From Eledone cirrhosa (Eukaryota), in contig OZ024743.1 in the NCBI GenBank assembly GCA_964016885.1, forward strand, positions 212,722,001-212,786,000: DNA of 64,000 nt, written 5' to 3'. The translations under genes were made by a program, and so were the position numbers. Below, one piece after another: positions 1 through 64,000 of this stretch (the first letter of the stretch is position 1; each line of letters starts with the position of its first letter). The notes beneath the pieces are model-generated. The model was not told the DNA's origin, did not search any database, and saw only the letters and a program-made list of their open reading frames with translations.

Positions 1-489
1 TGCACCTCCCCAGTCTTTAACTCTTTGATTACACTTCTGCCTTGTTCTTCCTCCTCCTCCTTGTGAGAAATAACAAGATGCAACTTTATATTGATTCTCA
101 TTCCATTGACACAATTGTGTTGTTGATTTAGTACCCCAGCAAGGGCTACCAGAACTTGGTGATGTCGTCAGCCATATTCTGCCAGAAATGACCGTTATGA
201 GAAGGAACCACAACCTTGTTGGTTCAATTTTCTCTAATATGTTTCACGGAAGTTCCTTTGTTCAGCTGGATCCAATGCTGTCCATGCATATTGGACTCCT
301 CACACTACTACTTCCGTCACACCCACTTCCTCTTCGATATAACAAATTTATTTTCTTACAATGTCCCACCTGCCTTTGTTATTCTGGAGGGATATCCTTC
401 TGTTCCGAACCAGTCCAAGTTCTGTCAGTGTATTTTCAATCACCCTTTATCACCCCTCTTCTTGATTAAATCAACTCCCGTACTTGTTT

Positions 490-595
490 AGTACTTTATT
501 TTATCGTCCCCAGAAAGATGAAAAGCGAAGTTGACCTCGGTGTGATTTGAACTCAGAATTTTGCTATAGTAAGAATGCTTTTGCGGCTTTATCCT
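490..595 (-). mobile_element. tRNA-type SINE, degenerate partial copy
   Basis: Shares the core gtactttattttatcg...gatgaaa...gttgacctcgg...gatttgaactcag with other copies in the window; reverse strand reads a B-box-like GAGTTCAAAT. Confidence 0.7.
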
Positions 596-954
596 TGGGG
601 TGCAGCCCCAATACCACCGCGCTCTAGCCCTAGCCCCCCCCCCCCATCGCATTCTTCTCTGACCCTAGAACCCTTGTCTTTCCTTTTCATAACCATAAAG
701 ATACTTGTATTTCATAACCATAAAGACATATTCTTTTACATAAAATCTGTAATATATTACTAATAAATATGTATTTTTCATTTTAAAATCTTACTTAAAA
801 CTTTAGAACAGATATATTTTTGTTTACTTTATTTCATGCCTGGCCTATCAGTGGTCAATGTCACACACCATGAATACTGTGAGAAAAATGCGGGTATAGG
901 CTTTCGTTACCGAGAAAGAGAAAACATGAAGGTAAATACATCGACCCAGGACGT

Positions 955-1090
955 GACTGGTACTTTATTTTATGGACCCTGGAAAGATGAAAGGAAAGTT
1001 GACTTGGGCGGGATTTGACCATAGAAAGTAATGGGTAGTAACTAAAGGCTACAAAGTATGTAATTCAATGTTCTGATGATTCTGCCAATT
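955..1090 (-). mobile_element. tRNA-type SINE, degenerate
   Basis: Same core motif (ctggtactttattttatggaccctggaaagatgaaaggaaagttgact...gatttga). Confidence 0.65.
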
Positions 1091-1114
1091 TTATAGAAAG
1101 GCGTTGCATTGATG

Positions 1115-1530
1115 GGCTGAGTTCGAATATTGTCGATGTTAATTTTTCTTTTTACTCTCCCGAGATCAATTAAATAGCTACCAGTTAAATGCTGAGAACA
1201 ATATGATTTATTGTCCTCCTCCCTGCTTCCAAATGTATTGTGCTGGACCTAAGCTTAGTATCAATTTCATAAGAAAAAAAAAATGAGATTGATTATATTC
1301 CTTTACGTTCCAAATTCCAATTCTGCCGTGATCAACTTTACCTTTCATTCTTGTGGGATCGATAAATGAAATACTAATGCCAATCTTAATCGATTATTTT
1401 TCCCCCACAAATCTGAACACTCGTACCCATCCTAGAAACTATATCACTGTTGAGTATGCTTTTCATTCTTTCGATAGCAACACAACCAGTACCAGTAATA
1501 TACCGGGGTCGTTTTAATCATTTACTATAT
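1115..1530 (+). mobile_element. Cluster of two or three old SINE copies
   Basis: Repeated degenerate matches to ctgagttcaaat...gtcaactttgcctttcat...gtcgataaaataaagtaccagt near 1117, 1300 and 1460; boundaries approximate. Confidence 0.5.
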
Positions 1531-1796
1531 CCTGGAGTCATCCCAAACCTTGTGAATAAAATTGGGTAGACGGAAAGTGTGTTGAGGTCCATCGGATGGA
1601 CTGTGCCCATAATTTAAAGGTCCAAACTTATCACATATTGAGTCTTGCTGAATTGGCTTAGTAATTATGTGAAGGATATTCGTTAATTCACGCACTGGTC
1701 ATTCAGTTGATCCAACAGCTGAACGGTCAGCGTCGAAACCGACGGAGGATCCGCCAATGTTAAGTACAACGTTTTTGGCATATGGAACGCTTTAAT

Positions 1797-1844
1797 TGAC
1801 GACGACGACGACGACGACGACCACCACCACCACCACTACCACTA

Positions 1845-1892
<48 letters not shown>

Positions 1893-1922
1893 ATACTACT
1901 ACTAATACTACTACTACCACCA

Positions 1923-1994
<72 letters not shown>
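1797..1994. repeat. Compound trinucleotide microsatellite (GAC)n(CAC)n(TAC)n
   Basis: Seen directly; explains the poly-T/L/S/V ORFs. Confidence 0.97.
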
Positions 1995-2173
1995 ATGATC
2001 TTTTCGTTTCCAGTATTCCTGTGATCGTGGATATTACTGTGTTAACTTGAAAGATGGACCTGGATTTGGTTTGATAAAAAGGGAAAGTGCACAAGCTATT
2101 GTCGGAATGTACTGCGCACCTGGAAAGGTATGGTGAACATGCGTCTTCTATTTATCTATCTATCTATATATCT

Positions 2174-3618
2174 CCGATGCCCTCCGATGGCGTCGTCGGA
2201 CGCTGGACGGAGGGCCCGGTGAAGTTGCTCGGGGTCTGGTTCGGACCAGACCTCCAGGTGGAGAAGAACTGGGTATTTGCACTGACCCAGAAGTCGGCCA
2301 GTTGCAAACTATCCCTGAAAGGTCGGGCGGAAGTGGCGAACACCTATATAGCGTCCGTCATCTACTACCGTCTGACCGTCGTGCCTTGCCCAAGGGAAAC
2401 CCTCGCCAAGATGGAGCGCGCGCTCTTCCAATTCCTTTGGAAGAGGCGGGCTCCCTTGGTGAGGAGATCCATCTGCTGTCAACACCCTTCGAAAGGAGGG
2501 CTGGGGTGCCGTGGCTAATGATGCGTAAACACGCATTAAGGCTACGGCACCTCCACGTATTCCTCACCGGTCAACCGGTGTGGGCCTCGTTTGTGAGACG
2601 AACCTTTCCCAGACTCGTGTCACTCACCGAGCTGCAATCCTGGGTCAAGCAAAGACCGAGAAAACTGGGCACCTGGCACACTGGGTGTGCCCAGGCGCTC
2701 ACCGCCCTCGGGCAGGCAGATCCGGTTATCAGTGGAGACTCCACCGCAACATTCTATAGAGGGCTGGTACGCAGCAGGTGCGACGAAGCCCTAGACATGG
2801 AGGAAGACGAACTGGCCAGCCTGTTCGGTAGGATATTCAGCCCGGGACCTATGGACAACATCCAGATGTCCCTGGCCTGGCAGTGCTACCGAGGGGTTCT
2901 ACCCGTTCGAGAAAAGCTCTACAGACACGGGCGCCCGGGTAGGGACCCCGCCAAAATGATCTGTCCCAGATGCGTGTGCGACGAGGAAACCGTTGCACAC
3001 GCATTGGTACACTGCTCGGGCGTAGCCGATCTGTGGGGCTATGTCGAACAACTGCTGTCAAGGGTGGGACCGATCCGGTTGACCACCGAGTCTATTGTAA
3101 TGATCAAGCCGCCTCCCCCCTTCAAAAATGAAGGAGAGGCGGTGTTTCTGTTCGTAATAGCCATGGTGAAAGAGGTTGTATGATGGACGCATCTGAAAGG
3201 AATGAGGTCAGGCACCTTTCTCTCTGGCCAACAACTGGTCCGTTTCTTCCGATATCATTTCGGAAGAAGGATCAGGATGGAGAGAGAGGTGCTCCACCCC
3301 AGTCGTTTTTATGAAAGGTGGGTGAAAGTGGCGAGAATGGCCCGTGTGAATGGGCCTTCTCTTTACATAAGCCTGTAGGTGGAAAAGAGGAAGGAACGAG
3401 GGAGCACCCCCTCTCTGTGCTCCTGAGGAGAAGGGTTGCACACTTTTTTCGGGGGTGTGTGCGACCCCTCAAGGCGCCTCCTCTCTATTGAGGATTTTGT
3501 TATAAATTTTATTTTTTGTTATATTTTATTTTATTTTATTGAGGACGCCTTTTTGTGTAAACTCCTCCCTTTGTACTTGTCCCACTTTTGATGCCCTGGT
3601 GGCAAATAAAAGAAACAT
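2174..3618 (+). mobile_element. Tx1-clade non-LTR retrotransposon, 5'-truncated copy A
   Basis: Post-RT part of ORF2 (LSLKGRAEVAN, HPSKGGLG, CPRC...ETVAHALVHC) with frameshift and stop, plus 3' UTR ending GGCAAATAAAAGAAACAT. TATCTATCTATAT is present on both sides (2157-2169 and 3618-3630). Confidence 0.93.
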
Positions 3619-3951
3619 ATCTATCTATATCGGAAAAGATAGATGTGCTTTTGTTTCGCTCCCGCATTTTGTCGGAAATTATTACGAGAAGCTGTAGGTT
3701 TGTTTAAGTAATTTGTTATTTGTTGTGTATAACCCCTCGCCTGGGCCTGCAGACGTTGGGTAAAATAAATTTCGCCTCTTTTTGGGGCGAAATTTAATAG
3801 TTATAAGTTGTCGATAAAAAGTCGTTTAGTGACAATGGACGCCCCCCAAGGAAAGTGATAGAGAGAATGTAGCAGCACAACGCTGTAAATATTCCTTCCT
3901 CACTCCCGCAAAAGACACCACGGAATCAAATCAAAAGAAAAAATTGTGGAA

Positions 3952-5638
3952 ATGGACGAAAACCCCAAAAGTAACAATTACACAAACAAGAACAACAATG
4001 ACAATAACAACACAATCAACAACAGCAACAATGACAATAGCAACACAACCAACAACAGCAATAATGACAACACCAACAAAGGAAAAAAGCAAGCCAACAC
4101 GAATAACAACAACAATAATGATAACAATACGAAAGAAAACGGACCCACAGCTGCAGTCTCCTTCGCACAGGCGGTCCGAGAAACGCAGACATACAAGGCA
4201 CTGGATATCTCGAATGCCAAGAAATTGCTGAAAGAAGAAAGGAATTGTGTAACTTTCGGGGAAGCTGAGGAATTCACAACTACCTCCCCCGAAGAAATTA
4301 GAAGGGATACAGTCCTCAGGACTGTAATCTTTAGGACAGTTTCGAACACGACTAGGAAACCGGCTCAATTGTCCCAAAGCGAAATTGAGTTGGCCCTAAG
4401 TAGTGCCTGGAAGGATATCGCTTTCATACAGAAAGGGAAACTGTATGGAAGCATATCTGTTTTAATGCAAGATGAATTGGCGGCACGGAAATATTCTGTG
4501 TCGCCAATTGTATCCAAAGCATACACCTTTTTCCCCATATATTTGGGAAAAAGAACTCAAAAGATAAGAATCTCGGGCATCAAGCCAAATGCGAGCATTT
4601 GGTGGGTGCTAACGGGATTCTTAGAAGATGAGGACACAATCCTTTCGATAGGCGAATCCACCGGGGGCGTATTCGGCGGCAATAGCCTTGAAGTTTTGGT
4701 CCAAATGAGACCAGAACGGATAGCAAGAATACCGCAGCGTGTGTCCCTGGATGAAGTCGCCTTCATAAACATTTCTGTTGAGGGCAGGCAGCCTTCATGC
4801 TACCACTGTTCAAGAAGTGGTCACCTGAGGGCTTCCTGTCCCCTTTTAAATGCCCCCCCCCCACAAAAAAGACGCTTCTGCCCACCCTACACACAACAAC
4901 ACAACCAGCACCACCACCACCACCACAACAGCAATACGAAAAAATAACAACACAAGACACTGTCCCACCTAACTCCTCCCCACCTAAAACAAATACAAAA
5001 GCAACCACAACAAAACCCCAACAACACGGACGAGGATCCCTTATCAACGTCACCCAGTGACGACGAAGGAGAACCCTTTCAACCTGTAAAAAGAAGGCAC
5101 CACATTAACAAAAATGCAACAAACACACAACCACCAGCACAAACAGAACAAACATCACAAACAAAAAAATCCACCCCTCCCGAAAACATAACACATACTA
5201 CAAAACGCAAACACACACAAGAACAACAAACAAAAACAAACACAACACAATAAAAACAGTATACATACATAAACACAAACAACAAAACACTTGTGCAAAC
5301 AATAGACAAAGACCCTTCGGTGGAAACCGAAGGGAAAATGTTCACCAACGCGGCGACTAAATCGCATTTTAAAATGATTAGGGTCCCAAGGGACACCCAC
5401 GCATTGCTCAAACAGAACTTTCCCGAGGACGTGGGGAACCCCTGTACTAGACCTAGCAACCGCGTCCTCTTGAAATGTTTCCCCACCCCAGACACCCTCA
5501 CCAAACACCCCCACCAAACACCCTACCCCACCACACACTGATGTCCACACCACATCCCAAACCACCACCCCACCAAACAACCCCGCCGACACCCCCATGG
5601 AAATATTGCAGCCTGGTCCCCAGGAGAAGGACATGTAG
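3952..5638 (+). pseudogene. ORF1 (gag-like) of copy B, frameshifted
   Basis: Asn-rich N-terminus, SFAQAV motif, CYHCSRSGHLRASC CCHC knuckle, then a Thr/Pro-rich tail broken across frames. Start and end are approximate. Confidence 0.75.
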
Positions 5639-5681
5639 GTGTCTTTTCCTTTTTCTCTACTCTAAACTCTTCACCAACAAC

Positions 5682-8600
5682 ATGGCTGTTATAAGAGTCG
5701 GATGTTTAAATGTGCGCGGCCTGGGGATGTCCTGGAAGCAGAGCAAACTCTTAAATGACCTCAGGTCGCACAGAATGGATGTGATAGCTATTTGCGAGTC
5801 CAGGATCAGCAGCGAGCACCAACTGGCCCTCATCTTCGACGACTTTGAGATCTATGCATCTCTCTGTCAGCCGGGAGGTGGGGGCGGGGTGGTCGTTCTG
5901 CTGCGAAAACACCTGGGCCTCGCAACACGGAAAGTACACCTGGACCCGGAGGGTCGACTGGTGGTTCTAGACGTAGGCAGTAGTGAAGGTGGAGCCTTCA
6001 GTTTGGTGGCAGCGATTCTGGGCGTATCTGGGACACCGCGACCGGATCTTCCAACGCCTAGAGACTTTTCTGGGAACGTCTCGCTCCTTGCTTTTAGTAG
6101 GGGACAGGAATGGTATCCTGGATGCACGTTGGGACTATGTAGGGGCATGCCCCGATAGAGGGGGTGTAACAGCCTCAAACGGTTAATCGGCCGATTTGAT
6201 CTGGCCGATAGATATCGACTAGATTTTCCGACTGTGCCACTGTGGACGTGGACTAATCTCAGCGGAACATCTAGGTCGCACCTAGATAGGTATCTAGTTA
6301 GAAATAAGGAGAGGGACATATTAAGCTTACACGAATGTTCATGGTTGACTATTCGGATCACAAGTTGGTGACCGGAGTGGTCAATCTTGATATAACCCAT
6401 AGACAAGGACCCGGTTACTGGAAGCTAAACTTGTCCTTACCGATAAACAAAGCTTACAGTAAGCGGATTAGCACTCTAGTGTTTGACGGGGGCAATGTCA
6501 ACAGCAGGTGGTGGGGCTCTCTCAAGAGAGGAATTAGAATAGAATCGATAGGTTTTAGTCAGAAATTAGCATCAGATAGGAATAGAACTGAAAGGGAATT
6601 GATAGATAGAGTAGAAGCGGCGATTAGGAAGGGCAACGTGGCCGGCGTGCTGGCGTCAAGAACGGCCCTAGACCAGTTCTTTGAGGCGAAGCACGAGGGC
6701 TGTGTTGTCAGGAGTAAAATACGTGCTCAGGGTAATGAGGGAGCCAAAGCTGTTAGCTGGGCCCGAGTGGCAGAGGCAAAAAGTGGAAACAAGTCCACGA
6801 TTCGGTCTTTGAAGGACCAGGATGGACGCGTGATCCTTGAACCTGAGCAGATGTGCGCGGCCTTCCAACGGCGCTTTACACGACTGTTCGGGAGGGGCGG
6901 CGGGCCGGGTGAGGCCATGGATTTCGGTCCATACCTCGACGGTCTGCTGCGGCTCTCGGACGAGGAGGCGAAGTCCTGCGAAAGGCCGATTTCAGCCGCT
7001 GCAATAGGGGAAGCAGTGAGCCAATACGGCAAACGCAAATCTCCCAGTCTCCATGGTCTACCATACGAACTTTATGTAGCGATGCCGGACTTGTTCTCCG
7101 ATCTCCTCGAGGCGGTCTACTGCTTCTGGCAACAGAAGGGAGAATTCCCAGTTCTGTGACCAAAGGCGTAGTCACGCTGGTGAGAAAGGACGAGAACAAG
7201 GGGGATGACATAGATAACTTCAGGCCCATAACTCTGCTAAACACAGAGTTAAAGATTTTGGCCAAGGTGTTAGCGAAGAGCTTGTCATCGGGAACCTGGT
7301 GGGAGAAGCGCAGACATGCGCAATCCCGTCCAGGTCCATACACAACCTCCACCTAATGCGATACATCGTAGAGAGGGTAGGGAACGAACCCGGCTTTGGT
7401 GGGGCCCTGATCAACTTGGATCAATCTAAGGCGTTCGATAGGGTCGACCATCAGTACCTGGATGCGGTGCTCGCGGCGGCAGGCTTCGGACCCGTTTTCA
7501 GGGGCTGGATTGCTGCAATGCACAGCAGCAACACCTGCTCGAGGGTCAAGGTGAACGGCTACCTCTCGAAGCCATTCCAAATCACGCGGTCCATCCGACA
7601 GTGATGCCCTCTCTCCTCCCTTCTGTATGTGCTGGCTCTCGAGCCACTACTGCGGAAGTTGGAGCTGTTGCAGGGAATCCCCTTGGAAGCGGGATTGCGG
7701 AAAGCGGTGTCGGGCAGATCAGTACCTTACTGGAGGAATACGAAAGGTTTACAGGAGCCAACCTGAACCGAGACAAGTCCGTCGGTTTGCAACTCGGAAC
7801 GTGGAGGGGCAAACCGATGCCCTCAGACGGCGTCGTCGGGCGCTGGACGGAGGGACCGGTGAAGCTGCTAAGGGTCTGGTTCGGACCGGACCTCCAGGTG
7901 GAGAAAAACTGGGACGAGGTAAAGGGCAGGGCGTTTGCACTCGCCCAGAAGTGGGCCGAGTGCAAACTATCCCTGAAAGGTCGAGCGGAGGTGGCGAACG
8001 CTTATATAGCGTCCGTCATCTACTACCACTTGACCGTCGTGCCTTGCCCAGCGAAAACGCTCGCCAAAATGGAGCGCGCGCTCTTCCGATTCCTTTGGAA
8101 GAAGCGGGCCTCTTTGGTGAGAAGATCCATCTGCTTTCAACACCCGTCGAACGGAGGGCTGGGGATGCCGTGTCTGACGATGAGTAGAGAGGTATTCCTC
8201 ACTGGTCAGCCGGTGTGGGCCCCTTTTGTGAAGCGAGCCTTTCCGAGACTCGTCTCACTCACCGAGCTGCAATCCTGGGTCAAGCAAAGACCGAGAAAAG
8301 TGGGCGACTAGCACATTGAATGTGCCCAGGCGCTCACGGCCCTCTTGCAAGCGGATCCGGCAATCAGTGGAGACTCAACCTCAACATTCTATAGAGGGTT
8401 GGTGCGCAGCAAGTGCGACGACGCTCTCGGAGAGGCTCTGGGCATGGAGGAAGACGAGCTAGTCAGTCTGTTCGGTAGGACGTTCGGCCCGAGACCGATG
8501 GGGACTACTTCCAAAAGTCCCTGGCTTGGCAGTGCTACCGAGGAGCTCTACCCGTTCGGGACAAGCTCTACAGACACGGGCGCCCGGGTAGGAACCCCTC

Positions 8601-9027
8601 GAAGAAGATCTGTCCGAGATGCGTGCGTGACGAGGAAACCGTCGCGCACGCATTCGTACACTGCCCGAGCGTTGCTGACCTGTGGGGCTATGTGGAACGA
8701 CTACTGTCGCAGGTGGGACCAATCCGGTTGACCACTGAGTACATTGTCACGATCAAACCGCCACCCCCCTTCAAAAACGAAGGAGAGACGGTTTTCCTCT
8801 GTGTGATAGCTATGACGAAAGAAGTTGTATGGTGGACGAGGTTGAAAGGGCTGAGGTCAGACACTTTTCTCTCCGGCCAACAACTGGTCCTTTTCTTCAA
8901 GTACCATTTTAGAAGAAGGATCAGAATGGAGAGAGAGGTGCTCTACCCCAGCAAGTTTTATGAAAGGTGGGTGAAAGTGGCGAGAATGGCCCGAGTGAAT
9001 GGGCCTTCTCTCTATATCAGCCTGTAG
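5682..9027 (+). pseudogene. ORF2 (APE endonuclease, reverse transcriptase, CCHC) of copy B
   Basis: MAVIRVGCLNVRGL, ICE, VGDxNG, SDHK, GPGYWKLN (Tx1/L1 hallmark), FRPITLLN, LDQSKAFDRVDH. Several frameshifts, and the YADD segment is deleted near 7712 relative to copy G. Confidence 0.92.
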
Positions 9028-9281
9028 GTGAGAGAGGAGAAGGAGGAGAGGAAGGGAACACCCGCTCTTTGTGCTCCTGAGGAGCAGGGTTGCAAATTTT
9101 TTTCGGGAGGGTGTGCGACCCACGTCAACGCCCCCTCCCTATTGAGGACTTCGATTGTTGAATTTGATTTATTATATGTTTTTACACGTCCTTTGAAATG
9201 TATGTAACCCCCCCCCCCTTGTATTTGTCCCAATCTTTGATGCCCTGGTGGCAAATAAATAGAAAGTTATCTATCTATCTC

Positions 9282-9334
9282 GGCATGTCTTTGTATTGTC
9301 CCCTCTTTTGTGCGCCCTTGTGGCAAATAAAGAA
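9282..9334 (+). mobile_element. Extreme 3'-end stub of a related Tx1 element, copy C
   Basis: tttgtattgtcccctcttttgtgcgcccttgtggcaaataaagaa matches the terminal ~50 nt of the other copies and is followed by ATCTATCTCTCTATC. Confidence 0.8.
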
Positions 9335-9639
9335 ATCTATCTCTCTATCTCTCTATCGTTGTCGTCACCATCATCATTATCATCATCATTTTTTTGATAG
9401 TTTCATGGGAATTTCTACTGCATCACTTGGTGCACCTCCGTGTTCTTGAGGTGTGTGCAGTATTGTGTGTTTATATTTTTGTGCAGGTGGGGAGTATAAC
9501 CTCCTCCTGTTAGTGTACTGCATGTATTGAACTTGTTGTTTCTTGTGTTATTTTAGTATTTCCTCTGTGGTGTGTGTAATATGGGTTGTGTTATTTTATT
9601 GGATATTGATCTTGTAGAGTTTAAATTGAGTTGTTTTAT

Positions 9640-9815
9640 TTTATTGGTGGGGATCGGAGGCCATGCTTTGCAGCATAGAGTTACGACCCTTTACGGTCTG
9701 AGTTCAAATCCTGCCGAGGTTAACTTTGCCTTTCATCCTTACAGGGTCGATAAAATAAAGTACCAGTAATGCACTAGGATAATTGCTGGCCTTGTGCCAA
9801 ATGTAGAAATAATTA
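9640..9815 (+). mobile_element. tRNA-type SINE
   Basis: B-box-like GAGTTCAAATCC and family core; closely similar to the reverse complement of 63168-63340. Confidence 0.8.
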
Positions 9816-9944
9816 TTTATGCTACTTATATTACGTCTTGATATGGTGTGTCTTAGACACTTTAAATCTGGCGGAGCCCATCCCATCTCCAGTTCTGAAC
9901 ACAGTTGATTTTTTTTCCAGAGAGAGCGAATTCACCCCAGCATT

Positions 9945-10079
9945 TGACCGGTACTTTATTTTATCGACCTCGAAAGGATGAAAGGCAAAAGTGACCTTGG
10001 CGGGATTTGAACTCAGAGCGCAGAGAATCGGAACGCATATGGCAAGCAGTCTATCTGACGTCCTGCCAATTCGCCGCCT
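9945..10079 (-). mobile_element. tRNA-type SINE
   Basis: Family core; reverse strand begins aggcggcgaattggcag (A-box-like head). Confidence 0.8.
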
Positions 10080-10124
10080 CTTTGTTTAATATGTATAAAA
10101 ATGTTTAATCTTCTTTTATTTTAG

Positions 10125-10285
10125 GTTTGTTTCAAGAAAAGCTGCTTAACCTACAAAATGATGAATTTACAAAAAGAGTGGGTGGTTCGTGCTGGTGGAT
10201 GGGGAGACTGGAAGGCTTTTACCAAATGTAGTCGGACTTGTGGTGGTGGAGTTCGGTTTGCTTATCGCGAATGTAACAACCCCAG
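10125..10285 (+). CDS. Internal exon of an ADAMTS-family gene: end of disintegrin-like region plus first part of TSP1 repeat
   Basis: Pyrimidine tract + AG (10123-10124), GT donor at 10286. Hand translation [53 protein letters not shown] has the TSP1 signature (GGWGxW, CSRTCGGG, RxCxNP). Ends in phase 2. Confidence 0.93.
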
Positions 10286-10306
10286 GTAGGTAGAAACAAG
10301 TAGTAA

Positions 10307-10720
10307 TGTGTGTGTGTGTATGGTTGGGGGAGGGGGGGGGGGCAATAATGTGTGTGTGTACGTGTGTGTATGTGTGCGTGTGTCCGTGGACAGTAAAGTA
10401 TGTGGAATGCGTGTGTCCGTGGGCAATTATGTGTGTGTGTGTGTGTGTGTATGTGTCCGTGGGCAGTTATGTATGTGTATGCAGTCATGTGTATGTATTT
10501 GAATTTCTCTCTCTATGTGTGTGTGTGTGCATGTGTTTGCGGGTAGTAATATGTGTGTGTGCGTGTGTTCGCGGGAGTAATGTGTGTGCGTGTGTGTGTG
10601 TGCAGTTATGTATGTGTGCGTGTGTCCGTGGGGAGTAATGTGTGTGTACGTGTGTCCGTGGGCAGTTATGTATGTGTGTGTGTGTCCGTGGGCAGTAATG
10701 TGTGTGTGTGTGGGCTGTAA
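10307..10720. repeat. TG-rich minisatellite, units like (TG)n-TCCGTGGGCAGTAAT
   Basis: Recurrent gtgtgtccgtgggcag units filling most of the 477-bp intron. Confidence 0.85.
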
Positions 10721-10762
10721 TATGTTTCTATATATTTTAGAGATATCTGATGTTTTTTATAG

Positions 10763-10823
10763 ACCCATCCAATCAGAATATTGTGACGGCAATGAATACG
10801 AAGCTGACCTGTGCAATGAACAA
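10763..10823 (+). CDS. ADAMTS-family exon: second part of TSP1 repeat
   Basis: ttttttatAG acceptor, GTAAC donor. Phase 2 start completes AGA (R), then PIQSEYCDGNEYEADLCNEQ. Ends in phase 0. Confidence 0.88.
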
Positions 10824-11020
10824 GTAACACCACACCTTTTCTACTCACCTCCTCTCTTTCATAATCTGATTTTCTCTTAATAAATGTTTTGAATTATTTT
10901 CCTTAATTTATTTTATAATTTATATTTTAATTATGCAGTAAATTAATACAGCAGGGGCGATGGAGCTAGGGAGAAAAGGGGCCTCTTCCTCCCCAGTAAT
11001 TATATTTTTCTCCCCAAACT

Positions 11021-11053
<33 letters not shown>

Positions 11054-11172
11054 ACAAAGAAAGTATGGTAAGAAACCAGGTGGACCATAACGCACCAGAA
11101 TACTCGATACTTAGGGTAGTAGAGTGAGTAATAGGAAAAGAGTCAGGACCCGACGGCTGAGCTCCGGCCGTT

Positions 11173-11242
11173 TCAATACATAAGCCACACGTCGGATGTC
11201 CCCTTACGCAAGGGGAAACCCGACGTGTGGCTTATGTATTGA
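11173..11242. repeat. Short inverted repeat (23-bp arms with inner CCCCTT/AAGGGG stem)
   Basis: TCAATACATAAGCCACACGTCGG ... CCGACGTGTGGCTTATGTATTGA. Confidence 0.9.
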
Positions 11243-11661
11243 CGAACGAATAACTATTCTAAAGAGATTACGCAATAGTGATTGTCTAAACACGAGAAAT
11301 GAATTTTTCACGTTGTCCACACGTCGCCAAACACCTACTGCATAACTACAAGGCTCCGGACTGATTCATTGTAATTTTATTTTCAACCTAAAAACTTTTC
11401 GGACTTTCGCAGTCATCTCCCTTACACCTCTCGCACGCAGTCTAGTATTGCCTGTGTGAAGTGACCGGGTTTCTGCGTATGCGCGTTCATACGGTTGTCC
11501 TTCCTGTTCCGTATAACCACGCCGATTCCGAGCTGAGCATCCGCTAAGCTGAAACAATTGTTCTCGGTATGGTGAACTAACTGTTGTGTAACCACTTCTA
11601 CCTAACTCGTCCCATGGACTGAGTGTTCTACCACTACGGCTATTACCTTCCAGTGTTCTAC

Positions 11662-11665
<4 letters not shown>

Positions 11666-11742
<77 letters not shown>
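11666..11742. repeat. (TA)n microsatellite
   Basis: Seen directly. Other (TA)n tracts at about 12744-12806, 13237-13283, 16464-16552, 17190-17235, 17800-17860 and 18908-18931. Confidence 0.97.
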
Positions 11743-11746
<4 letters not shown>

Positions 11747-12737
11747 TGTAGTTCCTGTCTGTTTACTTGTTTGATTGTTCACGAACTCCTCCTATGGTTT
11801 TGGAGATAGACCCCCATAACCATATATATTCTGAAACTACATTGCCCAGCGTACTTGGATAAGTATATTTCATTTTAATCAAAGGGTTCCCCGGGGCACA
11901 AACCGCCGCTGAAGATTTTTTCCCTTCGATTTATATAAAATTTAAACCATATGTAAATGACAAGATATGATGCCTATTCACATTTCAATAATATTAAGAC
12001 ACTCTAATGGGGGTTAAAGCCCCTATAGTGAACATTTTGGCCAATAAATGGAACAAGATGTGTTGTAACAAGATTGCATAAGAACTTGATTGAAGCAACC
12101 ATTATATTCGGCGCTTACAAAGGTCAAGCTCTTCTCATTCCGAGAATTCCACTTATACCAAGTGATGGCAAGTTGCCTTTTACTTTTAAGAGGCTGCAGT
12201 TCCCAGTGAGGCCATGTTTTGCCATGAGCATCAATAAGAGTCATGGTCAAACTTTCAAAACTATTGATATAGATCTGACAAACCCATGTTTTAGTCATGG
12301 CATGTTTTATGTGGCTGTTTCAAGGACTGGAACTTCAAAAAATCTCTACATTTTAGCCAATCAAGAAATGTTGTTTACCCTGAAGTTCTTCATTAGGACA
12401 AAGTATAAAATATATTTTCATCTATTTATTATGTTAAAAAATAAATAATTAAACTTTGAATTTCTAATTTGAAAATAATGCTTTACACAAAAAATGAAAT
12501 GATCAAGTTTTGAATTGATATTTAAAAAAAAATTATTTAGAAGAAACAAAATAAGAATAGGATTTAATAATGTAATTTTGATTTGATATATTACAAAAAA
12601 TAATGTCTTCCAATTTTTCATGCATTACATTTTACATTCAGTAATATTGAAATGCAGAGTTTTTCTCCATAAATTATATCACTGATTTAAAATCAATCAT
12701 CATTTTCTGACAAAAAAAAAAAAAAATGTGTGAAACG
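11740..12737 (+). mobile_element. Non-autonomous Helitron remnant with Pif1-like helicase C-terminal fragment (about 12074-12370)
   Basis: IPRIPLIPS...FKRLQFPVRPCFAMSINKSHGQT...CFSHGMFYVAVSR is the conserved Helitron/Pif1 helicase motif V-VI region. Element boundaries are inferred. Confidence 0.8.
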
Positions 12738-12739
12738 CT

Positions 12740-12799
<60 letters not shown>

Positions 12800-12809
<10 letters not shown>

Positions 12810-13203
12810 TAAACGGAATAGAAAATGCTGACAAATTGTTCACAGTTGAAAAATGGTTTAATTAGGAATAAAAGAGTATAAGTGATTGTATGGGTTAGTA
12901 TTCAGTTGTGGTTTTAAGTTTTTAAGTTTTTACCGGTTGCGCATTTCTAAATGCTTTTCAAAAATAATTTTGAGATAGAGTGTCCGTGCTGTTTGCTCTG
13001 ATCAGAGCAAACAGCACGGACACTCTATCTCAAAATTATTTTTGAAAAGCATTTAGAAATGCGCAACCGGTAAAAACTTAAAAACTTAAAACCACAACTG
13101 AATACTAACCCATACAATCACTTATACTCTTTTATTCCTAATTAAACCATTTTTCAACTGTGAACAATTTGTCAGCATTTTCTATTCCGTTTACCAATAT
13201 ATA
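12800..13203. repeat. Spacerless palindrome, ~202-bp arms, centred on CTCTGA|TCAGAG (13001/13002)
   Basis: Arms read as reverse complements outward to TATATTGGTAAACGG / CCGTTTACCAATATA; abuts (TA)n. Confidence 0.95.
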
Positions 13204-13232
13204 ATAACTTGTGTGTTACACCTCTATTCTTT

Positions 13233-13276
<44 letters not shown>

Positions 13277-13278
13277 TA

Positions 13279-13465
13279 TATATCACAGAAAAAAGAGAAT
13301 CAGTGTTGCGACGAAAGGAATTTATTGGACATATTACGCGCGATTTCAGAGTCAGGTTTGATCACCACATCGATCGTGCCTCGAGCTGGTCGCCTGAGAA
13401 ACAATTGTAATATGTCCTATAAATTCCTTTCGTCGCAACACTGATTCTCTTTTTTCTGTGATATA
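13279..13465. repeat. Inverted repeat, ~58-bp arms with ~70-bp spacer
   Basis: TATATCACAGAAAAAAGAGAATCAGTGTTGCGACGAAAGGAATTTA...TATTAC and its reverse complement, one mismatch noticed. Confidence 0.93.
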
Positions 13466-13539
13466 ATACTCTTCCTTACGAGGGCATCGAGTGCTCACAC
13501 GGCCTACCGCATACGGACGCTTTAAGCTTCCAACACCAA

Positions 13540-13584
<45 letters not shown>

Positions 13585-13648
13585 TATGCATGTCTAAATA
13601 AAAAGGCGAGATGGGCATGGTTGGAATGTCTTATATCATATATATATA

Positions 13649-13757
13649 CTAGCCGAATTACTCGCCCCTTGCTACGTTTCACACATTTTTTTTTTGTAAG
13701 AAAATGATGATTGATTTTAAATCAGTGATATAATTTATGGAGAAAAACTCTGCATTT
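13649..13757 (-). mobile_element. Helitron 3' terminus
   Basis: Reverse complement of 12651-12737, continuing ...CGTAGCAAGGGGCGAGTAATTCGGCTAG|T: GC-rich subterminal segment and CTAG before T. Confidence 0.7.
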
Positions 13758-14203
13758 GATTAACATTGAAATAGCACTAAAACAAACCGCTTTAAGGCCT
13801 TGCTCAACAGCCGAAAATAAACTGATTTTAATTATTCAAATCTCTTGATTGGCGGAGAAACAACTGCCAAACTGTTGTACGAGCGTTTGTAGCATTCTCA
13901 TTACAGTTAAGTTACTGTTAATATATTTAACATGGAGCAGTAATAAGCAAATTTCAAATAATTTTGGTGAATAAAATCAATAACAACCATTAGCAGATGC
14001 CATTTAAATTATGTCAATACGGGAAACAACCCCAGGAATGTTTCGATCTTATGACATCATCAGTAACCCATAGACTTTACCATATTTGTTTAAGTCGTAA
14101 AATAATAGATTTATTTAGAGAATAAATAAACTAGAGATCCCATAAGAGGGAATTAAATTAATTAATTTTTTTTTAGTATGTTTAATATTTTTTATTCCAA
14201 CAG

Positions 14204-14339
14204 CCATGTCCCAGTGACCCAATCACTTATAATACTATAAGGAAGGCCAGAGCAGATGAAACTTGTAAACGATTGATCAATGATGGATCACTTAATCATT
14301 CTGTATACAAACCAACTGGAAGGCCCCTTGGTGGTAGAG
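14204..14339 (+). CDS. ADAMTS-family exon: end of TSP1, start of Cys-rich domain
   Basis: tttattccaacAG acceptor, GTATGT donor. Phase 0 start, PCPSDPITYNTIRKARADETCKRLINDGSLNHSVYKPTGRPLGGR; completes CNEQ-PCP. Ends in phase 1. Confidence 0.85.
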
Positions 14340-14479
14340 GTATGTATTTTCTGTTCACAAACCTTCTTACTTTCTAAATGAACAAACCAATCTCAACAAA
14401 ACAGCTGAATGTTAACCATCGCAGGAACTATCAACCTCATATTTTTTTAAATTACATTAATTTTTCATTGCTGTATACT

Positions 14480-15470
14480 ACAATCGATTTCAGATACGAA
14501 TGCCCTAGGATTTGTGTTCGGATAAATGGTGCTTAATCAAAACCATTCAATGTGGGAGTCTGACTCCGCTAAGAGTGCGTACTGTTACATGTCCTGTTCA
14601 TAATCTTCATGAATTGGATAGGCATGCGCAGCTGGGCTGGAAGTGGGATCACGACTTGCGGGTGTAGGATTAGTCGGTTAGAATTTGCAGACGATATGGT
14701 ATTACTTAACCCACCAGACGGTGAACCCCCACTTGCACTTGGTAGGTTTTATGCCGAGTGCTGCATGGCAGGAATCAAAATCAGTGCTGCGAAAACTGAG
14801 ACACTCGTCCTCTCAAGGAAACCTGCGCAATGTATTCTACATGTAAATGGAGTTCCACTGGAGAAGTTCAAGTATTTCGGAGCCGTGTTCACGAGTGATA
14901 GAAGGTAGGAGGCTGAATTAAGTGTAGTACCGGCTGGAGCTGGTGCAGTAATGTTCCAGCTTGAATATTCGGTAATCAGAAGAAGGGAGGTAGGTGATAA
15001 ATTCAAACTCACTATCTTCAATTTGGTATTCATGCCAACCCTTACCTATGGTCATGAATCTTTGGTAATGACCGAAAGAATACGATCACGAATACAAACG
15101 GCCGAATGGGGTTCCTTAGAAGGGTATTTGGAGTAACGTTACTTGATAGAGTGCGTAGCTCGGAGATCAGAGTGTCACTCCAGGTAGAGCCGTTACTTCT
15201 CCGAATTGAGAGATAACAGCTCCGATATTGTGGGCATGTGGTTAGAATGTCTTAAGAAAGAATCGCTGGACAGATTTTACGGGCAATCCCAACCGGTAGG
15301 AGACCCAAGAGTTGATTCTTGGCAAGATGGTTGGATAACATCGATGATCTCGGTTGGACTTGCTTTGAGGAACCAGCCGGATCAATTAGAGGTGGTTGCT
15401 TTTGACAGGCCCCACCGGAAGAAGTGTTTGAAGACTCAGCACCCATGAGCCTCTCAGGAATAAGTGGACG
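14480..15470 (+). mobile_element. RTE-clade LINE, 5'-truncated and degenerate
   Basis: LEFADDMVLL, GIKISAAKTETLV, FKYFGAVFTSD, PTLTYGHES..MTERIRSRIQTAE across broken frames. Confidence 0.85.
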
Positions 15471-16469
15471 AAAAAGAAGTTTTCATATACACTACGTACA
15501 TGTCTAACTTGTTTACGTATCTGTTTGTCTATCCATTTCTCGTTATTTATACATATGTGTGTATTGGAAAATATTAAAACCATTTCTGTATCTATATAAA
15601 GACGGTAAGTAAAAAAAAAATGCCGTTAATTTTTCCCCAGCTCTATTACAAACAGGCAGCTTAGGTCAGGGCAAGCAATGGTTAGACTATGTTTCAATGA
15701 AATGTATTAAGACAAAATATAACAAGGGTTGCTATCGTAGTTGCGCCAAAATTAAAACCCAAAGCACATCGCATTCCCCCCATACAATTTCTTTTAATAA
15801 TTTAGATTTAAGAGTTGTCGCTCTTACTTTGCTTGGAGGAAATCTACGAAAGAATGGTAATTAGCTAAACATTGTTAGGCTCTTGCATCAAATATCTAAG
15901 CCCACACTTAACTATATGTTCTGTACGCTGAGTGCTTATCTGGTAATTTTCCCTAATGAAAAAAAGTTAAGGGCTGAAACACTTGCATGAGGTGGGAGGG
16001 GAGTGGAGGATGCTTAACCTTTGATGACCTTCTGCTGTCTAGCACTTCCGAGAATTTATTACTACTATCTTCTGTATGCAGAATGCTTCCTGGTAATTTT
16101 CTCCAATCATCGTTTTAATTTGTTTAATCAATGAATGTCTTTCCTTCAAAATTTCTATTAACTCAGTCTGATTAAATCTTTGTAAATTCTGGTTAAACTA
16201 TGCTTCATTGAAATAATGCAATAAAATTGAAATATGTCGAGATTTGGCAGTGCCCTTCCCAAATATCTGGCCCTTTACCCACTGCATACCTCCCTCGACC
16301 TCTTAATTAATTTGAATATCGGACTTGTATGTCTTGCTTTTTTTTTTAGAGTAATTCATAATTAAAGTTAATCATTTGAATGATTAATAATTACGAGCCT
16401 AATTATAATTAAATAAAGAGCATGGCTTTTTACTATATTATTTTAGCTGTCACTTGTGGATAATACAAA

Positions 16470-16557
<88 letters not shown>

Positions 16558-16691
16558 GAAAACACAGGTAAGCATTAAGAGAAGGATTTAATCCAGGTAT
16601 TTACGACCGTTTCATTGGTAAGTGCAACCTTATATTGCTAGACTGCAAATAACAGCCACTCAATTATAATTGTTGTTCCCACCGTTACGCA

Positions 16692-16961
16692 ATGAAACAT
16701 TCCCATCACCGTTATGTAACTACCCTTGCAAACAAGACCTGGCAACTGAGGGAAAGTAACCATCAATACACCCTGAAGTGGAAAAAATTATCGAACGCGC
16801 CCCCATATCGGAGTGGTATGAGAAGCTGTCGATTATGCGACCTTGAGCTGTTCCACATCTTAAGTTCGAAGAATAGGTTACTCAACAATAAAATTGAGAG
16901 ATCAATTTATTGTAACCATAGACTCAAAGAGAAATTTTCGCACTACAAATCGAACCCTTAA
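16692..16961 (+). mobile_element. Penelope-like element ORF C-terminal fragment (GIY-YIG-associated tail)
   Basis: TTLANKTWQLR...YTLKWK...APPY...CRLCDLELFHIL...LLN...E...CNH matches the pattern I recall for the C-terminus of Neptune/Penelope-type ORFs. Confidence 0.7.
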
Positions 16962-17179
16962 CCTCTTACTACCAACTGACAAACTGCATATACTTAGACT
17001 TTATACCCTCTTATATCTAGACCCTTTAATTACCCACAAAACCAATACATATATCCTCCCCTTCTCCCTCATTCCTCTTCTATTTCTTCGTTTTCTTCCT
17101 TCCTTCCCCCTTCTTGGCTATCTTTTCTTTTCTTCCTGCTCACCCCCTTCTTTGCTTTTATTTTTGTCATTATTATCTT

Positions 17180-17232
<53 letters not shown>

Positions 17233-17236
<4 letters not shown>

Positions 17237-17722
17237 CATGTAATAAAATGAGTCCCTCATCAGTGATTTGCCGAAGATCATAGATATTTCATTGCATTAA
17301 AAATCATATACCCCACCTCGGTGCAATAATAACCAAAATAAGTTATTAGGACAATTGAAACGCGTAAAGTGAGTGAGACAGGAGAACAACAAAAAGTATA
17401 GCTAACCGTAGGGGGAAGAAACAAGCTTCAAAAATTATTCTGTTTAGCATAAACTAGGTGAATATATGAGCGCTTTTAAAAGCGCTCATATATTCACCTA
17501 GCTTATGCTAAACAGAATAATTTTTGAAGCTTGTTTCTTCCCCCTACGGTTAGCTATACTTTTTGTTGTTCTCCTGTCTCACTCACTTTACGCGTTTCAA
17601 TTGTCCTAATAACTTATTTTGGTTATTATTGCACCGAGGTGAGGTATATGATTTTTAATGCAATGAAATATCTATGATCTTCGGCAAATCACTGATGAGG
17701 GACTCATTTTATTACATGTTAT
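17233..17722. repeat. Spacerless palindrome, 245-bp arms, centred on GCGCTTTT|AAAAGCGC (17477/17478)
   Basis: Arms complementary out to ATAACATGTAATAAAATG / CATTTTATTACATGTTAT; two mismatches noticed; abuts (TA)n. Confidence 0.95.
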
Positions 17723-17741
17723 CCATGTGCTACCTGCAGTA

Positions 17742-17870
<129 letters not shown>

Positions 17871-18533
17871 ATGTATATGTATATATATATATATGTGTAT
17901 ATATATATATGTATATATATATATTTATCTCTTTATATCTCCTACCCCCTCTCTCTATCCATCCCTCCCACTATTATCTATTTAATTCTCTTTAACTCAC
18001 TACACTCCACGACATGATGTCTGCTATCAAAACTGACCAAAGAATCCTTCCACCTCTACCCCTACCTCCATCTCAGTTTGTCATTCTACTTCCTACCTCT
18101 TCCCCCTTCCTCTCTCTCTATACTATGCCGTCTGTCCCCTCACCTCCTGATTCCTCTCTCTCTATACTAGTAAATACAATTCCAAATAAATGTTTTTCTC
18201 TATATATTAAGAATTATTTCAAGAGTAACTCACTATTTTGAAAATTTGGACTGTGAACAACAATTATAATTGAGTGGCTGCAATTTGCAGTATAGCAATA
18301 TAAGGTTGCACTTACCAATGAAACGGTCGTAAATACCTGGATTAAATCCTTCTCTTAATGCTTACCTGTGTTTTCTCTTTTATACTTTATATTCCAAGAT
18401 TGAACGGAATTCTTACAAACTTGTGGAGTTACCCCTAACCGTACGTTGAAACCATCCATGAAACTGGCTTTCTTAACCAAAAACTGGATCACAATAAGCA
18501 ATTTTTTGCTTCTCTAACTAACTAACTATATAT

Positions 18534-18904
18534 CTCTGGCCATAGTCTGGTCTACTTCTTCCGATATCACTTCCGAAGAAGGATAAGAATGGAGAGAGAG
18601 GTGCTTGGCCACAGGCAGTTTTATGAAAGGTGGGTGATAGTGGCGAGAATGGCTCGTGTAAATGGGCCTTCTCTGTATACCATCCTGTAGGTAAAGAAGT
18701 AAAGGAGAGGGGAGCACCTTCTCCATGTGCTCCCCGGGCAAAGGATTGCACACTTTTTCGGGGGTGTGTGCAACCCCCATCACGTCCCCTCCCTTTTGAG
18801 GTTATTTTCGATTATTTTCATGTTACACCCTTTTTACTCGATTATATGTAAACTCCCCCTTTGTATTTGTCCCTTCTTTTTATGCCTTTATGGTAAATAA
18901 AGAA
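18534..18904 (+). mobile_element. Diverged 3' fragment of a related Tx1 element, copy D
   Basis: Homologous to the last ~50 codons of ORF2 and the 3' UTR; preceded by CTATATATCT and followed by ATCTATATATAT. Confidence 0.88.
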
Positions 18905-18931
18905 ATCTATATATATATATATATATATATA

Positions 18932-19271
18932 CCGTATTTGACGGCTTATAAGATGCGCTTTTTATCCAAAAATGTCACAGAATATCACCCTGCGTCTTAT
19001 AAGGTGAAGGGCCAGTTTGGGTTACTGCCTAGTGAAGTTCTAATTCTGCAGTCGCCCTTAGATTAAACCACAAACATCTCCGCAAATGGAAACACGGTGG
19101 CGATGGCTTCTACACCAATATTACAACTAGAATTACAATGTAGAATGATTAAACAAAATATACGATGTCCAAACTTTATACGCTGCACCTGACATTCGTA
19201 GCTTAAACCCAGTCTGCCCAAATTGAGGTGCGACTTATAAGCCAATGTTTCATATAAGCTGTCAAATAGGG
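18932..19271. mobile_element. Tc1/mariner-pogo type MITE (340 bp)
   Basis: TIRs CCGTATTTGACGGCTTATA / TATAAGCTGTCAAATAGGG (2 mismatches) flanked by TA on both sides; no coding capacity. Confidence 0.8.
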
Positions 19272-19390
19272 TACGTACACACACACACACACACACACAC
19301 ACATATGTGTGTGGGTATATATGTAGTTTTGCAGGCAAGCAAACACAAATGTAAATTCTGAATAAACTAATATATTTTTTTTCATTAAAG

Positions 19391-19551
19391 GTTACAACGA
19401 TGATTGTGACGTTCACTGCGAAAACAGCGGAAGCAAGAATAGCCGAGATGCCATTTTACCAGATGGGACGCCATGTTCATATCCCGATCCAGAATACAAT
19501 GTACATGGTGTATCAAACTTAAAGTTGCATTGTTTCAGAGGGAAGTGTCAG
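19391..19551 (+). CDS. ADAMTS-family exon: Cys-rich domain
   Basis: T-rich acceptor, CAG|GTAAG donor. Phase 1 start, (G)YNDDCDVHCENSGSKNSRDAILPDGTPCSYPDPEYNVHGVSNLKLHCFRGKCQ, matching the ADAMTS CxxxC...DGTPC...CxxGxC pattern. Confidence 0.9.
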
Positions 19552-21890
19552 GTAAGGATGTGTATAATGAAGATTGATCCTCATATTATTTACATCGTAA
19601 TTTTGTTCATTTTTGTGTGGAGATAACAATAGAATGGACAATTGATGGTTGAAGTAGTAGAGTGGTCTATAGATGGTTGAGACAGTAGAGTGGTTTATAT
19701 ATGGTTGAGACAGTAGAGTGGTCTATAGATGGTTGGGACAGTAGAGTGGGCTATAGATAGCTGAAACAATAGAGTGGTCTATAGATGGTTGAAACAATAG
19801 AATGGTCTATAGATGATTGAAGTAGTAGAGTGGTATATAGATGGTTGAGACAGTAGAGTGGTCTATAGATGGTTGAGACAATAGAGTAGTCTATAGATAG
19901 CTGAGACAGTAAAGTGGTCTATAGATGGTTGAGACAGTAGAGTGGTCTATAGATGGTTGAGACAGTAGAGTGGTCTATAGATGGTTGAGACAGTAGAGTG
20001 GTCTATAGATGGTTGAGACAGTAGAGTGGTCTATAGATTGTTGAGACCGTAGAGTGGTCTATAGATGATTGAGACAGTAGAGTGGTCTATAGATGATTGG
20101 GACAATAGAGTGGTCTATAGATGGTTGAGACAATAGAGTGGTCTATAGATGGTTGAGACAGTAGAGTGGTCTATAGATGGTTGAGACAGTAGAGTGGTCT
20201 ATAGATGGTTGAGACAGTAGAGTGGTCTATATATGGTTGAGACAGTAGAGTGGTCTATAGATGGTTGGGACAGTAGAGTGGGCTATAGATAGTTGAAACA
20301 ATAGAGTGGTCTATAGATGGTTGAGACAATAGAGTGGTCTATAGATGATTAAGACAATAGAGTCGTCTATAGATAGCTGAGACAGTAAAGTGGTCTATAG
20401 ATGGTTGAGACAGTAGAGTGGTCTATAGATAGCTGAGATAATAGAGTGGTCTATAGATGGTTGAGACAGTAGAGTGGTCTATAGATGGTTGAGACAATAG
20501 AGTAGTCTATAGATAGCTGAGACAGTAAAGTGGTCTATAGATGGTTGAGACAGTAGAGTGGTCTATAGATGGTTGAGACAGTAGAGTGGTCTATAGATGG
20601 TTGAGACAGTAGAGTGGTCTATAGATGGTTGAGACAGTAGAGTGGTCTATAGATTGTTGAGACCGTAGAGTGGTCTATAGATGATTGAGACAGTAGAGTG
20701 GTCTATAGATGATTGAGACAATAGAGTGGTCTATAGATGGTTGAGACAATAGAGTGGTCTATAGATGGTTGAGACAGTAGAGTGGTCTATAGATGGTTGA
20801 GACAGTAGAGTGGTCTATAGATGGTTGAGACAGTAGAGTGGTCTATATATGGTTGAGACAGTAGAGTGGTCTATAGATGGTTGGGACAGTAGAGTGGGCT
20901 ATAGATAGTTGAAACAATAGAGTGGTCTATAGATGGTTGAGACAATAGAGTGGTCTATAGATGATTAAGACAATAGAGTGGTCTATAGATGGTTGAAGTA
21001 GTAGAGTGGTCTATAGATGGTTGAAGTAGTGGAGTGGTCTATAGATAGCTGAAACAATACAGTGGCCTATAGATGCTTGAGACAGTAGAGTGGTCTATAT
21101 ATGGTTGAGACAGTAGAGTGGTCTATAGATGGTTGCAACAGTAGAGTGGTCTATAGATAGCTGAAACAATAGAGTGGTCTATAGATAGTTGAGACAATAG
21201 AGTGGTCTATAGATGGTTGAGACAGTAGAGTGGTCTATAGATAGTTGACACATTAGAGTGGTCTATAGATGGTTGAGACAATAGAGTGGTCTATAGATGG
21301 TTGAAGTAGTAGAGTGGTCTATAGATGGTTGAAGTAGTGGAGTGGTCTATACATAGCTGAAACAATAGAGTGGTTTATAGATGGTTGGGACAGTAGAGTG
21401 GTCTATAGATGGTTGAGACAGTAGAGTGGTCTATAGATAGTTGAGGCAGTAGAGTGGTCTATAGATGGTTGAGACAGTAGAGTGGTCTATAGATGGTTGA
21501 GACAGTAGAGTGGTCTATATATGGTTGAGACAGTAGAGTGGTCTATATATGGTTGAGACATTAGAGTGGTCTATATATGGGTGAGACATTAGAGTGGTCT
21601 ATAGACAGTTGAGACATTAGAGTGGTCTATAGATGGTTGAGGCAGTAGAGTGGTCTATAGATGGTTGAGACAGTAGAGTGGTCTATAGATGGTTGAGACA
21701 ATAGAGTGGTCTATAGATGGTTGAGACAGTAGAGTGGTCTATAGATGGTTGAGACAGTAGAGTGGTCTATAGATGGTTGAAGTAGTAGAGTGGTCTATAG
21801 ATGGTTGAGACAGTAGAGTGGTCTATAGATGGTTGAGACAGTAGAGTGGTCTATGGATAGCTGAGACAGAAGAGTGGTCTATAGATGGTT

Positions 21891-22058
21891 CCGATCGACT
21901 TGTCCCGGTTCAGCTTAGCCCTTGTAAACCTTTCGTACTCCTCCAGTAAGGTGCCGATCGCCCCGATTTCCGAGGCCATCGACACCATTACTGTTACGTC
22001 ATCGGCGCAGGCCGACACCGATTTCCGCAATCCCGGTTCCACCGGGATGCCCTGCAAC
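21891..22058 (-). mobile_element. 168-bp internal RT fragment of the Tx1 element, piece E
   Basis: LQGIPVEPGLRKSVSACADDVTVMVS...LNRDKSIG; sits at satellite GGTT|GAGAC; no element 3' end. Confidence 0.93.
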
Positions 22059-24044
22059 TTGAGACAATAGAGTGGTCTATAGATAGCTGAGACAGTAGAA
22101 TGGCCTATAAATAGTTGAGACAGTAGAGTGGTCTATGGATGGTTGAGACAGTAGAGTGGTCTATAGATGGTTGAGACAGTAGAGTGGTCTATAGATGGTT
22201 GAAGTAGTAGAGTGGTCTATAGATGGTTGAGGTAGTAGAGTGGTCTATAGATGGTTGAGACAGTAGAGTGGTCTATAGATGGTTGAAGTAGTAGAGTGGT
22301 CTATAGATGGTTGAAGTAGTAGAGTGGTCTATAGATGGTTGAGACAGTAGAGTGGTCTATAGATGGTTGAGACAGTAGAGTGGTCTATAGATAGCTGAGA
22401 CAGTAGAGTGGTCTATAGATAGCTGAGATAATAGAGTGGTCTATAGATGGTTGAGACAGTAGAGTGGTCTATAGATGGTTGAGACAGTAGAGTGGTCTAT
22501 AGATAGCTGAGACAGTAGAGTGGTCTATAGATGGTTGAGACAGTAGAGTGGTATATAGATGGTTGAGACAGTAGAGTGGTCTATAGATGGTTGAGACAGT
22601 AGAGTGGTCTATAGATGGTTGAGACAGTAGAGTGGTGCATAGATGGTTGAAGTAGTAGAGTGGTCTATAGATAGCTGAGACAGTAGAGTGGTCTATAGAT
22701 GGTTGAGACAGTAGAGTGGTCTATAGATGGTTGAGACAGTAGAGTGGTCTATAGATAGTTGAGACAATAGAGTGGTCTATAGATAGCTGAGACATTAGAA
22801 TGGTCTATAGATAGTTGAGACAGTAGAGTGGTCTATGGATGGTTGAGACAGTAGAGTGGTCTATAGATGGTTGAGACAATAGAGTGGTCTATAGATGGTT
22901 GAGACAATAGAGTGGTCTATAGATGGTTGAGACAGTAGAGTGGTCTATAGATAGTTGAGACAGTAGAGTGGTCTAGAGATGGTTGAAGTAGTAGACTGGT
23001 CTATAGATGGTTGAGACAGTAGAGTGGTCTATAGATGGTTGAGACAGTAGAGTGGTCTATAGATAGTTGAGACAGTAGAGTGGTCTAGAGATGGTTGAAG
23101 TAGTAGACTGGTCTATAGATGGTTGAGACAGTAGAGTGGTCTATAGATAGTTGAGACAGTAGAGTGGTCTATAGATGGTTGAAGTAGTAGAGTGGTCTAT
23201 AGATGGTTGAAGTAGTAGAGTGCTCTATAGATGTTTGAGACAATAGAGTGGTCTATAGATGGTTGAAGTAGTAGAGTGGTCTATAGATGGTTGAGACAGT
23301 AGAGTGGTCTATAGATGGTTGAGACAGTAGAGTGGTCTATAGAGGGTTGAAGTAGTAGAGTGGTCTATAGATGGTTAAGACAGTAGAGTGGTCTATAGAT
23401 AGCTGATACAGTAGAGTGTTCTATAGATGGTTGAGACAGTAGAGTGGTCTATAGATGGTTGAGACAGTAGAATGGTCTATAGTTGGTTGAGACAGTAGAG
23501 TGGTCTATAGATAGTTGAGACAATAGAGTGGTCTATAGATAGCTGAGACAGTAGAATGGTCTATAGATAGTGGAGACAGTAGAGTGGTCTATGGATGGTT
23601 GAGACAGTAGAGTGGTCTATAGATGGTTGAGACAGTAGAGTGGTCTATAGATGGTTGAAGTAGTAGAGTGGTCTAGAGATGGTTGAAGTAGTAGAGTGGT
23701 CTATAGATGGTTGAGACAGTAGAGTGGTCTATAGATGGTTGAGACAGTAGAGTGGTGTATCGATAGCTGAGACAGTAGAGTGGTCTATAGATGGTTGAGA
23801 CAATAGAGTGGTCTATAGATGGTTGAGACAATAGAGTGGTCTATAGATGGTTGAGACAATAGAGTGGTCTATATATGGTTGAAGTAGTAGAATGGTCTAT
23901 AGATGTTTGACGTAGTAGAGTGGTCTATAGATGGTTGAGACAGTAGAGTGGTCTATAGATGGTTGAGACAATAGAGTGGTCTATAGATGGTTGAGACAGT
24001 AGAGTGGTCTATAGATAGCTGAGACATTAGAGTGGTCTATAGAT

Positions 24045-26209
24045 ATGTTTCTTTTATTTGCCACCAGGGCATCAAAAGTGGGACAAGTACAATGGGGGGA
24101 GTTTACAAAACAAGGCGTCCTCAATAGGGAGGAGGCAATAACTATATATAAAAAAAAAATAAAATATAACAAAAAATAGAATTATAACAAAATCCTCATA
24201 GAGGATTTTGTTATAAAATATAACAAAAAATAAAATTTATAACAAAATCCTCAATAAAGAGGAGGCGCCTTGGGGGGTCGCACACACCCCCGAAAAAGGT
24301 GTGCAACCCTTTTCCTCAGGAGCACAGAGAGGGGGTGCTCCCTCGTTCCTTCCTCTTTTCCACCTACAGGCTTATGTAGAGAGAAGGCCCATTCACACGG
24401 GCCATTCTCGCCACTTTCACCCACCTTTCATAAAAACGACTGGGGTGGAGCACCTCTCTCTCCATCCTGATCCTTCTTCCGAAATGATATCGGAAGAAAC
24501 GGACCAGTTGTTGGCCAGAGAGAAAGGTGCCTGACCTCATTCCTTTCAGACGCGTCCACCATACAACTTCTTTCACCATGGCTATTATGCACAGAAACAC
24601 CGCCTCTCCTTCATCTTTGAAGGGGGGAGGCGGCTTGATCATTACAATAGACTCGGTGGTCAACCGGATCGGTCCCACCCTTGACAGCAGTTGTTCGACA
24701 TAGCCCCACAGATCGGCTACGTCCGAGCAGTGTACCAATTCGTGTGCAACGGTTTCCTCGTCGCACACGCATCTGGGACAGATCTTTTTGGCGGGGTCCC
24801 TACCCGGGCGCTCGTGTCTGTAGAGCTTTTCTCGAACGGGTAGAGCCCCTCTGTAGCACTGCCAGGCCAGGGACTTCTGGAAGTTGTCCATAGGTCCCGG
24901 GCTGAATGTCCTACCGAACAGGCTGGCCAGTTCGTCCTCCTCCATGTCTAGGGCTTCTCCGAGGGCGTCGTCGCACCTGCTGCGTACCAGCCCTCTATAG
25001 AATGTTGCGGTGGAGTCTCCACTGATAACCGGATCCGCCTGCCAGAGGGCGGTGAGCGCCTGGGCACACTCAGTGTTCCAGGCGCCCAGTTTTCTCGGTC
25101 TTTGCTTGACCCAGGATTGCAGCTCGGTGAGTGAGACGAGTCTGGGAAAGGTTCGTCTCACAAACGAGGCCCACACCGGTTGACCGGTGAGGAATACGTA
25201 GAGGTGCCGTAGCCTTAATGCGTGTTTACGCATCATTAGCCACGGCATCCCCAGCCCTCCTTTCGAAGGGTGTTGACAGCAGATGGATCTCCTCACCATA
25301 GGAGCCCGCCTCTTCCAAAGGAATTGGAAGAGCGCGCGCTCCATCTTGGTGAGGGTTTCCCTTGGGCAGGGCACTACGGTCAGGCGGTAGTAGATGACGG
25401 ACGCTATATAGGTGTTCGCCAACTCCGCCCGACCTTTCAGGGATAGTTTGCAACTGGCCCACTTCTGGGTCAGGGCAAACACCCTGTTCGTAACCTCCAC
25501 CCAGTTTTTCTCCTTTCTATTCCTATCCGCAGCTAGAACCTTACTAAATTCTATCGAGACTACTCAAATCTCTCTCTTTAGAGATACCCACCACCTGCTG
25601 TTGACGATCGCTCCAGTCAATCGTTCCTTAACTAACGTACTAATCCGATCCCTATAGGCTCTACTTGCCGGCGAGGACAAGTTGAGCTTCCAGTAACCGG
25701 GGCCCTGTCTATGCATTCTATCAAGGTTGACCATGCAGGTCACCAACTTGTGGTCTAATAGCCAACCATGAGCATTTCTGGACAACTTAAAAAGTCCCTG
25801 TCCTTATTTCTAACTAAAAATCTATCTAGGTACGACCTAGATGATCCGCTGCAATTTGACCAAGACCAGGTTTGCACCGTCGGAAAATCTAGTCGAAATC
25901 TATCGGCCAGGTCAAATCGGCCGAGTAACCCCTTGAGGCTGTTGCACCCCTCTCTATCGGGACATGCCCCTGCATAGTCCCAACGTGCATCCAGGATACC
26001 ATTCCAATCCCCCACTAAAAGCAGGGAACGGGACGTCCCTAGAAAAGACTCCAGACGCTGGAAAAAGTCGGGCCGCTCTGTCCCAAACGGGGCATATGCG
26101 GCTACCAGCCTAAAGGCTCCACCTTCACCACTGCCAAGGTCCAGCACCACCAGTCGACCCCCTGGGTCCAAGGGAACTATCTGTTTGCAAGGCCCATATT
26201 TTTTTTTGC
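24045..26209 (-). mobile_element. Tx1 copy F: 5'-truncated in the APE domain, RT domain internally deleted
   Basis: APE motifs (AAYAP, VGDWNG, GPGYWKLN) joined near 25512 to the post-RT region; open C-terminal ORF 24364-25500; TSD TCTATAGAT (24036-24044 and 26210-26218). Confidence 0.95.
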
Positions 26210-29200
26210 TCTATAGATAGCTGAGACAGTAGAGTGGTCTATAGATGGGTGAGACAGTAGAGCGGTCTATAGAAGGTTGAGACAGTAGAGTTGTCTATAG
26301 ATGGTTGAGACATTAGAGTGGTCTATAGATGGTTGAAGTAGTAGAGTGGTCTATACATGCTCGAGACAATAGAGTGGTATATAGATGGTTGAGATAGTAG
26401 AGTGGTGTATAGATGGTCGAGACAGTGGAGTGGTCTATAGAATGTTGAGACAGTACAGTGGTCTATAGATAGATGAGACAGTAGAGTGGTCTATAGATGG
26501 TTGAAGTAGTAGAGTGGTCTATAGATGGTTGAGACAGTAGAGTGGTCTATAGATGGTTGAGACATTAGAGTGGTCTATAAATAGTTGAGACAGTAGAGTG
26601 ATCTATAGATAGCTGAGACAATAGAGTGGTCTATAGATGCTCGAGAGAATAGAGTGGTATATAGATGGTTGAGACAATAGAGTGGTCTATGGATGGTTGA
26701 GACAGTAGAGTGGTCTATAAATAGTTGAGACAGTAGCGTGGTCTATAGATGGTTGAGACAATAGAGTGGTCTATAGATGGTTGAGACAGTAGAGAGGTCT
26801 ATAATTGGTTGAGACAATATAGTGGTCTATAGATGGTTAAAGTAGTAGAGTGGTCTCTGGATGGTTGAGACAATAGTGTGGTCTATAGATGGTTGAGACA
26901 ATAGAGTGGTCTATAAATGGTTGAGACAATAGAGTGGTCTATATATGGTTGAAGTAGTACAGTGGTCTATAGATGGTTGAGACAATAGAGTGGTATATAG
27001 ATGGTTGAGACAATAGAGTGGTGTATAGATAGATGGTCGAGACAGTGGAGTGGTCTATAGATGGGTGAGACAGTAGAGTGGTCTATAGAAGGTTGAGAAT
27101 AGAGTGGTCTATAGATGGTTGAGACAATACAGTGGTCTATAGATGGTTGAGACAATAGAGTGGTGTATAGATAGATGGTCGAGACAGTGGAGTGGTCTAT
27201 AGATGGTCGAGACAGTGGAGTGGTCTATAGATGGTTGAAGTAGTAGAGTAGTCTATAGATGGTTGAGACACTAGAGTGGTCTATTGATAGCTGAGACAGT
27301 AGAGTGGTCTATAGATGGTTGAGAGAGTAGAGTGGTCTATAGATGGTTGAGACAGTAGAGTGGTCTATAGATGGTTGAAGTAGTAGAGTGGTCTATATAT
27401 GGTTGAGGCAATAGAGTGGTCTGTAGATGGTTGAGACAGTAGAGTTGTCTATAGATGGGTGAGACAGTAGAGTGGTCTATAGAAGGTTGAGAATAGAGTG
27501 GTCTATAGATGGTTGAGACAATACAGTGGTCTATAGATGGTTGAGACAATAGAGTGGTGTATAGATAGAATGGTCGAGACAGTGGAGTGGTCTATAGATG
27601 GTCGAGACAGTGGAGTGGTCTATAGATGGTTGAAGTAGTAGAGTGGTCTATAGATGGTTGAGACACTAGAGTGGTCTATTGATAGCTGAGACAGTAGAGT
27701 GGTCTATAGATGGTTGAGAGAGTAGAGTGGTCTATAGATGGTTGAGACAGTAGAGTGGTCTATAGATGGTTGAAGTAGTAGAGACGTCTATAGATGGTTG
27801 AATTAGTACAGTGGTCTATAGATGGTTGAGACAATAGAGTGGTCTATAGATGGTTGAGACAATAGAGTGGTCTATAAATGGTTGAGACAATAGAGTGGTC
27901 TATAGATGGTCGAGACAGTAAAGTGGTCTATAGATAGTTGACACGATAGAATGGGCAATTGATAACTGAGACAGTAGAGTGGTCTATAGATAGATGAGAC
28001 AGTAGAGTGGTCTATAGATGGCTGAAGTAATAGAGTGGTCTATAGATGGTTGAGACAGAAGAGTGGTCAATAAATAGCTGTGACAGTAGAGTGGTCTATA
28101 GATGGTTGAAGTAGTAGAGTGGTCTATAGATGGTTGAGACAATAGAGTGGTCTATGGATAGTTGAGACAGTAGAGTGGTCTATAAATAGTTGAGACAGTA
28201 GAGTGGTCTATAGTTGGTTGAGACAATATAGTGGTCTATAGATGGTTGAGACAGTAGAGTTGTCTATAGATGATTGAGACAATAGAATGGATCTATAGAT
28301 GGTTGAAGTAGTAGAGTGGTCTATAGATGGTTGAGACAATCGAGTGGTCTATAGATGGTTGAGACAGTAGAGTGGTCTATAGATGGTTGAGACAGTAGAG
28401 TGGTCTATAGATGGTTGAAGTAGTAGAGTGGTCTATAGATGGTTGAGACAATAGAGTGGTCTATAGATGGTTGAGACAGTAGAGTTGTCTATAGATGGGT
28501 GAGACAGTAGAGTGGTCTATAGAAGGTTGAGACAGTAGAGTGGTCTATAGATGGTTGAGACAATACAGTGGTTTATAGATGGTTGAGACGATAGAGTTGT
28601 GTATAGATGGTCGAGACAGTGGAGTGGTCTATAGATGGTCGAGACAGTGGAGTGGTCTATAGATGGTTGAGACAGTAGAGTGGTCTATAGATAGATGAGA
28701 CAGTAGAGTGGTCTATAGATGGTTGAGACAATCGAGTGGTCTATAGATGGTTGAGACAGTAGAGTCGTTTATAGATGGTTGAAGTAGTAGAGTGGTCTAT
28801 AGATGGTTGAGACAGTAGAGTGGTCTATAGATGGTTGAGACAATAGAGTTGTCTATAGATGGTTGAGACGATAGAGTGGTCTATAGATGGTTGAGACAGT
28901 AGAGTGGTCTATAGATGATTGAAGTAGTAGAGTGGTCTATAGATGGTTGAGGCAATAGAGAGGTCTATAGATGGTTGAGATAGTAGAGTTGTCTATAGAT
29001 GGGTGAGACAGTAGAATGGTCTAGAGAAGGTTGAGACAATAGAGTGGTCTATAAATGGTTGAGACAATAGAGTGGTTTATAGATGGTCGAGACAGTGGAG
29101 TGGTCTATAGATGGTTGAAGTAGTAGAGACGTCTATAGATGGTTGAGACAATAGAGTGGTCTATAGATGGTTGAGACAGTAGAGTGGTCTATAGATAGTT

Positions 29201-32200
29201 AAGACAGTAGAGTGGTCTATAGATGGTTGAGATAATAGAGTGGTGTATAGATGGTTGAGACATTAGAGTGGTCTATAGATGGTTGAGACAATAGAGTGGT
29301 CTATGGATGGTCGAGACAGTAGAGTCGTCTATAAATGGTTGAGACTGTAGAGTGGCCTATAGATGGTCGAGACAGTAGAGTGGTCTATAGATTGTTGAGA
29401 CAATAGAGTTGTCTATAGATGGTTGAGACAATAGAGTGGTCTATAGATGGTTGAGACAATAGAGTGGTCTATAAATGGTTGAGACAATAGAGTGGTCTAT
29501 AGATGGTCGAGACAGTAGAGTGGTCTATGGATGTTTGAGACAGGAGAGTGGTCTATAGATGGTTGAGACAGTAGAGTGGTCTCTAGGTGTTTGAAGTAGT
29601 AGTGTATTCTATAGATGTTTGAGACAATAGAGTGGTCTATAGATGTTTGAGACAATAGAGTGGTCTGTAGATGGTTGAAGAAGTAGAGTGGCCTATAGAT
29701 GGTTGAGACAATAGAGTGGTCTATAGATGGTCGACACAGTAGAGTGGTCTATAGATGGTTGAGACAGTGGAGTGGTCTATAGATGGTTGAAGTAGTAGAG
29801 TGGTCTATAGATGGTTGAGGCAATAGACTGGTCTATAGATGGTTGAGATAGTAGAGTTGTCTATAGATGGGTGAGACAGTAGAATGGTCTAGAGAAGGTT
29901 GAGACAATAGAGTGCTCTATAGATGGTTGAAACAATAGAGTGGTCTATAGATGTTTGAGACAATAGAGTGGTCTATAGATGGTTGAAGAAGTAGAGTGGC
30001 CTATAGATGGTTGAGACAATAGAGTGGTCTATAGATGGTCGACACATTAGAGTGGTCTATAGATGGTTGAGACAATTGAGTGGTCTATAGATGGTTGAGA
30101 CAGTGGAGTGGTCTATAGATGGTTGAAGTAGTAGAGTGGTCTATAGATGGTTGAGGCAATAGAGTGGTCTATAGATGGTTGAGATAGTAGAGTTGTCTAT
30201 AGATGGGTGAGACAGTAGAATGGTCTAGAGAAGGTTGAGACAATAGAGTGCTCTATAGATGGTTGAAACAATAGAGTGGTCTATATATGGTTGAGACAAT
30301 AGAGTGGTGTATAGATGGTCGAGACAGTGGAGTGGTCTATAGATGGTTGAAGTAGTAGAGACGTCTATAGATGGTTGAGACAATAGAGTGGTCTATAGAT
30401 GGTTGAATTAGTACGGTTGTCTATATATGATTGAGACAATAGAGTGATCTATAGATGGTTGAGAAAATAGAGTGGTCTATAAATGGTTGAGACAGTAGAG
30501 TGGTCTATAGATGGTTGACACAATAAAATGGTCAATTGATAACTGAGATAGTAGAGTGGTCTATAGATATATGAGACAGTCGGATGGTCTATAGATGGTT
30601 GAAGTAATAGAGTGGTCTATAGATGGTTGAGACAGTACAGTGGTCTATGGATGGTTGAGACAGTAGAGCGGTCTATAAATAGTTGAGACAGTAGAGTGGT
30701 CTATAGATGGTTGAGACAGTAGAGTGGTCTATAGATGGTTGAGACACTAGAGTGGTCTATAGATGGTTGAGACAGTAGAGTGGTCTATAGTTGGTTGAGA
30801 CAATATAGTGGTCTATAGATGGTTAAAGTAGGAGAGTGGTCTATAGATGGTTGAGACAATAGTGTGGTCTATAGTGGTTGAGACAGTAGAGTGGTCTATA
30901 TATGGCTGAGACAATAGAGTGGTCTATAGATGGTTGAGACATTAGAGTGGTCTATAGATGGTTGAGACAATAGAGTGGTCTATAGATATCTGAGACAATA
31001 GAGTGGTCTATGGATGGTTGGGGCAGTAGAGTCGTCTATAAATGGTTGAGACTGTAGAGTGGTCTATAGATGGTTGAAGTAGTAGAGACGTCTATGGATG
31101 GTTGAGACAATAGAGTGGTCTATAGATCGTTGAAGTAGTACCGTGGTCTATAGATGGTTGAGACAATAGAGTGGTCTATAGATGGTTGAGACAATAGAGT
31201 GGTCTATAAATGGTTGAGACAATAGAGTGGTCTATAGATGGTCGAGACAGTAGAGTGGTCTATAGATGTTTGACACAATAGAATGGTCTATTGATAACTG
31301 AGACAGTAGAGTGGTCTATGGATGTTTGAGACAGGAGAGTGGTCTATAGATGGTTGAAGTAGTAAACTGGTCTATAGATGGTTGAGACAGTAGAGTGGTC
31401 TATAGATGGTTGAGACAGTAGAGTGGTCTATAGATGGTTGAGACAGTAGAGTGGTCTCTAGATGTTTGAAGTAGTAGTGTGGTCTATAGATGTTTGAGAC
31501 AATAGAGTGGTCTATAGATGTTTGAGACGATAGAGTGGTCTATAGATGGGTGAAGTAGTAGAGTGGCCTATAGATGGTTGAGACAATAGAGTGGTCTATA
31601 GATGGTTGAGACAATAGAGTGCTCTATAGATGGTCGACACAGTAGAGTGGTCTATAGATGGTTGAGACAATTGAGTGGTCTATAAATGGTTGAGACAATA
31701 GACTGGTCTATATCTGGTTGAGACAATAGAGTGGTCTATAGATGGTTGAGACAATAGAGTGGTCTATAGATGGTTGAGGCAATAGAGTGGTCTATAGATG
31801 GTTGAGACAGTAGAGTGGTCTATAGATGTTTGAGACAATAGAGTGGTCTATAGATGTTTGAGATAATAGAGTGGTCTATAGATGGTTGAAGTAGTAGAGT
31901 GGTCTATAGATGGTTGAGACAATAGAGTGGTCTATAGATGGTTGAGGCAATAGAGTGGTCTATAGATGGTTGAGACAGTAGAGTGGTCTATAGATGGTTG
32001 ACACAATAAAATGGTCAATTGATAACTGAGATAGTAGAGTGGTCTATAGATAGATGAGACAGTCGGGTGGTCTATAGATGGTTGAAGTAATAGTGTGGTC
32101 TATAGATGGTTGAGACAGTACAGTGGTCTATGGATGGTTGAGACAGTAGAGCGGTCTATAAATAGTTGAGACAGTAGAGTGGTCTATAGATGGTTGAGAC

Positions 32201-33258
32201 AGTAGAGTGGTCTATAGATGGTTGAGACACTAGAGTGGTCTATAGATGGTTGAGACAGTAGAGTGGTCTATAGTTGGTTGAGACAATATAGTGGTCTATA
32301 GATGGTTAAAGTAGGAGAGTGGTCTATAGATGGTTGAGACAATAGTGTGGTCTATAGTGGTTGAGACAGTAGAGTGGTCTATATATGACTGAGACAATAG
32401 AGTGGTCTATAGATGGTTGAGACATTAGAGTGGTCTATAGATGGTTGAGACAATAGAGTGGTCTATAGATATCTGAGACAATAGAGTGGTCTATGGATGG
32501 TTGGGGCAGTAGTGTCGTCTATAAATGGTTGAGACTGTAGAGTGGTCTATAGATGGTTGAAGTAGTAGAGACGTCTATGGATGGTTGAGACAATAGAGTG
32601 GTCTATAGATGGTTGAAGTAGTACCGTGGTCTATAGATGGTTGAGACAATAGAGTGGTCTATAGATGGTTGAGACAATAGAGTGGTCTATAAATGGTTGA
32701 GACAATAGAGTGGTCTATAGATTGTCGAGACAGTAGAGTGGTCTATAGATGTTTGACACAATAGAATGGTCTATTGATAACTGAGACAGTAGAGTGGTCT
32801 ATGGATGTTTGAGACAGGAGAGTGGTCTATAGATGGTTGAAGTAGTAAAGTGGTCTATAGATGGTTGAGACAGTAGAGTGGTCTATAGATGGTTGAAACA
32901 GTAGAGTGGTCTATAGATGGTTGAGACAATAGAGTGGTCTATAGATAGATGATACAGTAGAGTGGTTTATAGATGGTTGAAGTAGTAGAGTGGTCTATAG
33001 ATGGTTGAGACACTAGAGTGGTCTATAGATGGTTGAGATAGTAGAGTTGTCTATAGATGGTTGAGACAATAGAGTGGTCTATTGATGGTTGGGATAGTAG
33101 AGTTGTCTATAGATGGGTGAGACAGTAGAATGTTCTATAGAAGGTTGAGACAATGGAGTGCTCTATAGATGGTTGAGACAGTAGAGTGGTCTATAAATGG
33201 TTGAGACAATAGAGTGGTGTATAGATGGTCGAGACAGTGGAGTGGTCTATATATGGTT

Positions 33259-35497
33259 AACGGGAGAATTCCCTGTACTGTGACCAAGGGCGTAGTCACG
33301 CTAGTGAGGAAGGACGAGAACAAGGGGGACGAAATAAGTAACTTCAGGCCCATAACATTGCTAAATACAGAGTTACAGATTTTGCCCAAGGTGCTAGCAC
33401 AGAGGTTGGCGCTTGTCGTGGGCAACCTGGTGGGAGATGCGCAGACATGCGCTATCCCGTCCAGGTCCATCCATGACAACCTCCACCTCATGCGATACAT
33501 CATAGAGAGGGTTGGGAACGAACCCGGCTTTGGTGGGGCTCTGATCAACTTGGATCAATCTAAGGCGTTCGATAGGGTCGACCATGGTTACCTGGATGCG
33601 GTGCTAGCGGCGGCAGGCTTCGGACCCGTTTTCAGGGGCTGGATCACTGCTATGCACAGCAGCCGCATCTGCTCTAGGGTCAAGGTGAACGGCTACCTCT
33701 CGGAGCCGTTCAAAATCGCGCGGTCCATCCGACAAGGGTGCCCTCTCTCCTCCCTTCTGTATGTGTTGACTCTCGAGCCACTACTGCGGAAGTTGGAGTT
33801 GTTGCAGAGCATCCCTTTGGAACCGGGATTGCGGAAAGCGGTGTCGGCCTACGCCGATGACGTGACAGTAATGGTGTCGACGGCCTCCGAAATCGAGGCG
33901 GTCGGCACCTTACTGGAGGAGTACGAAAAGTTCTAAGGGGCTAAGCTGAACCGGGACAAGTCGATCGGTTTGCAACTCGGCACGTGGAGGGGCAGACCGA
34001 TGCCCTCCGATAGCGTCGTCGGACGCTGGACGGAGGGCCCGGTGAAGTTGCTCGGGGTCTGGTTCGGACCGGACCTCCAGGTGGAGAAAAACTGGGCGGA
34101 GGTTACGAACAGGGTGTTTGCACTGACCCAGAAGTGGGCCAGTTGCAAACTATCCCTGAAAGGTCGGGCGGAGGTGGCGAACACCTACATAGCGTCCGTC
34201 ATCTACTACCGCCTGACCGTAGTGCCCTGCCCAAGGGAAACCCTCACCAAGATGGAGCGCGCGCTCTTCCAATTCCTTTGGAAGAGGCGGGCTCCTATGG
34301 TGAGGAGATCCATCTGCTGTCAACACTCTTCGAAAGGAGGGCTGGGGATGCCGTGGCTAATGATGCGTAAACACGCATTAAGGCTACGGCACCTCTACGT
34401 ATTCCTCACCGGACAACCGGTGTGGGCCTCGTTTGTGAGACGAACCTTTCCCAGACTCGTCTCACTCACCGAGCTGCAATCCTGGGTCAAGCAAAGACCG
34501 AGAAAACTGGGCGCCTGGCACACTGAGTGTGCCCAGGCGCTCACCGCCCTCTGGCAGGCGGATCCGGTTATCAGTGGAGACTCCACCGCAACATTCTATA
34601 GAGGGCTGGTACGCAGCAGGTGCGACGACGCCCTCGGAGAAGCCCTAGACATGGAGGAGGACGAACTGGTCAGCCTGTTCGGTAGGACATTCAGCCCGGG
34701 ACCTATGGACAACTTCCAGAAGTCCCTGGCCTGGCAGTGCTACCGAGGGGCTTTACCCGTTCGAGAAAGGCTCTACAGTCACGGGCGCCCGGGTAGGGAC
34801 CCCGCCAAAAAGATCTGTCCCAGATGCGTGTGCGACGAGGAAACCGTTGCACACGCATTGGTACACTGCTCGGGCGTAGCCGATCTGTGGGGCTATGTCG
34901 AACAACTGCTGTCAAGGGTGGGACCGATCCGGTTGACCACCGAGTCTATTGTAATGATCAAGCCGCCTCCCCCCTTCAAAGATGAAGCAGAGGCGGTGTT
35001 TCTGTGCGTAATAGCCATGGCGAAAGAGGTTGTATGGTGGACGCGTCTGAAAGGACTGAGGTCGGGCACCTTTCTCTCTGGCCAACAACTGGTCCGTTTC
35101 TTCCGATATCATTTCGGAAGAAGGATCAGGATAGAGAGAGAGGTGCTGCACCCCAGCCGTTTCTATGAAAGATGGGTGAAAGTGGCGAGAATGGCCCGTG
35201 TGAATGGGCCTTCACTCTACATCAGACTATAGGTGAGGAAGATGAAAGACCAAGGGAGCACGCCTTCTCTGTGCTCCTGAGGAGAAGGGTTGCACACTTT
35301 TTTCGGGGGTGTGTGCGACCCCCCAAGGCGCCTCCTCTCTATTGAGGATTTAGTTAAAAATTTTATTTTTTGTTATATCTTATTTTATTTTTATATTTTG
35401 TTATTGCCTCCTCCTTATTGAGGACGCCTTTTTGTGTAAACTCCCCCCTTTGTACTTGTCCCACTTTTGATGCCCTAGTGGCAAATAAAAGAAATAT
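33259..35497 (+). mobile_element. Tx1 copy G: 5'-truncated, RT plus C-terminus in one frame with a single stop
   Basis: FRPITLLN, KAFDRVDH, RQGCPLS, AYADDV; in-frame TAA at 33934-33936; TSD ATATATGGTT (33249-33258 and 35498-35507). Confidence 0.96.
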
Positions 35498-38400
35498 ATA
35501 TATGGTTGAAGTAGTAGAGACGTCTATAGATGGTTGAGACAATAGAGTGGTCTATAGATGGTTGAATTAGTACAGTGGTCTATAGATGGTTGAGACAATA
35601 GAGTGGTCTAAAGATGGTTGAGACAATAGAGTGGTCTATAAATGGTTGAGACAATAGAGTGGTCTATAGATGGTTGAATTAGTACAGTGGTCTATATATG
35701 ATTGAGACAATAGAGTGATCTATAGATGGTTGAGAAAATAGAGTGGTCTATAAATGGTTGAGACAATAGAGTGGTCTATAGATGGTCGAGACAGTAGAGT
35801 GGTTTGTAGATGGTTGACACAATAGAATGGTCAATTGATAACTGAGATAGTAGAGTGGTCTATAGATAGATGAGACAGTAGGGTGGTCTATAGATGGTTG
35901 AAGTAATAGAGTGGTCTATAGATGGTTGAGACAGTAGAGTGGTCTATAGATGGTTGAAGTAGTAGAGTGGTCTATAGATGCTCGAGAGAATAGAGTGGTA
36001 TATAGATGGTTGAGATAATAGAGTGGTCTATGGATGGTTGAGACAGTAGAGTGGTCTATAAATAGTTGAGACAGTAGAGTGGTCTATAGATGGTTGAGAC
36101 AGTAGAGTGGTCTATAGATGGTTGAGACACTAGAGTGGTCTATAGATGGTTGAGACAGTAGAGTGGTCTATAGTTGGTTGAGACAATATAGTGGTCTATA
36201 GATGGTTAAAGTAGTAGAGTGGTCTATAGATGGTTGACACAATAGAGTGGTCTATGGATGGTTGGGGCAGTAGAGTGGTCTATAGATGGTTGAGACAATA
36301 GAGTGGTCTATAGATGGTTGAAGTAGTACCGTGGTCTATAGATGGTTGAGACGATAGAGTGGTCTATAGATGGTTGAGACAATAGAGTGGTCTATAAATG
36401 GTTGAGACAATAGAGTGGTCTATAGATGTTGAGACAGTAGAGTGGTCTATAGATGGTTGAAGTAGTAGAGTGGCCTATAGATGGTTGAGACAATAGAGTG
36501 GTCTATAGATGGTTGAGACAATAGAGTGCTCTATAGATGGTCGACACAGTGGAGTGATCTATAGATGGTTGAGACAATTGAGTGGTCTATAAATGGTTGA
36601 GACAATAGACTGGTCTATATCTGGTTGAGACAATAGAGTGGTCTATAGATGGTTGAGACAATAGAGTGGTCTATAGATGGTTGAGACAGTAGAGTGGTCT
36701 ATAGATGGTTGAGACAGTAGAGTGGGCAATAGATGGTTGAAGTAGTAGAGTCGTCTATAGATGGTTGAGACAATAGAGTGGTCTATAGATGGTTGGGACA
36801 GTAGAGTGGTCTATAGATGGTTGGGACAGTAGAGTGGTCTATAGATGGTCGAGACAGTGGAGTGGTCTATAGATGGTTGAGACAGTAGTGTGGTCTATAG
36901 ATGGTTGAAGTAGTAGAGTGGTCTATAGATGGTTGAGACAATAGAGTGGTCTATAGATGGTTGAGATAGTAGAGTTGTCTATAGATGGTTGAGACAATAG
37001 AGTGTTCTATAGATGGTTGAGATAGTAGAGTTGTCTATAGATGGTTGAAGTAGTAGAGTGGTGTATAGATGGTTGAGACAGTAGAGTGGTCTATAGAAGG
37101 TTGAGACAATAGAGTGCTCTACAGATGGTAGAGACATTTGAGTGGTCTATAAATGGTTGAGACAATAGAGTGGTCTATAGATGGTTGAATTAGTACAGTG
37201 GTCTATAGATGGTTGAGACAATAGAGTGGTCTATAGATGGTTGAGGCAATAGAGTGGTCTATAAATGGTTGAGACAGTAGAGTGGTCTATAGATGGTTGA
37301 GACAACAGAGGGGTCTATAGATGGTTGAGTCAATAGAGTGGTATATAGATGGTTGAGACAATAGAGTGGTCTATAGTTCGTTGAAGTAGTAGAGTGGTCT
37401 ATAGATGGTTGAGACAGTAGAGTGGTCTATAGATGGTTGAGACAGTAGAGTGGTCTATAGATGGTTGAGACAGTAGAGTGGTCTATAGATGGTTGAGACA
37501 GTAGAGTGGTCTATAGATGGTTGAGAAAATAGAGTGGTCTATAGATGTTTGAGACAGTAGAGTGGTCTATAGATGGTTGTGACAATAGAGTGGTATATAG
37601 ATGGTTAAGACAGTAGAGTGGTCTATAGATGGTTGTGACAATAGAGTGGTCTATAGATGGTTGAGACAGTAGAGTGGTCTATACATGGTTGAGACAGTAG
37701 AGTGGTCTATAGATGATTGAGACATTAGAGTGGTCTATAGATGGTTGAGACACTAGAGTGGTCTATAGATGGTTGAAGTAGTAGAGTGGTCTATAGATGG
37801 TTGAGACAATAGAGTGGTCTATAGATCGTTGAAGTAGTAGAGTCGTCTATAGATGGTTGAGACAATAGAGTGGTCTATAGAAGGTTGAGAGAGTAGAGTA
37901 GTCTATAGATGTTTGAGACAGTAGAGTGGTCTATAGATGGTTTAGAAAATAGAGTGCTCTATAGATGTTTGAGATAGTAGAGTGGTCTATAGATGGTTGA
38001 AGTAGTAGAATGTTCTATAGATGGTTGAGACAGTAGAGTGGTCTATAGATGGTTGAGACAATAGTGTGATCTATAGATGTTTGAAACCGTAGAGATGTCT
38101 ATATATGGTTGAGCCAGTACAGTGGTCTATAGATGATTGAGACAATAGAGTGGTCTATAGATGGTTGAGACAGTAGAGTGGTCTATAGATGGTTGTGACA
38201 AGAGAGTGCTCTATAGATGGTCGAGACAGAAGAGTGCTCTATAGATGGTTGAGGTAGTAGAATGGTCAATAGATGGTTGAAGTAGTAGAGTGGTCTATAG
38301 ATCGTTGAGACAAAAGATTGGTCTATAGATGGTTGAAGTATTAGAGTGGTCTATATATGGGTGAGACAGTCGAGTGGCCTGTAGATGGTTGAAGTAGTAG

Positions 38401-38699
38401 AGTGATCTATAGATGGTTGAAGTAGTAGAGTGGTCTATAGATGGTTAAGACAGTAGAGTGGTCTATAGATGGTTGAGACAATAGAGTGGTCTATAGATGG
38501 TTGAGACAATAGAGTGGTCTATAGACGGTTGAGGCAATAGAGTGGTCTATAAATGGTTGAGACAGTAGAGTGGTCTATAGATGGTTGAGACAACAGAGGG
38601 GTCTATAGATGGTTGAGTCAATAGAGTGGTATATAGATGGTTGAGACAATAGAGTGGTCTATAGTTCGTTGAAGTAGTAGAGTGGTCTATAGATGGTTG

Positions 38700-41600
38700 A
38701 GACAGTAGAGTGGTCTATAGATGGTTGAGACAATAGAGTGGTCTATAGATGGTTGAGACAATAGAGTGGTCTATAGACGGTTGAGACAATAGAGTGGTCT
38801 ATAGATGGTTGAGACAGTAGAGTGGTCTATAGATGGTTGAGACACTAGAGTGGTCTATAGATGATTGAGACAGTAGAGTGGTATATAGATGGTTGAGACA
38901 GTAGAGTGGTCTATAGATGTTTGAGACAGTAGAGTGTTGTATAGATGGTTGAGATAATAGAATGGTCTATAGATGGTTGAGACAATAGAGTGGTCTATAG
39001 ATGGTTGAGACAGTAGAGTGGTCTATATATGGTTGAGACAGTAGTGTGGTCTACAGATGATTGAGACAGTAGAGTGGTCTATAGATGGTTGAGATAATAG
39101 AGTGGTCTATAGATGGTTGAGACAATAGAGTGGTCTATAGATGGTTGAGACAGTAGAGTGGTCTATATATGGTTGAGACAGTAGAGTGGTCTATAGATGG
39201 TTGAGACAATAGAGTGGTCTATAGATAGCTGAGACAGTAAAGTTGTCTATAGATGGTTGAGACAGTAAAGTGGTCTATAGATGGTTGAGACAGTAGAGTG
39301 GTCTACAGATTGTTCAGACAATAGAGTAGTCTATAAATGTTTGAGACATTAGAGTGGTCTATAGATGGTTGAAGTAGTAGAGAGGTCTATAGATGGTTGA
39401 GACAATAGAGTGGTCTATAGATGGTTGAGACAATAGAGTAGTCTATAGGTGGTTGAGACAATAGAGTAGTCTATAGATAGCTGAGACAGTAAAGTGGTCT
39501 ATAGATGGTTGAGACAGTAGAGTGGTCTATAGATGGTTGAGACAGTAGAGTGGTCTATAGACTGTTGAGACAGTAGAGTGGTCTATAGATGATTGAGACA
39601 GTAGAGTGGTCTATAGATGATTGAGACAATAGAGTGGTCTATAGATAGTTGAGACAATAGAGTGGTTTTATAGATGGATGAAGTAGTAGAGTGGTCTATA
39701 GATGGTTGAAACGGTAGAGTGGTCTATATAAGGTTGAGAGAGTAGAGTAGTCTATAGATGTTTGAGACAGTAGAGTGGTCTATACATGGTTTAGAAAATA
39801 GAGTGCTCTATAGATATTTGAGATAGTAGAGTGGTCTATAGATGGTTGAAGTAGTAGAATGTTCTATAGATAGTTGAGACAGTAGAGTGGTCTATAGATG
39901 GTTGAGACAATAGTGTGGTCTATAGATGGTTGAAACCGTAGAGTGGTCTATATATGGTTGAGCCAGTAGAGTGGTCTATAGATGATTGAGACAATAGAGT
40001 GGTCTATAGATGGTTGAGACAGTAGAGTGGTCTATAGATGGTTGAGACAAGAGAGTGCTCTATAGATGGTCGAGACAGAAGAGTGCTCTATAGATGGTTG
40101 AAGTAGTAGAATGGTCAATAGATGGTTGAAGTAGTAGAGTTGTCTATAGATCGTTGAGACAAAAGATTGGTCTATAGATGGTTGAAGTATTAGAGTGGTC
40201 TATATATGGGTGCGACAGTCGAGTGGCCTGTAGATGGTTGAAGTAGTAGAGTGATCTATAGATCGTTGAAGTAGTAGAGTGGTCTATAGATGGTTAAGAC
40301 AGTAGAGTGGTCTATAGATGGTTGAGACAATAGAGTGGTCTATAGATGGTTGAGACAATAGAGTGGTCTATAGACGGTTGAGACAATAGAGAGGTCTATA
40401 GATGGTTGAGACAGTAGAGTGGTCTATAGATGGTTGAGACAGTAGAGTGGTCTATAGATGATTGAGACAGTAGAGTGGTCTATAGATGGTTGAGACAGTA
40501 GAGAGGTCTATAGATTTTTGAGACAGTAGAGTGGTCTATAGATGGTTGAGATAATAGAGTGGTCTATAGATGGTTGAGACAATAGAGTGGTCTATAGATG
40601 GTTGAGACAGTAGAGTGGTCTATATATGGTTGAGACAGTAGTGTGGTCTACAGATGATTGAGACATTAGAGTGGTCTATAGATGGTTGAGATAATAGAGT
40701 GGTCTATAGATGGTTGAGACAATAGAGTGGTCTATAGATGGTTGAGACAGTAGAGTGGTCTATATATGGTTGAGACAGTAGCGTGGTCTACAGATGGTTG
40801 AGACAATAGAGTAGTCTATAAATGTTTGAGACAGTAGAGTGGTCTATAGATGGTTGAGACAGTAGAGTGGTCTATAGATGGTTGAAGTAGTAGAGAGCTC
40901 TATAGATGGTTGAGACAATAGAGTGGTCTATAGATGGTTGAGACAATAGAGTGGTCTATATATGGTTGAGACAATAGAGTGGTCTATAGATAGTTGAGAC
41001 AGTAAAGTGGTCTATAGATGGTTGAGACAATAGGGTGGTCTATAGATGATTGAGACAGTAGAGTGGTCTATAGATGGTTGAGACAGTAGAGTGGTCTATA
41101 GATTGTTGAGACAGTAGAGTGGTCTATAGATGATTGAGACAGTAGAGTGGTCTATAGATGATTGAGACAATAGAGTGGTCTATAGATAGTTGAGACAATA
41201 GAGTGGTCTATAGATGATTGAGACAATAGAGTGGTCTATAGATAGTTGAGACAATAGAATGGTCTATAGATAGTTGAGACAGTAGAGTGGTCTATAGATG
41301 GTTGAAACGGTAGAGTGGTCTATAGATGGTTGAGACAGTAGAGTGGTCTATAGATTGTTGAGACAGTAGAGTGGTCTATAGATGTTTGAGACAATAGAGT
41401 GGTCTATAGATGGTTGAGACAGTAGAATGGACAATACATGGTTGAAGTAGTAGAGTGGTCTATAGATGGTTGAGACAGTAGAGTGGTCTATAGATGGTTG
41501 AGACAATAGAGTGGTCTATAGATGGTTGAGACTGTTGAGTGGTCTATAGATTGTTGAGACAATAGAGTGGTCTATAGATGGTTGAGACAATCGAGTGGTC

Positions 41601-44600
41601 TATAGATGTTTGAGACAATAGAGTGGTCTATAGATCGTTGAAGTAGTAGAGTGGTCTATAGATGGTTAAGACAGTAGAGTGGTCTATAGATGGTTGAGAC
41701 AATAGAGTGGTCTATAGATGGTTGAGACAATAGAGTGGTCTATAGACGGTTGAGACAATAGAGTGGTCTATAGATGGTTGAGACAGTAGAGTGGTCTATA
41801 GATGGTTGAGACACTAGAGTGGTCTATAGATGATTGAGACAGTAGAGTGGTATATAGATGGTTGAGACAGTAGAGTGGTCTATAGATGTTTGAGACAGTA
41901 GAGTGTTGTATAGATGGTTGAGATAATAGAATGGTCTATAGATGGTTGAGACAATAGAGTGGTCTATAGATGGTTGAGACAGTAGAGTGGTCTATATATG
42001 GTTGAGACAGTAGTGTGGTCTACAGATGATTGAGACAGTAGAGTGGTCTATAGATGGTTGAGATAATAGAGTGGTCTATAGATGGTTGAGACAATAGAGT
42101 GGTCTATAGATGGTTGAGACAGTAGAGTGGTCTATATATGGTTGAGACAGTAGAGTGGTCTATAGATGGTTGAGACAATAGAGTGGTCTATAGATAGCTG
42201 AGACAGTAAAGTTGTCTATAGATGGTTGAGACAGTAAAGTGGTCTATAGATGGTTGAGACAGTAGAGTGGTCTACAGATGGTTCAGACAATAGAGTAGTC
42301 TATAAATGTTTGAGACATTAGAGTGGTCTATAGATGGTTGAAGTAGTAGAGAGGTCTATAGATGGTTGAGACAATAGAGTGGTCTATAGATGGTTGAGAC
42401 AATAGAGTAGTCTATAGGTGGTTGAGACAATAGAGTAGTCTATAGATAGCTGAGACAGTAAAGTGGTCTATAGATGGTTGAGACAGTAGAGTGGTCTATA
42501 GATGGTTGAGACAGTAGAGTGGTCTATAGACTGTTGAGACAGTAGAGTGGTCTATAGATGATTGAGACAGTAGAGTGGTCTATAGATGATTGAGACAATA
42601 GAGTGGTCTATAGATAGTTGAGACAATAGAGTGGTTTTATAGATGGATGAAGTAGTAGAGTGGTCTATAGATGGTTGAAACGGTAGAGTGGTCTATATAA
42701 GGTTGAGAGAGTAGAGTAGTCTATAGATGTTTGAGACAGTAGAGTGGTCTATAGATGGTTTAGAAAATAGAGTGCTCTATAGATATTTGAGATAGTAGAG
42801 TGGTCTATAGATGGTTGAAGTAGTAGAATGTTCTATAGATAGTTGAGACAGTAGAGTGGTCTATAGATGGTTGAGACAATAGTGTGGTCTATAGATGGTT
42901 GAAACCGTAGAGTGGTCTATATATGGTTGAGCCAGTAGAGTGGTCTATAGATGATTGAGACAATAGAGTGGTCTATAGATGGTTGAGACAGTAGAGTGGT
43001 CTATAGATGGTTGAGACAAGAGAGTGCTCTATAGATGGTCGAGACAGAAGAGTGCTCTATAGATGGTTGAAGTAGTAGAATGGTCAATAGATGGTTGAAG
43101 TAGTAGAGTTGTCTATAGATCGTTGAGACAAAAGATTGGTCTATAGATGGTTGAAGTATTAGAGTGGTCTATATATGGGTGCGACAGTCGAGTGGCCTGT
43201 AGATGGTTGAAGTAGTAGAGTGATCTATAGATCGTTGAAGTAGTAGAGTGGTCTATAGATGGTTAAGACAGTAGAGTGGTCTATAGATGGTTGAGACAAT
43301 AGAGTGGTCTATAGATGGTTGAGACAATAGAGTGGTCTATAGACGGTTGAGACAATAGAGAGGTCTATAGATGGTTGAGACAGTAGAGTGGTCTACAGAT
43401 GGTTGAGACAGTAGAGTGGTCTATAGATGATTGAGACAGTAGAGTGGTCTATAGATGGTTGAGACAGTAGAGAGGTCTATAGATGTTTGAGACAGTAGAG
43501 TGGTCTATAGATGGTTGAGATAATAGAGTGGTCTATAGATGGTTGAGACAATAGAGTGGTCTATAGATGGTTGAGACAGTAGAGTGGTCTATATATGGTT
43601 GAGACAGTAGTGTGGTCTACAGATGATTGAGACATTAGAGTGGTCTATAGATGGTTGAGATAATAGAGTGGTCTATAGATGGTTGAGACAATAGAGTGGT
43701 CTATAGATGGTTGAGACAGTAGAGTGGTCTATATATGGTTGAGACAGTAGCGTGGTCTACAGATGGTTGAGACAATAGAGTAGTCTATAAATGTTTGAGA
43801 CAGTAGAGTGGTCTATAGATGGTTGAGACAGTAGAGTGGTCTATAGATGGTTGAAGTAGTAGAGAGCTCTATAGATGGTTGAGACAATAGAGTGGTCTAT
43901 AGATGGTTGAGACAATAGAGTGGTCTATATATGGTTGAGACAATAGAGTGGTCTATAGATAGTTGAGACAGTAAAGTGGTCTATAGATGGTTGAGACAAT
44001 AGGGTGGTCTATAGATGATTGAGACAGTAGAGTGGTCTATAGATGGTTGAGACAGTAGAGTGGTCTATAGATTGTTGAGACAGTAGAGTGGTCTATAGAT
44101 GATTGAGACAGTAGAGTGGTCTATAGATGATTGAGACAATAGAGTGGTCTATAGATAGTTGAGACAATAGAGTGGTCTATAGATGATTGAGACAATAGAG
44201 TGGTCTATAGATAGTTGAGACAATAGAATGGTCTATAGATAGTTGAGACAGTAGAGTGGTCTATAGATGGTTGAAACGGTAGAGTGGTCTATAGATGGTT
44301 GAGACAGTAGAGTGGTCTATAGATTGTTGAGACAGTAGAGTGGTCTATAGATGTTTGAGACAATAGAGTGGTCTATAGATGGTTGAGACAGTAGAATGGT
44401 CAATACATGGTTGAAGTAGTAGAGTGGTCTATAGATGGTTGAGACAGTAGAGTGGTCTATAGATGGTTGAGACAATAGAGTGGTCCATAGATGGTTGAGA
44501 CTGTTGAGTGGTCTATAGATTGTTGAGACAATAGAGTGGTCTATAGATGGTTGAGACAATCGAGTGGTCTATAGATGTTTGAGACAATAGAGTGGTCTAT

Positions 44601-47600
44601 AGATCGTTGAAGTAGTAGAGTGGTCTATAGATGGTTAAGACAGTAGAGTGGTCTATAGATGGTTGAGACAATAGAGTGGTCTATAGATGGTTGAGACAAT
44701 AGAGTGGTCTATAGACGGTTGAGACAATAGAGTGGTCTATAGATGGTTGAGACAGTAGAGTGGTCTATAGATGGTTGAGACACTAGAGTGGTCTATAGAT
44801 GATTGAGACAGTAGAGTGGTATATAGATGGTTGAGACAGTAGAGTGGTCTATAGATGTTTGAGACAGTAGAGTGTTGTATAGATGGTTGAGATAATAGAA
44901 TGGTCTATAGATGGTTGAGACAATAGAGTGGTCTATAGATGGTTGAGACAGTAGAGTGGTCTATATATGGTTGAGACAGTAGTGTGGTCTACAGATGATT
45001 GAGACAGTAGAGTGGTCTATAGATGGTTGAGATAATAGAGTGGTCTATAGATGGTTGAGACAATAGAGTGGTCTATAGATGGTTGAGACAGTAGAGTGGT
45101 CTATATATGGTTGAGACAGTAGAGTGGTCTATAGATGGTTGAGACAATAGAGTGGTCTATAGATAGCTGAGACAGTAAAGTTGTCTATAGATGGTTGAGA
45201 CAGTAAAGTGGTCTATAGATGGTTGAGACAGTAGAGTGGTCTACAGATGGTTCAGACAATAGAGTAGTCTATAAATGTTTGAGACATTAGAGTGGTCTAT
45301 AGATGGTTGAAGTAGTAGAGAGGTCTATAGATGGTTGAGACAATAGAGTGGTCTATAGATGGTTGAGACAATAGAGTAGTCTATAGGTGGTTGAGACAAT
45401 AGAGTAGTCTATAGATAGCTGAGACAGTAAAGTGGTCTATAGATGGTTGAGACAGTAGAGTGGTCTATAGATGGTTGAGACAGTAGAGTGGTCTATAGAC
45501 TGTTGAGACAGTAGAGTGGTCTATAGATGATTGAGACAGTAGAGTGGTCTATAGATGATTGAGACAATAGAGTGGTCTATAGATAGTTGAGACAATAGAG
45601 TGGTTTTATAGATGGATGAAGTAGTAGAGTGGTCTATAGATGGTTGAAACGGTAGAGTGGTCTATATAAGGTTGAGAGAGTAGAGTAGTCTATAGATGTT
45701 TGAGACAGTAGAGTGGTCTATAGATGGTTTAGAAAATAGAGTGCTCTATAGATATTTGAGATAGTAGAGTGGTCTATAGATGGTTGAAGTAGTAGAATGT
45801 TCTATAGATAGTTGAGACAGTAGAGTGGTCTATAGATGGTTGAGACAATAGTGTGGTCTATAGATGGTTGAAACCGTAGAGTGGTCTATATATGGTTGAG
45901 CCAGTAGAGTGGTCTATAGATGATTGAGACAATAGAGTGGTCTATAGATGGTTGAGACAGTAGAGTGGTCTATAGATGGTTGAGACAAGAGAGTGCTCTA
46001 TAGATGGTCGAGACAGAAGAGTGCTCTATAGATGGTTGAAGTAGTAGAATGGTCAATAGATGGTTGAAGTAGTAGAGTTGTCTATAGATCGTTGAGACAA
46101 AAGATTGGTCTATAGATGGTTGAAGTATTAGAGTGGTCTATATATGGGTGCGACAGTCGAGTGGCCTGTAGATGGTTGAAGTAGTAGAGTGATCTATAGA
46201 TCGTTGAAGTAGTAGAGTGGTCTATAGATGGTTAAGACAGTAGAGTGGTCTATAGATGGTTGAGACAATAGAGTGGTCTATAGATGGTTGAGACAATAGA
46301 GTGGTCTATAGACGGTTGAGACAATAGAGAGGTCTATAGATGGTTGAGACAGTAGAGTGGTCTACAGATGGTTGAGACAGTAGAGTGGTCTATAGATGAT
46401 TGAGACAGTAGAGTGGTCTATAGATGGTTGAGACAGTAGAGAGGTCTATAGATGTTTGAGACAGTAGAGTGGTCTATAGATGGTTGAGATAATAGAGTGG
46501 TCTATAGATGGTTGAGACAATAGAGTGGTCTATAGATGGTTGAGACAGTAGAGTGGTCTATATATGGTTGAGACAGTAGTGTGGTCTACAGATGATTGAG
46601 ACATTAGAGTGGTCTATAGATGGTTGAGATAATAGAGTGGTCTATAGATGGTTGAGACAATAGAGTGGTCTATAGATGGTTGAGACAGTAGAGTGGTCTA
46701 TATATGGTTGAGACAGTAGCGTGGTCTACAGATGGTTGAGACAATAGAGTAGTCTATAAATGTTTGAGACAGTAGAGTGGTCTATAGATGGTTGAGACAG
46801 TAGAGTGGTCTATAGATGGTTGAAGTAGTAGAGAGCTCTATAGATGGTTGAGACAATAGAGTGGTCTATAGATGGTTGAGACAATAGAGTGGTCTATATA
46901 TGGTTGAGACAATAGAGTGGTCTATAGATAGTTGAGACAGTAAAGTGGTCTATAGATGGTTGAGACAATAGGGTGGTCTATAGATGATTGAGACAGTAGA
47001 GTGGTCTATAGATGGTTGAGACAGTAGAGTGGTCTATAGATTGTTGAGACAGTAGAGTGGTCTATAGATGATTGAGACAGTAGAGTGGTCTATAGATGAT
47101 TGAGACAATAGAGTGGTCTATAGATAGTTGAGACAATAGAGTGGTCTATAGATGATTGAGACAATAGAGTGGTCTATAGATAGTTGAGACAATAGAATGG
47201 TCTATAGATAGTTGAGACAGTAGAGTGGTCTATAGATGGTTGAAACGGTAGAGTGGTCTATAGATGGTTGAGACAGTAGAGTGGTCTATAGATTGTTGAG
47301 ACAGTAGAGTGGTCTATAGATGTTTGAGACAATAGAGTGGTCTATAGATGGTTGAGACAGTAGAATGGTCAATACATGGTTGAAGTAGTAGAGTGGTCTA
47401 TAGATGGTTGAGACAGTAGAGTGGTCTATAGATGGTTGAGACAATAGAGTGGTCTATAGATGGTTGAGACTGTTGAGTGGTCTATAGATTGTTGAGACAA
47501 TAGAGTGGTCTATAGATGGTTGAGACAATCGAGTGGTCTATAGATGTTTGAGACAATAGAGTGGTTTATAGATCGTTGAAGTAGTAGAGTGGTCTATAGA
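38700..47600. repeat. Higher-order repeat: three near-identical 2,969-bp units (106 monomers + 1 bp)
   Basis: Rare variant AGTGGTTTTATAGATGGATG at 39661, 42630 and 45599; TATATATGGGTGCGAC at 40201, 43170 and 46139. All spacings are 2,969. Outer boundaries approximate. Confidence 0.92.
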
Positions 47601-48973
47601 TGGTTGAGACAGTAGAGTGGTCTATAGATGGTTGAGACAGTAGAGTGGTCTATAGATGGTTGAGAAAATAGAGTGGTCTATAGATGTTTGAGACAGTAGA
47701 GTGTTCTATAGATGGTTGTGACAATAGAGCGGTATATAGATGGTTGAGACAGTAGAGTGGTCTATACATGGTTGAGACAGTAGAGTGGTCTATAGATGGT
47801 TGAGACATTAGAGTGGTCTATAGATGGTTGAGACACTAGAGTGGTCTATAGATGGTTGAAGTAGTAGAGTGGTCTATAGATGGTTGAGACAATAGAGTGG
47901 TCTATAGATCGTTGAAGTAGTAGAGTGGTCTATAGAAGGTTGAGAGAGTAGAGTAGTCTATATATGTTTGAGACAGTAGAGTGGTCTATAGATATTTGAG
48001 ATAGTAGAGTGGTCTATAGATGGTTTAGAAAATAGAGTGCTCTATAGATGTTTGAGATAGTAGAGTGGTTTATAGATGGTTGAAGTAGTAGAATGTTCTA
48101 TAGATGGTTGAGACAGTAGAGTGGTCTATAGATGGTTGAGACAATAGTGTGGTCTATAGATGGTTGAAACCGTAGAGTGGTCTATATATGGTTGAGCCAG
48201 TAGAGTGGTCTATAGATGATTGAGACAATAGAGTGGTCTATAGATGGTTGAGACAGTAGAGTGGTCTATAGATGGTTGAGACAATAGAGTGGTCTATAGA
48301 TGGTTGAGACAGTAGAGTGGTCTATAGATGGTTGAGACAAGAGAGTGCTCTATTAATGGTCGAGACAGAAGAGTGCTCTATAGATGGTTGAAGTAGTAGA
48401 ATGGTCAATAGATGGTTGAAGTAGTAGAGTGGTCTATAGATCGTTGAGACAAAAGATTGGTCTATAGATGGTTGAAGTATTAGAGTGGTCTATATATGGG
48501 TGAGACAGTCGAGTGGCCCGTAGATGGTTGAAGTAGTAGAGTGATCTATAGATGGTTGAAGTAGTAGAGTGGTCTATAGATGGTTGAGACAATAGAGTGG
48601 TCTATAGATGGTTGAGACAATAGAGTGGTCTATAGATGGTTGAGACAATAGAGTGGTCTATAGACGGTTGAGACAATAGAGTGGTCTATAGATGGTTGAG
48701 ACAGTAGAGTGGTCTATAGATGGTTGAGACAGTAGAGTGGTCTATAGATGGTTGAGACAATAGAGTGGTCTATAGACGGTTGAGACAATAGAGTGGTCCA
48801 TATATGGTTGAGACAGTAGAGTGGTCTATAGATGGTTGAGACAGTAGAGTGGTCTATAGATGGTTGAGACAGTAGAGTGGTCTATAAATGATTGAGACAG
48901 TAGAGTGGTCTATAGATGGTTGAGACAGTAGAGTGGTCTATAGATGGTTGAGACATTAGAGTGGTCTATAGAT

Positions 48974-50505
48974 GAGTTTCTTTTATTTGCCACTAGGGCA
49001 TCAAAAGTGGGACAAGTACAAAGGGGGGAGTTTACACAAAAAGGCGTCCTCAATAAGGAGGAGGCAATAACAAAATATAAAAATAAAATAAGACATAACA
49101 AAAAATAAAATTTTTAACAAAATCCTCAATAGAGAGGAGGCGCCTTGGGGGGTCGCACACACCCCCGAAAAAAGTGTGCAACCCTTTTCCTCAGGAGCAC
49201 AGAGAGGGGGTGCTCCCTCGTTCCTTCCTCTTTTCCACCTACAGGCTTATGTAAAGAGAAGGCCCATTCACACGGGCCATTCTCGCCACTTTCACCCACC
49301 TTTCATAAAAACGACTGGGGTGCAGCACCTCTCTCTCCATCCTGATCCTTCTTCCGAAATGATATCGGAAGAAACGGACCAGTTGTTGGCCAGAGAGAAA
49401 GGTGCCTGACCTCAGTCCTTTCAGACGCGTCCACCATACAACCTCTTTCGCCATGGCTATTACGCACAGAAACACCGCCTCTGCTTCATCTTTGAAGGGG
49501 GGAGGCGGCTTGATCATTACAATAGACTCGGTGGTCAACCGGATCGGTCCCACCCTTGACAGCAGTTGTTCGACATAGCCCCACAGATCGGCTACGCCCG
49601 AGCAGTGTACCAATGCGTGTGCAACGGTTTCCTCGTCGCACACGCATCTGGGACAGATCTTTTTGGCGGGGTCCCTACCCGGGCGCCCGTGTCTGTAGAG
49701 CCTTTCTCGAACGGGTAAAGCCCCTCGGTAGCACTGCCAGGCCAGGGACTTCTGGAAGTTGTCCATAGGTCCCGGGCTGAATGTCCTACCGAACAGGCTG
49801 ACCAGTTCGTCCTCCTCCATGTCTAGGGCTTCTCCGAGGGCGTCGTCGCACCTGCTGCGTACCAGCCCTCTATAGAATGTTGCGGTGGAGTCTCCACTGA
49901 TAACCGGATCCGCCTGCCAGAGGGCGGTGAGCGCCTGGGCACACTCAGTGTGCCAGGCGCCCAGTTTTCTCGGTCTTTGCTTGACCCAGGATTGCAGCTC
50001 GGTGAGTGAGACGAGTCTGGGAAAGGTTCGTCTCACAAACGAGGCCCACACCGGTTGTCCGGTGAGGAATACGTAGAGGTGCCGTAGCCTTAATGCGTGT
50101 TTACGCATCATTAGCCACGGCATCCCCAGCCCTCCTTTCGAAGGGTGTTGACAGCAGATGGATCTCCTCACCATAGGAGCCCGCCTCTTCCAAAGGAATT
50201 GGAAGAGCGCGCGCTCCATCTTGGTGAGGGTTTCCCTTGGGCAGGGCACTACGGTCAGGCGGTAGTAGATGACGGACGCTATATAAGTGTTCGCCACCTC
50301 CGCCCGACCTTTCAGGGATAGTTTGCAACTGGCCCACTTCTGGGTCAGCGCAAACACCCTGTTCGTAACCTCCGCCCAGTTTTTCTCCACCTGGAGGTCC
50401 GGTCCGAACCAGACCCCGAGCAACTTCACCGGGCCCTCCGTCCAGCGTCCGACGACGCCATCAGAGGGCATCGGTCTGCCCCTCCACGTGCCGAGTTGCA
50501 AACCG
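48974..50505 (-). mobile_element. Tx1 copy H: 5'-truncated, open 420-aa ORF2 C-terminus
   Basis: Nearly identical in protein to copy G; short TSD AGAT (48970-48973 and 50506-50509), supported by an empty paralogous site near 53137. Confidence 0.96.
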
Positions 50506-53500
50506 AGATGGTTGAGACAGTAGTGTGGTCTACAGATGATTGAGACAGTAGAGTGGTCTATAGATGGTTGAGATAATAGAGTGGTCTATAGATGGTTGAG
50601 ACAATAGAGTGGTCTATAGATGGTTGAGACAGTAGAGTGGTCTACAGATGGTTGAGACAATAGAGTAGTCTATAAATGTTTGAGACAGTAGAGTGGTCTA
50701 TATATGGTTGAGACAGTAGAGTGGTCTACAGATGGTTGAGACAATAGAGTAGTCTATAAATGTTTGAGACAGTAGAGTGGTCTATAGATGGTTGAAGTAG
50801 TAGAGAGGTCTATAGATGGTTGAGACAGTAGAGTGCTTTATACATTGTCGAGACAATAGAGTGGTCAATAGATGGTTGAGACAGTAGAGTGGTCTATAGA
50901 TTGTTGAGACCGTAGAGTGGTCTATAGATGATTGAGACAGTAGAGTGGTCTATAGATGATTGAGACAATAGAGTGGTCTATAGATGGTTGAGACAATAGA
51001 GTAGTCTATAGGTCGTTGAGACAATAGAGTAGTCTATAGATAGCTGAGACAGTAAAGTGGTCTATAGATGGTTGAGACAGTAGAGTGGTCTATAGATGGT
51101 TGAGACAGTAGAGTGGTCTATAGATGGTTGAGACAGTAGAGTGGTCTATAGATGGTTGAGACAGTAGAGTGGTCTATAGATGGTTGAGACATTAGAGTGG
51201 TCTATAGATGGTTGAGACAGTAGAGTGGTATATAGATTGTTGAGACCGTAGAGTGGTCTATAGATGATTGAGACAGTAGAGTGTTCTATAGATGATTGAG
51301 ACAATAGAGTGGTCTATAGATGGTTGAGACAATAGAGTGGTCTATAGATCGTCGAAGTAGTAGAGTGGTCTATAGATGGTTGAGACAGTAGAGTGGTCTA
51401 TAGATGGTTGAGACAGTAGAGTGGTCTATAGATGGTTGAGACAGTAGAGTGGTCTATAGATTGTTGAGACCGTAGAGTGGTCTATAGATGATTGAGACAG
51501 TAGAGTGGTCTATAGATGATTGAGACAATAGAGTGGTCTATAGATGGTGGAGACAATAGAGTGGTCTATAGATGGATGAAGTAGTAGAGTGGTCTATAGA
51601 TGGTTGAAACGGTAGAGTGGTCTATAGATGGTTGAGACATTAGAGTGGTCTATATATGGTTGAGACAATAGAGTGGTCTATAGATGGTTTAGACAGTAGA
51701 ATGGTCAATAGATGGTTGAAGTAGTAGAGTGGTCTATAGATGGTTGAGACAGTAGAGTGGTCTATAGATGGTTGAGACAGTAGAATGGTCAATAGATGGT
51801 TGAAGTAGTAGAGTGGTCTATAGATGGTTGAGACAGTAGAGTGGTCTATAGATGGTTGAGACAGTAGAGTGGTCTATAGATGGTTGAGACAATAGAGTGG
51901 TCTATAGATGGTTGAGACAGTAGAATGGTCAATAGATGGTTGAAGTAGTAGAGTGGTCTATAGATGGTTGAGACAGTAGAGTGGTCTATAGATGGTTGAG
52001 ACAAAAGAGTGGTCTGTAGATCGTTGAAGTAGTAGAGTGGTATATTGATGGTTGAGACAATCGAGTGGTCTATAGATGGTTGAGACAGTAGAGTGGTCTA
52101 TAGATGGTTGAGACAATAGAGTGGTGGATAGATGGTTGAGACAACAGAGTGGTCTATAGATGGTTGAGACAATAGAGTGGTATATAGATGGTTGAGACAG
52201 TAGAGTGGTCTATAGATGGTTAAGACAGTAGAGTGGTCTATAGATGGTTGAGACAATAGAGTGGTCTATAGATCGTCGAAGTAGTAGAGTGGTCTATAGA
52301 TGGTTGAGACAGTAGAGTGGTCTATAGGTGGTTGAGACAGTAGAGTGGTCTATAGATGGTTGAGACAGTAGAGTGGTCTATAGATGGTTGAGACAGTAGA
52401 GTGGTCTATAGATGGTTGAGAAAATAGAGTGGTCTATAGATGTTTGAGACAGTAGAGTGGTCTATAGATGGTTGTGACAATAGAGTGGTATATAGATGGT
52501 TGAGACATAGAGTGGTCTATACATGGTTGAGACAGTAGAGTGGTCTATAGATGGTTGAGACATTAGAGTGGTCTATAGATGGTTGAGACACTAGAGTGGT
52601 CTATAGATTGTTGAGACATTAGAGTGGTCTATAGCTGGTTGAGACAATAGAGTGGTCTATAGTTGGTTGAGACAATACAGTGGTCTATATATAGTTTAGA
52701 CAATAGAGTGGTCTATAGATGGTTGAAGTAGTAGAGTGGTCTATATATGGTTGAGACAGTAGAGTGGTCTATAGATGGTTGAGAGAGTAGAGTGGTCTAT
52801 AGATGGTTGAGACAATAGAGTGGTCTATAGATGGTTGAGACAATAGAGTGGTCTATAGATGGTTGAAGTATTAGAGTGGTCTATAGATGGTTGAGACAGT
52901 AGAGTGGTCTATAGATGGTTGAGACAATAGAGTGGTCTATAGACGGTTGAGACAATAGAGTGGTCCATATATGGTTGAGACAGTAGAGTGGTCTATAGAT
53001 GGTTGAGACAGTAGAGTGGTCTATAGATGGTTGAGACAGTAGAGTGGTCTATAGATGATTGAGACAGTAGAGTGGTCTATAGATGGTTGAGACAGTAGAG
53101 TGGTCTATAGATGGTTGAGACATTAGAGTGGTCTATAGATGGTTGAGACAGTAGTGTGGTCTACAGATGATTGAGACAGTAGAGTGGTCTATAGATGGTT
53201 GAGATAATAGAGTGGTCTATAGATGGTTGAGACAATAGAGTGGTCTATAGATGGTTGAGACAGTAGAGTGGTCTACAGATGGTTGAGACAATAGAGTAGT
53301 CTATAAATGTTTGAGACAGTAGAGTGGTCTATATATGGTTGAGACAGTAGAGTGGTCTACAGATGGTTGAGACAATAGAGTAGTCTATAAATGTTTGAGC
53401 CAGTAGAGTGGTCTATAGATGGTTGAAGTAGTAGAGAGGTCTATAGATGGTTGAGACAGTAGAGTGCTTTATACATTGTCGAGACAATAGAGTGGTCTAT

Positions 53501-56500
53501 AGATGGTTGAGACAGTAGAGTGGTCTATAGATTGTTGAGACCGTAGAGTGGTCTATAGATGATTGAGACAGTAGAGTGGTCTATAGATGATTGAGACAAT
53601 AGAGTGGTCTATAGATGGTTGAGACAATAGAGTAGTCTATAGGTCGTTGAGACAATAGAGTAGTCTATAGATAGCTGAGACAGTAAAGTGGTCTATAGAT
53701 GGTTGAGACAGTAGAGTGGTCTATAGATGGTTGAGACAGTAGAGTGGTCTATAGATGGTTGAGACAGTAGAGTGGTCTATAGATGGTTGAGACATTAGAG
53801 TGGTCTATAGATGGTTGAGACAGTAGAGTGGTCTATAGATTGTTGAGACCGTAGAGTGGTCTATAGATGATTGAGACAGTAGAGTGTTCTATAGATGATT
53901 GAGACAATAGAGTGGTCTATAGATGGTGGAGACAATAGAGTGGTCTATAGATGGATGAAGTAGTAGAGTGGTCTATAGATGGTTGAAACGGTAGAGTGGT
54001 CTATAGATGGTTGAGACATTAGAGTGGTCTATATATGGTTGAGACAATAGAGTGGTCTATAGATGGTTTAGACAGTAGAATGGTCAATAGATGGTTGAAG
54101 TAGTAGAGTGGTCTATAGATGGTTGAGACAGTAGAGTGGTCTATAGATGGTTGAGACAGTAGAATGGTCAATAGATGGTTGAAGTAGTAGAGTGGTCTAT
54201 AGATGGTTGAGACAGTAGAGTGGTCTATAGATGGTTGAGACAGTAGAGTGGTCTATAGATGGTTGAGACAATAGAGTGGTCTATAGATGGTTGAGACAGT
54301 AGAATGGTCAATAGATGGTTGAAGTAGTAGAGTGGTCTATAGATGGTTGAGACAGTAGAGTGGTCTATAGATGGTTGAGACAATAGAGTGGTCTGTAGAT
54401 CGTTGAAGTAGTAGAGTGGTATATTGATGGTTGAGACAATCGAGTGGTCTATAGATGGTTGAGACAGTAGAGTGGTCTATAGATGGTTGAGACAATAGAG
54501 TGGTGAATAGATGGTTGAGACAACAGAGTGGTCTATAGATGGTTGAGACAATAGAGTGGTATATAGATGGTTGAGACAGTAGAGTGGTCTATAGATGGTT
54601 AAGACAGTAGAGTGGTCTATAGATGGTTGAGACAATAGAGTGGTCTATAGATCGTCGAAGTAGTAGAGTGGTCTATAGATGCTTGAGACAGTAGAGTGGT
54701 CTATAGATGGTTGAGACAGTAGAGTGGTCTATAGATGGTTGAGACAGTAGAGTGGTCTATAGATGGTTGAGACAGTAGAGTGGTCTATAGATTGTTGAGA
54801 CCGTAGAGTGGTCTATAGATGATTGAGACAGTAGAGTGGTCTATAGATGATTGAGACAATAGAGTGGTCTATAGATGGTGGAGACAATAGAGTGGTCTAT
54901 AGATGGTTGATGTAGTAGAGTGGTCTATAGATGGTTGAAACGGTAGAGTGGTCTATAGATGGTTGAGACATTAGAATGGTCTATATATGGTTGAGACAAT
55001 AGAGTGGTCTATAGATGGTTTAGACAGTAGAATGGTCAATAGATGGTTGAAGTAGTAGAGTGGTCTATAGATGGTTGAGACAGTAGAGTGGTCTATAGAT
55101 GGTTGAGACAGTAGAATGGTCAATAGATGGTTGAAGTAGTAGAGTGGTCTATAGATGGTTGAGACAGTAGAGTGGTCTATAGATGGTTGAGACAGTAGAG
55201 TGGTCTATAGATGGTTGAGACAATAGAGTGGTCTATAGATGGTTGAGACAGTAGAATGGTCAATAGATGGTTGAAGTAGTAGAGTGGTCTATAGATGGTT
55301 GAGACAGTAGAGTGGTCTATAGATGGTTGAGACAAAAGAGTGGTCTGTAGATCGTTGAAGTAGTAGAGTGGTATATTGATGGTTGAGACAATCGAGTGGT
55401 CTATAGATGGTTGAGACAGTAGAGTGGTCTATAGATGGTTGAGACAATAGAGTGGTGAATAGATGGTTGAGACAACAGAGTGGTCTATAGATGGTTGAGA
55501 CAATAGAGTGGTATATAGATGGTTGAGACAGTAGAGTGGTCTATAGATGGTTAAGACAGTAGAGTGGTCTATAGATGGTTGAGACAATAGAGTGGTCTAT
55601 AGATCGTCGAAGTAGTAGAGTGGTCTATAGATGGTTGAGACAGTAGAGTGGTCTATAGATGGTTGAGACAGTAGAGTGGTCTATAGATGGTTGAGACAGT
55701 AGAGTGGTCTATAGATGGTTGAGACAGTAGAGTGGTCTATAGATGGTTGAGAAAATAGAGTGGTCTATAGATGTTTGAGACAGTAGAGTGGTCTATAGAT
55801 GGTTGTGACAATAGAGTGGTATATAGATGGTTGAGACATAGAGTGGTCTATACATGGTTGAGACAGTAGAGTGGTCTATAGATGGTTGAGACATTAGAGT
55901 GGTCTATAGATGGTTGAGACACTAGAGTGGTCTATAGATTGTTGAGACATTAGAGTGGTCTATAGCTGGTTGAGACAATAGAGTGGTCTATAGTTGGTTG
56001 AGACAATACAGTGGTCTATATATAGTTTAGACAATAGAGTGGTCTATAGATGGTTGAAGTAGTAGAGTGGTCTATATATGGTTGAGACAGTAGAGTGGTC
56101 TATAGATGGTTGAGAGAGTAGAGTGGTCTATAGATGGTTGAGACAATAGAGTGGTCTATAGATGGTTGAGACAATAGAGTGGTCTATAGACGGTTGAGAC
56201 AATAGAGTGGTCTATAGATGGTTGAGACAGTAGAGTGGTCTATAGATGGTTGAGACAGTAGAGTGGTCTATAGATGATTGAGACAGTAGAGTGGTCTATA
56301 GATGGTTGAGACAGTAGAGTGGTCTATAGATGGTTGAGACATTAGAGTGGTCTATAGATGGTTGAGACAGTAGTGTGGTCTATAGATGGTTGAGATAATA
56401 GAGTGGTCTATAGATGGTTGAGACAATAGAGTGGTCTATAGATGGTTGAGACAGTAGAGAGGTCTACAGATGGTTGAGACAATAGAGTAGTCTATAGATG

Positions 56501-59500
56501 GTTGAGACAGTAGAGAGGTCTACAGATGGTTGAGACAATAGAGTAGTCTATAAATGTTTGAGACAGTAGAGTGGTCTATATATGGTTGAGACAGTAGAGT
56601 GGTCTACAGATGGTTGAGACAATAGAGTAGTCTATAAATGTTTGAGACAGTAGAGTGGTCTATAGATGGTTGAAGTAGTAGAGAGGTCTATAGATGGTTG
56701 AGACAGTAGAGTGCTTTATACATTGTCGAGACAATAGAGTGGTCTATAGATGGTTGAGACAGTAGAGTGGTCTATAGATTGTTGAGACCGTAGAGTGGTC
56801 TATAGATGATTGAGACAGTAGAGTGGTCTATAGATGATTGAGACAATAGAGTGGTCTATAGATGGTTGAGACAATAGAGTAGTCTATAGGTCGTTGAGAC
56901 AATAGAGTAGTCTATAGATAGCTGAGACAGTAAAGTGGTCTATAGATGGTTGAGACAGTAGAGTGGTCTATAGATGGTTGAGACAGTAGAGTGGTCTATA
57001 GATGGTTGAGACAGTAGAGTGGTCTATAGATGGTTGAGACAGTAGAGTGGTCTATAGATGGTTGAGACATTAGAGTGGTCTATAGATGGTTGTGACAGTA
57101 GAGTGGTCTATAGATTGTTGAGACCGTAGAGTGGTCTATAGATGATTGAGACAGTAGAGTGTTCTATAGATGATTGAGACAATAGAGTGGTCTATAGATG
57201 GTGGAGACAATAGAGTGGTCTATAGATGGATGAAGTAGTAGAGTGGTCTATGGATGGTTGAAACGGTAGAGTGGTCTATAGATGGTTGAGACATTAGAGT
57301 GGTCTATATAAGGTTGAGACAATAGAGTGGTCTATAGATGGTTTAGACAGTAGAATGGTCAATAGATGGTTGAAGCAGTAGAGTGGTCTATAGATGGTTG
57401 AGACAGTAGAGTGGTCTATAGATGGTTGAGACAGTAGAATGGTCAATATATGGTTGAAGTAGTAGAGTGGTCTATAGATGGTTGAGACAGTAGAGTGGTC
57501 TATAGATGGTTGAGACAGTAGAGTGGTCTATAGATGGTTGAGACAATAGAGTGGTCTATAGATGGTTGAGACAGTAGAATGGTCAATAGATGGTTGAAGT
57601 AGTAGAGTGGTCTATAGATGGTTGAGACAGTAGAGTGGTCTATAGATGGTTGAGACAATAGAGTGGTCTGTAGATCGTTGAAGTAGTAGAGTGGTATATT
57701 GATGGTTGAGACAATCGAGTGGTCTATAGATGGTTGAGACAGTAGAGTGGTCTATAGATGGTTGAGACAATAGAGTGGTGAATAGATGGTTGAGACAACA
57801 GAGTGGTCTATAGATGGTTGAGACAATAGAGTGGTATATAGATGGTTGAGACAGTAGAGTGGTCTATAGATGGTTAAGACAGTAGAGTGGTCTATAGATG
57901 GTTGAGACAATAGAGTGGTCTATAGATCGTCGAAGTAGTAGAGTGGTCTATAGATGGTTGAGACAGTAGAGTGGTCTATAGATGGTTGAGACAGTAGAGT
58001 GGTCTATAGATGGTTGAGACAGTAGAGTGGTCTATAGATGGTTGAGACAGTAGAGTGGTCTATAGATTGTTGAGACCGTAGAGTGGTCTATAGATGATTG
58101 AGACAGTAGAGTGGTCTATAGATGATTGAGACAATAGAGTGGTCTATAGATGGTGGAGACAATAGAGTGGTCTATAGATGGATGATGTAGTAGAGTGGTC
58201 TATAGATGGTTGAAACGGTAGAGTGGTCTATAGATGGTTGAGACATTAGAGTGGTCTATATATGGTTGAGACAATAGAGTGGTCTATAGATGGTTTAGAC
58301 AGTAGAATGGTCAATAGATGGTTGAAGTAGTAGAGTGGTCTATAGATGGTTGAGACAGTAGAGTGGTCTATAGATGGTTGAGACAGTAGAATGGTCAATA
58401 GATGGTTGAAGTAGTAGAGTGGTCTATAGATGGTTGAGACAGTAGAGTGGTCTATAGATGGTTGAGACAGTAGAGTGGTCTATAGATGGTTGAGACAATA
58501 GAGTGGTCTATAGATGGTTGAGATAGTAGAATGGTCAATAGATGGTTGAAGTAGTAGAGTGGTCTATAGATGGTTGAGACAGTAGAGTGGTCTATAGATG
58601 GTTGAGACAAAAGAGTGGTCTGTAGATCGTTGAAGTAGTAGAGTGGTATATTGATGGTTGAGACAATCGAGTGGTCTATAGATGGTTGAGACAGTAGAGT
58701 GGTCTATAGATGGTTGAGACAATAGAGTGGTGAATAGATGGTTGAGACAACAGAGTGGTCTATAGATGGTTGAGACAATAGAGTGGTATATAGATGGTTG
58801 AGACAGTAGAGTGGTCTATAGATGGTTAAGACAGTAGAGTGGTCTATAGATGGTTGAGACAATAGAGTGGTCTATAGATCGTCGAAGTAGTAGAGTGGTC
58901 TATAGATGGTTGAGACAGTAGAGTGGTCTATAGATGGTTGAGACAGTAGAGTGGTCTATAGATGGTTGAGACAGTAGAGTGGTCTATAGATGGTTGAGAC
59001 AGTAGAGTGGTCTATAGATGGTTGAGAAAATAGAGTGGTCTATAGATGTTTGAGACAGTAGAGTGGTCTATAGATGGTTGTGACAATAGAGTGGTATATA
59101 GATGGTTGAGACATTAGAGTGGTCTATAGATGGTTGAGACACTAGAGTGGTCTATAGATTGTTGAGACATTAGAGTGGTCTAAAGCTGGTTGAGACAATA
59201 GAGTGGTCTATAGTTGGTTGAGACAATACAGTGGTCTATATATAGTTTAGACAATAGAGTGGTCTATAGATGGTTGAAGTAGTAGAGTGGTCTATATATG
59301 GTTGAGACAGTAGAGTGGTCTATAGATGGTTGAGAGAGTAGAGTGGTCTATAGATGGTTGAGACAATAGAGTGGTCTATAGATGGTTGAGACAATAGAGT
59401 GGTCTATAGACGGTTGAGACAATAGAGTGGTCTATAGATGGTTGAGACAGTAGAGTGGTCTATAGATGGTTGAGACAGTAGAGTGCTCTATAGATGATTG

Positions 59501-60760
59501 AGACAGTAGAGTGGTCTATAGATGGTTGAGACAGTAGAGTGGTCTATAGATGGTTGAGACATTAGAGTGGTCTATAGATGGTTGAGACAGTAGTGTGGTC
59601 TATAGATGGTTGAGATAATAGAGTGGTCTATAGATGGTTGAGACAATAGAGTGGTCTATAGATGGTTGAGACAGTAGAGAGGTCTACAGATGGTTGAGAC
59701 AATAGAGTAGTCTATAGATGGTTGAGACAGTAGAGAGGTCTACAGATGGTTGAGACAATAGAGTAGTCTATAAATGTTTGAGACAGTAGAGTGGTCTATA
59801 TATGGTTGAGACAGTAGAGTGGTCTACAGATGGTTGAGACAATAGAGTAGTCTATAAATGTTTGAGACAGTAGAGTGGTCTATAGATGGTTGAAGTAGTA
59901 GAGAGGTCTATAGATGGTTGAGACAGTAGAGTGCTTTATACATTGTCGAGACAATAGAGTGGTCTATAGATGGTTGAGACAGTAGAGTGGTCTATAGATT
60001 GTTGAGACCGTAGAGTGGTCTATAGATGATTGAGACAGTAGAGTGGTCTATAGATGATTGAGACAATAGAGTGGTCTATAGATGGTTGAGACAATAGAGT
60101 AGTCTATAGGTCGTTGAGACAATAGAGTAGTCTATAGATAGCTGAGACAGTAAAGTGGTCTATAGATGGTTGAGACAGTAGAGTGGTCTATAGATGGTTG
60201 AGACAGTAGAGTGGTCTATAGATGGTTGAGACAGTAGAGTGGTCTATAGATGGTTGAGACAGTAGAGTGGTCTATAGATGGTTGAGACATTAGAGTGGTC
60301 TATAGATGGTTAAGACAGTAGAGTGGTCTATAGATTGTTGAGACCGTAGAGTGGTCTATAGATGATTGAGACAGTAGAGTGTTCTATAGATGATTGAGAC
60401 AATAGAGTGGTCTATAGATGGTGGAGACAATAGAGTGGTCTATAGATGGATGAAGTAGTAGAGTGGTCTATGGATGGTTGAAACGGTAGAGTGGTCTATA
60501 GATGGTTGAGACATTAGAGTGGTCTATATATGGTTGAGACAATAGAGTGGTCTATAGATGGTTTAGACAGTAGAATGGTCAATAGATGGTTGAAGCAGTA
60601 GAGTGGTCTATAGATGGTTGAGACAGTAGAGTGGTCTATAGATGGTTGAGACAGTAGAATGGTCAATAGATGGTTGAAGTAGTAGAGTGGTCTATAGATG
60701 GTTGAGACAGTAGAGTGGTCTATAGATGGTTGAGACAGTAGAGTGGTCTATAGATGGTTG
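50506..60760. repeat. Second higher-order repeat family with variable unit length
   Basis: Landmark GAGTGCTTTATACATTGTCG at 50831, 53462, 56709 and 59929 (spacings 2631, 3247, 3220; about 94, 116 and 115 monomers). Confidence 0.9.
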
Positions 60761-63167
60761 AGACAATTGAGTGGTCTATAGATGGTTGAGACAGTAGAGT
60801 GGTCTATAGCTGGTTGACACAGTAGAGTGGTCTATAGATGGTTGAGACAGTAGGGTGGTCTATAGATGGTTGAAGTAGTAGAGAGGTCTATAGATGGTTG
60901 AGATAGTAGAGTGGTCTATAGCTGGTTGAGACAGTAGAGTGGTCTATAGATGGTTGAGACAGTAGCGTAGTCTATAGATGGTTGAGACAGTAGAGTGGTC
61001 TATAGATGGTTGAGACAGTAGAGTGGTCTATAGATGGTTGAGACAGTAGGGTGGTCTATAGATGGTTGAAGTAGTAGAGAGGTCTATAGATGGTTGAGAT
61101 AGTAGAGTGGTCTATAGCTGGTTGAGACAGTAGAGTGGTCTATAGATGGTTGAGACAGTAGCGTAGTCTATAGATGGTTGAGACAGTAGAGTGGTCTATA
61201 GATGGTTGAGACAATAGAGTGGTCTATAGTAGGTTGAGACAATAGAGTGGTCTATAGATGGTTGATACAGTAGAGTGTTCTATAGATGGTTGAGACAGTA
61301 GAGTGGTCTATAGCTGGTTGAGACAGTAGAGTGGTCTATAGATGGTTGAGACAGTAGAGTAGTCTATAGATGGTTGAGACAGTAGAGTGGTCTATAGATG
61401 GTTGAGACAGTAGAGTGGTCTATAGCTGGTTGAGACAGTAGAGTGGTCTATAGATGGTTGAGACAATAGAGTGGTCTATAAATGGTTGAGACAGTAGAGT
61501 GGTCTATACATGGTTGAGACAGTAGAGTGGTCTATAGATGGTTGAGACAGTAGAGTAGTCTATAGATGGTTGAGACAGTAGAGTGGTCTATAGATGGTTG
61601 AGACAATAGAGTGGTCTATAGATGGTTGATACAGTAGAGTGGTCTATAGATGGTTGAGACAATAGAGTGGTCTATAGATGGTTGATACAGTAGAGTGGTC
61701 TATAGATGGTTGAGACAATAGAGTGGTCTATAGATGGTTGAGACAGTAGCGTAGTCTATAGATGGTTGAGACAGTAGAGTGGTCTATAGATGGTTGAGAC
61801 AGTAGAGTGGTCTATAGATGGTTGAGACAGTAGGGTGGTCTATAGATGGTTGAAGTAGTAGAGAGGTCTATAGATGGTTGAGATAGTAGAGTGGTCTATA
61901 GCTGGTTGAGACAGTAGAGTGGTCTATAGATGGTTGAGACAGTAGCGTAGTCTATAGATGGTTGAGACAGTAGAGTGGTCTATAGATGGTTGAGACAATA
62001 GAGTGGTCTATAGTAGGTTGAGACAATAGAGTGGTTTATAGATGGTTGATACAGTAGAGTGTTCTATAGATGGTTGAGACAGTAGAGTGGTCTATAGCTG
62101 GTTGAGACAGTAGAGTGGTCTATAGATGGTTGAGACAGTAGAGTAGTCTATAGATGGTTGAGACAGTAGAGTGGTCTATAGATGGTTGAGACAGTAGAGT
62201 GGTCTATAGCTGGTTGAGACAGTAGAGTGGTCTATAGATGGTTGAGACAATAGAGTGGTCTATAAATGGTTGAGACAGTAGAGTGGTCTATACATGGTTG
62301 AGACAGTAGAGTGGTCTATAGATGGTTGAGACAGTAGAGTAGTCTATAGATGGTTGAGACAGTAGAGTGGTCTATAGATGGTTGAGACAATAGAGTGGTC
62401 TATAGATGGTTGATACAGTAGAGTGGTCTATAGATGGTTGAGACAATAGAGTGGTCTATAGATGGTTGAGACAGTAGAGTGTTCTATAGATGGTTGAGAC
62501 AGTAGAGTGGTCTATAGATGGTTGAGACAATAGAGTGGTCTATAGATGGTTGAGACAGTAGAGTGGTCTATAGATGGTTGAGACAATAGAGTGCTCTATA
62601 GATGGTTGAGACAGTAGAGTGGTCTATAGATGGTTGAGACAGTAGAGTGGTCTATAGATGGTTGAGACAATAGAGTGGTCTATAGATGGTTGATACAGTA
62701 GAGTGTTCTACAGATGGTTGAGACAGTAGAGTGGTCTATAGCTTGTTGAGACAGTAGAGTGGTCTATAGATGGTTGAGACATTAGAGTAGTCTATAGATG
62801 GTTGAGACATTAGAGTGGTCTATAAATGGTTGAGACATGAGAGTGGTGTATACGGGATATGGTAGAACCTGTAGCGGTGGAGACACCCTGCTTTCTTGGC
62901 CACCGGACCACATCCCTATTCACTGTTATCGGAGCGGAATTGGCCGCCCGCAGGTGCGAGCCCCACGAGGTGGATTAGCTGTTATAGCGGATATCCCTCA
63001 TCGTACTCTGGGGCAATGCATTCCTTATCCTGTTGGCCGGGTCCAGAGGTGCGGGCGGGGCGGGGGGGGGGGGGGTAATTAGTTGATAGTGGAGGATACT
63101 TGTTCGGATGTCACTTTCACACATGCATCGAATGTCTTTTTAACTGTTGTATAAAAAATTGTTCCTT

Positions 63168-63340
63168 CCTTTGGCACAAGGCCACCAATTATTCCAGTGT
63201 ATTACTGGTACTTTATTTTATCGACACCGTAAGGATGAAAGGCACAGTTAACCTCGGCGGGATTTGAACTCAGACCATAAAGAGCCGTAACTCTTTGTTG
63301 CATAGCATGGCGTCCGACCCTCTAGCGATACTGCCAATAT
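63168..63340 (-). mobile_element. tRNA-type SINE
   Basis: Family core and B-box-like motif on the reverse strand; similar to 9640-9815. Confidence 0.82.
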
Positions 63341-63655
63341 AAATAATATTTCATTCTATGAAATGTGTACCGTCTCATAAAAGCAACAACAAAAAGCTAC
63401 CATGATTAGATAAAATAGATTATATGTTATCTGTATTCGAACGTATCAATAGATAAATGGAAATGAAGAAACAGTGACAGCTATGTTTTCAATGGTGACC
63501 ATGGCTACGTGATGGTTTCATTACGCAACCACTCACACGATATCATCAGACACCACCTTGTGTAATAAGGTTACGTTTCCGAGGCAATCTAATCTAAAGA
63601 CAAGGAAACAGACAGAAGTGATGTTTTCATAGCCGAAGTCCGAAGCCATTTTCTT

Positions 63656-63719
63656 ATATATATGTGTGTGTGTACACACACACACGCACACACACGCACA
63701 CACACACACACATACATAT

Positions 63720-63754
<35 letters not shown>
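63656..63754. repeat. Compound (TG)/(CA)n/(GA)n microsatellite
   Basis: Seen directly. Confidence 0.93.
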
Positions 63755-63759
<5 letters not shown>

Positions 63760-63968
63760 ATAACACCGCTAGCAGAAAACGTTGACTGTTGGTCTAAATG
63801 AAAACATTTTAGAACATTCTAAATAAAACTTGCACTAATTTTAAAAGGAGTGCAACGACTTTGTGACAGACAGGTAAAAATGCAGTACAATCAGTATAAT
63901 ATAGATTATTGTTTGTATTATTTTTGTTATTATAATTATTTTTATTATTATTTATTATCATCATCATA

Positions 63969-64000
63969 AAGGCGGTGAATTAGCAGCATCGGTAGAGCGT
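63969..64000 (+). mobile_element. 5' head of a SINE cut by the window edge
   Basis: AAGGCGGTGAATTAGCAGCATCGGTAGAGCGT resembles the head of the copy at 9945-10079. Confidence 0.55.

Follow-up and report, generated by a model that had tools for sequence, protein, structure and literature searches.

An intronic minisatellite of Eledone cirrhosa as a likely incidental target of a TATCT/TATAT-selective L1/Tx1-group LINE

In a stretch of 64,000 nucleotides of the Eledone cirrhosa genome (the whole stretch analysed, hereafter the window), an array of a 28-bp minisatellite is interrupted by pieces of one LINE group, which raises the question of whether the array attracts the element or was struck by chance. 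A preliminary description held that the array multiplies the element's target about 1,300-fold and suggested that it might function as a sink for the element, or as a safe haven, comparable to R elements in rDNA or SART/TRAS. We consider it likely that this single-locus intronic minisatellite, with its three independent inserts and one fragment, is an incidental target in a gene region that is often hit.

The array comprises 1,309 units of the 28-mer (37,129 bp of repeat sequence) and takes up 97% of a 44.7-kb intron; the exon to its left is spliced across it, in agreement with the intronic position claimed earlier. The 28-mer occurs at a single locus, in three paralogous arrays, two of which (9.8 and 2.7 kb) lie outside the window; its 241 genome matches comprise 188 in the window, 41 in the second array and 12 assigned by subtraction to the third. 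There are exactly four interruptions of at least 25 bp, each matching one L1/Tx1-group LINE, which bears out the statement that pieces of one family are the sole interruptions. The array is young only in part: exact duplicates of at least 200 bp, which point to recent expansion, cover 51% of its span. The window contains no N bases, and the folding of four-unit hairpins gave no signal (z=0.05).

Table 1. Positions of the array, its inserts, the left-flank LINE pieces and the host exons in window coordinates (TSD, target-site duplication)
Feature	Position	Strand	Description
Flank copy	2174..3615	+	Same family, 92-96% to array inserts, inside (TATC)n run; absent from paralogue
Sister-family copy	3631..9268	+	Full-length, frameshifted; ORF1 with zinc knuckle, EN, RT; 82% to i3
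3'-end fragment	9291..9335	+	45 bp, same LINE group; closes three-piece cluster
Host exon stretch	10125..10286	+	Thrombospondin type 1 domain, PF00090, E 8.5e-6
Older 3' piece	18533..18906	+	Same LINE group, 73-78%, then (TA)n
Host exon	19391..19551	+	Cysteine-rich, coding; splices over array to exon ~210 bases past window end
Array	19626..62852	+	28-bp minisatellite, period 28; TRF, unit count, intron mapping
f1	21891..22058	-	168-bp internal RT fragment, without 3' end or real TSD
i2 TSD, left copy	24036..24045	+	10 bp; right copy 26210-26219
i2	24046..26209	-	LINE insert, 5'-truncated within endonuclease
i3 TSD, left copy	33248..33258	+	11 bp; right copy 35497-35507
i3	33259..35496	+	5'-truncated LINE insert, orientation opposite to i2/i4
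Repeated block	38700..47455	+	2,969 bp, three occurrences with long exact matches; exact-match analysis
i4	48975..50506	-	5'-truncated LINE insert, C-terminal frame open, about 420 aa

Three of the four pieces (i2, i3 and i4) have TSDs of satellite sequence, that of i4 being only 4-5 bp long, and long open frames (399, 243+431 and about 420 aa, respectively), as the preliminary description had it. In i2, which occupies a minority unit with TATCT, a 1.3-kb internal deletion took out the RT and left the C-terminal frame; i3, located in a minority TATAT unit, codes for an RT with one in-frame stop and for a zf-RVT domain, and both copies of its TSD carry the same diagnostic variant, which occurs in ~4% of units. 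The i4 insert lies in a consensus unit, whose CATCT is one mismatch from the target. One dispersed copy is 99.5% identical to i3, dispersed copies are 99.9% identical to i4, and f1 belongs to a third sub-lineage, being 97% identical to dispersed copies that are only 90-93% like i4; the four pieces represent at least three sub-lineages. All four are 5'-truncated or internal, all lack ORF1, and an intact EN-RT frame is present in none. Three of the four TPRT-type junctions of the three arrays fall in the same unit register: the terminal insert of the third array has its register and strand in common with i2 and i4, i3 lies in the opposite orientation in a variant unit, and f1 lies elsewhere. In element coordinates, the ends of f1 and i4 abut within 4 bp.

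The element is an L1-group (L1/Tx1) non-LTR retrotransposon, all L1-group features tested being present. An APE endonuclease is N-terminal in ORF2 (PF03372, E 2e-4 and 6e-5 in partial frames, just under the curated cut-off), and the endonuclease piece aligns with the N-terminal part of a homologue 1,145 aa long. The RT (RVT_1, E 6e-24), accompanied by a C-terminal zf-RVT (E 1e-5), is nearer L1 than R2 (human LINE-1 ORF2p, E 2e-18, versus R2, E 2e-12). A CCHC zinc knuckle pattern, matched by no Pfam entry, was read directly in a 352-aa ORF1 frame (3889-4947), and family copies show 5' truncations with TSDs, as members of the L1 group do. The Tx1 label is presumptive, being taken from architecture and behaviour rather than from RT phylogeny. 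The closest named protein matches come from Argonauta (60-66%); named Tx1 proteins are absent from the protein matches listed, and a PDB search with the endonuclease piece returned zero matches.

The element is target-selective, as had been proposed, inserting at TATCT or TATAT, mostly within (TATC)n and (TA)n runs. Among the first 30 listed of its 3,620 exact 3' ends genome-wide, the flank begins with TATCT in 25, TATAT in 4 and TACCT in one; with 29 of 30 flanks starting TATCT or TATAT, the family is target-specific as the accessible part of PMC4494074 defines it (one sequence type in more than 20% of flanks). Across the genome, TATCTATCT follows 2,320 of the 3' ends and a TA run follows 398, and of 14 copies with a visible 5' end, 9 have a microsatellite, (TA)n or (TATC)n, on that side too. 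Five empty paralogous sites were examined, and all three interpretable ones contain TATCT.

The supposed multiplication of the target, given earlier as ATCTAT, disappears when the actual motifs are counted: TATCT and TATAT occur 122 and 249 times in the array, densities no higher than background. Because the consensus unit has CATCT instead, TATCT, found 122 times across 1,309 units, reaches only 3.29 per kb in the array, compared with 3.15 in the local flank and 3.21 in a 200-kb background, and motif-matrix odds are 3.9, 3.6 and 6.6, respectively, the background values being rough figures from 20 fixed 10-kb stretches. The near-target CATCTATAGA is dense in the array, where CATCT occurs 26 times per kb versus 1.7 in the background, and TATCTAT is 2.5x as frequent as in the background and 5x as frequent as in the local flank. 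Elements followed by ATCTATAGA number three genome-wide, two of them in the array, and none of ~7,400 ATCTATAGAC sites outside arrays matches the strict ATCTATAGA pattern. The TATCTAT and ATCTATAGA figures speak against a purely incidental target.

The left flank (1-19620) had been contrasted with the array as crowded with other debris. Coding remnants of Helitron and RTE type are indeed present there, together with a multi-copy SINE-like repeat and with hairpin repeats, these family labels being our assumption from motifs rather than repeat-library matches, yet the LINE group of the array accounts for four further pieces that had been overlooked (Table 1). The SINE, Helitron and RTE pieces sit in stretches common to the paralogue and are therefore older than the duplication; the LINE cluster does not, the sister-family copy, like its neighbour, being absent from the paralogue, although such paralogue-specific segments are not polarised between insertion and deletion. 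Most other recent changes at the locus adjoin TA-type runs. The host locus is a tandemly repeated TSP1/ADAMTS-like gene, "ADAMTS-like" being our presumptive label; the ADAMTS amino-acid motifs considered matched no exon.

These observations are best accommodated by a recently active L1/Tx1-group LINE that would hit the gene region often and would have struck the array incidentally. Two of the three window inserts chose minority units with the TATCT/TATAT motif. The APE endonuclease would nick at that motif, and target-primed reverse transcription would then give 5'-truncated copies with TSDs of 4-11 bp. The f1 fragment may have been patched into a break or may be the remnant of a deletion; its derivation as the displaced 5' part of i4 was rejected because the 29 copies nearest f1 share only 89-93% identity with i4, whereas a copy with 99.5% identity to i4 has 91% to f1. 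Other TE families would be missing from the array because half of it stems from recent block duplication and TA-type runs are lacking.

Exact 3' ends number 7 across 494 kb, every one of them inside a 286-kb repeated block, and the non-array part of the locus already stands at 14x the genome mean (17 per Mb versus 1.2 genome-wide). A modest true attraction, in which dense near-target CATCTATAGA or array chromatin raises insertion 2-5x over the locus, is the strongest competitor, and we judge it unlikely. It would fit the choice of a consensus CATCT unit by i4, the single register described above, the presence in the array of two of the 25 elements followed by ATCTATAG and the occurrence of the element in other TATCT-bearing minisatellites as well; moreover, three inserts stand out more given that half of the array is too recent to have been exposed for long. 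The arrays carry 60-80 3' ends per Mb (3.5-4.6x the local flank), and some counts give Fisher and Poisson values near 0.01-0.1: local Poisson P is 0.025-0.13 once f1 and array ends are counted, and Fisher P for the family mix of array versus flank is 0.006-0.12, varying with the counting of flank events, although numbers are small throughout and the window was chosen for its array. However, array sequence, which makes up 17% of the block, holds three of the seven locus 3' ends (P=0.11, not significant), the excess of the array over its own locus (2-3.5x) is likewise not significant, and CATCT starts none of the 30 sampled 3' ends. Of the other 28-mer arrays, a search for which had been proposed earlier, the 9.8-kb paralogue has no internal insert and the third carries one at its end. 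Copies are also absent from a control array of 67.6 kb that contains 2,111 TATCT, ten times the target density, and from 60 kb of a further control array.

A broader proposal seems to us doubtful: that the expressed tandem TSP1/ADAMTS-like gene is a hot spot of an undescribed TATCT-targeting LINE, that minisatellite near-targets add several-fold attraction, and that expanding VNTRs steer LINEs into fast-evolving genes. Three young copies at the locus, nearly identical to one another, lie less than 90 kb apart; a local burst from a single source, with locus copies as one clade, is not supported, since the tree shows 7 label changes, as few as in 15 of 500 shuffles, which indicates weak clustering (62 rows, after removal of 4 identical rows and of one diverged locus copy that failed the length/identity filter). 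A locus-level hot spot, if true, would inform on what beyond sequence steers these elements.

R1/R2 and SART/TRAS elements are nearly confined to a multicopy array that the host maintains, where full-length copies are kept. The present array resembles those systems in sequence-directed insertion into a tandem array, perhaps with a partly fixed register, and differs in the thousands of dispersed copies, the use of both array orientations and the lack of a complete array copy. That it is a sink or safe haven of this kind is very improbable, even though it is interrupted by this LINE group alone, the TSDs consist of repeat sequence and element density is ~60x the genome mean, with a Poisson P of 2e-5 if the genome is taken as uniform. 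The uniform genome is the wrong null because the family is clustered (over 84 Mb, 19 of 99 gaps are below 25 kb versus 2.9 expected, and 5 triplets each fit into 43 kb). In the comparison inside and outside arrays suggested earlier, element density per kb is far above the genome mean, and the density of true targets equals background. Of the 3,620 exact 3' ends, 3 (0.08%) lie in the array, which therefore cannot be a sink; no array piece is complete, with ORF1 or intact EN+RT in 0 of 4, so it is no safe haven; and the preferred target is far from present in every unit. The one-locus confinement of the repeat, the two orientations and the four flank pieces also argue against it. The strong landing-pad form is refuted by the 3/3,620 share, the target densities and the empty, bigger and far more target-rich 67.6-kb array. 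TE interruptions were found in none of six other arrays checked, five of them 6-40 kb long; long TE-free arrays are common in the genome. Three paralogous arrays, empty paralogous sites and the target-rich control form a natural test of target multiplication, and show that target-like words alone do not turn a tandem array into a landing pad.

An assembly artefact, or one insert amplified together with the array, is hardly credible: long arrays are difficult to assemble, another array does show co-amplification (two copies of 1,726 bp that share a 5' end), and no contig of one run or RAD read from three other samples spans the i3 5' junction, which is uninformative and proves nothing, yet orientation, 5' end and sub-lineage vary among the inserts, each is nearer to dispersed copies than one event predicts, the i3 TSD is diagnostic and the window is free of N.

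Target classes that include R1/R2 in rDNA and SART/TRAS in telomeric repeats are set out in the accessible part of PMC4640811, which also describes YURE insertion in U2-derived satellites; satellite-linked Tx1 families are marked 'Sat' in the Fig. 3 legend of PMC4494074. As in those satellite-linked cases, as far as the accessible text describes them, a non-LTR element is inserted here in satellite repeats bearing its own target; unlike them, the repeat is a one-locus intronic minisatellite with less than 0.1% of copies and is not the main target. Closer parallels are the Tx1 families with microsatellite targets, namely Kibi at (TC)n, Koshi at (TTC)n and the crocodilian families at (TTCC)n/(TTTC)n, as given in the accessible parts of PMC4494074 and PMC3812793. 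They have in common with the present family an APE-type non-LTR organisation, a preference for a short microsatellite motif, dispersal, 5' truncation and TSDs. In contrast, the target here is TATCT/TATAT and loose, single motifs in unique DNA and minisatellite units are used, the host is a cephalopod, and the Tx1 placement does not come from comparison with named families. Microsatellite-targeting LINEs are an already known kind, of which this family is a further member. No description of a TATCT/TATAT target for a LINE family was found in the literature open to search, that is, outside subscription papers, Repbase and the supplements of PMC4494074. The TATCT/TATAT target is now defined for a LINE family that is large and has recently been active in an octopus-like genome. 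The accessible parts of the Octopus vulgaris account (PMC13282606) name no target motif, and its main text does not contain the word 'satellite'; they report 13 recently active families of L1-Tx1 repeats with 421 insertions, recently active L1-Tx1-type LINEs of an octopus genome like those described here.

The array forms a single tract of 28-bp period at 19626-62852 (TRF), comprising 1,309 units over 37,129 bp in five repeat segments with 1.6-2.4 mismatches per unit. A k-mer mask identified exactly four interruptions of at least 25 bp, designated f1, i2, i3 and i4 from left to right, and all four match one LINE group, confirming the core observation of the preliminary description. The only part of the window represented in a 2,201-base contig (run X4) is the exon at 19391-19551, after which the contig continues in an exon ~210 bases past the window end. 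Because the contig splices these exons together, the array lies in a 44.7-kb intron, of which it makes up 97%; the gene is expressed and contains a TSP1 domain. The intronic position of the array, proposed earlier, is thereby borne out.

The array occupies a single genomic locus. A 33-base probe yielded 241 genome matches, 188 of them in the window. A second array, 9.8 kb long and 120 kb upstream, accounts for 41, and the other 12 are consistent with a third, of 2.7 kb, that lies 100 kb downstream. Each of the three arrays precedes the same exon in tandem gene-region copies that are ~96% identical, and the 28-mer repeat predates the gene duplication. Exact duplicates of at least 200 bp take up 51% of the window array, including one 2,969-bp block present three times. 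Its history is one of an old seed and recent expansion, so that the youth ascribed to the array applies to the expansion but not to the repeat itself.

LINE pieces interrupting the 28-bp array (TSD, target site duplication; RT, reverse transcriptase)
Piece	Coordinates	Content	TSD
f1	21891-22058	168-bp internal fragment of a third sub-lineage, without 3' end	no real TSD
i2	24046-26206 (k-mer mask)	RT lost via a 1.3-kb deletion	10 bp
i3	33259-35496	RT with a stop	11 bp
i4	48975-50506 (48976-50505 in the k-mer mask)	last 1.5 kb of the element	just 4-5 bp

None of the four pieces is a complete copy, and truncation is evident. As i3 and i4 are 99.5-99.9% and i2 98% identical to dispersed copies, and f1 belongs to a different sub-lineage, the pieces represent independent events. 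TSDs made of satellite sequence, as previously described, are present at i2, i3 and i4; however, since an apparent TSD in a tandem array can equal deletion of the unit remainder, only that of i3 is diagnostic, with the same variant, of 4% frequency, on both sides. In element coordinates, f1 has its 3' end no more than 4 bp from the 5' end of i4 despite their different sub-lineages; a fragile site or chance may lie behind this. At 3631-9268 lies a full-length relative in which an ORF1 with a CCHC knuckle is followed by an endonuclease, an RT and a C-terminal zinc-binding motif. The element RT is closer to human LINE-1 ORF2p than to R2, and among named proteins those of Argonauta and a cuttlefish are closest. 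We call the element a member of the L1/Tx1 group, Tx1 being the label that we presume to apply.

Copies were counted by an exact 27-base 3'-end motif, which gave 3,620 ends genome-wide and three in the array. Among the first 30 copies listed, the next five bases were TATCT in 25, TATAT in four and TACCT in one; TATCTATCT follows 2,320 of the ends and a TA run 398. Where the 5' end is visible (14 copies), the microsatellite lies on that side as well in nine, and TATCT occupies all three interpretable empty paralogous sites (five examined), so that TATCT is the target, present before insertion, and not the tail alone. The APE endonuclease domain would nick at TATCT or TATAT, with target-primed reverse transcription probably following. 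In head-to-tail clusters at 2165-9339 of the window and at G000:C1:42266032-42269583, new copies lie inside the (TATC)n run of an earlier copy, an apparent case of self-targeting.

The consensus 28-mer carries CATCT, one mismatch from TATCT. Minority TATCT units were used by i2 and by an insert ending a paralogous array, a minority TATAT unit by i3, and the consensus unit by i4 only; minority target units make up ~10% of the array and received three of the four inserts (P ~0.003). Per kb, the array, the local flank and the background (200-kb sample) contain 3.29, 3.15 and 3.21 copies of TATCT and 2.07, 0.42 and 0.82 of the 7-mer TATCTAT, respectively. Array TATCT is therefore near background density and the 7-mer at most 2.5-5-fold up, which removes the ~1,300-fold target multiplication formerly envisaged.

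Selective colonisation of the array was retained only in part. Element density reaches 81 per Mb in the array versus 1.2 per Mb in a uniform genome (P 2e-5), but the excess fades against its own locus. The family is clustered, with 19 of 99 gaps below 25 kb versus 2.9 expected and five triplets within 43 kb on the 84 Mb listed, or ~180 genome-wide by scaling. In the 494 kb around the window, all seven exact 3' ends fall inside a 286-kb repeated block, whose density outside arrays is 17 per Mb, or 14-fold the genome mean; three of the seven lie in the array, itself 17% of the block (P=0.11). Rates from paralogue-specific events give P 0.12-0.30 for three inserts and 0.035-0.13 with f1. The best control, a 67.6-kb 27-mer array chosen independently of the element, contained no element copies despite 2,111 TATCT. 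Alongside these results, a modest attraction of the element to the array appears unlikely, although it would accord with the presence in the window array of two out of the three elements that precede ATCTATAGA and of two out of the 25 that precede ATCTATAG, with a family mix in the arrays unlike that of the flank (Fisher P 0.006-0.12, varying with the count), and with the element's presence in other TATCT-bearing minisatellites, themselves located via the element. Frequent hitting of the gene region, perhaps via germline accessibility or redundancy, probably accounts for the inserts, and other families are probably missing through array youth and the absence of TA runs. Another 28-mer array (G000:C1:45733562-45743285) holds two or three same-family inserts at TATCT-like units. 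A 26-mer array (G000:C28:61424993-61435449) holds two 1,726-bp element copies with identical 5' ends, one insert duplicated along with the array.

The contrast drawn with the left 19.6 kb was likewise only partly sustained. SINE-, Helitron- and RTE-like crowding is present, but because these stretches are common to the downstream paralogue it is mostly older debris, and the same LINE group is represented there by four pieces. Of the paralogue-specific segments in the flank, the largest belongs to this group, whose cluster at 2165-9339 is absent from the downstream paralogue. Two aligned copies (213 kb) yielded 42 paralogue-specific segments, seven of them with the LINE group (~11 pieces); among 25 others of at least 300 bp, 15 carry a terminal run of TA, CA or TAA type. 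The array contains no TA run of eight bases. Absence of other TE families from it has a chance P of 0.04-0.21, assuming 9-18 insertions and with array youth not factored in, and six further arrays of 2.7-40 kb have zero interruptions. A GIY-YIG remnant, which we take to be Penelope-like, adjoins the 9.8-kb array on its left. Inverted hairpin duplications at 12739-13273 and 17233-17722 (self-complementarity 93% and 99%) lie beside TA runs, inside or overlapping paralogue-specific segments. Minisatellite arrays occupy 12.5% and microsatellites 10.8% of the 200-kb sample, and two of 20 background stretches were all array.

The element behaves like the microsatellite-targeting Tx1 families Kibi and Koshi and those of crocodilians (PMC4494074, PMC3812793). 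Satellite-associated non-LTR families are also published (Fig. 3 legend of PMC4494074; YURE, PMC4640811), and active L1-Tx1 families are reported from Octopus vulgaris (PMC13282606). Microsatellite-targeting LINEs of this type are thus already known; the TATCT target is the part for which we found no description in the literature, and the supplements of PMC4494074 may list one. Features that define rDNA- or telomere-resident elements are lacking in the present element, and the suggested likeness to R-elements or SART/TRAS is very unlikely to hold.

The 286-kb block (G000:C4:212620299-212906000) is a gene region repeated in tandem, with an offset of ~150 kb, ~96% identity and a partial third copy. 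Its paralogous 28-mer, 24-mer, 48/50-mer and 104-mer arrays differ up to 16-fold in length between copies. The block includes three LINE copies, 99.6-99.9% identical, in a span of 90 kb, and 208 kb of adjacent DNA has no exact 3' ends. The third array is ended by an older sub-family insert (G000:C4:212889679-212890289) at a TATCT variant unit, where the right part of the array and ~260 bp of flank are gone. Compared with the paralogue at G000:C4:212877000-212887100, the exons at 2009-2127 and 19391-19551 are 84% and 92% identical in DNA and 71% and 83% in protein, while five intron samples reach 96.5-100% and three other exons 95-99%; the two divergent exons are a hint of diversifying selection on a tandem TSP1/ADAMTS-like gene.
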